A stretch of 64,000 bases of DNA from Blepharisma stoltei ATCC 30299. Lineage: Eukaryota > Protista > Ciliophora. The notes below the pieces were generated by a model. It searched no databases. It was not told the DNA's origin and saw only the letters and a program-made list of their open reading frames with translations. Position numbers and translations under genes: made by a program. Shown piece by piece: positions 1 through 64,000 of the stretch. Location of the stretch: the NCBI GenBank assembly GCA_965603825.1, contig CBFDEM010000022.1, positions 62,001 through 126,000 of the forward strand, read 5' to 3'. Position 1 is the stretch's first letter. The number at the start of each line of letters is the position of its first letter.

Positions 1-2839
1 ATCACTATTACGCAAATCTAATGCAATTTTCATATATTGCTTTGCGTAGATCTGCCAAAGGGCATCCTCCGCTTTTTCTCTAACATCAATATCATCAGCA
101 GTATCAAGTTTCTTGTACTCATGAATGATAAAACAAGCTTTTTTATATTTAGTAGGGATGAAAATCCCATCAGCCTTCTTTCTAAATCTATTTGGTGCTT
201 CGGAATGTAATGTATAATTTGAATCTTCTGTCATAATTGAGGCCAGCATCGCCATTCCTCCTAGTAAGATTTGAAAGTCTGCCTCTGTTTTACTAGTGTT
301 ATCTGTCATCTGATCAAGGACCATTGATTGCATTAGATTCTTGAATTCGGTTTTATCATCTAAGGTGATGTTAAATTTCTCAACTATCTTACCAATATCA
401 ACTTTTCCTAAGCCTATTTTTCTGTTAATTCACTTTAAAAGCAGTGAGTTGTAAAAACTCTTTTTTATTTCTCTATTAGGGACTACATATATTCAAGCGC
501 TCACAATGTTTTCCTTTTCCTTTTTAGTTATGTTATATGGTGTTAAATAGCCAAAATGTAGCAATAGCGAGAAAAATTTTTTTGTGCTGTTGAAATCTAA
601 TGGCAAATCTATATAGGAATCAATTTCTTCTCTTAATTCAAGATAGCCATTTTTCATTATTTCAAACAATTGATCATAAGATTCTAGGGAATTAAATGCT
701 GAGACCAGTGGATTAAGGTTATTAGTAAAGATTCAATAAGGCTTGAGAGGATTTCTATCTTGAGATTTTGCTTTTTCTATGCAATTTATTATTGAATGGG
801 GATTGTAAATTCTTTGTCCACTGATATTGTATCCGTTGCATCACAACTTAATTAATTCTTTTTGCTCTAATATTTCCTCATCTGTGTTACTCTCCAAGTT
901 TCGTTCGATTAGAGTATTTATCTCTGATTCTGTGAAGCCAAAAAATTGGGAGTATTCTATATTATTAACAGTATATGTATTAAAGCTGTTTATTCATGAA
1001 AACTGTGTCCCTCTAATAGGTAAAATGCCTACCAAAATCACTTTAAAAACAAAATCAGGTGTTTGTGCGCATATTCGGGCCAGGATATCTTCTATTATTA
1101 TTAGTAATCCATTTTGGTATGGAGTATTTATGAAACGACTAAAAGGGCTATCATAATCATCCACAATAATTATTGCATTCTTCTTGTAAAATTTATGTGT
1201 CAATAATATTTTCAAGAACTTTTATGCTTTTATTTTTATAATTTATTACTACATCTGGATTTTCTGAAAGATAATTTTTGATAACTTGGTCCAAGGATTC
1301 CCGATACTGTTGGTGATATTCCAAGTATGCGTCTTTGATTATATCTAAAACTGCACTCTGGTAATATTCCTCTACAGACTCATTTTCAAATATTTTTCTT
1401 ATATTGGAAAATCTTAATAAAATTGTTGGAATTTTCCCAGCATAGTTTTTGTAATAATAACCATTTTTTTCAGTTATTATTTTTAAACATTTTGTTTTGT
1501 CCAGGTTATCAACATAAATGTTATCTTTTCCACCAGTGAACAAGTACAAATTTTTAAAATTCCCAGAAGCATCCTTTCTTGGATGGAAAAAAGTTTTTAG
1601 CATGTTTATATTTAGAGTTTTCCCCCATTTTTGCGGACGGAAGATTAATATATTGGTATGACCATTATCTAAAATTTCTTTGATGAGTAATGATTTATCA
1701 ATATAGCCATCTTTATTCCTAACTGCCTTTTTAAAGCTACCGGAATCAGTAAACCATTTCCCACCAGATCTAGCCCTCATGATTGCTTGATTTGTTTGAG
1801 GTGTTAAACTTTTAATTTGCGGTAGGCGATGTGGTGTAGTAAATGTATCATCAATTTTAAATTTAAGATATCATGAAGAGCCTTTATTTTTTATTGTTCT
1901 AATCAAATTTATCGCCTCTCCTCATAAATCTGATTGCTTATACTCTCAAAGAGTGCAAAGTTGGTGGATTATTAAATTTTTTTGGATGAATTCCATTTCT
2001 TTTTCAAGCGCTTCCCAGGCTGAGATTTCATCAATCAATGCACAAATGATTTCCTTATTTACAATTTCAATCTCATTTGAGCTATAATTCGGCTGAGGAA
2101 GAGGGACATTTGGACTCTTGTCTAATTCGATGCTATGCACACCTAGAATATCTCTCAGCTTTAAACTAAAGGATGGGCAAAAACCACGAAAGGGCTCTAA
2201 AAACTCCGTGCTTCCGCTTGAGATCAGCATAATTGCGTTGAAAACAGACCATAATCCGCTTTCATGAGGATGCTCATGAAGCTTAAGACTTATTTCTTCA
2301 ATATTTACATTAGGAAAGAAGCCTCCAAATTTCAAGGTAGGGCCATTCTCTCCAGAATTCCTAATCTTGATTTCTTTTTGTATCAAATATTTCATAAGTT
2401 TCGGTATTTGCAAACCTAACCCGAAAGAGTCTATTAAAAATACAGTTTCTGAAGCTCTTTCGAGAACATCTCCATGAATAAGTGTGTGATTTTTTGGAAG
2501 AATCACCATCATCTGCCATAATGAATTTGATTCTGAAACTTGGCTGAGGATTTTTGATTCTCAAAATGTAACAAGCGGCTTTAGAAGAGCAAATCTATCG
2601 CTCTCAAGTGATTGACTTATAGCTGAGATATAAAATAAGACACCTGATGTTTCATCTTCGAAGGCGGGAGATTTTCCATTTGAAATATCAGGGCCTATTA
2701 TATGAATTCGATCGCCATAAATCAGTTGCAAAGCTTCTTTTATGCCATAAGCAGTTGAGCTAGGAACTGTAGAGCAAGATTCTGGCCACTCTGGGAGGTC
2801 CAAGAAGAATTTGTACAAATTGGCTTCCATATCAGTCAT
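1..2839 (-). pseudogene. CE-like + AAA-ATPase-like + PD-(D/E)XK gene, copy 1; frameshifted by a ~107-110 bp deletion at ~1195; runs off window start
   Basis: ORFs 2561-2839, 1946-2512 and 1193-1780 are one frame joined by TGA=Trp. Motifs YIDKS and RPQKWGKT are present. TAA at 1193 arises at the deletion junction; IIVDDYD, FGFTESE and IHEYKK continue in another frame. Confidence 0.85.
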
Positions 2840-3119
2840 TATTTTATTAAAAGGGGCTATTGGGTTTTTATATTTTCCTTAATTATTTTATGTATTAATT
2901 TTAGAAATAAATATAGAGGCTCTCAAAGTTGTAAAAAAAGGCATCTTCATTGCTTACAAGGTCTGCAGAGCTGCTAATAACTTTGATTTCTAGTCTATGC
3001 TTCTTGATCAGTTTGAGTTTTCAATATATTAATGAATTTGATGAGTCCAAAATTTTTGGAAATGTGATCATTTTTGGGCGCTTTTAAAAAAGTTAATAGA
3101 TCAGAAAGCTACTATTTTG

Positions 3120-3610
3120 ATTATTACACTTATCAAAGTATGGAGACTTATTAAAAAATGATTTATTATCAACACTGCTAGATTTCGAGATTAATCATAT
3201 CAATCTTGCAGTAAGGTTGTAAGCATTATGCCAAAACTCACAATCAGTCTTGCTTATAATAAGATAAGAGATGATGAAATAAACCAATGCAAGAGTAAGG
3301 TTTTCTTTTAGGTGGATTATCATGATTTAAGAAATTTTCAGGGCTGATATTTGCTAATTTGCTAGCCAAAAGAGAATATAATTTCCCATGAGAAAATTCT
3401 TCATGCGTTATGCTTGATATCGGCTTGAGGAATATCCTGACGCAAGCTTGATTCATATTTTAAGCTGATAAAATATCGAAAGAATATTCGTCCCAATCTA
3501 CTAAAATCAACCTGGAGCCCCACAAGCAATGTTCCGGATCATAAGCACATTAAGCAAGCTCCTGTCTATAAGTCTCCATCTAACTAATTTTATTTTTAAT
3601 TTAAACTCTA
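3120..3610. repeat. Repeated intergenic unit of the AAA-nuclease array; partial copies at ~7140-7408, ~9090-9268 and inverted at ~35846-36120
   Basis: Shared blocks such as TATCAAAGTATGGAGA, CAATCTTGCAGTAA and GCAAGCTCCTGTCTATAAGTCTCCATCTAA. Contains a 12-bp inverted repeat at 3140-3151/3568-3579. Confidence 0.8.
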
Positions 3611-3654
3611 AGGAAATTTAATCAAAGCAAAAATATTTCACATGCAATTAAAAA

Positions 3655-6600
3655 TTATTTATCGTATAATTTTGGCTTTTTGCCTAGTTCAATTTCATCA
3701 TAGTCAAGCTTGCGTTTCATCACTAAGCCTTCTTCTCCTTCAATGTAACCATAACTATCGCCACCAATATTTTTGATAAGATCGCCAATTCTTTCTGCAC
3801 CGAGAGATCTTCTTTCTTCAATTTTTTCATTTTGAGACCCACTTTCTCCACATAATTTGGCTGATGCAGCCAATATTCCCCCGCTGGCTGAACTAAATTT
3901 TGTATTTATAATGGAAGCAAGATTGAAGTCGAAAGAATGCTCTTTAATCAGCATACTTCATTTATAACTATATTGAGCTTTAAAGAAAACAATACCACGG
4001 ACTATCATTTTGTCAAAATAATTGTAATGCTGATCACTATCACGCAAATCTAACGCAATTTTCATATACTGCTTCGCATAGATCTGCCAAAGGGCATCCT
4101 CCGCTTTTTCTTTAACATAATTAGCATCAGCAGTATCAAGTTTCTTGTATTCATGAATGATAACACTAGTTTTTTTATATTTAGTAGGTATGAAAATCCC
4201 ATCAGTCTTCTTTCTAAATATATTTGGTGCTTCGGAATGTAATGTATAATTTGCATCTTCTGTCATAATTGAGGCCATCATCGCTATTCCTCCTAGTGAG
4301 ATTTGAAAGTCTGCCTCTGTTTTACTAGTGTAATCGGTCATCTTATCAAGAATCATTGATTGGATAAGATTTTTGAATTCAGTTTTATCATCTAAGGTGG
4401 CGTTAAACTTCTCAACAATCCTACCAACATCAACTTTTCCTAAGCCTATTTTTCTTTTAATTCACTCTAAAAGCAGTGAGTTGTAAAAACTCTTTTTTAT
4501 TTCTCTATTAGGGACTACATAGATTCAAGTGCTCGCAAGGTTTTCCTTTTCCTTTTTAGTTGCTCTATATGGTGTTAAATAGCCAGCATGCAGCAATAGT
4601 GCGAAAAAAATATTTGTACTGTTTAAATCTAATGCCAAATTTATATAGTTATAAATTTCTTCTGATAATTCAAGATAACCAGTTTTCATTAATTCAAACA
4701 ATTTATCATAAGATTGCAGGGCATTAAATGCTGAGGCCAGTTGATTAAGGTCATTAGTAAAGATTCAATAAGACTGGAGAGGATTGCTATCTTGAGATTT
4801 TGCTTTTTTTAAACAACTCATTATTGAGAATGGATTGTAAATTTTTTCTCCACTAATATTGTATCCGTTGTATCACAGCTTAATTAATTCTCTTTGCTCT
4901 AACATTTCCTCCTCTGTATTACTCTGGAAGTTTCGCTCTATTAGAGTATTTACCTCTGATTCTGTGAAGCCAAAAAATTGGGAGTATTCTATATTTTTGA
5001 TTGTAAACGTATTATATTTGTTCATATATGAAAATTCTATCCCTTTAATAGGTAAAATGCCTACCATAATTACTTTCAAAACAAAACTAGGTAAATCTGT
5101 TCATATTGAGTTCAGAATATTTTCTATTATTTCTAATGCTTCATTATGGTGAGGAGCATTTATTGCACGACTAAAAGGGGCATCATAATCATCCACAATA
5201 ATAATTACGTTCTGCTTGTAAAATTTATGAGCAAATTTAGCAAGATTAGGCACAGCTTCTGATAGCATTTCTAATGAACTATTATTATCTTTGCAATCTC
5301 TAAACTCTTGAATATGCAATGGTAAAGTTATTTTATATGCATCGATTATACTTTCAAGCTCTAATATGTTTGTATTATCATAATCTATCACAATATTTGG
5401 ATGCTTTGAAACATAATTTTTGATAACCTCATCCAATAATGTGCAATACTCTGGGTAATATTTCGAGTATGCTTTTTTGATTATTTTTGAAAATTCAGTG
5501 AGGTAAAATTCATTCACAGGGTTATTGCCTAATTTTTTTATTTTGGAGAATTTTAGAAAAATTGTTGGAATTTTCCCAGCAAAATTTTTGTAATAATCGC
5601 CATTATCTTCTGTTATTATTTTTAAACATTTTGTTTTATCCAAGTTGTTAACATCAATGTTATCTTTTCCACCAGTGAACAAGTACAAATTTTTAAAATT
5701 CCCAAAAGCATCCTTTTTTGGGTGGAAAAAAGCTTTTAGCATGTTCATATTTAGAGTTTTACCCCATTTTTGCGGACGTAAGATGAGTATATTGGTGTCA
5801 TCATTAATTAAAATTTCTTTGATGAGTAATGATTTATCAATATAACAATCTTTATTCATAACTACCTTTTTAAAGCTTTCGGAATTAGATAACCATTTAC
5901 CATGAGATTTAGCCCTCATGATTGATTGATGTGTTGGAGGTGTTAAACTTTTAATTTCTGGTATGCGATATGGTGTGCTAAATATATCATCAGATTGAAA
6001 TTTTTTATGTAATTCTTCCAGAGGAGCTTTTATTCTTCTCATAAAATTTTGCGCCTCTACTCATGAGCCTGATTGCTTATATTCCCAAAGAGTGCAAAGT
6101 TTATTGATATTTAAATATCTTTGGATGTATACCATTTCTTGTTCAAACACTCCCCAGTGTAAGATTTCATCAATCAATGCATTCCTGATTCCCTCATTCA
6201 CAAAATCAAGATCACTTGAGCTATAATACAGCTGAGGAAGATCATTTGGACTCTTGCCTAATTCGATATTATGCTCATCTAGAATAGCACTCAGCTTTAA
6301 ACTAAAGCATGGGTCAAATTTACTAAAGGGCTCTAAAAACTCCGTGCTTCCGCTTGATATCAGCATAATTGCATTGAAAATAGACCACACTCCACTTTCA
6401 TGAGGATACACATGAAGCTTAAGACTTTTTTCTTCAATATTTACATTAGGAAAGAAGCCTCCACATTTCAAGGTAGGGCCTTTCTCTCTAATCACGATTT
6501 GTGTTTGTATCAAATATTTCATAAGTTTCGGTAGTTGCAAACCTAGCCCGAACGAGTCTATTAAAAAGACAGTTTCTGAAGCTCTTTGGAGAGCTTTTCC

Positions 6601-6954
6601 ATCAATAAGTGTGTGATTTTTGGGAAGAATCACCATCATCTGCCATAATGAATTTGATTCTGAAATTTTTGATTCTCAAAATGCAACAAGTGGCTTTAAA
6701 AGAGCAAATCTATCACTCATAAGTGACTGATTTATAGCTAAGATGTAAAATAAGACACCTGATGTTTCATCTTCGAAGGCGGGAGATTTTCCATTTGAAA
6801 TATCAGGGCCTATTATATGAATTCGATCGCCATAAATCAGTTTCAAAGCTTCTTTTATGCCATAAGCAGTTGAGCTAGGAACTGTAGAGCGAGATTCTGG
6901 CCACATTGGGAGGTCCAAGAAGTATTGGTACAAACTGGCTTCCATATCAGTCAT
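3655..6954 (-). CDS. CE-like + AAA-ATPase-like (PF09820-type) + PD-(D/E)XK nuclease (PDDEXK_9-type) protein, copy 2, 1099 aa, intact
   Basis: 3300-nt single frame with only TGA interruptions (gaps read by hand). Motifs YIDKS, RPQKWGKT, IIVDDYD, FGFTESEV, WYNGY, YNPFS, LLHAGYLT, VPNREI, E..KKTDG..IIHEYKK..ALWQIYAKQY. Confidence 0.9.
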
Positions 6955-7504
6955 TATTTTATTAAAAGGGGCTATTGGGATTTTATATTTTCCTTATTAA
7001 GATTTAAGAAATTATCAGGGCTGCTTTTTACAAATTTTGCAAGGCTGAAAGAGATTATTAGAACAGAATCAATAAATTTCATGTAATAAAAAGAATTATG
7101 AAATATATCGGCTTCTAATCTAGATATACACTCTAATATTTATAATTCCCATAAGAAAGCTTCGTCATGCGTTGTGCTTGATATCGGCTTGAGGAATATC
7201 CTGACACAAGCTTAATTCCTATTTTAGAGTTATCTAGAGTCATAACAAGACCTTCTAAAAGAAGCTTAAGCTGATAAAATATCTTAAGAATTTTCGTTCC
7301 AATCTACTAAAATCACCACAAATAACGTTCGGGATCATAAGCACATTTAGCAAGCTCCTGTCTATAAGTCTCCATCTAAATAATTTTATTTTTAATTTTT
7401 AACTCTAAGGAATTCTTCCAATGAATTATAAATTTAACGCAAACTCTTACCTAGACATATGAAAGTATTTGCGAACTCTCATTTATCCTCAATATGAAGA
7501 CGCT

Positions 7505-8922
7505 TAGAAAAATTGTTGGAATTCGCCCAGCAAAATTTTCTAATAATAACCATTATCTTCAGTTATTATTTTTAAGCATTTTGTTTTGTCCAATTTGAAC
7601 TTAACATTATCTTTTCCACCAGTGAACAAGTACAAATTTTTAAAATACCCAGCATCATCATTTCTTGGGTTGAAAAAAGTTTTTATCATATCCATATTAA
7701 GTGTTTTCCCCCATTTTTGTGGACATGAGATGACTATATTGGTGGAACTAGTTTTTAAAATTTCTTTGATGAGTAATGATTTATCAATATAGCTATCTTT
7801 ATGCAGAACTGCCGTTTTAAAGTTTTGGGTATTCATTATCCAATTGCCTCCAGATTTACCCTTTATGATTGATTGATCTGTTGGAGGTGTTAAACTTCTA
7901 AATTTTGGTAGGCGATTTGGTGTGCTTGATATATCATCAAATTTAAATTTAAGACATCATGAAGAGTCTTTATCTACCTACCAGAGGAGTTTTTATTCTT
8001 CTAATAAAATTTATCGCCTCTCCTGATGAGTCTGATTGCTTATACTCTAAAACAGTGCAAAGTTGGTGGATATTTAAACAGTTTTGGATGAATTCTATTT
8101 CTTTTTCAAGCACTCCCCAGTGTGAGATTTCATAAATCATTGCACTACTGATTTCCTTATTCATAAATTCAATTTCATTTGAGCTATAATTCGGCTGAGG
8201 AAGAGGCCATTTTGACTTATGTCTAATTTGATATTGTGCTCATCTAGAATAGCACTCGGGTCAAACTTACCAAAGGGCTCTAAAAAGTCACCGTTTCCAC
8301 TTGAAATCAGCATAATTGCATTGAAAACAGTCCACAGCCCACTTTCATGAGGATGCTCATGAAGCTTAAGACTTTTTTCTTCAATATTTACATTAGTAAA
8401 GAAGCCCCCAAATTTCAAAGGAGCGCTATTCTCTCCAGAAATCCTAACCTCGATTTCTCTTTGTATCAAATATTTCATAAGTTTCGGTATTTGCAAACCT
8501 AACCCGAACGAGTCTATAAAAAATGCAGTTTCTGAAGCTCTTTCGAGAGCATTTCCATGAATAAGTCTGTGGCTTTTTGGAAGAATCACCATCATCTGCC
8601 ATAATGAATTTGATTCTGAAGATTGGCTGAGGATTTTTGATTCCCAAAATGCAACAAGTGGCTTTTTAAGAGCATATCTATCACTCTTAAGTGATTGATT
8701 TATAGCTGAGATGTAAAATAAGACACCTGATGTTTCATCTTCGATGGCGGGAGATTTTCCATTTGAAATATCGGGGCCTATTATATGAACTCGATCGCCA
8801 TAAATCAGTTTCAAAGCTTCTTTGATGCCATAAGCAGTTGAGCTAGGCACTGTAGAGCAAGTTTCTCTCCAAGTTAGGAGGCTTGAGAAGCATTGGTACA
8901 AACTGGTTTCCATATCAATCAT
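7505..8922 (-). pseudogene. AAA-nuclease family copy 3, truncated pseudogene
   Basis: Homologous N-terminus. 18-nt deletion (FDP/SAIL), frameshift near 8205, TAA at 7970, TAG at 7540; similarity ends near 7505 shortly after Walker A. Confidence 0.85.
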
Positions 8923-9326
8923 TTTTTATAAAAGGGACTACTCTACTTTAATATTTTCCTTACTCTCTTTTATTCTTTTTCGGAGTTTTGCTTGGGAGTT
9001 CTGGAATGGTGGTGGAAGTACTGTTGGAATAATTTTAGGAATAAAATAATTCTTTCTTGGAATAAGAGATTAAAAAGCTAAAAATTAATTATTACGCTTA
9101 TCAAAGTATGGAGAACTTATTAAAAAATGATTTATTATCATTATACTGTTAGATTTCGAGATCAATCATATCAATCTTGCAGTAAAGTTGTAAGCATTAT
9201 ACCAAAACTCACACTAAGTCTTGTTTATAATACGATAAGAGATGATGAAATAAACTAATGCAAGAGTAAATTGAGTTAAGTTAAATTAAATTAAGTGTGA
9301 TAATTCCATGATCGGATTAGCTACTA

Positions 9327-9865
9327 AATTCAAAATTGTAATAAATTGATGAATTTGGTCAACTGTGAGGTGAGGCTTGTCCTTGATAAATTCCACAATT
9401 TTTTAAAACCATCAGGTTTGCCTGTTAGCAAAAAGTAAAAAGTTTGTAAAAGCTTCTTCGTTTCCTTCATTTTCTTTTTCTCAGAGTTCTTTTACAGCTT
9501 TATCTAAATCATATGTATTGTAAGTGTATCGATTATCATAGAAAGGCTTGTCCTCGTCGAGGATTTTTTTAATCATCTTAATTTTTGATAAAAAGGATTA
9601 GGATTTTTTTGAGAAGTTCATTAACTTGGAATGTAGTAGACAATGAAAGGTGAGAACATTTTTTATCGAGAAGAGCACGAACTACCTGAGGCAGATGAGA
9701 ATTGATAAATGTATGAGATTGGTCTGAAGACATGAGATTTTGATCAAATTCAGAAATTTGTGACTCAACTTCGATTAATGATAATTGCAAATCAAGATCG
9801 TCACGATTCAGATTAGCGCGGAGGTCTGCGTAGGAGATTCTATAATCTTGTTTGGCTTCTGACAT
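9327..9865 (-). pseudogene. 5' fragment of the USP gene (mirror of 26788-27406)
   Basis: First ~90 aa identical to ORF 26788, followed by two internal deletions, a TAA stop and truncation. Confidence 0.9.
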
Positions 9866-10052
9866 TTTATATAAAGGAATGAATATTCTGTCTTTATTAG
9901 ATGGTATTTAAGTGGTAAAATGTTTTATATAAATATGATAGAATTTTTAAATAGTTATTCTTGTGGATCTAAGGCAGAATATTATTATATTTTCAATATT
10001 TCAATAAAAACATAGATAAATACATAATCCTATTAAGAAAATTTATAGAAAT

Positions 10053-13000
10053 ATGCAGCATTCTTCCAAACTCGGCTCACCGGGTACTCAAAATTCTAAA
10101 AATCGATCCAAGAAGCACCTGAGCAACGATTTGCAAAACTCATGCACTAGAAAAATATATTCACCAAGTAGAGATAAATTCAATGATAATGCAAGGATAG
10201 CCAGTTATGGTCATTCAGGTGATGAAGATCAATTATTCGGGCAAAACCTCACTCCAAGGTCTGATCAAACTTTGAAAAATGTAGAAACTATGTGATTTGA
10301 AAGCGAGCTTACAAAAATTATAAATGAATTGAATGGATTTGCGCCAAATAAAACTAGACTGGAAAGCATGCCCTCAGTAATTTTGGAAAAAATTAGAGCA
10401 ATGAAGAGTAATGAAAGAATTTTACAGCAAAAATTGGATGAGATGATGAATAATGCAAATTATAAGGTGATATTTATGTAGAATCCTAACTATAGAGGCA
10501 ATGAAGAAGTTTTTAAAAATAAAATCATTGAAAAGTATCAAAAAAAGATCAATGAACTGAAGCAGAGCCTACAGAAAAAGTATCAGGAAGAAATTAATGA
10601 GTTAAAGCAGATACTAGAGCAAAAAGAAGCAATTTTAAACTCACAAGAGTCCACCATGAAAGATTATTGAGATCGTGCAGTAGAACTTAAGAATAGATGC
10701 GCAGAATTACAAAAAGAAAATGATATCATAAAATCTCGAAATGAGCAGCACTTGTCTAGAAGTCCAAATAGAAATAATGTTGAATCAAAAACGGAAACAA
10801 TTGAAAAAATATATAGAGACTTGGAAACCTCAAACTTGGCCTTAGAAAGAGAAAATAATAGATTAAAAGAAAAAATTCAAAATTTGAGCAATCAATCAGT
10901 TGAAAAGTCAAACATTTGGCGTAAATCTGAATTAGAAAATAAAAGAAGTAATAACGATATGCTAAAAAAAGAAATAAAAGATTTGAAGCAAGAGTTAACT
11001 GCTTTAACCGAAGACAAAAGGCAACTTATTAATAGTGAGAATAATTATAAAAGAAAAATCGAAAAATTGCAAAAAGAAATAAAAGAAAACAGCCAAATAC
11101 CAAATATTGGGATTCTTGAAAACAACTTATCTAAGGCATCATCAGTAATAAATGAATTGCAAGAGAAAAGTCATAATCTTGAAGAGTGCAATAGCCAGCT
11201 ATCAAAGCAAAATGAAGATTTACGATCAGAAATAATTGATTTAAAACTAAAATTAGCAGGATCAGAAAGCAATTCCAATTTATATCTTACCTCAAAGATA
11301 AATTATGATAGACTCTTATCTGAGTCAAAGTCAGAGAAAAACAGATATGAAAGGCTGATTAAGGAATTAAGAGAAGAAATCGAAAAATTAAATAGAGAGC
11401 TTCACTCTTCAAATCAAAGTAAAAAAGAATTGCAAAAGAAAAATGATGATTATTGGCAAAATTTCAATCAAGCTTTAAATGATATTGCAGCAAATGAAGC
11501 TGACATTAAGAGACTTAAAGATGACTTAGAATCCAAAGATCTAATAATAAGACGCTATATAAAAGAAGTTCAAAGTCTTGAAAATGATAAAATTAAACTT
11601 ATAGAGCAGATAAATAGCTATGAAAATATAAGGCTGCGTGCTGAAACTGAGCTTTATCCATTGAATCAAAAAATTAAAACACTCGAAATTGAAAATAGGC
11701 GTTTTGCTCAAGAAAATTCAAATTTGAGAGAAAATGCTAAAGAATTAGAAACTGATATTAAGCAGGCTAAGAATCTTTTAAATGAAAACCAATCCATAAA
11801 ACAGAAAATTAAAGATCAAAACAGTGAACTTGAAGCAAAAATAATAGCAAACGAGGGATTAAGAAAAGAATTGAGCGAATTAAATAATAAACTAGCAGAA
11901 GAAACATCTAAAAACCAAATTCTCTCAACACAATTAAAAAAACTTCAATATGATAGCAAAGCAAGCGCCAATACCATAGGAGACCTGACTAAAAGAAATG
12001 AATCATTGCAATCTCAGCTTAAAAAGCAATCAGAAGAAAATAGTAATTTGAAAGAGGCTATTGACGACTTGAGGAATGAATTCTTAACAGAATGTGAAAG
12101 ATCAAAAAAAGTCGAAAATAAAATAGAAATGATTGTAGAGAAAATATCGAATTATGAAGAAATTGAAATTGGCCACACTATAGACGGAGGTTTAGATGAT
12201 TTAGCATTGGCTGTCAATAAAATAATAAAAAAAATCATAAGCCTGAATAATGAAATTGACAAAGATGGTATGGAAATTAAAGAATTATCTTATAAAAATG
12301 ACTCTCTTTTAAATGAAATTAACAGATTGAAAATTTAAGCTCAGTCCTTAAAAAATAAATTTATAATCGAAGATGATAAAGAAAAGATAAAAAGTTTAGA
12401 AAGATTATATAAAGATTCATTAGAAAAATTAGAAGCGGCTAAAGAAGAACTTGAAAATAGAGCAAAATTGAATCAGGAGTTTGAAGATAAACTAGGAGGA
12501 CTTATCAATCTAAACGAAGAGCTCCAAGATGCTTTCAAAGAAATGAACTCAATCCCTATAAATCAAATGAAGAAAAATTAGCAACAAAACTCAAAAAATA
12601 TAAAGACATGGTTAAAGATCTAGAAAAACAAAACTCAGATCTTTTATATGAAAATTTAAATTGGAAAAATAAAGAAAGCAACTATATTCAGGCAAAAGAA
12701 GATATTGAAAAGCTAAAAGTCACTGTTAAAAAATTATCGAATAACTTTTTGAAAGAAATACAAAGTAAGGATGCAATAATATCAGACTTAAATAAACAAA
12801 TTGAGATTAACCGGAATAATTTTCAAGCAGAAATTAAAGCCAAAGAGGACAAAATTTTTGAGCTAGAGAATGATATTGAAGCTTTAATTGAGGACCAAAA
12901 GGACCAAGAACATGATTTGATGCCATATGGAATTATTGAAGAAAAGTTGAGTAAGGAGAGAGAGGAGGATAAAAGTAGAATTAATAGAGAATTGCAAGAA

Positions 13001-15978
13001 ACAAAGGAAAAATTGGAAGAGTCTGTTAAAAAATACAATGAAAGTCTGAAAATTATTGAGCTGATGGAAGACCTAAAATTGAAAATGAATGATAAAATTT
13101 CAAATTTAACTGAAGAATGTGAGACTAAAGATCAGGATCTTAAAACATATATTGACAAATATAATCAAAGTCAATCTACTATTGATGAAATAGCAAATAA
13201 AAATTGTATACTAAATGATAAGCTTTCTCAGCTTAAATTAGAGCTAGAAAAATATAAGGGCGAAGCAGATATCACTGATCAAATAAGACTTGATTTAGAA
13301 AAAAAGCATGAACTCTATAAAGCATCAACAAATAAGCTTATAGACACTCAAAAGCAAAATATTTCTTCCTTAGAAAATGAAATTTCTGAATTGAAAGAAA
13401 ATCTCAAGCGTATTATTACTGAATCGGAAATGAAAGATAACGAGTATGATACAAATATATCAGAACTGCAAAATAAATTCAACGAAAATCTTCGGTACTT
13501 GCAAATTTTGCAGGACAATTATAATTCTCTACTGCTTAAAGAAGAAAATAGCCAAAAATTAATGTCAAAGCTTGAAAAGAAAAAGAAAAAGATTGAAAAT
13601 CTAAAAGCAAACATTTTAGATTTAAGCAAGTCAAAGGAAGAAATGGAGATTAAGATCCAGGATCTCACAAAAGATTTACAAAATCAAGATTATCTGTCAG
13701 ATCTTAAAAACAGCAAAGAAAAATTGGAAAGAGAGTATCAATCTTTAGAAGAGTGTCACAATGCTTCAGTTAAAAATAATGAAGAATTGAATGAGAAACT
13801 CAATGACTTAATTAATGAAAAGCAGTCTCTTCAAGCGTTAATTGACTCTAAGCAAGTAGAAATAGCTGAAAAAGAAAATGAAATAAATATACAAAAATCA
13901 ATATGGCAGGAAAAGCATGAAATGCTGATAGACCAATTAAATAAAAAAGAAAGCGAAATCAAAAAAATGAAGATACTATCGGAAATAATAAATTATTATT
14001 TGAAGAAATTTCATCATTAAAAGAAGAAATTGAATTATTAAAGAATGAAAATACACTTAAAGATGAGAAATTAAAAGATCTAGAAGAATTACGCGAAATC
14101 AATGATAATTTGAATTCAAAAATAGAAGAATTAACTCTCTCAGTTGAGGATTTAAGAGAAGAACAATTATGACTCGAAAAAAAAAATAAAGAACTGGAAA
14201 TACAAAATGTTTTATTAAAAAGAGAAAAAGAAAAATTGGCCTTTGAAGCAAAAGCCCAAAAGGAAAATGATGGAATAAGTGAAAAGCTAAAAGAAGATTA
14301 TGAATATCTGAAAAATAAAAAATTAGAGTTAACTAGAGAGCTTGACGAACTTAAATTAACATACAGTAGAGAACAATTGAAAAACTCTGAAAAGGAGAAA
14401 TTATTGGCTAAAGATATTTCTGATTTGGAAAATAATAATAAAAATTTATTGAAAGATATTGCTGCTAAAAATAAAGAATTAGAAAATTTTGAAAATATCA
14501 CATCAACTTTTGAAGAATATAAGAGAAAAAATGAAATTTTATCGCAAAAAATAGAAGAAGATAAAGAAGTCATAGAGCTCTTAAATAGAGAAAAATCGGA
14601 TTCAAATCTAAAGTATCAATCATTTCAAATTGAAAAAATAGAGCTTATTAAGCAAAACGACGAGGAAAAATCAGATCTCAACTCAAAAATCAATGATTTA
14701 CGCCAGCAAATCCTTCAAGCTAGACAAGAAAATGAATCAGTTATTGAGAACTATTTAAAGCTAAAGGAAACAACAAATAAGCTAAATTCCCAAATTAATA
14801 GACATGGAAGTCTATTATTAGAAAACAAAAATTTAGAAAGCAAGCTATTAATTATTGAAAAGGAAAATCAAGGATTAAATGAAGAAATAGTGAAAAAGGA
14901 TAATGAAATTAACTATATAAAAGAAACATACAATGACAAAATTAAATCCTTAAACAATCTCATTGAAGATTCAAAAATTGTATTAAATTCAAAGGAAGTA
15001 GAAATAGAGAAAAAAAATGAAATAATTCAAGATTTGAATTATCAGCTTCAAGCCAGGATTCAAGAACTAAATGCAAATGGTGATTTAATAGCTCAATACG
15101 TTGAAGAAATCCAAAGAAAAGATATGGAAATTCTTGAGTATGAAGAAATTATTAAAACTATTGATGAAAAATATGAAACGAAAATAAAAGAAATTTCTGA
15201 TAAGTATTCAGCAGAAATAAAGGGTAGAGATTATAAAATTATAAGGCTTGAAGAAGAGAGTCAAAGAATTGAATTAGAGCATCATAATTTATTAGAAGAG
15301 TACGACAAATTGCTAAATACTAACATGGATTTAGAAGAAAATATTAAAAAATTAAATGAAAAAATCCAAAATCTTGAAGATGAAATAAATAATTCTCTCA
15401 ATCAAGCAAGCCCAGGAGAAATAGATAATGATAAAGAAAAAATCGAAGTAATTATAAAGTAGACTGAATATGAAATACTTTTAGAAGAATTTAATGAAAT
15501 AAAAAGTTCTTTAGATGTTTTACCAGGAAATGAAGAAGAAATATCAAAGCTTAAAGAAGAAATCTCTAGGAAAACCATAGATCTAGATAGCGCTCATACA
15601 GAATTAAATGTATTGGTTATTTAGAATATAAACGAAAGATTAAAAGAGAGTTTAAGTGATAATATTGACCTAAGAAGTAAAATTAGAGAGATTGAGATTA
15701 ATAATCAAGAAAATCAAACACTTTTAAATAGGACTTCTGTCTTAGAAAAAGAATTATCGGATTATCAAAATCAAATTGGAAGCAATGAGAAGCTAAAAAG
15801 TGAGTTAAATGATGCAAATACGCAAAATGAGATGATGAGAAAAAAGGTTGCCGAATATACAAGTTTGATTGAAGATCCCAAGTTTCAGCTAAAAGCACAA
15901 GGGCCGAATACGAACAACTATATTCATTTTTTAGAAGAGCTTAGAAAAATGTATAGTGAGGCTTCAAGAAATGAATAA
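10053..15978 (+). pseudogene. Disrupted copy of the large coiled-coil gene
   Basis: Near-identical to 20487-26600. TAA at 12336 is created by a 9-nt deletion; frame changes occur near 12550 and 13970, with a ~170-nt deletion near 15435. Keeps 15-nt introns at 10467-10481, 15448-15462 and 15610-15624. Confidence 0.85.
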
Positions 15979-16399
15979 CCAATAAGCCTGGCTCTTCATT
16001 TAATTTATACATTTATTAAATTTTTATATATTGTGAAATCTTTGTTTCTTGTATGTTTACATTTTTTAATCAATAAAAAATTTAATAAATAGTGAAAGGA
16101 CGAAATAGAAATTATTTTAGATATTTTTTATATAAAAGTCAATTTCAATATATTTATTTTAAATATAAACATTTTTATCATGAAGTAATAAGTATTTCAG
16201 ATTATTGATAATATAATGTTTCCTATCAATTTAAGTTGATATTTTATTTGAAATTTTATCTATTCTTAATAATTTTAAAGCATCATTATCTCCCTTACTG
16301 ATTCAATAATTTCATAAATATTGAACACATTTAAACTAGTATAAATAAATTATTAAATTTATTAAAGAAAAACAATTACTGATTATAAAAATTAATCAA

Positions 16400-17242
16400 A
16401 TGGCAAATCCGTTCAATGGGCCTCCATTCTTTCCAAATTCCATGGGCTGCCAGTTTCCTGGAACTCTAAATGCAGGGCAATCTAATGGAAACTCCAACGC
16501 ATTTCAAGGCCAAAAAATTATGAACGCTATTATGCTTCAGGGGAAACTAATGCAGCAAATTGCTGAACAGAATGAAAATTTGCACAACAAGCTAGCAGAT
16601 ATTAGAAGAGAAATTGAAAATTTGCAAGTTCCAGGGCTTCCTTCAGACCCACAAAGTGGCATTGTCCCTTCAAAACAGAACCTTCTGGACCTTCTAACCG
16701 GAGAAGACACAAAATTTGATTTTTCTCTTGAACTGTCAGGTTCAGTACCCAACCCAGTCTGTAAAGGAAAATATTTTTCAATAAAAGTTTTCCTCGAGCC
16801 AGTTGGGGAGGAGAGAATTCCTATTGAAGAAAGAATCCAATTAGGGGTCTCCTTATATACAGCAGAAAATCCACCAAAACTCATTAACCATAATATGTCT
16901 GGTGGAGGTATGATAAAAGGTCATAGTACCAGTTGGCTGACTTATGACGAAAACGAGCGAAAACACGCTACATCGTTTAAAATTCAGCTTAATGAGGTTA
17001 CGTCACATTTTCGAAATGGATGGGTTTTCCTTGTTGTGCAGCCTCAGACACCTTGTGAGTATTTAGAGCAGTCGGGGTATAAGCTGAAGCCTTTAATTGT
17101 AAAGCATTTAGTTATCAAGGCAAAAGAAACGACTTGCAAGAGGTGGAGGGAAAAAGGAAAAGTTAGCAATATTTTGCCTGAAGCAACTGAAGATGCGTCT
17201 CAGGGCTCTCATGAATCGTCTGAAGAGTCAGAAGAAAATTAA
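16400..17242 (+). CDS. Hypothetical protein, 280 aa (short coiled coil + beta-rich domain + acidic tail)
   Basis: Clean ATG-TAA ORF, higher GC than flanks. Confidence 0.8.
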   Translation: MANPFNGPPFFPNSMGCQFPGTLNAGQSNGNSNAFQGQKIMNAIMLQGKLMQQIAEQNENLHNKLADIRREIENLQVPGLPSDPQSGIVPSKQNLLDLLTGEDTKFDFSLELSGSVPNPVCKGKYFSIKVFLEPVGEERIPIEERIQLGVSLYTAENPPKLINHNMSGGGMIKGHSTSWLTYDENERKHATSFKIQLNEVTSHFRNGWVFLVVQPQTPCEYLEQSGYKLKPLIVKHLVIKAKETTCKRWREKGKVSNILPEATEDASQGSHESSEESEEN

Positions 17243-17516
17243 ATTTTATTACCAATAAATATAAATGACGATTTTTCTTAAATTTGTGATTCAGGAATTA
17301 CTCATATTTTTGCATACTCCTAAATATAGCACCAATTTTATTAAAATCTGGCAATTTTTGTCTATGACAGCAAATAATTTCTATTATAATTCTTAACAAT
17401 TATTTTCTGACTTAAAGACAAAATAAAATTAATATTCAAATTCATTTATTGACGCTGTTGATTTTATTTTAAGCCTTCCATGAAATTATGAATTTCAGTA
17501 TAGTGGTTATATAAAT

Positions 17517-18464
17517 ATGAGTAGATCAAATCAGATTGAGCTGATGGGCAAGAGCATTATTTTGCAAGATTCGCTGTCACTTCATGAATTTAGTCTACTC
17601 AGCCAACTTAGGAAAACACCAACTGTCAAAACTCTTCTAATTCGTAAAAATGACACTCGAGAACTCCTTATAATGAGAATGATTAAGAAACGATCAAAAA
17701 TTTCTGTGCCTCTATTAAGAATCCAACAAGAAATTCAGCATCCTTTTATCTGTCCTGTAAAATACACCTTTGAAAACTCAAAGAGAAAGTATTATGTATT
17801 TGATTGCTTTCAAACATGTGGCGAATTGATAAACTGGTCTAATAATAGGCTTTTTGATGAAGAAACAGTAAAGTTTTATTCTGCGTGCATTTTATTAGCA
17901 GTTTTACATTATCATCAAAATAGCATTGCTTATCTCAAGTAAAAATTATTTAGTCTAAATCTTGAAAATGTATTGGTTGATTCCCAAGGGTATGCAAAAT
18001 TAATAAGCCGTGAAGCTTGTGGAGAAATTGACAATGGAGAAATTTCTGAGTTTTTAGCACCTGAAGTGATATTTAAAGAAAAATTTGGATTTTCCGCTGA
18101 CGTGTGATCACTGGGAGCTTTTATATATAAAATGCTAGTTGGGTCACGAATTTATTCTAAAAATCAATTATTAGAAAAAGTAGATCTAGAGCAATTAAAA
18201 TTCCCATCAAATATTTCATATGAAGCTAAAAATTTAGTAGAAGCATTACTTATTAAAAATCCAAGCCAAAGATTAAGCGAACAAGAAATTAAAAATCATC
18301 CATGGTTTGCGAATATTGATTGGGAAAGATTAGAGTCTAAAGAAATAGAGTCCCCAACGTTGATAAGGGGAGAAATCTCACAGAGAATTCCGCTGGAATC
18401 TAATTATCAGACACAATCAGCAAGAATATTTCAAGCCCAAGATCCGATTATAAATACAATTTAA
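17517..18464 (+). CDS. AGC-family kinase-like protein, probable pseudokinase; intron 17939-17953
   Basis: HPFI, FYSACILLA, LENVLVD, FLAPEV, DV(TGA)SLG, HPWFANIDW. The catalytic loop reads YLNLNLEN and the DFG position reads SRE. Confidence 0.85.
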
Positions 18465-18648
18465 TTTCTTTAAATATCATCCCTAACTATGAAGATTCTA
18501 TTTAGTTTTAAATATATTTAACCCTTCTTATAGAGATGCTTTTCCTGCATTAAGTCTCTCAAATAGCCTAAAATTTCAGACAATTTCTTTCTTGCTTATT
18601 TAACTCAAATTTTAAACTAAAATATTATCCTGTATAAATCTCATAAAA

Positions 18649-19074
18649 TTATTTATTTAAAATCCTTAATCTAAGCCTTCTTATCATGGCATCAATTTTA
18701 CCCCAAGTTTCTTCCATAAGAATTAGTAATGCTGAAATTAATCCAATATTCGATAAAGACATTTGAAATATTCATTCTTCAGAAGCGTAAAATGGGTTAT
18801 AGATTGACCAAGTTGATAATGAAAGCAGGAATAATAAAATACAGCTGACTTCTTCGAATTTTAATAGGAGCAAAATTGTTGATAAGAGGATAGACCCACC
18901 GTATAGTCTTACTGCCGTTGTTGCGTCTGGATAAAAAGAAGTGTGGGAAAAGTAATGATTTAGACCGGCCTTTCATTCAGTAGTATAGTGTTCAGGGTTT
19001 GTAAGCATTCTTGAACCTAAAACTAAGAGGATTGCTGCTAGGAGCAATTTTCCCGCTAATTTTCTAGTTCCCAT
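18649..19074 (-). CDS. Small multi-pass membrane protein, 141 aa (missed by ORF track)
   Basis: ATG at 19074 to TAA at 18649, open with two TGA=Trp; about four hydrophobic segments. Confidence 0.7.
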
Positions 19075-19510
19075 TTATTATTTGTAAATAAATCTGTCAA
19101 AATAAATATTAAATCGCGTAAAGTTATTTAAAATTAAGCTTAATAAATGATTTGCTACATTATAGATAATATTCCTTTTATTTTTCAAGTTAAAAAGTGT
19201 ATTATTATTTTTTAATAGAAAATAAGGAATCTTCTTTAAATATTGAATAGTCATGCTCCTTTTTGTGCTGATTTTTAACAAAAAATTGATTTGGAAGAGC
19301 AATAAACTCAAAAAATACATTCAAAAAAATCAATAAGAAAAAAGGATTTAAAAGGAAATTTGCAGATTCAGCTCATGGAATAATATTGCTAAGCATTAAT
19401 ATTGCCATTTACAAATTAATCTCAGTTATTGTATTACTGCATGAAATTGATCAAATCTCGAACACACTTAATCAATTAAAAATTTGATTTAAATATAAAT
19501 ATAGCAATTT

Positions 19511-19960
19511 TTACTTTTGAACTTGACCTTTATATTCAAGCTCCTCGAAAATTTTAAGTCTTCTTTTAGCACTATCATCATTCCCTTTCTTAAAAACAAG
19601 CTTCTGGGTATTTAGATTTATTTTTAAGTTTGAAGGGGAAAACTCTCGGTGTTTGAACTGGCATCGAGTTCCATAAAGGCAATACCCTAGCTCATAAAAT
19701 TGCTTACATTTTTTCGTTCTGTAATTGTTCGGAAGAGTGGTTTTCTCTCGAAGCTCATGAATCCCATGAGCAAATGCGCATGAATCCCCAAATTCGCACT
19801 TACCATTCTCCCAATTTCGGCACATTTCGGTTTTATATTTAATTGTAAAATCTACTTCTTTCGTGTTTTCTACTATATCTGTTGGCATCTGAATAAGTGT
19901 ATTTTTACTGTTTTGGCCTAGCCAAGGATTGCATGTTATCCCGATGTGAAACTCCTGCAT
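19511..19960 (-). CDS. Tandem CCCH zinc-finger protein (TTP/ZFP36-like)
   Basis: KYKTEMC-x8-C-x5-C-x3-H and YRTKKC-x8-C-x5-C-x3-H; ATG at 19960. Confidence 0.9.
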   Translation of the reverse strand: MQEFHIGITCNPWLGQNSKNTLIQMPTDIVENTKEVDFTIKYKTEMCRNWENGKCEFGDSCAFAHGIHELREKTTLPNNYRTKKCKQFYELGYCLYGTRCQFKHREFSPSNLKINLNTQKLVFKKGNDDSAKRRLKIFEELEYKGQVQK

Positions 19961-20287
19961 TCTGATTGACAAATTTTTATTATATAAAAATTGTTTTATA
20001 TCAGAAAGAAATTTGACAATGAAAATACAGGAATATGTATAAGAAATCAAATAGAAAAGAAAATTATTTTACTATTAGTGATATATATATTTTAGCTTAA
20101 GATTATGGGGGTGCCAATTGAGATTTATTTTTTTAAAAATAAAATAGTTCACAAATATGATTGATAAGATTTATGTGATTGGGATTTCAAAGTAGTCTAT
20201 GGTTATTTGTGTTTTAGCAAGTTTCTTGGAAAAAGGAAAACGGATATAATTTGTTGTATAAAAATGCACTTTTTGTATATAGATTAA

Positions 20288-23200
20288 TTAAAATAAATAT
20301 ATTGAAAATGACTTTTATACAAAAAATATCTAAAATAATTCTATGTCGTCCTTTCACTATTTATTGGATTTTTGTTGATTTAAAATGCTAGTATGCAAGA
20401 AACAGTGATTGTACAATATATAGAAATTATGAATGGCACAAGTATTTAATAAATATATAAATTAAATAATGAGCTTGATTTATTGGTTATTCATTTCTTG
20501 AAGCCTCACTATACATTTTTCTAAGTTCATCTAGTTCATTTTGAAGCTCATAGTTAGTTTCTTCTAAAAAATTAATTTGGTTTTCATAATAATTTTTGGT
20601 ATTCGGCCCTTGTGCTTTTAGCTGATACTTGAGATCTTCAATCAAACTTGTATATTCAACAGTCTTTTTTCTCATCATCTCATTTTGCGTATTTGCATCA
20701 TTTAACTCACTTTTTAGCTTCTCAAAGCTTCCAATTTGATTTTGATAATCCGATAATTCTTTTTCTAAGCCAGAAATCCTATCTAAAAGTGCTTGATTTT
20801 CTTGATTATTAATCTCAATCTCTCTAATTTTACTTTTTAGGTCAATATTATCAATTAAACTCTCTTTTAATCTTTCTTTTATATTCTAAATAACCAATAC
20901 ATTTAATTCTGCATGAGTGCTATCTAAGTCTATGGTTTTCCTAGAGACTTCTTCTTTAAGCTTTGATATTTCTTCTTCATTTCCTGGTAAAACATCTGAA
21001 GAATTTTTTATTGCATTAAATTCTTCCAATAGTATTTCATATTCAGCCTACATTATAATTACTTCGATTTTTTCATAATTTTGAATAATATAAGAATTTT
21101 CATTTTTCAATGAATCATATGAATCCCTTGTCTTTTCTAGTTCTGAACTCAGATTGTTTATGATGTCATTCTTTTCATCTATATCTAGTTTTGCTTTATC
21201 AAGCTGTGTTGCTAAGTCTTCGATTTTAGCATTTAAGATGGAAAATTCTTTATCTATTTCTCCTAGGCTTGCTTGATTGAGAGAATTATTTATTTCATCT
21301 TCAAGATTTTGGATTTTTTCATTTAATTTTTCAATATTTTCTTCTAAATCCATATTAGTATTTAGCAATTTGTCGTACTCTTCTAATAAATTATGATGCT
21401 CTAATTCAATTCTTTGACTCTCTTCTTCAAGCCTTATAATTTTCAAATCTCTACCCTTTATTTCTGCTGAATACTTATCAGAAATTTCTTTTATTTTCGT
21501 TTCGTATTTTTCATCAATAGTTTTAATAATTTCTTCATACTCAAGAATTTCCATATCTTTTCTTTGGATTTCTTCAACGTATTGAGCTATTAAATCACCA
21601 TTTGCATTTAGTTCTTGAATCCTGGCTTGAAGCTGATAATTCAAATCTTGAATTATTTCATTTTTTTTCTCTATTTCTACTTCCTTTGAATTTAATACAT
21701 TTTTTGAATCCTCAATGAGATTGTTTAAGGATTTAATTTTGTCATTGTATGTTTCTTTTATATAGTTAATTTCATTATCCTTTTTCACTATTTCTTCATT
21801 TAATCCTTGATTTTCCTTTTCAATAATTAATAGCTTGCTTTCTAAATTTTTGTTGTCTAATAATAGGCTTCCATGTCTATTAATTTGAGAATTTAGCTCA
21901 TTTGCTGTTTCCTTTAGTTTTAAATAGTCCTCAATAACTGATTCATTTTCTTGTCTAGCTTGAAGGAGTTGCTGGCCTAAATCATTGATTTTTGAGTTGA
22001 GATCTGATTTTTCCTCGTCGTTCTGCTTAATAAGTTCTAATTTTTCATTTTGCAATGATTGATACTTTAGATCTGAATCCAATTTTTCTCTATTTAAGAG
22101 CTCTATGGCTTCTTTATCTTCTTCTATTTTTTGCGATAAAATTTCATTTTTTCTCTTATATTCTTCAAAAGTTGATGTGATATTTTCAAAATTTTCTAAT
22201 TCTTTATTTTTAGCAGCAATATCTTTCAATAAATTTTTATTATTATTTTCCAAATCAGAAATATCTTTAGCCAATAATTTCTCCTTTTCAGAGTTTTTTA
22301 ATTGTTCTCTACTGTATGTTAATTTAAGTTCGTCAAGCTCTCTAGTTAACTCTAATTTTTTATTTTTCAGATATTCATAATCTTCTTTTAGCTTTTCACT
22401 TATTCCATCGTTTTCCTTTTGGTTTTTTGCTTCAAAGGCCAATTTTTCTTTTTCTCTTTTTAATAAAACATTTTGTATTTCCAGTTCTTTATTTTTTTTT
22501 TCGAGTCATAATTGTTCTTCTCTTAAATCCTCAACTGAGAGAGTTAATTCTTCTATTTTTGAATTCAAATTATCATTGATTTCGCGTAATTCTTCTAGAT
22601 CTTTTAATTTCTCATCTTTAAGTGTATTTTCATTCTTTAATAATTCAATTTCTTCAAATAATAATTTATTATTTCCAATAGCATCTTCATTTTTTTTGAT
22701 TTCGCTTTCTTTTTTATTTAATTGGTCTATCAGCATTTCATGCTTTTCTTGCCATATTGATTTTTGTATATTTATTTCATTTTCTTTTTCAGTTATTTCT
22801 ACTTGCTTAGAGTCAATTAACGCTTGAAGAGACTGCTTTTCATTAATTAAGTCATTGAGTTTCTCATTCAAGTCTTCATTATTTTTAACTGAAGCATTGT
22901 AACACTCTTCTAAAGATTGATACTCTCTTTCCAATTTTTCTTTGCTGTTTTTAAGATCTGACAGATAATCTTGATTTTGTAAATCTTTTGTGAGATCCTG
23001 GATCTTAATCTCCATTTCTTCCTTTGACTTGCTTAAATCTAAAATGTTTGCTTTTAGATTTTCAATCTTTTTCTTTTTCTTTTCAAGCTTTGACATTAAT
23101 TTTTGGCTATTTTCTTCTTTAAGCAGTAGAGAATTATAATTGTCTTGCAGAATTTGCAAGTACCGAAGGTTTTCGTTGAATTTATTTTGAAGTTCTGATA

Positions 23201-26200
23201 TATTTGTATCATACTCGTTATCTTTCATTTCCGATTCAGTAATAATACGCTTGAGATTTTCCTTCAATTCAGAAATTTCATTTTCTAAGGAAGAAATATT
23301 TTGCTTTTGAGTGTCTATAAGCTTATTTGTTGATGCTTTATAGAGTTCATGCTTTTTTTCTAAATCAAGTCTTATCTGATCAGTGATATCTGCTTCGCCC
23401 TTATATTTTTCTAGCTCTAATTTAAGCTGAGAAAGCTTATCATTTAGTATACAATTTTTATTTGCTATTTCATCAATAGTAGATTGACTTTGATTATATT
23501 TGTCAATATATGTTTTAAGATCCTGATCTTTAGTCTCACATTCTTCAGTTAAATTTGAAATTTTATCATTCATTTTCAATTTTAGGTCTTCCATCAGCTC
23601 AATAATTTTCAGACTTTCATTGTATTTTTTAACAGACTCCTCCAATTTTTCCTTTGTTTCTTGCAATTCTCTATTAATTCTACTTTTATCCTCCTCTCTC
23701 TCCTTACTCAACTTTTCTTCAATAATTCCATATGGCATCAAATCATGTTCTTGGTCCTTTTGGTCCTCAATTAAAGCTTCAATATCATTCTCTAGCTCAA
23801 AAATTTTGTCCTCTTTGGCTTTAATTTCTGCTTGAAAATTATTCCGGTTAATCTCAATTTGTTTATTTAAGTCTGATATTATTGCATCCTTACTTTGTAT
23901 TTCTTTCAAAAAGTTATTCGATAATTTTTCAACAGTGACTTTTAGCTTTTCAATATCTTCTTTTGCCTGAATATAGTTGCTTTCTTTATTTTTCCAATTT
24001 AAATTTTCATATAAAAGATCTGAGTTTTGTTTTTCTAGATCTTTAACCATGTCTTTATATTTTTTGAGTTTTGTTGCTAATTTTTCTTCATTTGATTTAT
24101 ATCTTGATAAAGAATCTTGGAGCTCTTCGTTTAGATTGATAAGTCCTCCTAGTTTAACTTCAAGCTCCTTATTCAATTTTGCTCGATTTTCAAGTTCTTC
24201 TTTAGCCGCTTCTAATTTTTCTAATGAATTTTTATATAATTTTTCTAAACTTTTTATCTTTTCTTTATCATCTTGGATTTCAAATTTAATTTTTAAGGAC
24301 TGAGCTTCTTCCAGGGAAATTTTCAATCTGCTTATTTCATTTAAAAGAGAGTCATTTTTATAAGATAATTCCTTAATTTCCATATCATCTTTGTCAATTT
24401 CATTATTCAGGCTTATGATTTTTTTTATCATTTTATTCACAGCCAATGCTAAATCATCTAAACCTCCGTCTATAGTGTGACCAATTTCAATTTCTTCATA
24501 ATTCAATATTTTTTCTATAATCATTTCTATTTTATTTTCGACTGTTTTTGATTTTTCACATTCTGTTAAGAATTCATTCCTCAAGTCGTCAATAGCCTCT
24601 TTCAAATTACTATTTTCTTCTGATTGCTTTTTAAGCTGAGATTGTAATGATTCATTTTTTTTAGTCAGGTCTCCTATGCTATTGATGCTTGCTTTGCTAT
24701 CATATTGAATATTTTTTAATTGTGTTGTGAGGTTTTTGTTTTTAGATGTTTCTTCTGCTAGTTTATTATTTAATTCGCTCAATTCTTTTCTTAATCCCTC
24801 GTTTGCAATTATTTTTGATTCAAGTTCACTGTTTTGATCTTTAATTTTCTGTTTTATGGATTGGTTTTCATTTAAAAGATTCCTAGCCTGCTTAATATCA
24901 GCTTCTAATTCTTTTATATTTTCTCTCAAATTTGAATTTTCTTGAGCAAAACGCTTATTTTCTATTTCGAGTGTTTTAAGTTTTTGATTCAATGGATAAA
25001 GCTCAGTTTCAGTACGCAGCCTTATATTTTCATAGCTATTTATCTGCTCTATAAGTTTAATTTTATAATTTTCAAGACTTTGAACTTCTTTTATATAGCG
25101 TCTTATTATTAGATCTTTGGATTCTAAGTCATCTTTAAGTCTCTTAATATCAGCTTCATTTGCTGCAATATCACTTAGAGCTTGATTGAAATTTTGCCAA
25201 TAATCATCATTTTTCTTTTGCAATTCTTTTTTACTTTGATTTGAAGAGTGAAGATCTCTATTTAATTTTTCGATTTCTTCTCTTAATTCCTTAATCAGCC
25301 TTTCATATCTGTTTTTCTCTGACTTTGACTCATTTAAGAGTCTATCATAATTTATCTTGGAGGTAAGATATAAATTGGAATTGCTTTCTGATCCTGCTAA
25401 TTTTAGTTTTAAATCAATTATTTCTGATCGTAAGTCTTCATTTTTCTTTGATAGCTGGCTATTGCACTCTTCAAGATTATGACTTTTCTCTTGCAATTCA
25501 TTTATTACTGATGATGCCTTAGATAAGTTATTTTCAAGAGTCCCAATATTTGGTATTTGGCTGTTTTCTTTTATTTCTTTTTGCAATTTTTCAATTTTTC
25601 TTTTATAATTATTCTCACTATTAATAAGTTGCCTTTTGCCTTCGGTTAAAGCAGCTAACTCTTGCTTCAAATCTTTTATTTCTTTTTTTAGCATATCGTT
25701 ATTACTTCTTTCATTTTCTAATTCAGATTTACGCCAAATGTTTGACTTTTCAACTGATTGATTGCTCAAATTTTGAATTTTTTCTTTTAATCTATTATTT
25801 TCTCTTTCTAAGGCCAAGTTTGAGGTTTCCAAGTCTCTATATATTTTTTCAATTGTTTCCGTTTTTGATTCAACATTATTTCTATTTGGACTTCTAGACA
25901 AGCGCTGCTCATTTCGAGATTTTATGATATCATTTTCTTTTTGTAATTCTGCGCATCTATTCTTAAGTTCTACTGCACGATCTCAATAATCTTTCATGGT
26001 GGACTCTTGTGAGTTTAAAATTGCCTCTTTTTGCTCTAGTATCTGCTTTAACTCATTAATTTCTTCCTGATACTTGTTCTCTAGGCTGTGCTTCAGTTCA
26101 TTGATCTTTTTTTGATACTTTTCAATGATTTTATTCTCAAAAGCTTCTTCATTGCCCCTATTGTTAGGATTCTACATAAATATCACCTTATAATTTGCAT

Positions 26201-27406
26201 TATTCATCATCTCATTCAATTTTTGCTGTAAAATTCTTTCATTACTCTTCATTGCTCTAATTTTTTCCAAAATTATTGAGGGCATGCTTTCCAATTTAGT
26301 TTTATTTGGCGCAAATCCATTCAATTCATTTATAATTTTTGTAAGCTCGCTTTCAAATCACATAGTTTCTACATTTTTCAAAGTTTGATCGGACCTTGGA
26401 GTGAGATTTTGCCCTAATAATTGATCTTCATCACCTGAATGGCCATAACTGGCTATCCTTGCATTATCATTGAATTTATCTCTACTTGGTGAATATGTTT
26501 TGTAAGTACATAAGTTTTGCAAATCGTTGCTCAGGTGCTTCTTGGATCGATTTTTAGAATTTTGAGTGCCCGGTGAGCTGAGTTTGGAAGAATGCTGCAT
26601 ATTTTTATAAATTTTCTAAATATGATTATGCATTTATCTATATTTTATTGAAATACTGAAAATATAATAATATTCTGCCTTAAATACACAAGAATAACTA
26701 TTTTAAAAATTCTATCATATTTATATAAAACATTTTACCACTTAAATACCATCTAATAAAGACAGAATATTCATTCCTTTATATAAAATGTCAGAAGCCA
26801 AACAAGATTATAGAATCTCCTACGCAGACCTCCGTGCTAATCTGAATCGTGACGATCTTGATTTGCAATTATCATTAATCGAAGTTGAGTCACAAATTTC
26901 TGAATTTGATCAAAATCTCATGTCTTCAGACCAATCTCATACATTTATCAATTCTCATCTGCCTCAGGTAGTTCGTGCTCTTCTCGATAAAAAATGTTCT
27001 CACCTTTCATTGTCTACTACATTCCAAGTTAATGAACTTCTCAAAAAAATCCTAATCCTTTCTATCCAAACATTAAAAGCTGAGCAATTCGGCACTATCG
27101 AGATGATTAAAAAAATCCTTGACGAGGACAAGCCATTCTATGATAATCGATACACTTATAATACATATGATTTAGATAAAACTGTAAAAGAACTCTGAGA
27201 AAAAGAAAATGAAGGAAACGAAGAAGCTTTTAAAAACTTTTTACTTTTTGCTAACAGGCAAACCCATACAACACACAATATTCTTTTTAAATACAATTTA
27301 AGTGTATTTATAAGATATGAAGGGTTTAAAAAAGTTGTGGAATTTATCAAGGACAAGCCTCACCCCACAGTTGACCAAATTCATCAATTTATTACAATTT
27401 TGAATT
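20288..27406. repeat. Right arm of inverted duplication (left arm ~9327-16165)
   Basis: Reverse-complement match to the left arm. Confidence 0.93.
20487..26600 (-). CDS. Large coiled-coil protein, ~2022 aa; introns 26172-26186, 21048-21062, 20886-20900
   Basis: Four ORF pieces share one frame, linked by TGA=Trp and three stop-containing 15-nt GT-AG introns. E/K/L/N-rich heptad composition. Confidence 0.85.
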
Positions 27407-30400
27407 CTTTGCAGTATTTTATGGAATTTGATATGTGAAGAAAAATTGCCAAGGAGTTTAGGGATGGGATTATAGAGACTATGCTAAATTTAAGTGGAGA
27501 TGAGCTTAGACTAGCTCAGAAGCAAGATTTGCAGCATTTAATAAATGGGTTAGAAACTTTGTTAGAAAAAATCTATAGTCATCATGTCCGTGATCAGCAG
27601 AAAATAGGAAAAATGTTGGAAAATTTTGAATTGGAACTAGGAATAAGGTGCTTAAGGAGCCCATATTTAGAAAAAAAATTACATGGGATTAATGAAATTG
27701 ATAATAAAATCACCCAAGCCAGACATAGAGATGAAGAAGACGCCAGGCTAAAACGAGGCGGGTTTCCATATAGATCTGACTATCGAGATACCGCAAGATG
27801 GCTTACAACTGAAAAACTGCTTGAGTGGCTTGACTCTCAAAATATTTTAGAATTAATTTTCGGACCAAGCAGCCATCCAGAAATCGTCAAAAGAAGTGTT
27901 GATTTAATCAGACTTTTATATACAAATAACAGATTTACACGAGAACAGATTGATTTGGTTTGAAGCTCCGCTTCAAACAAGCACGAAGCTGACAAAGACG
28001 CTATAATGAGCCTTATCCAAGACGTAACCCCTTGTTTTTCAGTCCAAGATCTCCAATATTTCTTCCATAAAGTAGGGACATTACCATATCCACAAATAGA
28101 TGGAAAAATATTATCATTGATTCGGTCTATTACAAAACATATGTCAAACCTAAAATCAAGCTTACCAAAACATGGGAAATCTAATAGCTATCATGGCCCA
28201 AATTCACAAACTGAAGAATTTGATGTATGGGCTGATAATAATGAAACAAAAGCTCATGAACACCCTGGAGAATTCACTGATATTGATATTGACGAGCCAA
28301 AAAATAAATCAAATAATAGCGTTACTGATCCTTGGAAAGAAATAGCTGATAATGACCCAAATTTAGTAGGGATTCAATTAGAGCCAGATAAAGAAGATAC
28401 AAATATGCAGCCAAAAGAAGCAGAAAATATAGAAGATCCTGTAGATAATGTAGGGGCTGACGATGCATTGGATTTCTTATGAAGCATATGTCAAGAAAAC
28501 GCATTAGATAATGATATACCTAAAGGTATCCCAGCCCAAGCCCTTCAAATCCTTCAAGAGCTCTTATCATATTACTACCTTTCTGAGAGGCAAAAATTCA
28601 TGATCAGATGTGTAGAAAATATCCGTAAAAATTCCGTGGTTTTATCTTCTATTCAGCTACTAGAACACTTGCTAAATTCATATTCTCCAAGCAGAATGGG
28701 TTATAGAAGTGCAGAATCCCGTGATAGCAAAATTCAATGACTTGCTAAAGAGCATAATTTGATTGAAAGAATTTATATAAATTTAATTATGATTAAGAAA
28801 GAAATCCTTGATAAGGGACAAATATTGCTTAATGCGGATGAAAAGCCTGAAGAGCAAGACACAAATTCTACATGCTCAAGTGGCGATGAAGAGCCTGATA
28901 CACGTAAAAAACGATACGAAATTATTTTCAAACAAATAAAAATTTCTAAAGATATTGATTTAAACTATATAGAAGAAATCAAAAAAAGGCTAGAATTTTT
29001 AAGATACTTGTATTTAAATTCTCCTGAAAAAATGCAGCCTAGACATATAGAGTTATTGTGAAGTGGTTTGATTTTAAACGCTGCAACGGAATCTGAGCAT
29101 GAAGAATGTTTTGCTTGAATTGCTGGAATATTGCCACATTGGCATGGAGAAAATAGTATAATTGATGATGAGATCATACATTTGATATACACTGATATGA
29201 TTTTAAAGCTGGATCCAAAGTATTTTTCTCCAGCTGCGTTTAATTGCTTTGAAAGATATTTTACCAATGTTAATAAGCAGCATGGACTTCTCGATAAGTC
29301 AGAATGAAGCGACTATGACGTAAAAGATATAAAATTGTTAGGAATTCAAGCATTATGGGAGCTTATTTTACAAGTAAAAAATGAGAGCGTATACAAAGAA
29401 GCCCAAAGTTTGCTTAAAAAGCTATATAAAGGGCTAAGAAGATGTGGATTTGAGACACAAGAGGATTTTTTGAAAAATTGTATGGAGCATATAAAGACTG
29501 GGGCAGAAATTTTAAAAAATCATTATGATGCTGATGCGACTAATAGGGTTTCTCGGTCTTTATCATTGCTATATGAATGCCTTGAAGATTTCGAAGGAAG
29601 GGAAGCCAAAATAAGCCATAGTTTGTCAATTGAAGTCCAAATTGACAACCAAACAAGCACCGCTAAACATCCTAAGCTGTTCCACATGACTTTATATAAA
29701 GAAATGACCATCCAAGAAGCCAAAAAGGCCATCGCAAACATATTAAACCCTCCTATGCACCCAGACAACCTCCAAATTGTATCACAAGGACGAGAATTTG
29801 ATTCAAGAGTCGAAAATTTGACATTATCTGTAATGGGAATTGAAGAAAAATCAAAAATAATAATTTTGGATAGAAAAGAATATGTTTCCTCCCATCAAGA
29901 TATAGAAAATATTCAAATAGACCCTGAATCTTTAGACAGCTTAAAAGATATGTTCCCTGAAGAAAACGTAAAAATATTAAAACTGGCTTTACAAAAATCA
30001 CGAGGAAATGTAGACGAAGCTGTAGGTCTTTTATTTGATGAAGATGAAAAGCAGAAATTAACTGAGATGGCGTCTAGTCCACAAATAAAGCCTAAGCCTC
30101 AGCTGAATTATAATATAAGCAACACTATAAGCAATACTCATGAATATTTTAATTTGCTTTTTGAGCTTTTTGAGCTAGGAAACCCTTATATTAATGCACA
30201 AAGCTGGGCACTTTTAACGAGAATCCCGATAAATTTAGAGATGTATGAAGGGATAAAGAATTTAGATATTAAGTCAGAAACCAGCTGAAATGATTTATTT
30301 GATAATAAATATATGAATAAACTGCTATATTCGCTACAAATAGTAAATACTATTATAATGCCTTTAAGCCAAGCTTCTCATAATGAACTAATAGAATGTA

Positions 30401-33400
30401 TTCAATGGAGAGCTAAATTTGTAGAACTGGGCGGGTTCTGACACATTTATAAGATTTTAATAAACTCAGACCATATGAGCTCAATGCCAGAACAATACCA
30501 AACTAATGCAAAATGTATTGAATTTCTTTTAATTATTGTAAAATCCTTTGTCGAATCAGCTTTGGCGACTATAAATTCAGAGAGTTTTGCAGAAATAAAA
30601 AATGAGGAAAAAAATATGATGGATCTTGATGAAAATAGTAGCTTAGAAAGAGCTAATAAAAATATATCGACCACAATTATAAATTTAATTGACTTTCCAT
30701 CCCTAATTGTAAAGCTTCTCTCTATTATTGAGGTGAATATGCAAAGATCTCAAGAAAGTGAAGCTGTCATTGTAATTGGGAAAGCTCTTGAGCTATTGCT
30801 GTCTCTTATAGTTTATAAGCCTGTTTTGCTTTCAAATTTATATTCCTGCGAAAATCTCAAAAATATAGTTATTTCTGGATTATTAGAATGTCAAAATGAG
30901 AGTATAAGAGAAGCCATTAAAAACATGTTTTCAGCGATTGTAGAAGCTGTCACTCAGCCTATAGAAAACATTGAATTACCCAGAAATTATCTATTGGGTA
31001 TTCTCATCAGCAATTTGCCAAGCAATTATAATTTCACTTGTGATGAATATTTTGAATTATTGAACAGACTCATCTATATTTGCCATTATTCTGATATAAA
31101 TTTGCTTAATTTCAGCTTACAATTGATATATAATCGAGAAATAATTGAAGATCGAACTCTTGGGATTCAAGATAAAGTCCTTACTGGGCATTTAAAAACA
31201 GCTGCATTATTAGTAGATTTTAATCCCGAGATTAAAATAAGCTTATCATGGTGTTTAGACTACTTATATTTATGGCTTTTTGAAATCCCCAAGCATGACG
31301 CTGTAAAAATTCAGAACGGCCCTCCAAAATTCAAGCACCAAACTACCCGTAAAGCAGCGTTTTCTCTAATCCTCTCTTTATGCTCTAATTGTCCAGAAAA
31401 TACTAATATTATTTTGATGCGGCTATGCCAAAATCACCCTGACAATAGAAATTGTGGATCTTTTGACTCGGAAATTTCTGTCAGGTCTCAAACTGGATAT
31501 GTAGGCCTTAAAAATTACGGTAGCACCTGCTATATGAATTCTTTAATGCAGCAATTTTTCATGATCCCTCAGCTGAAGCAAGGCATTTTAGAGTCAAAAA
31601 TATCTATGCAGGAGCCTCTAGAAGACAATTTATTATACCAATTTCAATTATTAATTGCAAATTTAAGCGAAAGCGAAAAACAATATTATGAGCCCAGAAG
31701 CTTTTGTAGAGCTTTTAAAGGCTATGATGGCCAATCTATGAATGTCAGTGTCCAACAAGACGTCGATGAATTTTTCAATCTATTGCTTGACAAGCTTGAA
31801 GACCTAATGAAGCCAACCAGACAAGCAAAATTATTTAGATCTACAATTGGCGGCACTTTGGTGCATGAAATTGTGTCTTGTGAAGAGAGTTTTCCTTATA
31901 AAGGCGAGCGCGAAGAACAGTTTTTAAGAATTTCTTTAGAAATCAAAAATAAAAAAAATATTGCTGAAGCTCTAGATTTGTTTATCAAAGAAGATTTATT
32001 GGAAGGCGACAATAAGTACTTTTGTGACCAATATAATCAAAAAATTACAGCTAAAAAGCGCTGCTTAATAAACAGCATGTCAAACACTGTAATAATCCAC
32101 TTGAAAAGATTCGAATTTGACTTTACAAGAATGGTGCGCTGCAAGATCAATGATTCCTGTGAGTTTCCAATAGAATTAAACCTAAAACCATGAACTAAAG
32201 ATGGAATAGAAAACTCCAACGCTAAGCCAGACTCCTATTACCAATATGAGCTTAAAGGAGTTTTAGTACACTCAGGAAGTGCAGACTCTGGGCATTATTA
32301 TTCATTTATCAAAGACAGAAACTCCGGAAATTGGTTTAAATTTGATGACAGAAACGTTGAAAATTTCAGCATAAATAATCTTAAAGACGAATGCTTTGGA
32401 GGGGAGTCCAATTATGTCTGGGCATCAAATAACCAAATGTACCACGCCACAAAAAGTGCTTATATGCTGATTTATGAAAGAGTAAATCCATTAGTTGGGG
32501 ATACTGAAGAAGATATGGAAAATAATGATGAAAATTATCAATGCAAAACCCCTGAAATTTTAAATAAAATTTGGCTTGAAAATATGGAGTTCCAAAGAGA
32601 CCTGCTATATTTTGATGAGACTTATTTCGATTTTGTGAAAAAGTTTGTAGAAATGTATAGGTTTGGGATGTATGATTATTCAGAGATCTATAAAATGCTG
32701 GAGACTGATCCAGGCTATATAGATGTGCTAGAAACTCAGGATCCAGGGCTGCAGCTGATAAAACTTATAACGCTATTTGCATATGAAATTCTTATAAGAT
32801 CAAGGAATTTCCAAGCATTTTGTTCATGGATTGAAATTTTGTCAGGGTTATATCGTCAGCATAATATAGCTTGCTTATGACTATTGAAATATTTGTCTCA
32901 AAACACTCAAGTTTTGAATGAAATTCTCTTTGAGTGCCGTGAAAGCCAAGTCCGCCATGAATTTTCTGAGCTTTTATCAGTAGTCTTGATTATAGCTTCA
33001 AAATTAGAAAAAAATATTTTATTAGAGACAGAAAATATCCTTATAGAAAATCCTGCACAAAATGAAGCTTATAAGTGGAATCCTAATGAAAAATTGAGTA
33101 TAAAAAACTCAAAATCAATTACTGGTAGATTTGTTGAGCTATATTTGAATTATTTTTTGCAAGAAGCAAGAAAAAATTGGAGAAGATTCAATGAATTTTT
33201 CAATATTATGAAAAAGTTTGCGAGTGAAGGCCCAGAGCAGGTGAGGCTAGTTGTAGAGAAAGACGGGGTTATTAAGCTGCTAAGCTTTTATATGAATGGC
33301 AATATGCCGTTCCCTGATAGTATCACTATGGGTGATCAGGCAACAGAGCCTAACCTTGATGAAGCATTAGAAATCATTAAAGTTCTCATATGTGGGTCCA

Positions 33401-34209
33401 AAACTCAAACCATGGCTAACTCAGGGACATATCCACCTTCTTTTATTTTTACTCCTTCACATTCTGAAGTCATTCTTGACTCCAAAACTGAAGGCTATTT
33501 CCAAGACCATCGGATTTTCAAAAATCTTATAAATAGCATTAGAAATGAGGCTGCAAAAGCAATCCTCACACATTTTTCCTGGGAAAACATCAGCATGAGT
33601 ACAACTTATATTGAAGAAATTGTGAATAAAATCGTCGAGTTAAAGACTACTAGCCAAGAGGTCAATCCATACTTAAAAATGCTGACAAGCTTGTTCACGC
33701 TTCAAGACTCCTTCAAAAAAGAAAGAGTCTCAAGATTTCTAAATGCCAGAGTATCTCTAGGGTTGATTGGGTATAACCCAACTAACTTTTTCGAATGGCT
33801 ATCCCGGGTTAAAGAATCCTATGTCATTCTCATTATAATTATCTGCTTATGGTGGGGAGATATGCTAACAATTCCTCATATAATTGAAATTGCTCAGGAC
33901 CATGCTGCTAAATTTAGATGGATTGTACCTTTTATTAACACTTTAACGTTCCGCTATATGCCAAACAGCTACGTTGTTGATTATAAAGATAAGACAAGAA
34001 GCACGACTGAAGATCTTAAAAAAATGATCCAAAGATTCGATATTCCTATAAGCTCAGACTCGGAAAGTTCATATGAGATAGAATTTGCGCCTGAAGATTT
34101 ATTGAGCACGGATGCTGATGCAGGTAACGCAGCTGAGCCAGAGCCTGCCCCGACTGAGCAGAAAGAAGAGGAAGATTCAACTGGAAGTGATGAGATAAAT
34201 AATAATTAG
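26788..34209 (+). CDS. Ubiquitin-specific protease, USP9/USP24/USP34-like, 2473 aa
   Basis: Eight ORF pieces in one frame, each interrupted by TGA. Cys box GLKNYGSTCYMNS, QQDVDEF, His box VHSGSADSGHYYSFI..WFKFDD. Ubiquitin-like and CUE/UBA-like segments at ~29630-30060. Confidence 0.92.
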
Positions 34210-34238
34210 TTTAATAAATTGGGGGTGATAAATAATTA

Positions 34239-34763
34239 ATGCAAGCTTTAGATAGAGAAAATCCGTTGGAAAGAGAAATTTTAGAGTTTTCAGAAGAAGA
34301 TATAGACACCCAAGAGCTTAAAAAACACAAAGACTATATTAAATCTTTCCCTTGCAGAAGGCAGAAGACTGTGAAGATGGAACTAAGAGAAAAGTATATT
34401 AAAAGTGTTATGGAAAAGCAAAAAAAATTCGAAGACAATCTTCAGGAACTTAGCCAGGAAACTGTAGTAGCTTCTACTGATCCTTTAGGATGCCTTGATG
34501 CATATTCAGAGTGCAATAATGATAGCATCGATTGAGTGTTAAAAAAGATACCTCACCCAGTTAACAAATATGTGTTGGGAATAATTTGGAACGAGTTTCC
34601 AAACTTTCGAAGAAATAATAATCTACTTCAAAAACCTCTCCCAACCGAAATAATTTCTTTAGAAAACCCAGAAGCCATGCAGATTTTTATTCACAAGGAC
34701 CAAAATAATACAAGACATGGAGTTATTCTTTATAAAGATGGAAATTTAATAAGACCATTCTAA
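34239..34763 (+). CDS. Hypothetical protein, 174 aa
   Basis: Two abutting ORFs joined by TGA=Trp at 34533-34535. Confidence 0.7.
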
Positions 34764-34836
34764 ATTTGTAATTTCTTTATTAAAAATAGCTAAAACCATC
34801 CCTTTGATTTTTGCTGCTGCATCTATTACATATTCT

Positions 34837-35721
34837 TTAAGAATTATTAGGATTAGCATAAAGACTTTTCAGAAGATCTGCTAATCGATACCCGCCAAGT
34901 GCGAGCTGCCTTTGAGCAATAGGCTTTCCTCTCAACATGTAAGAAACAGTTGGAGACTTACCTTCTACCATATCATTGTATGCATAATCCACAGCTGAGT
35001 GATAGCTTAGTAAAGCCCAATCATCATAACTTGTAGACATCAAATAGCTCGCCAGCTTCCCTCTTGAATTTTCTTTCATAATGCCGCTTGCATAGCTTGT
35101 AATATTGTTCCAGCATTCATTGCTTAGAGGTCTTGGACAATCATCTCCAATAGTTCCTAAAGCCCAATCCCAAAGCTTATGCAAATTATTAACTTGGCTA
35201 TTCCCATCATAATAAATCTTGAAAAGGTTTCCTCCAGCATCACCATTTGGCTGAGCTACTGTGAATCTTGAAATAGCGTGTAATGGCTCATGGAGGTCTC
35301 CTAGCCAATGTATTAAATATCTAAGCTGCAATGAGGCTTCTAGTGGAGCATTATTTGGATTTACGTTTCTAAGAGTACTCATAGCTTGGCTTATAGCCCA
35401 AATAATATTGTTAGTAGAGCCTGCTGTTGCATTAAGAAGTCCATCCAGATCATATGGCTTATTTGTATAGTGCCAGTCATTACTTATTTCGAAACTATAT
35501 GTTTTCAAGTCATCGGCCCAGCAGGCAGTTTCGACAAACGAATTGCTCAAACCATGAGTTAAAAGTCCATTTAAAGGTGCAAGAATTTGTTCTGCGATAG
35601 CGTAGACATCAGGATTGTTAGCTTGGAGGTCAAGTTGTGCGATCATGGCAGTAACCATATGACCATTGCATCACCATGCAGCTGATAAGCTGATAATGCA
35701 AATCAAGAGTTCTATCTTCAT
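34837..35721 (-). CDS. Secreted S1/P1 nuclease, 294 aa
   Basis: Signal peptide then W-W(TGA)-CNGHM; WADD, WHY, HWLGDLHEPLH, GDAGGN, NLHKLWD, GGYRLA. Confidence 0.93.
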
Positions 35722-36318
35722 GTTTGTTGACTTATAAGAAGGAGAAATTAATCATTAAGCTATTTAAATGGAAAAGATGAAAGTGGAGTTGTGGAAATAG
35801 ATAGCTACTAGAAGCCAAAGCTTATGGGTTTAGACAAAATTTTATTTAGAGTTAAAATTAAAAATAAAATTATTTAGATGGAGACTTATAGACAGGAGCT
35901 TGCTAAATGGGCTTATGATTCCGAACATTATTAGTGATGATTTTTAGTAGATTGGAACGAAAATTCTTTTGATATTTTATCAGCTTAAGCTTCTTTTTTA
36001 GAAGCTCTTGCTATGACTCTAGATAACTCTAAAATAGAAATTTAGCTTGCGTCAGGATATTCCTCAAGCCAATATCAAGCACAACACATGACGAAGCTTT
36101 CTTATGGGAATTATAAATATTAGAGTGTATATAAGTATCACACTAGATTAGACCGATATATTTCATAATTCTTTTTATTACATGAAATTTATTGATTCTG
36201 CTCTAATAATCTCTTTTGGCCTTGCAAAATTTGTAAAAAGCAGCCCTGATAATATCTTAAATCTTAATAAGGAAAATATAAAATCCCAATAGCCCCTTTT
36301 AATAAAATACTGACTGGT

Positions 36319-39300
36319 ATGGAAGCCAGTTTGCACCAATACTTCTTGGACTTCCGAGCGTGGCCAGAATCTCGCTCTACAGTTCCTAGCTCAACTGCTT
36401 ATGGCATAAAAGAAGCTTTGAAACTGATTTATGGCGATCGAATTCATATAATAGGCCCTGATATTTCAAATGGAAAATCTCCCGCCTTTGAAGATGAAAC
36501 ATCAGGTGTCTTATTTTACATCTTAGCTATAAATCGGTCACTTATGAGTGATAGATTTGCTCTTTTAAAGCCACTTGTTGCATTTTGGGAATCAAAAATC
36601 CTCAGCCAAGCTTCAGAATCAAATTCATTATGGCAGATGATGGTGATTCTTCCCAAAAATCACACACTTATTGATGGGAAAGCTCTCCAAAGAGCTTCAG
36701 AAACTGTCTTTTTAATAGACTCGTTCGGGCTAGGTTTGCAACTACCGAAACTTATGAAATATTTGATACAAACACAAATCGTGATTAGAGAGAAAGGCCC
36801 TACCTTGAAATGTGGAGGTTTCTTTCCTAATGTAAATATTGAAGAAAAAAGTCTTAAGCTTCATGAGCATCCTCATGAAAGTGGAGTGTGGTCTGTTTTC
36901 AATGCAATTATGCTGATTTCAAGCGGAAGCACTGAGTTTTTAGAGCCCTTTAGTAAATTTGACTCATGCTTTAGTTTAAAGCTGAGTGCTATTCTAGATG
37001 AGCATAATATCGAATTAGGCAAGAGTCCAAATGATCTTCCTCAGCTGTATTATAGCTCAAGTGATCTTGAGTTTGTGAATGAGGGAATTAGGAATGCATT
37101 GATTGATGAAATCTCACACTGGGGAGTGCTTGAAAAAGAAATGGTATACATCCAAAGATATTTAAGTATCAATAAACTTTGCACTCTTTGAGAGTATAAG
37201 CAATCAGGCTCATGAGTAGAGGCGCAAAATTTCATGAGAAGAATAAAAGCTCCTCTGGAAGAATTACATAAAACATTTCAATCTGATGATATATTTACCA
37301 CACCAGATCGCCTACCACAAATTAAAAGTTTAACACCTCCAACACATCAAACAATCATGAGGGGTAAATCTGATTGCATTTGGTTTACTGATGCCGAAAA
37401 TTTTAAAATGGCAGTTAGGAATAAAGATGGTTATATTGATAAATCATTACTCATCAAAGCAATTTTAAATAAAGGTGCCATTAAAATACTCATCTTACGT
37501 CCGCAACAATGGGGTAAAACTCTAAATATGAGCATGTTAAAAACCTTTTTCCACCCAAAAAAGGATGCTTTTGGGAATTTTAAAAATTTGTACTTGTTCA
37601 CTGGTGGAAAAGATAACATTGATGTTAACAACTTGGACAAAACAAAATGCTTAAAAATAATAACTGAAAATAATGGTTATTATTACAAAAACTTTGCTGG
37701 GAAAATTCCAACGATTTTTCTAAAATTTTCCCTAATAGAAACATTGGGCAATGAGCCTGTGAAGGAATTTTACCGCAGTGAATTTTCAAAAATAATCAAA
37801 TTAGCATACTCGAAATATTACCCAGAGTATTGCACATCCTTGGACCAAGCTATCAAAAATTATGTTTCAAAGCATCCAGATATTGTAATAGATTATAATA
37901 ATAAATGCATACCAGAGCTTGAAAATATTATTGACACATATAAAATAACTTTATTACCGCACGTTCAATTGTTTAGAGATTTCAAAGATGATAATTCATT
38001 AGAAATGCTTTCAAAAGCTGTTCCTAATCTTGCTAGATTTGCTCATAAATTTTACGAGCAGAATGTAATTGTTATTGTGGATGATTACGATACCCCTTTT
38101 AGTCGTGCACTAAATGCTCCTTACCAAAATGAAGCATTAGCAATTATAGAAAAAATTCTGAACTCAATATGAAAAAATATTCCTAGTTGTGTTTTGAAAG
38201 TAATTATGGTAGGTGTTTTACCTATTAAAGGGATAAAATTTTCAGAAATAAACACCTTTAATACACATACAGTTAAAAATGTGGAATACTCCCAATTTTT
38301 TGGCTTCACAGAATCAGAGGTAAGTACTCTTATTGAGCAAAATTTGGAGAGTAACACAGCTGAGGAAATGTTAGAGCAAAAAGAATTAATTAAGCTGTGA
38401 TATAATGGATACAATATTAATGGACAAAAAATTTACAATCCATTCTCAATAATAAGCTGTATAGCACAAGCAATGTCTCATGAAAGCAATCCTCTCCAGC
38501 CTTATTGAATCTTTAATAATAACCTTAGTCAACTGGTCTCAGCATTTAATGCCCTGCGATCTTATGATAAATTGTTTGAAATAATGAAAACTGGCTATCT
38601 TGAATTATTAGAAGAAATTGATAACTATATAAATTTGTCATTAGATTTAAAAAGTCCAAAAATTTTTTTCGCACTATTGCTGCATGCTGGCTATTTAACA
38701 CCATATAGCACAACTGAAAAGGAAAAAAAAAACCTTGTGAAAAAATGAATATATGTCGTTCCTAATAGAGAAATAAAAAAGAGTTTTTACAACTCACTGC
38801 TTTTAGAGTGAATTGACAGAAAAATAGGCTCAGGAAAAGTTGATATAGTTGAGATAATTGAAAAGTTTAACACCACCTTAGATGATAAAACTGAATTCAA
38901 AAATTTTATCCAAACAATGATTCTTGATAAGATGACTGATTGCACTAGTAAAACAGAGGCCGACTTTCAAATCTTATTAGGAGGAATGGCGATGTTGGCT
39001 TCAATTATGACAGAAGATGCAAATTATGCATTACATTCCGAAGCACCAAATAGATTTAGAAAGAAGGCTGATGGGATTTTCATCCCTACTAAATATAAAA
39101 AGGCTAGTGTTATTATTCATGAATACAAGAAACTTGATACTGCTGATGCAATTGATGTTAGAGAAAAAGCGGAAGATGCCCTTTGGCAGATCTATGCAAA
39201 GCAGTATATGAAAATTGCGTTAGATTTGTGTGATAGTGATCAGCATTATAATTATTTTGACAAAATGATAATCCGTGGTATTGTTTTCTACAAAGCTAAA

Positions 39301-39609
39301 TTTGGTTATCAATGAAATATGGTGATTAAAGAGCACTCTTTCGACTTCAATTTTGCTTCCATTGTAAATACAAAATTTAGTTCAGCTACCGGGGGAATAT
39401 TAGCTGTATCAGCCAAATTGTGTGGAGAAAGTGGGTCTCAAAATGAAAAAATTGAAGAAAGAAGATCTCTCGGTGCAGAAAAAATTGGTGATCTGATCAA
39501 AAATATTGGTGGCGATCATTATGGTTACATTGAAGGAGATGAAGGCTTAGAGATGAAACGCAAACTTGACTATGATGAAATTGAATTAGGCAAAAGGCCA
39601 AAACTATAG
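36319..39609 (+). CDS. CE-like + AAA-ATPase-like + PD-(D/E)XK protein, copy 4, 1096 aa, intact
   Basis: Single 3291-nt frame with TGA=Trp and the same motifs as copy 2. Inverted counterpart of 3655-6954, including ~470 bp upstream. Confidence 0.9.
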
Positions 39610-40010
39610 GATAAGTAATTTTTAATTACATGTGAAATATTTTTGTTTTGATTAAATCTCCTTAAGTAAATACTTCAGCAGCGCGCTATGTATCTTTAAT
39701 AAATACAGATTTTAATTACCATATCTTTTCATACTCATTTTCATTATAAGCAGAAATCATAATTGATAGGTGCTCCCGAAGATTTGTGCAAGTTGATAAT
39801 ACTTTCATAAGCATTTTCCTGCTCTATTGCTCTATCAAGCCCGCTAGGAAAATTTTCCAATGTATTATAAAATACATGTAAGCGATCAAAAAAATAATTT
39901 TCTAACACAAGAGGTTAATAAGCGAGCTTTAAGGAGATCCTTTCCTATAGCAAAGCATTCAGCAAAACATAAAGAAGCAATGCTTTTAAAGGCTTAATAA
40001 AAATCATATT
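39610..40010. repeat. 3' flank of copy 4, directly repeated at ~43165-43510 after copy 5
   Basis: Shared AAGTAAATACTTCAGCAGCGCGCT...GATCCTTTCCTATAGCAAA blocks. Confidence 0.85.
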
Positions 40011-40119
40011 GAAAAACAGAGACATTTTCTGACGCGAGTATACTCTTAAAAAGCCACTTGTTGCGTTTTGGGAATCAAAAATCCTCAGCCAAGCTTCAGA
40101 ATCAAATTCATTATGGCAG

Positions 40120-43100
40120 ATGATGGTGATTCTTCCAAAAAATCACACACTTATTGATGGAAAAGCTCTCGAAAGAGCAGCAGAAACTGTATTTTTAATA
40201 GACTCTTTTGGGTTAGATTTGCAAATACCGAAACTTATGAAATATTTGATACAAAGAGAAATCGAGATTAGGATTTCTGGAGAGAATAGCGCTCGTTTGA
40301 AATTTGGAGGCTTCTTTCCTAATGTAAATATTGATGAAAGAAGTCTTAAGCTTCATGAGTATCCTTATGAAAGTGGGCTGTGGACTGTTTTCAATACAAT
40401 TATGTTGATTTCAAGCGGAAACAATGAGTTTTTAGTGCCCTTTAGTAAGTTTAACCCATGCTTTAGTTTAAAGCTGGGAGCTATTCTAGACGTACATAAT
40501 ATCAAATTAGACAAGAGTCCAAATGGCCCTCTTCCTCATCTGAATTATAAGTCAAATGAGATTGAATTTGTGAATAAGGGAATCAGTAGTTCATTGATTC
40601 ATGAACTGTCAGACTGGGAAGTGCTTGAAAAAGAAATGGAATTCATCCAAAATCATTTAAATATCCAACAACTTTGCACTGTTTGAGATTATAAGCAATC
40701 AAACTTATGAGGAGAGGCCAAAAATTTTGTTAGAAGAATAAAAGCTCTTCTGGAAAATATAGACTCTTCATGATGTCTTAGATTTAAATTTGATGATATA
40801 TTTATCACACCACATCGCCTACCACAAATTAAAAGTTTAACACCTCCAACGCATCAATCAATCATGAAGGGTAATTCTGGTGGTAATTGCATAATTAATA
40901 CTGATCACTTTAAAGAGGCAGTTATGAATAAAGATTGCTATATTGATAAATCATTACTCATCAAAGAAATTTTAACTAGTAGCGCCCCAAATATACTCAT
41001 CTTACGTCCGCAAAAATGGGGGAAAACACTAAATATGAGCATGCTAAAAGCTTTTTTCCACCCAAGAAATACTTTTGGGAATTTTAAAAATTTGTACTTG
41101 TTCACTGGTGGAAAAGATAACATTGATGTAAACAACTTGGACAAAACAAAATGCTTAAAAATAATAACTGAAAATGATGGTTATTATTACAAAAAGTTTG
41201 CTGGGAAAATTCCAACGATTTTTCTAAAATTCTCCAAAATAAAAGAAAAATTGGACAATGAGCCCGTAGAGGAATATTACCGCAGAGCAATTTCATATAT
41301 AATCAAAGACGCATACTTAGAATATTACCCAGAGTATTGCACATCCTTGGACGAAGCTATCAAAAATTATAGCGCTTTCCCGAGGATGGCGCGGAATGGC
41401 GCCATCCTCGGGAAAGCGCTATATGTTTCAAAGCAGCCAGATATTGTGATAAATTATAATAATACATCCATATTAGAGCTTGAAAATATTATTGACGCAT
41501 ATAAAATACCTTTGCCGTTGCATGTTCAATTGTTTAGAGATTACAAAGAAGATAAGCCATCAGTTATACTATCAGATGCTGTGCCGAATCTGGCTAGATT
41601 TGCTCATATATTTTACAAGCAGAAGGTAATTATTATTGTGGACGATTATGATACCCCTTTTAGTCTTATATTAAATGCTCCTTACCAAAATGATGCATTA
41701 AGAATAATAGATAATATTATGACATCAATATGCACAGATAGACCTCCTTATGTTTTGAAAGTGATTTTGACAGGCATTTTACCTATTAAAGGGATAAGAC
41801 TTTCATGAATAAGAAGCTTTGAATTATATACAGTTAAAAAGGCAAAATACTCCCAGTTTTTTGGCTTTACAGAATCAGAGATAAATACTCTTATTGAGAA
41901 AAACTTGGAGAGTAACACAGAGGAGGAAATGTTAGAGCAAAAAGAATTAATAAAGCTGTGATACAACGGATACAATATTAGTGGGCAAAAAATTTACAAT
42001 CCACACTCAATAATGCATTTTTTAGATGAAGTAAAATCCCGAGATAGTAATCCTCTCCAGCCTTATTGAGCCGATAATGACCTTGATTCATTGATCCCAG
42101 CATTTAATGCCCTACAATCTTATGATAAATTGTTTGAATTAATGAGAACTGGCTATCTTGAATTATCAGAAGAAATTGATAGCTATATAAATTTGCCATT
42201 AGATTTCAGCAACACAAAATTTTTTTTCGCACTATTGCTTCATGCTGGCTATTTAACACCATATGGAACAACTAAAAATGAAAAGAAAAACCTTGTGAGC
42301 ACTTGAATATATGTAGTTCCTAATAGAGAAATAAAAAAGAGTTTTTACAACTCACTGCTTTTAGAGTGAATTAACAGAAAAATAGGCTCAGGAAAAGTTG
42401 ATATTGGCAAGATAGTAGAGAATTTTAACACCACCTTAGATAATAAAACTGAATTCAAAAATCTTATCCAATCAATGATTCTTGATAAGATGATCGATTG
42501 CACTAGTAAAACAGAGGCAGACTTTCAAATCTTACTAGGAGGAATAGCAATGCTTGCCTCAATTATGAGAGAAGATGCAAATTATACATTGCATTCCGAA
42601 GCACCAAATATATTTAGAAAGAAGGCTGATGGGATTTTCATCCCTACTAAAGATAAAAAAACTAGTGTTATAATTCATGAATACAAGAAAATTGATACTG
42701 CTAATATTAAGAATATTAGAGATAAAGAAGAGGATGCCCTTTGGCAGATCTATGCAAAGCAGTATATGAAAATTGCGCTAGATTTGCGTGATAGTGATCC
42801 GCATTATAATTATTTTGATAAAATGATAATCCGTGGTATTATTTTCTACAAATCTCATTTTGGTTATAAATGAAATATGGTTATTAAAGAGCACTCTTTC
42901 GACTTCAATATTGCTTTAAGGATAAATAGTGTTTTTACTTCAGATGAGGGGGGAATTTTGGCTGTATCAGCCAAATTATGTGGAGAAAGTGGGTCTCAAA
43001 ATGAAAAAATTGAAGAAAGAAGATCTTTTGGTGCAGAAAGAATTGATGATCTGATCAAAAATATTAGTGGCGATGATTATAGTTACATTGGAGAAGAAGG

Positions 43101-43161
43101 ATTAGAGATGAAAATCAAACTTGACCCTCCAAGCAAAAAGCCAAAATTGCAGGATAATTAA
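40120..43161 (+). CDS. AAA-nuclease family copy 5, N-terminally truncated, 1013 aa including an 18-aa insert from a palindromic element
   Basis: Homology starts near 40045 (LKKPLVAFW); first ATG at 40120; frame open to TAA at 43161 with TGA=Trp. Confidence 0.8.
41368..41423. mobile_element. TA-bounded perfect palindrome (25-bp arms, 6-nt loop), IES/MITE-like insertion
   Basis: TATAGCGCTTTCCCGAGGATGGCGC-GGAATG-GCGCCATCCTCGGGAAAGCGCTATA. Paralogs read AAAAAT-TAT-GTTTCA without the 54 bp. Confidence 0.88.
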
Positions 43162-43692
43162 GTTTTCTTATAGGTGAAATAATTTTTGTTCTGATTAAAT
43201 TCCTAAGTAAATACTTCAGCAGCGCGCTGTGTATCTTTAATAAATATAGATTTAATTACCATATCTGTTTATACTCATTTTCATTATAAGTAGAAATCAT
43301 AATTGATAGGTTCCTGAAGATTTGGTAAGTTGATAATGCTTTCATAAGCATTTTTCTGCTCAAGCCTGCTAGGAAAATTTTCCAACGTATTATAAAATAC
43401 ATGTAAAATAATTTTAGAGCACAAGAGGTTAATAGGCGAACTTTAAGTAGATCCTTTCCTATAGCAAAACATTTGGCAAAGCATAAAAAAACACAAAGTT
43501 TTTTAAAGCTTACATGATTGCTAGGATTTCTGAATTACTAAAGCTAGTAAGCAAATTATTGATGGAGTTGCTGCTGGATTTATTGCTGATATTGTTGATA
43601 AAATTAGTGATGGATATTTGCTTGAAAATTTGTTGTTGTGTCTGGAATTTAGAATTAAAAGCAACTAAACGCGGATTTATCGCTTTAAAAGA

Positions 43693-43748
43693 TATAGTAA
43701 TTGCCCGAGGATGGCGCAAGATAGCGCCATCCTCGGGCAATTACTATA
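43693..43748. mobile_element. Second member of the TA-bounded 56-bp palindrome family
   Basis: TATAGTAATTGCCCGAGGATGGCGC-AAGATA-GCGCCATCCTCGGGCAATTACTATA; same length, same ends and same 14-bp inner stem as 41368-41423. Confidence 0.82.
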
Positions 43749-43831
43749 TAATATATCAGATATTCCGTTTCAATCCTTTATCATCCAGGCAGGAAGATTT
43801 ATAGGCTGGTTTGCTAAGGTAGAACTAATAT

Positions 43832-43875
43832 GACTGTTTGGCCGAGTGGTCTAAGGCGGTAGCTTAAGGCGCTAT

Positions 43876-43906
<31 letters not shown>

Positions 43907-43911
43907 AGTCA
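43832..43911 (+). tRNA. tRNA-Leu(AAG)
   Basis: Acceptor GACTGTT/AGCAGTC-A, A-box TGGCCGAGTGG, anticodon arm GTAGC-TTAAGGC-GCTAT, variable arm, GTTCAAATCC T-loop, downstream T-runs. Confidence 0.95.
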
Positions 43912-44087
43912 TTTCTTTTATTTAAATTTCTTTAACGATTTAAATTAAACTAAATCAATTTAAATAATTTTTCAAGCAGATTTTTATTTAAAAACTCTTT
44001 TCTTTTTTTCCTTTATTACTTAAAAATAATTATATACTAAATATCAGAAACTCCTAAATCAAAACTCTGAATTGAGCATTAAGTGTA

Positions 44088-45137
44088 TTAACGGCTATTT
44101 ATTAATCATTCTATAGCCCCTTCGACATTTCCTCCGGTTACTTGTAGTGCTTGAATTATTAAATTTTCGTCATTAAAGCCCATTTCTTTTATTTGCGTAA
44201 TTTGTGAAGCATATACTTCACTTAGATTTTGCTGTGGGGCAGGTTGATTATAACCTCCATACCCAGGCATTCCGTATCCTCCTCCATATCCTCCCATTCC
44301 TCCATAAGGATATCCATATCCAGGCATCATTCCAGGCAAGCTTTGTCCTGGCTGAGAAAAGTTTGATTGATTCGGCTGATATGCTGGCTGATTTTGTGAA
44401 GCCTGACTAGCCTGTGGCTGTGATACTCCCATTCCTCCCATCCCAGGCATTCCCATGCCTCCCATTCCAGGCATCATTCCTCCTCTCATCATTGAAAAAA
44501 TGCTTTGCATCATTGCTGGGTTTCTCAACATTTCTCTTATCTGTGGATTTGAATCTACCATCTGTTTCAACATTGGATTTTGGCTGATAACTGACTCCAA
44601 AAACTGAGGGTTTGACAGCATTGTCATCATCATTTGTTGGCTTTGTGGGTCATTCATCATTTGTTGCATCATCTGAGGATCCATGCCTCCCATACCTCCC
44701 ATGCCTCCCATGCCTCCTAGACCTCCCATACCTCCTAGGCCTCCCATATTAAAATTGTTTGGCATCTGAGGAGGTTGGCTTGGTTGAGGATTCACGTTTG
44801 GATGTGGAAGACCTTGAGATACTGGAGCAGATTGCACAGGCTGTGAAGGCTGAGAAGGCTGCGGCTGATTTTGAGAACTTTTTGAAGGACTTTTAACTAA
44901 ATGTACAGAGTGGCCATCAGCAATTCCAAGAGTCTGCAATACTGTATCATCTTTCAAAATTTTTCCTATATAACTTTTACCTCTATAGACAAGTCTTATT
45001 TCTTCTATAGGAATATCCATTGTATTAGAGCATTCAGATTTCAGCTGCCCAACTGTTCATAAAAGCTGTGCGTGCACCTTATTTTCTTGTGAGCTTGAGC
45101 TTGATTTTATATTTAAGGTGATAGTCTGATCCTCCAT
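44088..45137 (-). CDS. Ubiquilin/Dsk2-like protein (UBL-STI1-UBA); intron 44966-44980
   Basis: RLVYRG|KILKDD UBL after removing a 15-nt intron; M/Q-rich NP repeats; UBA EMGF...TGGNVEGAIEW(TGA)L. Confidence 0.92.
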
Positions 45138-45177
45138 TTTATTTTCTACTCGGATTACTTATATTACAGTTTATCTA

Positions 45178-46284
45178 TTACTCTATTGCAACTATAAAAT
45201 CTGCATAGACAGAACAATGTTCACTTGCGTACATATGGGAATTTTCAGCATACCCTGCTACTTCACAAATAGGAGGATCTTCGATATTTCGATAATAAAT
45301 TCTGTCATAACGATGAAGTGGGTGCCATGATGGAAATGTGTAGCCTTCACTTTTAACGTGGGAAAATTTCCATGCATCTTTTAAGTTGCCAATAGCAGAA
45401 TTCACTGGGAATTTTCCTTCCAAAAAATCAGCTGGGAGTGAAAAATTATCTTTTATATTGGTGTCAGCTAAAAGAACTTGCATAAGGAAAGGGCTCTCTT
45501 CAGAGTTCATAAAGCTATAAATTTCATAAGCTTGATGGGCTTGATATTTGCTATCACTTGCAAGCTGGGCGTTATAAATAGAAAGCTTTCTTTTAGGATG
45601 GTCAATAATTACTTTTAAGCAAGAATCGTTATGGACGCTTTTAGGATATTTCGCAAGCTTTATTGATTTTGTTTCTATGATCGGGAATCTTGAAATAATT
45701 GCAATTCCTTCAGTGTCCCCATTATGCCTTCTATGTGAAATATGCCAATATGAATAAGAATACTCAGGCAGCAGCTCCATCAAGTCTTTCAGGGTATCAC
45801 AAGTTTTCACCGTTTTTTTCTTATTTTTTCCTGTTTTCTCTATATTTTTTGCAGACCGAGAATGGCTTTTAGAACTTACGTCTTGTAAAGCAATAATGTC
45901 AGCTGAAATTTCTTTTATTTGCTGAGCTATCATATGGACCCTCATTCTCCATTTTGACTGTTTGGTATTTGTTGACAGATTATATGTCTGTACTCGAATT
46001 AAACATGGAGTGTCTGTATAAAAATTACGAGGATAAACGATATAGATGATTGGGGATACAGAGTATTGGATATAAGACGCAAAGCCATCATTATCTGAAA
46101 TCAGAATTCATTTGGTAGGGTTAGGGATCATAATATCAAATGTAGGCTCAGAGTCACAAAGAAGATCAGCTATTGATCTGATTAGGGTTTACGAGTATAA
46201 TTCAGAGTAAGTGAAGGACCTGAAGTTGTAGATTAGATATGTCCGTGATTCTAGTATCACTTTAAGTGGTAACTGAGTATCCAT
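45178..46284 (-). CDS. Endonuclease/exonuclease/phosphatase (EEP) family protein; intron 46178-46192
   Basis: VQTYNL, DIIALQDV, GIAIISRFPI, LADTN, DAW, TFPS, DRIYY, SEH. Confidence 0.85.
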
Positions 46285-46534
46285 TTTATAATTAGCTTAT
46301 AATTTAATGCGAATAATATCAGCAGAATGAACAATTCTATTATCCGTTGGAGGGAAAAGGAAATACTGGATTTATTCCACATAAAATAGGGAAATATTTT
46401 GAGTTGAAAATAATTTTATGAGAAATTATTTTTATGATAAAGCATTTAAGTTTTGCTTTATTTATCGTACAAATCCATATTTTTGTTTATATTTGAGAGT
46501 GGTAATTATACTAAAAAATTAATAAAGCATAAAA

Positions 46535-47722
46535 ATGAATTTGTTAGATGAACTTTTACAAGAAAACTCTATAAGAAAATATCTCAGAGATTTCCCAAAA
46601 ACAGACTGGCCAGAAGTCATTAAAAAGACTTTGCTATATGGGATACACTCACTAACAGCACTTCAGTCTGTAGGCTTGACATCTCCTAGAATGGGGAATT
46701 TAACAGGATTGAAAATTCAGTTAGGTAACATTTCGTCATCGAACCACTGCGAAAGCACCACTCATACTTCTAATTCAAATCAAAATCGCTCGAATTCTCA
46801 GCCGAGCACTAAGAAATTTTCTAACCTCAAATTGGACCATTCCCCTGAAGATTTAGGTCCTCGAGATCATCACCACAGATGCCGCAAATCAAGTCGGCAT
46901 AAGCCAAAAAGCCAAAAACCTGCAGAAAAATCCACAACAAAAGAAAGAAAAGAACTAATCCAGCCACCATTTAAATTAACAGGTAGAGATAAAACAGAAA
47001 CTAAACGAACAATCCCCAAGCATTTGCAAAACGTCGACTCCAAAATCAAAGATGATATCCAAAAATATAAACAAGTCGCAAAATATACAGAAAGATATCT
47101 AGTTGAGGAACCAGATTTAAAAGAAAATTCGAATAAATACAAATGTTGAAGCTATCTCAAAGACTTAGAAAAACAAACAGAAAACATTGAGCGAAGACAT
47201 GCAGAAAAACCATCAACTGATAGATCTTTTATAAAAGATGAGGAGGATTATGAGAAAAATAGACATAAAAGGGAGAATGAAAGAGGAAAAGAGCTGCTAA
47301 TAAAAACCCATGAAATTGAAAATGATTTTGAAAAAGTTATTCCACATACAGTGAAAAATAGAAAATTGTCAGATGATAAGCTGCAGTGGGAGGATTGGGG
47401 ATCACAATATCAGACAGCTGATTTTTCGAGAGATATAGGAACTTATGGTACAAGTAATGAAGTCCAAAATCCTGCCCCTCTGAAGCCTGAAGTTCAGCCT
47501 AAATCTCCAGCTTCCTCAACAAGTTCGTTCTCCACTTATCAAGCACCTGAAGAAATCAAACAATTTTATCAGAAGGAATTCAAAAATCTCATGCCTGAAG
47601 AAGTTCCAAAGAGATTAAAACCAGTTGAATTGCCGCTAAAGCAAGATGTTTTTAGGATTTCGAGCTATTCAGTTCAACCTATTTACTGCTCATCAGAAGA
47701 TGATGATAAAAGTATAAGATAA
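46535..47722 (+). CDS. Hypothetical protein, 395 aa
   Basis: Two in-frame ORFs linked through TGA. Confidence 0.75.
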
Positions 47723-48011
47723 TTGTATTTAAAAACATTAAAAATGTGCTTTATTATGATAAATTTTTGAGATTAAATTTTTACCGATAGGAGCATTTAT
47801 TATCCATTTTTTGTTTGAATTTGGCTTAAAATCAATTATTCCTATATTTTAACTCATTTGGCTATTTTAGCCTTCTTTTTAGGAATCCTTAAGAAATAAA
47901 AATTTAAACTTAATTTATGGCTAAAAATCATGATTAATTCTGCAAATCAGTTAGGAAAACTTAATTAACAGAAAATTTAATAGAAGTTGAATTTAAAAAG
48001 ATTTGTTACAA

Positions 48012-48248
48012 TTAAGCTTTAGATACCTGAATCTCTTTCTGAGTCATTCTGAATTCTGCAAATTCTTTGAAACTTAAATTCTTTTCGGTTTGAATTTTGT
48101 TTATTTTTCCATGAGAAGGCTGAAACTTGTCTCCAACAGCCATTGGAGGGCTTAAATCTCTCAAATCGAATTTAATTCTTTGGACTAATGGATGCTCTGG
48201 CCTATCGAAATTAAGTATGAGTTCATTTGTTCCTGCTTGTAAGCTCAT
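48012..48248 (-). CDS. Small hypothetical protein, 78 aa
   Basis: ATG-TAA ORF with higher GC than AT-rich flanks; start uncertain. Confidence 0.55.
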   Translation of the reverse strand: MSLQAGTNELILNFDRPEHPLVQRIKFDLRDLSPPMAVGDKFQPSHGKINKIQTEKNLSFKEFAEFRMTQKEIQVSKA

Positions 48249-48992
48249 CCCTGCTGAAAATTAAATTAATATTATTTTCGATGTAGGTTATGTCAGAATG
48301 TTAAAAAATGAAGATTCTTAATTGTAAGAATTGACCAATTTTCTATAAAAAAAGCAAAATTGCATAGGTCATTGAAATGATATTGAGGATTTTAGCTTCG
48401 AAAATAATTATTAGTCGCTTATTTTTATTATATGAATTATTTTTTTTTGGTTTGCACTTTTTATGAAGAAAAGGAACTATTATTGGATTTATGTTAAGAT
48501 TGTTGAAAAAGTATCATCTATTAACTATAGAAATCGTATTTTCTCTTTTCTTTTATTTATTTTGTACTTCTTATGAGCTAGGCCTTAAAAAGCGCTTTAA
48601 GCCTAAAAGATATTAGATATTTTAAAATATGAGAGCTTGACAGATTAAATTGACCTTAGCTTGCTAGGATGCTAATAAGTAACCACTGAGGTTATCGCGT
48701 GATTTTTAACTTATCGTGCCATTTTCGAGCTGACCTATTTTTTGTCAAATTTTAAAGAGTTTCTCATTTAAAACTTTTCTGAAATTCTGATTCCAAAATT
48801 GCAAGTTAACTCGACCCAATAAAACGATTCATGCAAAAACTATAAAAATTGTTAATCTCTTAAGATAAAATTAAACTCAAGGCCAATTGTTTCTTTATAA
48901 TATCACATTTTAAAAGCGGCAAATTCTGGCATTTTCCATCTTAATCTTATCGTTATACTTAATTTTTTATTAAATTTTATTTCAATTCCAAG

Positions 48993-50582
48993 ATGATAGA
49001 TGAAGAAACTGACTCTGGCTCTCAACGAGATCTATTTCATATTGACATCCCTATAGATGACCTTCTTATCAAAGACTTTCCATTTGAAATTTCACCTAGA
49101 AAAACCCAATCACCTACAGCTTCCTCACGAAATGCCCACAAATCATCAGAGCCAGCACTGGCTGATTTTTTCTGTACATGTTCTCTATGTAATTTACAAA
49201 GCAAAGGCAAAGCTAATTTTAAATTAACCCACGACCAAGAAAAAGATGATATCGCCACATATGAAGGCAAAGAAAAAAGCTTCAGCTGGCTACTTGAACA
49301 ATTAGGAGAAGCAAGCTCACAAGCCCTTATAAAAATTAATATACCTGAAACCATTGTATATAGAAAAGCTAAGCCAAAATTTATGATCCAGCAAGGCAGA
49401 GACCGAGCTTTAAAATTTATCACATCAGCTGCCAAGCTAAAAAATCCAGAAATAAGGAAAAATTTTACCTTCCTTGTAAGGCAGAGAAAACGAGATGATT
49501 CGCCAACTTCTCCTGTGAAATTTTACAAAGGCCCTTCATCACCTTTTATAATAGATCACAGGTATGGCCATGAAATAGTGCTAGTCAGATATATGCTAAA
49601 AGATAAAGAAAACGATATTTCTCATATTGCAGCTTCAGATGAAGATGGACCATTACGGGTTATGTTTGAAAATGAATTTGTTGATTTAATGTATGAAAGG
49701 CCAGGAAGCCCAATATGAAAAACAATTTCTTATATACAGACAGTAATAAAATGCAAAGCAGGGATATCAGAACCTTTTATAGTAACATATTATTCACATG
49801 AGGCTAATGACAGAGAAGCCATTCTTGCTTTACAAAAAGCAGGCCAAGATGATGATGAAATTGCTGAAGAAAAACTTTCTGATAACAACATAAATGATTA
49901 TTGTTTATTTATATGCCGAAGAATTGCGTATTTTCTTGCAACTTATTCACAAAAAGAAGTCCTTAGAATTAAAGCGGAATTTATGAAAGATGATAATGGA
50001 AAAGTATGGTTTACATATGCAACTAAAATATCAGTAAGAGATATCGCTATGAATAACAGAGACAAAGAGCTTCTTTTTAAAAGGGTTGGCTTGACTAATG
50101 TGCAGAGCAAAGAAAAATTAAATGAAGAACTACAAAAATTCCAAAACGAGCCTCCAAAGCTGATACACCAGACGCGCATGTCAAAAGTAATGACATGCCA
50201 TTATGAAGAAATCAAAAAAGAAATGGGAATTGACAAGCTTTTTGAGCCTGAGCCACAAGATAAAGTATCAAATGACGCTTTTGCGAAGTTAAGACCTATG
50301 ACGCCATATTCATTGCAGCAGCTATTAGACCCTAGAGCTTCAAGATCAATCACCAAAAAATACCTCTACAGTGATAGCCGCATCCAGACAAAGAAAAAAA
50401 ACTCTTCGTTGACGTCTACAACGAAGCCTACAAAATCATTACACAGGCAAACCGCTTCATTATCCTCACTTCCAACTAAGCAAGTTTCATGAGTTTATAA
50501 CCCAAAAGTCTTACAAGTCAACCCTCCACCTCTGATCAGGCATAGATCTCGCCTTTCTTTAAATTTTCAATCATGATTATAA
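48993..50582 (+). CDS. Hypothetical protein, 529 aa
   Basis: Frame continuous through three TGA to TAA at 50580-50582; contains AEFMKDDNGKVWF. Confidence 0.8.
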
Positions 50583-50587
50583 TAACT

Positions 50588-51901
50588 TTAATTACTAATT
50601 AACGGGGTTGTTACGACATGGTCTAGGAGTGTATAAGCATACACATCATTAAATGGCATTTGATGGCGGTCTCCACCAAAAATAATCATTATATTGTTTA
50701 CCATTACCGCTGAATGGCCATCGCGGGCGTGTGGAGCGTTCCCTTTTATACGACCTGCAATAGGAGTAGCCGGGCCATCATAAAGGGTTTTTCGTCTTAT
50801 AGGAGAATGGTCTCCTTGTGGGGAAATATTTATAGTTTGTCGTCGGGCTGGACTTCTAGTAGGACTGCTGCAGTCTTTTTTATATTTTGGAAGTGTCGGA
50901 CTTCTTGTAGGGCTATTGCAGTCATTTTTAGATTTCGGATAAGTAGGGCTTGCTTTTGATTTTTTGTATTCTTCAAGCTGCTCTGATGTGACTGGATCTT
51001 TGACTTGTTGTTCTCCTTGGAAACAAATCCAATTATTTCCTTCAAAATTGTATGAATACATATCGTTGGTTTCTCGAGTTATATCTTTCACGCCTCCAAA
51101 AATGATCATGAACTCTTTAAAAACCACTGCCGAATGTCCAGATCTTCCTGTTGGGGCTTCTCCTTGAGCATTTACCTGCTGCCAAATATTGCTTTTTAAG
51201 TCTAATTTTCAAAAATCGTTAAGTTTTTCTCCTTCCTCATTAGACCCTCCAAAAATATAAAAATAATCTCCATATATAGCACAAGCGTGATTTGCCCTTG
51301 GCTCAGGAGCTGGGCTAGATAACGGGATATGGCTTCATTTATCGGTTTTTAAGTTTAGTGTATAAGTTTCATTCGACCTGTCTCCAGATAGATAGCCACC
51401 AAAAATGACCATATAAGAGTTTTCACCGTCTTCGTAGAGTGCGGCTGAGTGTGAATCTAACGGTGGAGGGCAGCTTTGGTGTTCTGGGGCGATTGTTGAC
51501 CAGGTTTGGTCCACAAAATTGAAAATTAATGTGGTGTTATATTCATTGATCCCATCAGTCCCACCAAAAATGTACATATCGTTATCTTTTACTATAGAAG
51601 TGTGCCTGCATAAGGGTCCGTGGTTTTCGGTGGGTATTTCGACTCATTTGTCTTCTTCCCATCGAGTTGGGGCTAATTGGAGTTCCCATAAGCCTCTTTG
51701 AGGGCCTTCTCTTAAATCTTGCCCACCATAGATGTACATTCGGTTTTGCCACACAGAGGCTGAATGGTAGCTTCTTCTGGATGGATGCTTGCCAGATGGA
51801 CGGATTTCTTCTCATAGATCATCAGTGGTTTCTAAATATTTTTTAGTATCAACTTTTAGGGCTGTGAAGTTATCTCTTCCACGGACTTTAGAAGCTTCCA
51901 T
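50588..51901 (-). CDS. Kelch-repeat protein, 437 aa
   Basis: Repeated R-x-x-H...YIFGG units; repeat-terminal Trp often encoded by TGA. Confidence 0.9.
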
Positions 51902-52161
51902 TAAACAAGAGATAATGCTAAAATTAAAATTAAATTAAAAACAAGTGGCTATTTTTGTCCAAATTATTAATTTATAATTTCACCAAATTTAATTAAAGTC
52001 CAGATTATTAAGGTTATTTGTAAATATTATTAAATACTGTATAAAGAATCCATCAATTTCTATAGAAATTTAATTTTATTTGAGCGAAAATGATTTCTTA
52101 ATACAATTTATTTATACAAAACTAGCAGAAATGAATTTAAAACATTTTAAAATTTGAAATA

Positions 52162-52899
52162 CTAATAAATTCTCTTTTTGCTCTCTAAAAAATTTGGGAT
52201 ATCGCCATCAGCTAAAATTGCTTTAAAATTAATTCCTTTGACTACTTTTGTAAAATCACTTCGTTTTGGTATAGAAATCTCATCAGGCTCTGCTTCTTCA
52301 CTTGAGAGGAAATTTTGTGCAATTGGGCTGATTTCATCTTCTTCAGTGAATTGTTTTATCATATTATAAGCCTCTTCTAAGTTTTGTTTCACTTGTTCTT
52401 TATTCATTGGAGTGTCGCCAGTTGTATTTTTATCATAAAAAAGTACTTCATTTGATACCTCAGAATCGTGGGATTGAAACACGTTTGAATTTGGATTTTC
52501 TACAGAACGAGAAGGCTCAGAGTTAGGCTCTTTGCTTTCTGGTGGTTTTGGAGATGGAGATTGATATGATAAAGGTGGTGCAGCTGAATATAAAGGATTT
52601 CGTGAATTTCCAGTTATTATGTTAGACTTGTAAGAAACACTATTTCTTACAACGATACTCTGCTCAGGAGAGCTATCAATCACAGGGAGATTTTTATCTA
52701 AGCTTTCATTTATGTCTTTTACGCTTAATTGGCCCATTGATAACTCAAATGTGCTTTTTTCAAGTTTAGGATTGATACTTGACATATTCACCTCTTGAGC
52801 CACTGCAGTTTTTCTGATTGATTCTTACTTGGATCCTTTACAAAGATTGCCAAAAAACACTTTCAAGCAATGACAGCAGCCACTTTCTTCACTTTTCAT
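52162..52899 (-). CDS. Hypothetical protein, ~240 aa, Cys-rich N-terminus; intron 52814-52828
   Basis: ATG at 52899 joins the 52162-52803 ORF after removing the stop-containing GTAAGAATCAATCAG. Confidence 0.72.
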
Positions 52900-53069
52900 A
52901 TATTTCTTACATTAATTAAAATTAGCATGGCATCAAGCATTTGAAAATTTCATGATAAAAATAAAAATAAGAAATTTATTTAAAAAACTGATTTTCTTGA
53001 ATTTTATTCTATAAAATTCCTTATATAAAATAGGCATTTTTATCATGTTTTTAATACTGAATTAAGTCA

Positions 53070-53936
53070 TTAAAATATTATACAATGGCACGCATCACCA
53101 CTTGTAGACATTTTATCTGTCTCTGACATAGCTTTAAAGCTTGCTTTTGCCGCTAAAACTGACTCTATCATACTGTCAGTTCCTTCTGTCCTTAACCCAT
53201 ACAGCAGCTGATCTCTAAACCTTCTTTTAATTTTCACACAGCATTTTGGACAAACAGCTTGCTTTAGCCTCCCATAAGGCACAGTATCCCTCATATCTTT
53301 ATTAAGTTCATCATATCTCGTAAGCAATTTATTTTTCTCTTCCCTCATAAAATTTGTGTATTTTTCAACTTCTTCAATTTCTCCTTCAATCGACTCCAGC
53401 CTCATTTTATTTTCTTTTTCGCTTGATTTTGAAGACTCTAGCACCCTTTCTAGTGTTTCTATTTCTTTTGTTAGTGCGTTTGTCATTAAGCTTTCCTGCT
53501 CAATTTTTCTTTGAGTGATTTCAAGGTTATTTATGGAATTTTTGTTATTAATTTGAATTTCCAGTTTTTCTATCTGGGTTTTTTTATGATTTATGTCTTT
53601 TCGGAGCTGATTTTTGCGGGAATTGCTTTCTTGGATGCAGTTTTTAAGATCGTTGATTTGGAGAGTTGCTTGGTGAGTTAGTTCTTGATGAATGTTGGCT
53701 TTGAAGCAATTAAGGCAGATTAGGAATCTTTCATCGGCGTTTTTTCGTGCATGGTCTTTGCAGAATCATTGGTTGCATTGACGACACTTAAGAGTTTTCC
53801 GAGAATTTTGGGGTTTTTTTGTGCAAATGTAGCATTTTTCGTTTTTGGAAGGTTTATTTGAGTCATCATTAAATTCTAGAGAGGTATCGAGCATTTTCGG
53901 TAAAGTTTGCACGAGAGTGTATGCGTGCTTTCTCAT
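53070..53936 (-). CDS. Zinc-finger (FYVE/B-box-like) + coiled-coil protein with C-terminal CaaX (CIIF), 288 aa
   Basis: CYIC..CRQCNQW(TGA)FCKDH..CLNC, coiled coil, ends ACHCIIF. Confidence 0.78.
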
Positions 53937-54584
53937 ATTTTTGTTTGCAATCAGATATAGAAATATAAATATGAAAAATAAATGCGAATTTAAGCAAAGT
54001 TAGAATTAGATCAAAAATAGCGATTGAATAAATATTTATATTATGATTAGCGTTCTAATTTATAAACATTCACTTTGGGTTTATGGCGTTATTGTATTTA
54101 AAAAATCACTTATAAAGCGCTATATTATTTTAAATTTCCAGCGCTTCTGCAATTATAGTTTATTTTTATTGTTTTACCTGCGGCTTTTCTTTTGCATTGA
54201 TTACGCACTGATCTTGTTAAGAGGCATGATGAGCAGCCAAAACCATTTAGCATAATAAAAAATGAAAGTAAAATCTATTTTCCCTATTTGCAATGTGTAT
54301 AATTAATATTTCTATATGTCTTCAATCTAAAATTTTTTTTTATTAAACATCAATTTCTGTTATGAATGGGAAATATACATATTTTTTATTATTGAATATT
54401 TTGGTTTTTCAAGAGCCCTGTGCTGTCCTTAAGTTTAAAAAAATAGAAAATTCTCAATTTTGTTGAGGTGCAATAAAGTGTTTTTCTTTTTAAATCAACA
54501 TTCATTGCTTGCTTATAAAGGGACAGCATACTTTTACAAAAATGATTAGGAATTAATTTGAATTAATTTAATTATTAAATATAA

Positions 54585-56087
54585 ATGATCTATGCATATG
54601 CTCTTAATGTAGAAGATACTGAAACCGCAGAATCCATGGGAGACGTCGTAAAATTCGCTATTCCCAGCCTATTTTTAGTATTAATTATTTTATCAATTTT
54701 TACTTTTAATAGAGGAGGTACACTCTACAGCGTATGATACTTCATGACTTGATACCAATTTATCCGCTGAATTCCTCTTATTAACTCAGATGTTCCAGAA
54801 GTCTATGACAAATTTTTTCAACGACTTGCAGAGGCAGCTAATGATCATCAATTTATAACATACGGAACTAGCAAAAGTGTCGACAATAAAAGGTTAGAGA
54901 TTGTAAGTAAGATATATTTAGAAATAAAAAGCACACTCTTTATAAATAACGCTGAAGAACAAATTGTGTATTGATTGGTATGTGCTTTAGCTGTCATTAT
55001 CATAGGAGTTATAGGAGTATCCCAGAGCAAAACCCCATGAGGAATATTAAAACGCAAAATGAAGTACAATTGTATAATTCGAGCGACATTGGTTTTATAT
55101 TTTGATTTTTTGCTATTTGCAATTTTGCAGTTGGAGTATTTTGATACCTCAGGATGATATGAAAGTTTGAATTCTGTTATCGCGATAGTGGTGGTTTTTG
55201 TATCAGTTTTAATCTTTTTTATTTTGCCTGTGATTATCAAGATAAAAACTGAAAATTCGATTGAAAATGAAAATTCTATTAAAGAAATTGACACACTTAT
55301 AACAGAATTTTCAGCAGAGAGGGTTTATGCTAAATATAACTATTGGGCTTTGTTTTTTATTGTTAGGATTGTTACAGCTTCAATGTTTATTATATTGTCT
55401 TCTTGATCAAGCATTCAAGCATTGGTTATTGGAATCTGTGTGTTTGTAAACAGTAATTTTTACTTAGTTTTGTTTATATTTTTCTGATTTCCATTTAAAA
55501 CAACTGTAGAAAATATAATATCAGGGCTTGCCGAAATATGTACATTATTATTAATAATCCAAACTGGATTATTTAATTTAAACGGCTGAACAAGCAGCTC
55601 AATGAACTATATGGCCTGAGGCTGCATATCAGTAGTCTATATTGGCATAGTTTTATGTCTAATACGATATTTCAGTATTTTAGCATTATCAAAGCATGCT
55701 GTTTTCGATGAAAGAAGTATTGATAAAAAAAATGATGAGACTGTAGATCGATCTAGCGATATCAAAGCTCCTACTAAAATAGAGCCAGAATTCCAAATCG
55801 AAGATCTTGAAGAACAAGAAGTTATACAATCCACCTTGCCATTCGCAAATAAATCAGTGTTTACTCCACCAACAATAAATTCTGAGCACGTGATTAATAC
55901 AAATGCACCAATTATTATGGAAAATATCAATCAAAAAGTTTATGAAGAACCTACAGAAGAGCAAAAATTAGAAAATAAAGAAATTTTCAATGAAAAGAAT
56001 ATAGAAAACAGAAATAGAAGATACGGGGAAGGTCTGTCTTTTTATCCTAGGCTTGAAGACAAGTACAAAAGAATTTCTTTAAAATAA
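54585..56087 (+). CDS. Multi-pass membrane protein, ~495 aa; probable intron 55453-55467
   Basis: ATG at 54585 in frame with ORFs 55167 and 55836 through several TGA; many hydrophobic helices and an acidic tail. Confidence 0.75.
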
Positions 56088-56094
56088 TTTTAAT

Positions 56095-57147
56095 TTAGCT
56101 CATATTTTTCTTCGCTGCGTACCAATTAGGTAAATATACTTGCTGAGTACAATTATCAGACCCTTCAATAAGTGGCCAAAAATATGCGTTTAATGTATAA
56201 TAATTATAAGCGCTATAATCTTTTGCATCCCACCAGTCACTTATGCATTCTGTATTAAACCTCCTCATTGTATTGCAGCTATTTATATTGGTCGACTGTA
56301 TCCATTTCTTTAAATAAGTAATTGCTTGCACATAAGGCTTATCTCCAAAATAAAGAGAGCAATAACTTGTAGCTGTAGGGTTATATCCACAATAGCAGGT
56401 TCCCCACAAAACTCCACTGGGGAAAAAATCGTCTCTGGTTGAGTAGCAATCTCCATCTACTTGACAAATATTTGGGAAGGTCTTAGAAGACAAAGTATTC
56501 ATACATTCATAAACTCCATTATTATTCATACAGTACCCTGAATTGCATAAATAAGAAATATTGTCAGATGTGCAGTCACCTACAGGCAGATGAGAAGCAA
56601 TAGAGAAATAAGGGTAGCATACACTGTTTATAGGAGTATTTGCTACATTGCAGCCAGCTCCATTTACACAATCATAATCACTTGTACATTGGGATTGGCC
56701 GATTGGGATTTGTGGCTGGCAAATTTCGTTAAAACAGCGGAGACCAGGGTTACAGTCATCATTTGTATAACAAATTTCGTTTAGTGCAGATCCTACACAT
56801 GTGCCTCCTACGCAGCCTCCTCTTGCATGTAATGAGTTGCAGTCTGAGTTTTTGGTGCATTTTTCGCCTGGCCATGCATTTAGAGGAGGAGTTGATGGGG
56901 TTGGCTCACAGGTGGAGTTTGCCATGACTGACGGTGTGCAGTAAGGAGCTTTTAGTGATGTGCATGGGTTGACATAATAAGTAGAAGTAGTTGCTGATTT
57001 TGTATAGTAAACACAAGTGATATTTGTAAAGGTTTGGTTTACACTTTTGCAGGTATAGACAGGGCAATTAGGATTGCTAGGCAATGCTCCGGAAACTGCG
57101 AGAACTAGTGATATATAAATCAAAACAGCGCACAATTTTTCGCCCAT
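56095..57147 (-). CDS. Secreted cysteine-rich protein, 350 aa
   Basis: Signal peptide, repeated C-x4-DC-x5-C motifs, C-terminal CYCGYN..YC module. Confidence 0.85.
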   Translation of the reverse strand: MGEKLCAVLIYISLVLAVSGALPSNPNCPVYTCKSVNQTFTNITCVYYTKSATTSTYYVNPCTSLKAPYCTPSVMANSTCEPTPSTPPLNAWPGEKCTKNSDCNSLHARGGCVGGTCVGSALNEICYTNDDCNPGLRCFNEICQPQIPIGQSQCTSDYDCVNGAGCNVANTPINSVCYPYFSIASHLPVGDCTSDNISYLCNSGYCMNNNGVYECMNTLSSKTFPNICQVDGDCYSTRDDFFPSGVLWGTCYCGYNPTATSYCSLYFGDKPYVQAITYLKKWIQSTNINSCNTMRRFNTECISDWWDAKDYSAYNYYTLNAYFWPLIEGSDNCTQQVYLPNWYAAKKNMS

Positions 57148-57269
57148 TTTCTATTATAAAAATGGTCACATGACTTTTTGAAGCTTCTTCTAATTAGATT
57201 TAGGCTTTTTAAGATATTTTATATTAAATCTTTATGCAATTAATTATAAATTAGCAAGGATAAACACAT

Positions 57270-58112
57270 TTAGTTATCTAATATTCTTATATGAGTGTAT
57301 CCATGTGAATAAAGCCACTCAGCATAATGTTTTACTAGCTTTTCTAAATCCTCCTCATTAAACTCACATTTAATAACTTCTAAATATTTCATAAACTGCG
57401 CCAAATAGCACGGGACTTCTTCACAGTTATATTTAAGCAAAAAATTTTCCTCAATTTCTTCATCTAGAAATTTGTATAAAAGTACGATAAAAAGAACAAT
57501 CGCTTTATAAAATTCTTTTTGGCAGATTTTAGCATGCTCCCACAGAAACTTCGCCATAATCCGATCGCCTTTATTTTCTTTTTCCTGCACAAATTCCCCG
57601 TTTTTGGCTTTCTCATGAAGAATGCTTTCTTCTTTTAGAGTCGCCAAAATAGGATGCTCAGTTTCTTGATTATTCTTAAAAACCCTTGGGAAGTTTTCTG
57701 TTGGGTCAGTGCCTTCTTGTGAGTAATGCCCGATTTCTCTGAGATAGGAAATTTCGTCAGCGAAATTAGGATTTTTTCTAATGTTGTCTGATGGATGAGT
57801 TATTTGGACCCTCACAGGCTCTGTAGTGTCCTTAATCTTACGAGGACGGCCTCTCCCTCGTCCGTTTTTGAACTGAGGAGCGTTGGTGCCTTCTGGGGTA
57901 ATTCCATCATGCTTTGTCTTAATGTGTGTGTAGAGAGCGGGATAGCTCAAATACATTTTTCCACAGCCACACTTGTAGGTTCGTCCTTCTTGGTCACTTT
58001 TGCTTCTGCGCTTGTTTTTCATGTCATTTCGGGACTCGTTTGGAGCTGAAATTTCGATTTTTGGCTGTTGCTGAGCTATTTGGAAAGGGGCAGTTGGAAA
58101 AGATCTAAACAT
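57270..58112 (-). CDS. C2H2-like zinc finger + AT-hook protein
   Basis: YKCGCGKMYLSYPALYTHIKTKH and RGRGRPRK; ATG at 58112. Confidence 0.85.
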   Translation of the reverse strand: MFRSFPTAPFQIAQQQPKIEISAPNESRNDMKNKRRSKSDQEGRTYKCGCGKMYLSYPALYTHIKTKHDGITPEGTNAPQFKNGRGRGRPRKIKDTTEPVRVQITHPSDNIRKNPNFADEISYLREIGHYSQEGTDPTENFPRVFKNNQETEHPILATLKEESILHEKAKNGEFVQEKENKGDRIMAKFLWEHAKICQKEFYKAIVLFIVLLYKFLDEEIEENFLLKYNCEEVPCYLAQFMKYLEVIKCEFNEEDLEKLVKHYAEWLYSHGYTHIRILDN

Positions 58113-58261
58113 TATAAATGGAAAATAAAGCAAAGAAGAATATATAGTAAATAAAGATAGAAATTACGAAGAAAAATCAAACAAATCATCGGAATTTACG
58201 AGTATAAAATTTACTTCAATAAATTATAATTTAATGACGATATTTGCAATAATAATTATAA

Positions 58262-58708
58262 ATGAAAGAGCCAAACAAAACAGAAATTTACGGCTTTATA
58301 GGCTGGATCGCGACCTTTATTGCATTTAGTAACCAATATTCAGTTCTCTTTTTAATCTGGAGCTTTTTGCCAGACTCTACTTTGAAGTCTATTGGAATTA
58401 ATTATTATCCCAGCAAATATTGGGCATTAGCTGTGCCTTCATATATAATTATGCTAGTTATCTTTGTCCAGATCATTTATCAAGGAGTAAACATGATCTG
58501 TGCAGAACCTCATGACTCATTTAATACATTAGAAGACTCTTGCACTCGAAGAATTGTTAATGAGAATAAAGAATTTCAAGGAATTCCAGATATTTCGGAT
58601 ATCCCTGTTAGTGTAGTTAATCGAGTTTTATATGGAAAACCTAAGGAACTACCAAAATTAACAAACCAAAGATCATATAAAGGAATAGCAAGAACACTGG
58701 ATAATTAA
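58262..58708 (+). CDS. PIGP: GPI-GlcNAc transferase subunit P; intron 58329-58343
   Basis: EIYGF, W-x2-LPD, YYPSKYWALAVP, DIPVSVVNRVLY; removing the intron restores the TM helix. Confidence 0.9.
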   Translation: MKEPNKTEIYGFIGWIATFIAFSNQYSVLFLIWSFLPDSTLKSIGINYYPSKYWALAVPSYIIMLVIFVQIIYQGVNMICAEPHDSFNTLEDSCTRRIVNENKEFQGIPDISDIPVSVVNRVLYGKPKELPKLTNQRSYKGIARTLDN

Positions 58709-58758
58709 TTATTTTTTATTCATAAAGATAAATATATTATTTAATCTCCGTCAATAAA

Positions 58759-60234
58759 ATGGACTCCGATAGCGAAGAATATTTGGCAGAAGCTGGGCGA
58801 AAAGCAAAACAAAAATTCCTAAGAGAAGAAATCATAGAACTTAACTATGACCCGAAATTGTTTACACACTTTTGTGAAAGCAAAAAAGGCGCTGATATTG
58901 ACTTATACACAACTGAAGAATTAGAAGAATGTGTCAAAGAGTTTAAAATAAGGTTCAGGTCAAACGATACATATGAACAATATCAAGAAAAAGTGAGAAA
59001 AGATAAGGAGCTTGAAAAACGATTATACGAAATCCCTATAAGAAAAGTAAATAAAGCAGTAGAAGAATATAAGAAACAAGAAGAATCGAAAAATTATATA
59101 GAAACTAGAACAGTATCGTTGGCTAGCTTAGAATCGCAAGGTGAAATATTTTCAGTTCAAGCTGAAATGGCGACTCCAACTGACTTGTTGAATTGCAAGA
59201 ATTTAAAATTGACAGTCTCTGAACCTAAAGTTGTCCAAGGAGGACTTTTTGGGTCTAATTATGTAATTTACAATATTGTTACTTCGCCACTCGGCTGGGA
59301 TGTAAGGCGACGATATAAGCAGTTTAAATGGCTTCGAGAAGTCCTTTCCCACGAATTCCCTGGCTATTACATACCTCCACTCCCTGACAAAAAAGCTCAC
59401 GGTAACACAGAAGACATGACCATCCTAAAGCGTCAACGTTTCCTTCAGCGTTACATGAACTCTCTTATATCCAACCCAATTTTCCGATCTTCCCCCTCTT
59501 TTGAGTTATTTCTAAAAGAAAACTCTGACAAAGAATTTAAATCCAGTAAAGATTGCAATAAAAAAACAAAACGTGCTGCCCTTAACCAGTTTATAAGCCT
59601 AACTGGGGATTTATATTGCGATTCACGAGACCATGCTACAAAATTCAACGCTATCAGCCAATATTTAAATAATGGAGAAACCATAAAAAAAAAACTCAAG
59701 CGGCAATCAGAAGAAATAATGGAAGATTTATTAAAATTATCCAAAACAATAGCGAGCTATGCAGAAACTATAAGGCAAGCTGCAGATTTGCAAGACTTGC
59801 CTGACTTTAATGATGGACATAAAGAGCTATATAAAAGTCTCAATGATGCTCTATTAGATTGATCTGATTGAGAAATAGAAAATTCAAATTTTATTTCTGA
59901 TTATTTTAACATGTTTTTTAAATTTGGGTATATGGAATTAGGAGCGTTAAAAGAGCTGATAAAAGAAAGAGAAAATCATTATGGGAACTTTAAGAGGGCT
60001 GAAGGAAAAGAAAGCGAAAAAAGGAGAAAAGCAAAGGAGTGGTATGGGTTTTATAATTATCAGTGCTTGACTGAGACAGAAAGAGTGATTTTGGCTTGTA
60101 GAAATGGCACTTGTGAGCATTTTTCTGATATGGCTAACTACCAAATTAAAAGTGCTATCAAATTTAGGGGGATTTGGGAAAATTTAAATACAAAAGTAGT
60201 GGAAATAAGTGATAGATTTAGTTTCTTTCGGTAA
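58759..60234 (+). CDS. Sorting nexin (PX + BAR-like), 491 aa
   Basis: YVIY..VRRRYKQFKWLR..IPPLPDK..KRQRFLQRY; joined to ORF 59911 through TGA. Confidence 0.9.
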
Positions 60235-60330
60235 TTTAATGTATAAAATGGTAAATAAAGCAAGTAAAATAGCACATTTAATACTGTTTTCTAATAGAAC
60301 TCCAAAATTAATAATTATACTTTATACACG

Positions 60331-61089
60331 CTACATTATTTCGCATTTTTTCGAGCACCCAATACGTTTTTCCTCCGTTTCGACTATTAGCTCTTTATTT
60401 CCATTCAATTTAAGTTCAATCATTTTCAGCACCTCTTTCAGTTGGCTATTTTCCTGTCCTTTATTATGCAATGCTATTTCGCTTTCCGTTAGTCTAATTT
60501 GCATCAGCTGTATATCCTTCTGCAAATTTCTTACTTGTTCCTGTATAAATGACTCCGGTGAACAATTAAAAGCAAAAGAGCTTCTTAAATATTGGTTAGA
60601 CGCTGGAGAATTCGATTTTCCATCAGATTGGCATGACAAGACGCTTTCTTTCATTCTTTTATTAGCAGAAGAAAGCTCTTTCAGCACTCGATGGCTGCTG
60701 TCCATATAAAGGTTTGCCTCTTTTCTTAAATCTTGGAGGCTCGTTTTAATTTTTCTGCTTAAGTCCTCTGTTTGGATTTTCAGAGGACTTGAGTGGGTTT
60801 CTTTAATGTTCTGTAAGTGGGTGCTTAAAAAACTGATTGAGATATCACTGTCACTGTCTGATAAGGAAATTGGGGAGTGCGTTTTTGAATCTTCTTTAAG
60901 CTCTTTGGCAATTTTTGCAAGCTCACTTCGTTCAGAGAGAGTTGTGGCGTTAGAAGAAGGGAGAGGCAAAATGTGATTTGAGCTGGGCTGGAGGTCGGAG
61001 GAGTCAGAATTGCTGGAAATTGAAAGGATTGTGCTCGGGGATTTTTTCCGATTTCGCTTAAGGCTTTTTGTGGAATATGGATTTTCCAT
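60331..61089 (-). CDS. Ser-rich coiled-coil hypothetical protein ending in CaaX-like CEIM
   Basis: Clean 252-aa ORF. Confidence 0.78.
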   Translation of the reverse strand: MENPYSTKSLKRNRKKSPSTILSISSNSDSSDLQPSSNHILPLPSSNATTLSERSELAKIAKELKEDSKTHSPISLSDSDSDISISFLSTHLQNIKETHSSPLKIQTEDLSRKIKTSLQDLRKEANLYMDSSHRVLKELSSANKRMKESVLSCQSDGKSNSPASNQYLRSSFAFNCSPESFIQEQVRNLQKDIQLMQIRLTESEIALHNKGQENSQLKEVLKMIELKLNGNKELIVETEEKRIGCSKKCEIM

Positions 61090-61204
61090 AGAAAATTTTA
61101 TGCATTTAATAAGAAAATCATTAAAAATTTGGAATGATTATCATGGATATTATTTTTATTATAGTATTAAGGAGTAGCTGCTATTTTAATTAGATAATAA
61201 TTAG

Positions 61205-62224
61205 CTATAAGTTTTGGTCTCTGAAATGCAAGTGGTTATTATTCCTCATTCCCTGCTGCAATAAATTCCTTTGCACTTCTTGCATCCTTTGAATTCTTTC
61301 ATCAGTCCCTCTCCATGGGTTATAAACTGCCAAAGTCTTATACATTTCAGCCATAACAGCTTGGATCCATAGCATTTTGCTTTGTTCAGGTCTATAATGT
61401 TGCCTATAGTACCTCGACCACATCTTATTCCCAAGTATTTTCCCATTTTCAAGCCTTAGTTCTCCATTGCTTGTTATTTCTCCTGGTAGCCTCATACCAT
61501 TTGATATAATAGAGCTCTGATAAGATGTATCAGATGTCACAGACCCTAAATCGACATAATGTTCAGGTCTTAGTTCATCCTCTGAACTAATGACCTCATA
61601 CGAGTTTTCTTCACCCCAATCATAATATTTTCTAAGCTCTCTTTCTTTTGTTTCTGTATTTAAAAAACAATGCTGCTTATCTATCATATGCTGCTGTGCA
61701 GCTTGAGCTGTTTTAAACCCGCTTGGACCATCATAGCTGCAATAAAGACACATAAATCCAATCCTCACAGTATCTTGTAAATATTTTAGTAGCCCTTCTA
61801 GATCTTTCACAAATTCAATATCAGGGATGAAAAACCCGTGGGAGGTCATCATGTGTTTTAAGTTGCCATCTATAGATTCACTGCTAAAATTACAAAAAAT
61901 GCAGGTTTGCTGATCATTGATAGTGGATTGAGGCTGAAATACACGTGAATCGTGGGATTTTTTTTTAATTTCTAGGTGTTTATTGTAAGACTTTTTTGAG
62001 GTAAAAGTTTTATCACAACAGTTGCAGTGGACGTTGAAATTGAGTTCTGCCGCAATTTCATCAGATTCTCTCTTTTTCTCTTCAAAAACTTCTTTAGAGA
62101 CTGGGTCTAATGAGACTAATTTACGCTTGAGGTTGTAGGTATGAAAATCTGAGCGATAATGCTCACGGCAGTCTTCTTGGGTGTTTAAAGTAGTTCGGCA
62201 GGCTGTACAAGTCACTCCGTCCAT
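61205..62224 (-). CDS. REI1: REI1/ZNF622-like pre-60S zinc-finger factor
   Basis: CTAC..HYRSDFHTYNLKRK, CIFC..HM..HGFFIPD, CLYC..HMIDKQHC, HFRDQ end; ATG at 62224. Confidence 0.9.
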   Translation of the reverse strand: MDGVTCTACRTTLNTQEDCREHYRSDFHTYNLKRKLVSLDPVSKEVFEEKKRESDEIAAELNFNVHCNCCDKTFTSKKSYNKHLEIKKKSHDSRVFQPQSTINDQQTCIFCNFSSESIDGNLKHMMTSHGFFIPDIEFVKDLEGLLKYLQDTVRIGFMCLYCSYDGPSGFKTAQAAQQHMIDKQHCFLNTETKERELRKYYDWGEENSYEVISSEDELRPEHYVDLGSVTSDTSYQSSIISNGMRLPGEITSNGELRLENGKILGNKMWSRYYRQHYRPEQSKMLWIQAVMAEMYKTLAVYNPWRGTDERIQRMQEVQRNLLQQGMRNNNHLHFRDQNL

Positions 62225-62459
62225 ATCAGAAAAATTAATATGAAAAATAAATAAGCGAACCAAATAGATTTTTGTGCAATAATTGAATATTGCCACAATA
62301 TATAGCATTTTAAAGAAAACAAAGCTTAATTTATATTAAATTAAAATTAATTTCTTGGATTCTATGATAGCTATATGAGCCTTTTAAGCAAATAATTAGT
62401 GCAGCGAGGTGTAGTAGCGCTAAGTCTATTTGATATTGAATTAATTTTACCATTTTACT

Positions 62460-63746
62460 TTAATTTAATTCAGGAGAAGGAACTTTGTTAAGATGTGATG
62501 TCTTAATATATAATCCTGAATGTTGTGAGGATCCTTGATCTGATATGCTTAGTCCTGGAAATTCATAAATCGTATAAAACTCATTATATGAATCTGACAT
62601 TTGCATTTGCTCATGAATTTCTCCTTCCTCCATATCAACACTTTGCTGCTGTTGCAGTATAGGCGGCTCTTTAGCTTCAGGTCTTGGTGTTGGTGCCACT
62701 CTTTCTTTAATTAAATTTGCTAACGGATTAACATTCAGCTCCTTCCCTGTCCCTGCCAACAATCCTTTCAAAATCTGCGTCACATCTACCGGGTTCGTTT
62801 TTTTCGGCTTATTTACTTGCTGTTTCGGAGTCGCCGCATTATTGCAAAAAATCCAGTTCATAGATTTTTCCGACCTATTCCACATTTTTGAGTCAGGATG
62901 TAGATGTGCCTTGATGATTTCAGTCAAAATTCTTTTATTATTCAAATGCTTGCATACACTTTCTGCTTTCTCAATATTTTTCATCACAATCAGTGTACAA
63001 AAAACACCATTTATCGCCCTTGGCTGCTCAATTCTAATAGCTTGGTATTTCAGCATATTTTTGACATCTTCTACTGTAGCATTTTTCTTGAGTCCACGTA
63101 ATATAACTCCAACCCACCCTGATTCAGGGTCAAGTGCTTTATAAATAAACCATCTCACCCTCATAGGCTTCTGAATCCCTTGTATCCTATGAATAAAAGC
63201 TGCCAGCTGCCCTCGATTTTCTTCTTGGCGCAAAAATTGATAAGCTGTTTGTGCTGCATATAATTTACCGTCATTCAAACTGTTGAACCAAACAATCCCT
63301 GTGTGAGTGAATTTGGGCGCCTTATAAAAGTCCACAAACTGCACCTTTTTTACTTTTAAATTTAAGGACTCGACGGCTCTTTTCAATTCATATGACTTCA
63401 TCTTCTCATCAAGGGGGGTGAGAATCAGTGCAAAAACTGGGGAATTCGACACGAAGTCTTCCTAAATAAAAAGTACAGCGAAGCCTACACACTCAGAATC
63501 AACAATGCAGTCAGCCACTTTTTGTACGGAAGGATAGGACTGCTCGTCATCTGAACCTTCATCACTTGTGGGAGGGTCTAAAATCATGCGGGTTTGAGGG
63601 CCAAATGAAAGGAGGTGGTTGAGGGATGGGGAGTATAAGGATGGCCGGGTTTGTTCTGATTCTAAACGAGCTATGGAATCTCTGGGGTCAACTTGGAGGA
63701 AGTCTTGTCTGGCTTTTTCTAGTGTTGTGTTAAAGTCGTCCATCAT
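62460..63746 (-). CDS. RRM-like protein, ~418 aa; introns 63462-63476 and 63254-63268
   Basis: ORFs 63462-63746 and 62460-63452 join after removing the TAG-containing GTACTTTTTATTTAG; VILRGL..TVEDV RNP2-like segment. Confidence 0.75.
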
Positions 63747-64000
63747 GATTTTGATTTTATAAAATAAATAGCTGGGGACTTCAATTAGAATTGATAATTA
63801 TAGCAGAGCTGGGAGGTAAGTGCCAGGGAATGATATAGTTAAAGTTTTGGTAATAATTCATCTCAGCAATTTTGAATTCATTTGAAGGATATAAATGAAT
63901 GGAGTTAATAAAATGTGAAATATATGCTGAAATACACAAATCCGATGCAATTATAAATCTAACTTAAAAATTGTAAATGTCAATAGAAGTCACTAGTATT

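What the first reader, a model, noticed from the sequence alone, without database searches (positions are those of the whole stretch)
1..43161. Expanded bacterial-type pseudo-protease/AAA-ATPase/PD-(D/E)XK nuclease gene family in a ciliate
Seen: with TGA=Trp, many short ORFs collapse into five paralogs of one intronless ~1100-aa gene in two opposed arrays (1-8922 minus, 36319-43161 plus), at all stages from intact to decayed. Established: YIDKS/RPxxxGKT/FGFTExE/WYNGY/YNPxS/GYLT/PNxE followed by D..ExK..ALxQI..KxY is the AAA-ATPase-like (PF09820) + PDDEXK_9 (PF08011) architecture, mostly bacterial. NTPase+restriction-nuclease pairs are also the core of eukaryotic Crinkler-type effectors. Inference: a horizontally acquired, recoded (UGA-Trp) toxin/defence or selfish-element family undergoing birth-and-death evolution.
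Basis: partly seen in the sequence, partly recalled or inferred. Interest (0 to 1): 0.85.

Follow-up and report, generated by a model that had tools for sequence, protein, structure and literature searches.

The report
Ciliate family from symbiont nuclease effector
A ciliate carries and transcribes a multi-copy gene family, likely taken from a bacterium that lives inside ciliates, which encodes a predicted nucleus-targeted DNA-cutting enzyme that the host likely uses in defence; its function is untested.

Summary
There are five intronless paralogs read with UGA=Trp: two intact, one 5'-truncated, one frameshifted, one decayed. The host is Blepharisma stoltei (named paralogs, 15-nt introns). At least 10 long and 7 further partial records lie on 9 contigs. 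The layout is a CE-clan deubiquitinase fold lacking catalytic His and Cys, a PF09820 STAND-like NTPase, a PD-(D/E)XK nuclease (site intact in 10 of 10) and a bipartite NLS-like tail (9 of 10). Pfam PF08011 does not hit. All five copies have copy-specific RNA contigs (4 runs, 1 study). dN/dS is 0.42 in the nuclease and 0.69 overall. New here is the likely donor: the ciliate endosymbiont Ca. Cyrtobacter zanobii encodes the same three domains collinearly, with an intact protease triad, beside relaxase, primase and resolvase genes. Another Midichloriaceae protein falls inside the ciliate family's clade. I found no transposon ends and no antidote gene. It works like Medea, CifB or Crinkler-type NTPase-nuclease toxins but fails a defining test for each. 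Best guess: a domesticated nuclear defence nuclease (0.45). Function is untested.

The parts
1..2839 (-). Copy A: frameshifting 110-nt deletion at 1194-1197; runs off the window; C-terminus whole in P0341
   Evidence: RNA contigs of 4 of 4 runs continue at 1197 into undeleted family sequence
3655..6954 (-). Copy B, intact, 1099 aa (P0001)
   Evidence: 503-nt RNA contig with 0 differences in 3 runs
6265..6954 (-). CE-clan (Ulp1/OtDUB-like) pseudo-peptidase of B, residues 1-230; L103 at the His position, D133, S187 at the Cys position
   Evidence: fold match OtDUB Z 12.7, RickCE 12.6, CidB DUB 10.4; triad table
4795..5904 (-). PF09820 P-loop NTPase of B, residues ~351-720; Walker A K399, Walker B D588-D589; a helical/winged-helix-like region follows to ~880
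   Evidence: (2qen Z 16.0, 2fna Z 15.1)
3895..4314 (-). PD-(D/E)XK nuclease of B, residues ~881-1020; E908, D918, E935-x-K937, Q957
3670..3717 (-). C-terminal bipartite NLS-like motif of B, residues 1080-1095
   Evidence: pattern in 9 of 10 long Blepharisma proteins; prediction only
7500..8922 (-). Copy C, pseudogene: three frameshifts, 3' half missing
   Evidence: dN/dS 0.81-0.91 against B, D, E, not different from 1
36319..39609 (+). Copy D, intact, 1096 aa (P0002)
   Evidence: 1208-nt RNA contig with 0 differences, next copy 89%
40043..43161 (+). Copy E, 5'-truncated tandem duplicate of D's unit (first ATG 40120; P0003); first half of the NLS-like motif lost
   Evidence: 565-nt RNA contig with 0 differences in 3 runs
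41368..41423 (.). 54-nt TA-flanked perfect palindrome inserted in frame in copy E (empty site in D)
35838..36318 (+). Upstream spacer duplicated with the gene (matches 6994-7412 and 3317-3619); D and E also share ~350 nt of 3' flank
9327..27406 (.). Inverted segmental duplication 9327-16165 / 20285-27406 (coiled-coil gene and a USP 5' stub) lying between the two opposed arrays
   Evidence: (95% over 6.2 kb)

Best explanation
The five copies belong to a transcribed Blepharisma gene family, likely acquired from a Midichloriaceae endosymbiont effector, whose product is predicted to be an ATP-gated, nucleus-targeted DNase that likely serves in defence against intracellular invaders. SHOWN: domain order and folds; loss of the protease His and Cys; intact nuclease residues; purifying selection strongest on the nuclease; copy-specific transcripts; spread by tandem and segmental duplication; a collinear bacterial counterpart with an intact triad. 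INFERRED: the host kept the first ~1100 residues of a ~2000-residue effector and dropped the bacterial C-terminal part (a second CE-like region plus a hydrophobic or ankyrin region). The dead deubiquitinase fold would still bind ubiquitin, SUMO or a pathogen protein and act as a sensor or anchor. The STAND-like NTPase would hold the nuclease off until triggered. The basic tail would import the protein into nuclei, where it would cut invader DNA or kill the infected cell. Fast change in the linker and helical region, with repeated birth and death of copies, would track changing targets.
For: Copy B aligns end to end (28-1051 vs 24-1107, 26%, E 2e-67) with the Ca. Cyrtobacter zanobii protein P0338. 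P0338 has H-D-Q-C intact and sits among TrwC relaxase, Toprim primase, resolvase and Rpn/PDDEXK_2 genes; that genome holds 4 paralogous loci. A second Midichloriaceae protein (G276, next to rimP-nusA) is the best bacterial core match (34%, E 1e-94). It falls inside the 100/99 clade that holds all 7 Blepharisma rows, with Cyrtobacter rows and other bacteria outside (same in the LG+C20 quick tree). AU rejects Midichloriaceae monophyly (p 2e-49) and a clade without G276 (p 0.021). His, Asp and Cys are present in 10 of 10 Rickettsiales CE rows; His is lost in 9 of 9 and Cys in 10 of 10 long Blepharisma proteins. Nuclease residues and Walker A Lys are kept in 10 of 10 paralogs that are only 25-85% identical. 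GY94 omega is 0.42 in the nuclease (p 0.002), 0.70 in the NTPase (p 0.01), 0.59 in the CE domain (p 0.03), and ~1 in the linker and helical region. The fold is nearest to archaeal STAND-like ATPases, then plant NLRs and Avs5 (Z 11-16). No hydrophobic N-terminus. A K[KR]x[KR] tail occurs in 8 of 11 Blepharisma rows vs 15 of 182 generic 520-640 aa homologs.
Against: No activity, localisation, oligomer or trigger was tested, and nothing ties the family to an invader. Overall omega of 0.69 is weak constraint, and 3 of 5 local copies are damaged in this assembly. Walker B is DD in 6, DG in 1 and DE in 3 of 10 paralogs (DE in the bacterial rows), so hydrolysis may be impaired. No PADLOC or NCBIfam hit. 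The nuclease fold was not covered by the structure search. Most of the closest relatives are unnamed metagenome proteins whose hosts I could not establish, and the base of that clade is a polytomy, so the exact donor, date and number of transfers are open; the CE-domain tree is unresolved at its base. The AU groups were named after a tree had been seen, and gene conversion (B-D 1-4% apart over codons 1-300, 6-14% after) violates the single-tree codon model.
Confidence: 0.45

Rival explanations
1. Slowly decaying baggage: a symbiont gene that duplicated passively with its neighbours and is now under relaxed selection, with no current job.
For: 3 of 5 window copies are damaged and at least 7 partial records lie elsewhere; omega is ~1 in the linker and helical region; neighbouring host genes are duplicated and broken in the same region; pseudogene C is also transcribed.
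Against: All nuclease residues are kept in 10 of 10 paralogs down to 25% identity while the protease residues were lost in all; omega is 0.42 in the nuclease; ~1100-codon frames stay open on several contigs.
Confidence: 0.2
2. Selfish toxin-antidote driver (Medea- or CI-like): protein made from the parental macronucleus kills meiotic products or zygotic nuclei that do not inherit a matching copy.
For: Same NTPase+REase logic as Medea1 and the same domain types as CifB (PMC11342252 section 19 read; PMC12445526, PMC6133264 passages). Multi-copy, recombining and polymorphic: RNA contigs carry an undeleted form of copy A. NLS-like tail.
Against: No partner gene: spacer ORFs are at most 76 aa upstream of any copy and are not kept open in duplicated spacers. 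No terminal inverted repeats. Single nuclease domain, and no His three residues after the catalytic Glu.
Confidence: 0.15
3. Domesticated developmental nuclease that helps destroy the old macronucleus or unselected meiotic nuclei, or assists DNA elimination.
For: Predicted nuclear DNase in an organism with programmed nuclear destruction (general knowledge); transcribed.
Against: Patchy distribution: no other named ciliate appeared among the named hits of three searches. Weak constraint and rapid turnover are unlike a core developmental gene. Not mentioned in the main text of the genome paper (0 hits for ATPase or PF09820).
Confidence: 0.1
4. The direction is reversed, or the source is not Midichloriaceae: an old protist or giant-virus gene that symbionts picked up.
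For: G276 nests among unnamed, possibly eukaryotic rows. The CE domain's nearest Atlas clusters are largely viral (0.93-0.94). PMC6133264 (passages) proposes eukaryote-to-bacterium origins for such domains.
Against: The successive outgroups that carry names are bacterial. Viral scans gave only generic two-domain homologs (2 and 18 loci) and no CE match. The genes are intronless, and the triad is intact in bacteria but degenerate in the host.
Confidence: 0.1

Closest known systems
Uncharacterised effector-like proteins of Ca. Cyrtobacter zanobii (P0338 and paralogs) and Midichloriaceae genome G276
   Same: CE-clan peptidase + PF09820 NTPase + PD-(D/E)XK in the same order; same CE subtype in Cyrtobacter; shared HEYK and WQI/QIY nuclease signature
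   Different: The bacterial proteins are 1800-2900 aa, keep the catalytic triad and carry C-terminal CE-like, hydrophobic, DnaJ-like or ankyrin regions; G276 has a different CE subtype. The ciliate proteins stop after the nuclease with a basic tail.
DUF1703 family (PF09820 + PF08011), expanded in Cardinium cCpun (PMC6387759, passages)
   Same: NTPase then nuclease; tendency to multi-copy expansion
   Different: Extra ~340-aa N-terminal pseudo-peptidase and linker; the nuclease is too divergent for PF08011; eukaryotic host
Tribolium Medea1 / CR-NTPase8 + CR-REase7 (PMC11342252 section 19; PMC6387759 passage; Lorenzen 2008 and Zhang 2016 not read)
   Same: Bacterial-type DUF1703-like NTPase+REase in a eukaryotic nuclear genome
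   Different: No transposon ends; lacks the His at E+3; has a CE header; killing untested; no direct sequence comparison made
Wolbachia/Rickettsia CifB (CidB, CinB, pLbAR_38) (PMC6133264, PMC12445526, passages)
   Same: [quoted passage not shown]
   Different: One nuclease domain, not two; DUB is N-terminal and dead; no cifA-like upstream gene; host-encoded
Crinkler (CR) effectors (PMC5289972, passages)
   Same: Header + NTPase + helical region + REase; predicted nuclear action
   Different: The header is a CE-clan fold, not ubiquitin-like or helical, and it has bacterial homologs
STAND NTPases (archaeal PAB2304/SSO1545, Avs, NLRs)
   Same: NTPase core fold, Z 11-16; enzyme effector fused to a switch
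   Different: No repeat sensor domain; the nuclease is C-terminal; oligomerisation untested

Membership tests
DUF1703 (PF09820 + PF08011) | PF09820 above the Pfam cut-off | tested here: met
   62-65 bits vs cut-off 26.1 in B, D, E
DUF1703 (PF09820 + PF08011) | PF08011 profile hit | tested here: not met
   0 of 7 window frames at E<=0.05; weak hits only in relatives, e.g. G454 E 8e-4
PD-(D/E)XK superfamily | E...D...(D/E)xK catalytic set in an alpha-beta-beta-beta-alpha-beta core | tested here: met
   Residues in 10 of 10 paralogs; secondary structure of the model; a clade profile hits PF08011-bearing proteins at E 1e-9 to 6e-8 in a local set. The fold search did not cover this domain.
CE-clan (Ulp1/C48-like) protease | CE fold | tested here: met
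   OtDUB Z 12.7, rmsd 3.4, 167 aligned; RickCE Z 12.6; Ulp1 Z 9.8
CE-clan (Ulp1/C48-like) protease | His-Asp-Cys triad and oxyanion Gln | tested here: not met
   L103/D133/H181/S187 in B; His lost in 9 of 9, Cys in 10 of 10
CifB (CI factor) | Two conserved PD-(D/E)XK domains | tested here: not met
   One nuclease domain per protein
CifB (CI factor) | Adjacent upstream cifA | tested here: not met
   Upstream spacers hold no ATG ORF over 76 aa; a distant antidote is not excluded
Medea1 / CR-NTPase8 + CR-REase7 | NTPase followed by REase, Glu on the first core strand | tested here: met
   E908 conserved in 10 of 10
Medea1 / CR-NTPase8 + CR-REase7 | His three residues downstream of the active-site Glu (as worded in PMC11342252) | tested here: not met
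   Lys at E+3 in 10 of 10; a His lies at E-1 instead
Medea1 / CR-NTPase8 + CR-REase7 | Carried by a transposon (terminal repeats) | tested here: not met
   No inverted repeats bounding B, D or E; shared flanks indicate tandem duplication
Medea1 / CR-NTPase8 + CR-REase7 | Post-zygotic killing of non-inheriting progeny | not testable with these tools
   Needs crosses
Crinkler effectors | Ubiquitin-like or helical CR header | tested here: not met
   The N-terminus is a CE fold; no CRN Pfam hit
STAND/NLR-like immune NTPases | STAND-type NTPase core with following helical/winged-helix domains | tested here: inconclusive
   Top fold matches are STAND-like (Z 16.0, 15.1, 13.3), but Orc1/Cdc6 and TnsC also match at Z 9-10.6
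STAND/NLR-like immune NTPases | Ligand-triggered oligomerisation activates the effector | not tested

The most novel reading that the evidence does not exclude
A ciliate has captured the reproductive-toxin-type effector of its Rickettsiales symbiont and runs it from its own genome as a nuclear-encoded incompatibility or drive system: a Medea/CI analogue in a single-celled eukaryote, with the dead deubiquitinase as a built-in antidote or sensor. Many unnamed protists in metagenomes would have made the same capture, inactivating the protease repeatedly.
Probability: 0.15. Interest if true: 0.92.

Novelty: new variant of a known kind. Interest (0 to 1): 0.68.

Why it matters
Gene transfer from obligate intracellular symbionts to ciliates is reported as rare (PMC13071891, passages: five candidate genes in one Euplotes species). 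Here a whole multi-domain effector has a collinear counterpart in a ciliate endosymbiont and has been recoded, expanded and kept under selection in the host. It links DUF1703/Medea-type nucleases, CifB-type DUB-nuclease chimeras and protist symbionts. It gives a culturable system in which to ask what these widespread, uncharacterised NTPase-nucleases do, and whether hosts turn symbiont toxins into immunity or drive. It also points to an unnoticed Midichloriaceae effector family with swappable CE-clan heads.

Tried and rejected
No whole genome was held, so the copy number is a minimum from protein records. My interim idea that no GTDB genome holds a member of the near clade was wrong: one search found G276. 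The single-sequence fold of the CE domain failed (pLDDT 37) and was not used. Sequence search of the PDB found 0; PADLOC 0 of 4 and NCBIfam 0 of 5. Plasmids: 53 records matched, none over 80% of the query. The CE subtype was found in 8 of 401 Rickettsiales genomes (two hits marginal, with stops), 0 of 41 in the order of G402, 0 of 8 in the order of G404 and 1 of 48 in the family of G403; not found is not absent. IQ-TREE codon fits could not be parsed and the p-values printed are invalid; they were replaced by my own GY94 fit (seven regions, three copy sets, no multiple-test correction). The linker's NG86 ratios above 1 are not significant under GY94 (omega 1.12, p 0.72), so positive selection is not shown. 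Both LG+C20 careful trees did not finish, and quick trees are quoted. The break in A is not an intron (no GT-AG). Contig depth cannot rank expression or give stage or strand. Four look-ups of earlier findings returned nothing. The palindrome pattern has 0 matches in viral contigs.
Full report
HOST AND OBSERVATION. The window is gene-dense, ~31% GC and eukaryotic (USP, ubiquilin, kelch, sorting nexin, S1/P1 nuclease), and reads with UGA=Trp and UAA/UAG stops. The nearest paralogs in the protein database are labelled Blepharisma stoltei. RNA contigs skip three 15-nt GT-AG introns in neighbouring genes. This matches the published description of that genome (PMC9942806, passages). Five copies are present. 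GC3 of B and D (0.27-0.28) lies within the range of six host genes (0.22-0.32), so the family is fully assimilated and not a contaminant.

FAMILY SIZE. Three word-indexed searches, one exhaustive search and three look-ups gave 10 long records (P0001-P0009, P0231; three are window copies) and 7 further partial records named B. stoltei (P0074, P0075, P0077, P0078, P0079, P0138, P0343), on 9 contigs of distinct length. Long paralogs are 25-85% identical. This is a minimum, since no genome could be laid. No other named ciliate appeared among the named hits. Those searches score only the best-sharing ~8000 candidates, and I looked up names for 30 proteins only.

ANATOMY. The model of B from a 17-row alignment (pLDDT 78) was compared with 48,161 chains. 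Residues 22-230 match CE-clan proteases (OtDUB Z 12.7, rmsd 3.4, 167 aligned; RickCE 12.6; CidB DUB 10.4; Ulp1 9.8). Residues 351-826 match archaeal STAND-like ATPases (2qen Z 16.0, rmsd 3.8, 306 aligned; 2fna 15.1), then NLRs, Avs5 and Orc1/Cdc6. The nuclease was not covered by that search. In the CE alignment (43 rows) His, Asp and Cys are present in 10 of 10 Rickettsiales rows. His is replaced in 9 of 9 and Cys in 10 of 10 long Blepharisma proteins (P0008 has a Cys one residue off the column). Among unnamed metagenome rows Cys is kept in 7 of 16. Walker A Lys is kept in 10 of 10; Walker B is DE in 3, DD in 6 and DG in 1. The nuclease E, D, ExK and Q are kept in 10 of 10. Pfam does not call PF08011, but a profile of this region hits PF08011-bearing proteins at E 1e-9 to 6e-8 in a local set. 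A bipartite basic tail occurs in 9 of 10; there is no hydrophobic N-terminus.

ORIGIN. A scan of 185,579 genomes (293 stretches matched, best 80 kept) gave one locus that also covered the N-terminal domain, in Ca. Cyrtobacter zanobii. That organism is named a ciliate endosymbiont in a reference title seen in PMC9539572. Its 1971-aa protein aligns collinearly with B, has an intact triad, and lies among relaxase, primase, resolvase and Rpn genes; the genome holds four such loci. The CE subtype occurs in 8 of 401 Rickettsiales genomes and is fused to unrelated regions in the six others examined or hit, so it is a mobile module. Within the Midichloriaceae (15 of 47 genomes match the alignment), G276 encodes a 1824-aa CE-NTPase-nuclease-ankyrin protein next to rimP-nusA. 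In the 43-row core tree the 7 Blepharisma rows are one clade (100/99) inside a 100/99 clade with 15 unnamed rows and G276. Cyrtobacter rows lie just outside, and Rickettsia, Bacteroidota, Legionella and Cardinium further out (similar). These trees used subsets that I chose from the 375 core-bearing rows (93, 49, 43 and 31 rows). AU tests reject Midichloriaceae monophyly and, weakly, a clade that excludes G276 (groups chosen after seeing a tree). I put bacterium-to-ciliate transfer from a Midichloriaceae-like donor at about 0.8. The unnamed relatives may be other protists (basic tails in 13 of 23; several paralog pairs share a contig length), but I could not see their DNA.

EVOLUTION IN THE HOST. 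Copies share upstream and downstream spacers and have no terminal repeats: this is tandem duplication, with an inverted segmental duplication between the arrays. GY94 fits on A, B, D, E give omega 0.69 overall (p 6e-5 vs 1), nuclease 0.42, CE 0.59, NTPase 0.70, linker 1.12, helical region 0.95; pairs with pseudogene C give 0.81-0.91. B and D are 1-4% apart over codons 1-300 and 6-14% after, a sign of conversion (sliding table).

EXPRESSION. Four runs of one study hold the locus; the spliced introns show that they contain mRNA. Copy-specific contigs with 0 differences cover D (1208 nt), E (565 nt), B (503 nt), A (282 nt) and C (153 nt), where the next-best copy is 78-89% identical. In 4 of 4 runs a contig 99% or more like A continues at 1197 into undeleted family sequence. 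An unbroken allele or near-identical paralog of A is therefore transcribed in those samples. Stage, strand and level cannot be read from contigs.

MECHANISM. See Best explanation. A nuclear, switch-controlled DNase is the best reading of the anatomy. Defence is preferred over drive because no antidote or mobility feature was found, and over a developmental role because of patchy distribution and turnover. It is not demonstrated.

LITERATURE. Searches for Blepharisma + AAA-ATPase, Blepharisma + HGT + Rickettsiales, Midichloriaceae + deubiquitinase + nuclease + ciliate and AAA-ATPase-like + PDDEXK + horizontal + eukaryote showed no paper on this family (listings only). Read: PMC11342252 (passages and section 19); passages of PMC6387759, PMC6133264, PMC12445526, PMC5289972, PMC9942806, PMC9942856, PMC13071891, PMC9539572 and 10.1101/2022.10.13.511287. 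Zhang et al. 2016 was not held and may list ciliate CR-type proteins. The supplements of both Blepharisma genome papers could not be read and may mention the family or the palindrome. Statements on NLS grammar, STAND switches and ciliate development are my own background knowledge.

VERDICT. A new variant of the NTPase+REase conflict-protein kind, not a member of CifB, Medea or Crinkler by their defining tests. Function open. Interest 0.68.

Noticed in passing
window 41368-41423 and 43692-43749: Two 54-58-nt perfect palindromes share a 14-bp arm core and a 6-nt loop. Their outer arms differ yet still pair perfectly (z -10.8 and -12.0; 4 matches vs 0.03 expected). The first is TA-flanked with an empty site in copy D, like a tiny MITE or retained IES. 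Loose-ended RNA contigs suggest more copies elsewhere. PMC9942856 mentions palindromic repeat families of other sizes (passages); a match could not be checked.
   Followed up: partly
window 41355-41418: RNA contigs in 2 of 4 runs skip 62 nt across the hairpin at a 5-nt microhomology; this may be a reverse-transcription skip rather than excision.
   Followed up: no
window 9327-16165 / 20285-27406: Inverted segmental duplication: the left copy of the ~1700-aa coiled-coil gene is broken into three frames and only a 5' stub of the USP gene was copied.
   Followed up: partly
window 3035-3600: The A-B spacer is covered by RNA contigs in 4 of 4 runs; it holds only short ORFs (up to 76 aa) that are not kept open in the duplicated spacers.
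   Followed up: partly
L081, L080, L158, L159, L211, L212: An apparently undescribed Midichloriaceae family of 1800-2900-aa effector-like proteins with interchangeable CE-clan heads on an NTPase-nuclease core, some in relaxase/primase/resolvase contexts.
   Followed up: partly
L213:8219-15796; L172, L176-L179: The same CE subtype is fused to other cores: NACHT plus ankyrin in G461 (family of G403), and unrelated regions in G119, G036 and G363.
   Followed up: no
window 43831-43912: tRNA-Leu(AAG) just downstream of the second palindrome.
   Followed up: no
window 34837-35721: Secreted-type S1/P1 nuclease gene directly upstream of copy D; one run has a contig with 17 differences over 796 nt, suggesting another allele or paralog.
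   Followed up: no

Follow-up and report, generated by a model that had tools for sequence, protein, structure and literature searches.

Palindromic IESs of about 228 bp have been described in Blepharisma stoltei by Seah et al. 2023 (PMC9942856), who suggested rnd-1_family-160 and rnd-1_family-87 as MITIES. The published IES lengths peak at 225–231 bp, the 228-bp peak holds 41% of the palindromic IESs, and the shortest published class measures 64–66 bp. In Blepharisma stoltei, whose published MAC assembly has 41 Mb and reads UGA as Trp, 70% of the true IESs are intragenic. The same work (PMC9942856) presents BogoMITE, a non-autonomous Pogo/Tigger MITE-IES of 389 bp. In Paramecium, IESs have been lost by conversion to MAC-destined sequence, the example being TA mutation, for non-coding IESs (Sellis et al. 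2021, PMC8354472).

The window, by which we mean the whole stretch of 64,000 nucleotides of Blepharisma stoltei DNA analysed here, contains at 41368–41423 a short hairpin that acts like a TA-targeting MITE and has its origin among the palindromic IESs reported by Seah et al. 2023 (PMC9942856). It shares with them the TA ends, an end motif near TAT Agn nnT TT and the palindromy, and a parental element found at another locus (L093) is a precise 228-bp IES. The published IESs are germline-limited, whereas the short derivative has 53–54 bp, stands in the somatic assembly and is depleted from genes. BogoMITEs at locus L086 likewise end in a hairpin of about 45–55 nt, built from the terminal repeat and an inner copy of it; they differ in their TAA/TTA duplication, in an unrelated terminal repeat and in being excised. 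The short hairpin has neither that duplication nor the Bogo terminal repeat. Hairpins of 45–55 nt terminate both BogoMITEs and a second, different repeat family at L086 (3303–3687, 6431–6479 and 16648–16696), and Blepharisma MITE-IESs may have the terminal hairpin as a common design. As in the Paramecium cases, an IES has turned into permanent somatic DNA, but here both TAs are intact, one large internal deletion is involved, the event recurs across a family and some copies are exonic. We conclude that the hairpin is probably a somatically retained deletion derivative of the mobile palindromic IES family of about 228 bp.

A hairpin scan of the window bore out the perfect TA-bounded palindrome described in the first-pass annotation, with arms of 25 nt and a loop of 6 nt (Table 1). 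The 64 kb contain only three perfect hairpins with arms of at least 11 nt: the present one, another member of its family (43692–43749) and an AT-rich one with 11-nt arms. The insertion consists of a 52-bp body and one duplicated TA, 54 bp in all, and thereby carries the TA-containing terminal direct repeat that is a criterion for Blepharisma IESs. Five paralogs are empty at this site, lacking exactly 54 bp and keeping a single TA (three in the window and two on G000 C62), and removal of the 54 bp indeed leaves one TA and restores the paralog sequence, as had been claimed. With TGA read as Trp, 39973–43158 form an open frame of 1062 codons in which the insert has phase 0; this confirms the addition of 18 amino acids without a stop. 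The possibility of an assembly artefact, named at the outset as the case that would overturn the insertion, was rejected: a DNA contig of run X1 (41394–42145) passes from the hairpin interior into the flank with 0 differences at a depth of 71, the neighbouring unique X1 contigs having depths of 63–73. Nine identical copies of the hairpin occur, on nine contigs.

Table 1. Coordinates of the hairpin insertion, its host gene and related features in the window
Feature	Positions	Strand	Remarks
Subfamily-A mini-element including both TA copies	41368..41423	.	Arm 41368-41392, loop 41393-41398, arm 41399-41423
Left TA direct repeat	41368..41369	+	One TA in empty paralog sites
Right TA direct repeat	41422..41423	+	TAT fits here too
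Second family member, subfamily B, 56 nt	43693..43748	.	Core CCCGAGGATGGCGC in common; outside long ORFs
GCTAT direct repeats bounding the 62-nt skip	41356..41422	+	Repeats 41356-41360 and 41418-41422; run X8
Host gene, AAA-ATPase_like protein, apparently transcribed	40120..43161	+	~1013 aa from first Met, TGA = Trp
Empty site, adjacent paralog	37855..37872	+	TA 37861-37862; KNYVSK; 85% identical over 300 nt, closest paralog
Empty site, further paralog	5409..5421	-	TA 5415-5414
Empty site, frameshifted paralog	1267..1279	-	TA 1273-1272

The host gene had been labelled a nuclease. Pfam assigns its product to AAA-ATPase_like (PF09820, E 2e-19) and detects no nuclease domain; the sole basis of the label is a PD-(D/E)XK-like motif discernible by eye. 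The 18 additional residues fall between a Walker A-like and a Walker B-like motif. Contigs of the RNA-like run X8 cover most of 40937–43008 with 0 differences. One RNA-like contig of this run skips 62 nt between the GCTAT repeats flanking the hairpin. Intron removal was rejected as its cause, because GT-AG ends are missing in every register and the reading frame is shifted. Reverse transcriptases are documented to switch template where GC-rich structure coincides with microhomology (PMC2927423), and the skip is probably such an artefact, implying a transcript that contains the hairpin; a single run, presumed to be RNA, underlies this reading. Elsewhere in the window, 9583–27070 form a very large inverted duplication with arms of several kb, 93–99% complementary, around a centre of about 4.7 kb.

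A search with the shared core CCCGAGGATGGCGC identified at least 44 dispersed hairpins of 53–56 nt in the somatic assembly (41.46 Mb, 64 contigs). Counting both TAs, 37 of the 44 measure 56 nt, six 55 nt and one 53 nt, which corresponds to insertions of 51–54 bp, nearly all of them 53–54 bp. They fall into three subfamilies: A, with the element at 41368–41423; B, with most copies, including the one at 43693–43748; and C, with 55 nt. The target sites show a weak A-TA-T preference only. The pattern TATAGnnnTT fits 64 of the 88 element ends, and subfamily A fits it fully; these ends are close to the published end motif of the 153/174-bp IES classes (TAT Agn nnT TT). There are 20 different end pairs among the 44 copies, identical asymmetric end pairs recur at two to three unlinked loci in subfamily B, and the arms are imperfect in 23 of 37 retained copies. 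Terminal inverted repeats, a TA duplication with matching empty sites, short length and dispersed multicopy occurrence are all features of TA-targeting MITEs of the Tc1/mariner type. The somatic assembly contains no long element with these ends that could be a candidate for an autonomous partner. The exact core-hairpin pattern had 0 matches in metagenome and prokaryotic genome collections, and a protein search with the inserted peptide gave no candidates.

The second hairpin in the window lies 2.3 kb from the first, in phase 0 of an apparent decayed ORF remnant (43450–43800, minus strand). A tRNA-Leu gene (43831–43912) follows at 82 bp; a tRNA was found at only 1 of the 44 element loci, which offers no link between the family and tRNA genes. 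In two paralogs 25 kb apart on G000 C4, with flanks only 65% identical, a subfamily-A element (L002:1504–1559) and a subfamily-B element (L030:1490–1545) stand in frame at one and the same homologous Tyr codon, a coincidence that could stem from two independent insertions or from a replacement. Run X12 comes from a strain or species further removed, with about 97% likeness in unique sequence. At 90% likeness its contigs leave the flanks uncovered. It holds full-ended subfamily-B hairpins together with long parents and little signal of subfamily A.

The hairpin at 41368–41423 is kept in the somatic genome and does not behave as an excised IES. Elimination from the soma, which defines an IES, is contradicted by the 44 somatic copies, by the contig at full depth, and by the lack of any 54-bp excision joint in the contigs of the three DNA runs X1, X5 and X12, a check on assembled sequence from which rare variants are dropped, so that excision at a few percent would escape it. 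Contigs of X1 and X5 run unbroken from flank to arm across the TA at both elements of the window. With 51–54 bp the insertions also lie below the published length classes (at least 64 bp). Five other element loci could be reached through annotated neighbouring proteins in the MAC+IES assembly (GCA_914767885.1), and at each of them the same short hairpin stands in both the somatic and the MAC+IES sequence; IESs close to these five sites are present in the MAC+IES assembly and absent from the somatic one. No nested IES was found within the hairpin at the five sites. The earlier proposal of a short IES/MITE that escapes or only partly undergoes excision thus holds for the kinship with MITEs and IESs, the TA duplication and the escape, and fails for partial excision. 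The two protein isoforms expected from DNA elimination lose their basis with the missing joint and the unbroken contigs.

The position of the copies differs from that of IESs, about 70% of which are intragenic. Coding sites hold 5 of the 44 elements by score, 7 by long ORFs and 9 by a generous count, and the lowest figure compares with 218 of 528 random TA sites taken from these loci (Fisher p 4e-5). Copies are under-represented in coding DNA, as retention would lead one to expect. Among the seven copies in long ORFs, three are read through in frame (the host gene here, L002 and L003) and four create a stop (L004, L057, L063 and L066); none has the commonest open phase. This combination is not predicted by simple frame-preserving selection. 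The copies in stop phase sit in a TPR gene, an ankyrin gene, an rve integrase gene and one unknown gene, and the annotation treats the regions of L003 and L066 as pieces of larger gene families.

Three longer, germline-only relatives were found in about 145 kb of the MAC+IES assembly. One of them, L093:12796–13025, sits within a large gene; it is bounded by TA, measures 228 bp and has terminal hairpins on both sides of an inverted inner part. In the somatic sequence its two flanks meet with a TA overlap of 2 bp, which makes it a precise IES. Germline-only, TA-bounded, within 225–231 bp and palindromic, it fits the 228-bp palindromic class; its ungapped self-complementarity of 80% lies below the published cut-off of 90%, which applies to aligned sequence. 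The same plan is seen in L092:5887–6161 (275 nt) and in a truncated copy at L088:~2371–2570, both nested in larger germline-only inserts, which leaves excision at the element's own ends visible for one of the three (L093). The insert around the L088 copy (2286–3045) is GC-rich, about 760 bp long and germline-only; its two ends carry a 16-bp direct repeat, one of them also has short tandem repeats, and the whole is retroelement-like. The inner motif of the parents has 0 matches in the somatic assembly, even when one mismatch is allowed. At loose contig ends of X5 and X12 the hairpin core leads into other sequence containing CCACACGGGA, in both subfamilies A and B; a subfamily-A parent is visible as this hairpin-inner-motif junction in two contig ends, not at full length.

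Relative to the flanks, the summed depth over the window's two hairpins is about 18–24 times higher in X5 than in X1, a rough figure taken from contigs. X5 is probably a germline-enriched fraction, judging from its own size (83 versus 44–45 million letters) and from a study layout with four samples, which parallels the four gradient fractions of the germline paper. Extrapolation from the loci, which are not a random sample, gives about 1100 long copies genome-wide (230–3300). Descent of the short hairpins from the germline palindromic IES family is well supported. An origin from tRNA was dropped, the T-loop-like word of L088 not being kept in L092 or L093, and no Rfam family reached the threshold for the L088 parent. 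The difference 228 − 54 = 174 equals another published IES peak with similar ends, probably by coincidence.

Because the parent is palindromic, its terminal hairpins are also direct repeats. The product computed for a deletion between the hairpins of L093 agrees with the somatic copy L074 over all 55 nt (0 mismatches), the unequal left and right ends TATAGTGG and CCTCTATA included. A mirrored model of L088 collapses to L019, L035 and L064, a result that is partly true by construction. One deletion of about 175 bp therefore explains why the length is fixed, why the ends are intact and why asymmetric variants occur. In the proposed sequence of events, parents that are TA-bounded, missing from the somatic assembly and equipped at either end with a hairpin of about 50 bp would lose the segment between the terminal hairpins in a single deletion, possibly by slippage or single-strand annealing, which on the real parent joins the left and right ends in a hairpin of 55–56 nt. 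The short form would then be present in germline and soma alike, as was seen at the five other sites and is presumed for 41368–41423. At 53–54 bp, below the shortest published IES class, it could probably not be removed by the domesticated PiggyBac-type excisase. Retained copies would be purged from most genes, and the survivors would be intergenic, in frame (as with the 18 residues here) or in broken or redundant genes, which is consistent with the counts.

The 54-bp form might itself be a mobile MITE moved by the putative transposase of its parents, the identical subfamily-A copies being fresh insertions. Such mobility is compatible with an origin by collapse, and we consider it a serious possibility that nevertheless falls on the doubtful side. 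The nine identical A copies, the recurrence of asymmetric end pairs in subfamily B, the two intact ends and the clean TA duplication would all fit this possibility; however, identical parents would likewise yield identical collapse products, the diversity of end pairs fits repeated origin from a varied parent pool, and 52 bp may be too short for the joining of ends by a transposase. Somewhat more tentatively still, the collapsed form could be a minimal mobile MITE living under the size floor of ciliate editing, spreading in somatic DNA and adding 18-residue peptides to unrelated proteins. Rickettsia palindromic elements are bacterial palindromic repeats of about 100–150 bp that insert in frame and add peptides to unrelated proteins. 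If mobile, the 54-bp form would be their eukaryotic counterpart, a likeness in mode of action only, the in-frame copies being a small minority here.

The short length is most likely the cause of retention. The authors of the Blepharisma IES work argued that the excisase cannot act on very short loops, and their filter removed only predictions below 50 bp or with very low retention scores; an abundant excised class of 54 bp should therefore have been visible. Structure or targeting might instead be responsible, through a cruciform unusable by the excisase, the absence of an inner sequence for small RNAs or factors, or protection through its presence in the old macronucleus. The stability of the fold (RNA of 41340–41440, −58.5 kcal/mol, z −9), the absence of all inner motifs from the short form and the greater number of 24-nt small RNAs on longer IESs of Blepharisma stoltei point in this direction. 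Nevertheless, this explanation appears unlikely, given that the parents are cut although both of their ends bear these hairpins, copies whose arms are imperfect are kept as well, and 54 bp is in any case below the published length floor.

A short IES that is partly excised, leaving macronuclear copies with and without the 54 bp, is very improbable. The TA ends and the IES-like end motif would allow it, and low-level cryptic excision of somatic DNA is known in Blepharisma stoltei (median 5% of reads), but the missing joint, the unbroken contigs and the depletion from coding DNA are at odds with it, and the sole RNA skip is 62 nt long and frameshifting. Hardly any weight attaches to a collapse in the developing macronucleus from a long parent kept in the germline and fixed by random assortment: excision breaks adjoining direct repeats would favour such repair and more than 50 years of culture have left the strain virtually homozygous, but no extra ~174 bp occurs at any of the five MAC+IES sites, although the 228-bp L093 was assembled there by the identical method.

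The proposed germline collapse of a palindromic IES into a retained hairpin would be one way of losing IESs and would also place their length under selection, neither of which we found described in the literature searched. That literature likewise contained no family-wide IES loss by one deletion with intact ends, and no mention of retained short derivatives was found in the consulted parts of the Seah et al. 2023 paper (PMC9942856), its preprint and its supplement. With closely related ends that are excised in elements of 228 bp but retained in those of 53–54 bp, in at least 44 places, the family amounts to a natural paired experiment on how short a substrate the excisase can handle. It also points to a cost of MITE insertions that are made harmless by editing: with a deletion-prone architecture, silent germline cargo may become a permanent exon insertion in one step.

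Follow-up and report, generated by a model that had tools for sequence, protein, structure and literature searches.

A family of 52-bp palindromic elements with IES-like ends in the Blepharisma stoltei macronuclear genome, a probable MITE

Ciliates normally confine derivatives of DNA transposons to the germline, and every published Blepharisma MITE is an IES. About 70% of Blepharisma IESs are intragenic, their first length peak lies at 65 bp, and the IESs of 153 and 174 bp share the terminus TATAGnnnTTT (PMC9942856). The authors of that work suggest that the excisase is unable to act on very short loops; they further describe excision as a continuum and list cryptic IESs of at least 50 bp (PMC9942856). 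The somatic transposase genes of Blepharisma are not flanked by terminal repeats (PMC9942806). Outside ciliates, the human 80-bp MITE Made1 (MiHsmar1), derived from the mariner element Hsmar1, has a 37+6+37 layout (PMC1784062, PMC2800235).

Here we describe a family of hairpin elements in B. stoltei, starting from two copies in a stretch of 64,000 nt (the window). With a probability of about 0.7, we read the family as a non-autonomous DNA mini-transposon (MITE) with IES-like ends that is kept in the macronucleus, with its small size as the most likely reason. A somatic MITE just under the first IES peak makes the proposed geometric limit of the excisase testable at about 54 natural sites.

Structure and copies of the hairpin family

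Re-reading both hairpins of the window confirms the pair of perfect palindromes described in an earlier note. The hairpin upstream of tRNA-Leu(AAG), at a gap of 82 nt, is a perfect 25+6+25 inverted repeat, with an arm of 26 if the flanking A/T is counted. It shares its geometry, the TATAG ends and the CCCGAGGATGGCGC core with the copy in the AAA-ATPase-like gene, which starts 2325 nt before it (Table 1). The loops differ at 4/6 bases and the arms at positions 6, 7, 8 and 11, and each of these arm differences is mirrored on the opposite arm, as the note had stated. Once the two elements are set aside, the longest perfect arm in the window is 10 nt, and eight shuffles give 9–11 nt; the hairpin core has 5 matches against 0.4 expected. 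Chance origin of the two hairpins is excluded. Their closeness is unremarkable, with two of 54 randomly placed copies expected at most 2.4 kb apart 0.17 times.

Table 1. Coordinates of the hairpin element, its sister copy, empty sites and neighbouring genes in the window
Feature	Position	Strand	Remark
Subfamily-B hairpin element including both TA copies	43693..43748	.	intergenic; between host-family gene end (43161) and tRNA-Leu
52-bp element without flanking TA	43695-43746		within 43693..43748
Left TA, probable target-site duplication / IES-like terminal direct repeat	43693..43694	.	judged from other copies; no paralogue in the window has this site empty
Left 23-bp terminal inverted repeat	43695..43717	+	TAG, variable bases, conserved TTGCCCGAGGATGGCGC block
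6-nt spacer AAGATA	43718..43723	.	subfamily A: GGAATG; subfamily C: 5-nt ATTGA
Right 23-bp terminal inverted repeat	43724..43746	-	perfect complement of left repeat
Right TA	43747..43748	.
Subfamily-A copy	41368..41423	.	in AAA-ATPase-like gene; one of nine identical copies in the genome
Host ORF (UGA=Trp code), multicopy family	39973..43161	+	passive target, separate from element
Empty site, single TA, neighbouring paralogue	37861..37862	+
Empty site, single TA, second paralogue	5414..5415	-
Empty site, single TA, third paralogue	1272..1273	-
tRNA-Leu(AAG)	43831..43912	+	incidental neighbour

The genome searched, 41,464,486 bp in 64 contigs with the window at C22:62001-126000, appears to be the macronuclear (somatic) genome of B. 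stoltei. The 14-nt core occurs exactly 69 times in it, compared to 0 occurrences of the reversed-pattern control. The family comprises 53–54 dispersed copies on 35 contigs, so that further copies, on which the proposal of a family depended, do exist. This tally combines 44 copies that were read, with mismatches allowed, with 9 covariance-model matches at E < 1e-6 and one at 0.002. Including both TAs, copies are 53–57 nt long (53–56 nt for the read copies, 54–57 nt for full-length model matches). They consist of two inverted arms and a spacer of 5–6 nt and nothing else, which makes a 52-bp element with 23-bp terminal inverted repeats (TIRs). The flanks of the copies are mostly unrelated to one another.

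Three subfamilies are distinguished among the 44 read copies, with the 9–10 diverged model matches of 54–55 nt standing outside these counts. Subfamily A has nine identical copies on nine contigs (arm CGCTTT, spacer GGAATG), among them the window copy in the AAA-ATPase-like gene. Subfamily B has 32 copies (arm xAATTG, spacer mostly AAGATA or AAAATA) and includes the hairpin next to the tRNA gene. Subfamily C has three copies, with the core CCCGATGATGG and a 5-nt spacer. Most subfamily-B spacers end in TA, and the end motif recurs in palindromic IES families of 153–228 bp (PMC9942856). Both points would suit a 54-nt hairpin left over as the shell of a longer germline element after its interior has been removed as an IES. 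In A, in C and in one copy of B, nevertheless, the spacer has no TA while the geometry is unchanged, and we regard this origin as very improbable.

Two further sequences on contig C13 deserve mention. At C13:818134 (L058:1490-1544) lies a degenerate copy reduced to its inner stem with a 5-nt spacer; it is kept outside the family total. At C13:302952-303004 there is an unrelated near-perfect hairpin of 53 nt with the same TATAGnnnTT ends, single-copy in the macronuclear assembly, which is possibly a second element below 65 bp.

The fixed geometry, together with a GC-rich core in an AT-rich genome, could also be produced by a library adapter or vector, namely a hairpin adapter with variable bases. 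Against such an artefact, which the earlier note had named as fatal to its proposal, stand the precise TA duplication, the three subfamilies, their mutational decay and the biased genomic placement, and an exact pattern scan of metagenome, viral and prokaryotic genome collections gave 0 matches in all three. An adapter origin is barely conceivable. The family is not described in the Blepharisma genome papers, whose text was searched for palindromes, or in later papers. With 53–54 copies, empty paralogue sites and no mention in the papers searched, the notion of an undescribed mini-element family with independent insertions is supported. The mini-MITE family is real and apparently unpublished; the class of MITEs made of TIRs throughout is already known, and the family is small.

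Insertion sites and host genes

Genes in this genome region read TGA as Trp and stop at TAA or TAG. The host ORF of the subfamily-A copy has a paralogue at 36271-39609 with the domain PF09820 (AAA-ATPase_like). At the site of insertion, three paralogues in the window carry a single TA and the fourth holds the hairpin. Because the empty paralogues carry a single TA, the insert amounts to 54 nt: the 52-bp element, which starts with TAG and ends with CTA, and one extra TA. Similar length differences are found at other loci. A paralogue at C61:132313-132809 spans the 551-nt query in 497 nt, the paralogues at C4:104218 and C4:99596 are exactly 54 nt shorter than the element-bearing copy, and at the C54 locus three paralogues are 56–59 nt shorter and two others are split at the element. 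Targeting of TA is a property of mariner elements, and the TA target duplication of the Tc1/mariner type is seen here. In addition, the family has the features of MITEs, being short, non-coding and bounded by TIRs, with a target-site duplication visible through empty sites and with scattered copies that are uniform in length and highly identical. Beyond TA, the flanks of the copies show a weak T/AT bias only and no strong target consensus. The element inserts at TA and duplicates it.

One pair of insertions does not look like random TA targeting and counts against our reading. A subfamily-B copy at C4:84194 (L004:1490-1545) and a subfamily-A copy at C4:109076 (L005:1490-1545) share one TA position in two paralogues with flanks of only about 55–70% identity, and the other paralogues are empty. 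The pair could result from a hotspot, from element-to-element conversion or from a shared IES junction. A third candidate for this site, at C4:59911, was rejected since it lies about 1 kb off the homologous position. The host gene at L005:880-1395 belongs to a family with at least 140 matches, arranged in tandem arrays every ~4.5–5 kb (C4, C35, C17, C32, C25).

Copies are strongly depleted from coding sequence. With frames scored on loci freed of the element, only 8–10 of the 44 read copies lie in long stop-free frames, where occupancies of 0.68–0.77 (from the TA sites of the window) or 0.44–0.60 (from the TA sites in the flanks of the copies) are expected, with p ranging from 3e-4 to 4e-14. 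The flanks are AT-rich (GC 0.27 vs 0.31). The coding copies divide into four stop-free insertions of 18 codons, the window copy being one such in-frame insertion of 18 extra codons, and four with an in-frame TAG. All tested coding hosts (the window gene, C61, C4 and C54) belong to multicopy families; among the four hosts with an in-frame TAG, one (C54) is shown to be multicopy. On our reading, the element is not removed and is exposed to selection, which would have left copies mainly in intergenic DNA and redundant gene families. MITEs that editing does not accommodate would in this way be purged from genes like ordinary insertions. As a separate observation, an integrase-like ORF is interrupted by the copy at C50:398278 (L044:1490-1545), which sits at the first acidic motif position of this ORF and in the stop-carrying frame.

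The neighbourhood of the two window copies had raised the question of links to tRNA and nuclease genes. An association with tRNA genes does not survive the genome-wide view, in which 1/44 copies, namely the hairpin of the window itself, is near a tRNA gene. The AAA-ATPase-like family has 3/44 copies at distances of up to 1.5 kb, two of them in this window. A mild enrichment, if there is one, is explained by tolerance in redundant arrays and leaves at most a weak link; as for the nuclease part of the claim, Pfam confirmed no nuclease domain on TGA-free pieces of the host family. Several copies and fragments of this family of ~1100-aa PF09820 AAA-ATPase_like proteins occupy 1-8925 (-) and 36271-43161 (+) of the window, and another member lies near locus L056. 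By eye they contain a PD-(D/E)XK-like motif, and their architecture is more typical of bacteria. The window also contains a ~6-kb inverted duplication (9583-15921 and 20589-27070; 93–99% identity, 4.7-kb centre) of a long coiled-coil gene, the copy of which at about 10–15 kb is broken into several ORFs.

Divergence of the arms and mode of copying

Within subfamily B, 38 departures from the consensus affect one arm only, 7 are compensated and 9 change both arms without matching. Most compensated differences fall between A, B and C and mark the founders of master lineages. Identical haplotypes with mismatched arms recur at unlinked loci, which implies that imperfect elements are copied whole. 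One arm pair occurs with the spacer in both orientations, and arms appear to be sometimes inverted or homogenised in the master copy. The family would accordingly have spread in bursts from few master copies, with A very recent, B older and more varied, and subfamily C and the diverged 55-nt copies as remains of older bursts.

The first of two origins proposed in the earlier note, selection on a cruciform with a protein-bound core, would make the hairpin a cis-acting element of the host, extruded as cruciform or folded as RNA and linked to tRNAs or AAA-ATPase-like genes. Covariation between the arms lies above both controls, single-stranded copies are predicted to fold at -30 to -34 kcal/mol, and the core is conserved. 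The rows of the alignment are related, which inflates the covariation score, and decay of one arm dominates. Moreover, the element is absent from paralogues, disrupts genes and is tied to neither gene class by the counts given above, and Rfam gives no match for the hairpin at the gathering score. The ratio of 38 to 7 gives no support to selection acting on a cruciform copy by copy, and a selected host element of any such kind is hardly credible. The conserved core itself stands. Arm positions 5–6 are the most variable and 9–25 the least, a pattern biased by the core-based search. A Tc1/mariner transposase that reads a subterminal block would give low variation there. The core is better, and plausibly, read as a transposase-binding terminal repeat, so that a protein-bound core is retained from the proposal in this form.

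The second proposed origin, fold-back synthesis, belongs to a developmental scenario in which hairpins either arise by fold-back or are excised germline pieces inserted at TA cuts of the excisase, and later become fixed in the clonal macronucleus. It would account for the perfect symmetry of subfamily A, and a shared IES junction would explain why two subfamilies occupy one TA in two paralogues. Fold-back synthesis would, on the other hand, reset symmetry at each insertion, and the mismatched-arm haplotypes common to unlinked loci speak against this. The graded decay of single arms, together with deletions, points to inherited copies of different ages. We hold a developmental origin to be quite improbable and prefer transposition of whole elements.

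Ends, size and retention in the macronucleus

The ends of the element resemble those of IESs. The arms begin with TATAGnnnTT in 60 of 84 cases and with the full TATAGnnnTTT in 16, and the element is TA-bounded with inverted termini of the IES type. In three other respects it departs from IESs: 53–54 sites are occupied in the macronuclear assembly instead of being limited to the germline, the length counted as for an IES is 54 bp compared to a first peak of 65 bp, and the share in long ORFs is far below the intragenic share of IESs. End-pair and covariance-model searches of the macronuclear assembly revealed no elements of greater length that share these ends, and among the 50 TATAGnnnTT pairs listed at a distance of 70–100 nt none contains the core and none is palindromic by eye.

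A mobile IES family that is inefficiently excised would look similar in part. The assembly would then show the retained majority form, the element would be missing from part of the macronuclear copies, and further family members might be excised completely and thus invisible in the macronucleus. Its TA-bounded, IES-like ends, the four copies that bring an in-frame stop into long ORFs and the described continuum of excision down to cryptic IESs (PMC9942856) agree with this explanation. The 4/8 coding insertions with in-frame TAG are in fact a point against our own reading, as an excised element would give them too. What weighs against a leaky IES is the strong depletion from long ORFs, the presence of at least five element-free paralogues of the tested stop-carrying host, and the length of 54 bp, below the first IES peak. 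We consider it unlikely, and the copies would instead be fully retained.

For the retained MITE, the most likely reason would be that 54 bp is shorter than the shortest loop that a PiggyBac-type excisase can form, so that the element stays. Taken on its own, we would give escape through small size an even chance. The lack of longer members and the 53-nt hairpin on C13 agree with a size floor, but a similar picture could result if the fold-back is too rigid, if small RNAs do not mark the element or if excision is partial. The element is most likely moved in trans by a TA-targeting DDE transposase that is probably germline-limited. In the macronuclear genome, lone or widely spaced ends are no more frequent than in the control, and the published TIRs of Bogo and BstTc1 do not match the ends of the hairpin element. 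Given also that somatic transposase genes lack TIRs, we expect the autonomous partner in the germline, where transposition itself would take place. At 52 bp, the duplex offers a transposase very little length for ordinary paired-end synapsis, which counts against the MITE reading. Speculatively, looping could be bypassed by cruciform extrusion or by the use of ends from sister chromatids. Combining these points, we tentatively propose, as a doubtful picture, a recently active 52-bp transposon with IES-type ends that evades elimination below the minimal loop of the excisase and may move as an extruded cruciform, joining its ends without looping, possibly via the editing machinery. If size evasion is true, the family offers naturally occurring sites for testing the size floor of Blepharisma editing, a route by which MITEs leak into the ciliate soma, and a recently active transposon smaller than Made1.

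In architecture, the element is best compared with Made1. Both consist only of two TIRs and a 6-bp spacer, form a near-perfect palindrome and occur as dispersed non-coding copies. Made1 is larger (arms of 37, total of 80) and has thousands of copies, whereas the family described here has arms of 23 bp, a length of 52 bp and about 54 copies. Made1 has its partner Hsmar1, in contrast to the present family with no known autonomous partner, and the likeness is one of architecture without a claimed relation in sequence. The Blepharisma MITIES (BogoMITE, rnd-1_family-87 / -160; PMC9942856) come from the same species and are likewise TA-bounded palindromic mobile repeats, and the 153- and 174-bp IES classes have the end motif TATAGnnnTTT in common with our family. 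The MITIES are germline-limited and 153–389 bp long, while the hairpin family has 54 bp, is present in the macronuclear assembly and is depleted from ORFs. BogoMITE differs further in its TAA duplication and TIR, and family-87 is set beside the hairpin by description only. The mobile IESs of Paramecium (FAM_2183; FAM_78, 50 bp; FAM_670, 46 bp; Thon solo TIRs; PMC8354472, PMC3464196) are similarly short, non-autonomous, TA-bounded families, some of them with 46–50 bp and about 50 copies. These Paramecium elements are excised, with a minimum of 26 bp, whereas the Blepharisma hairpin family is apparently retained in the macronucleus.
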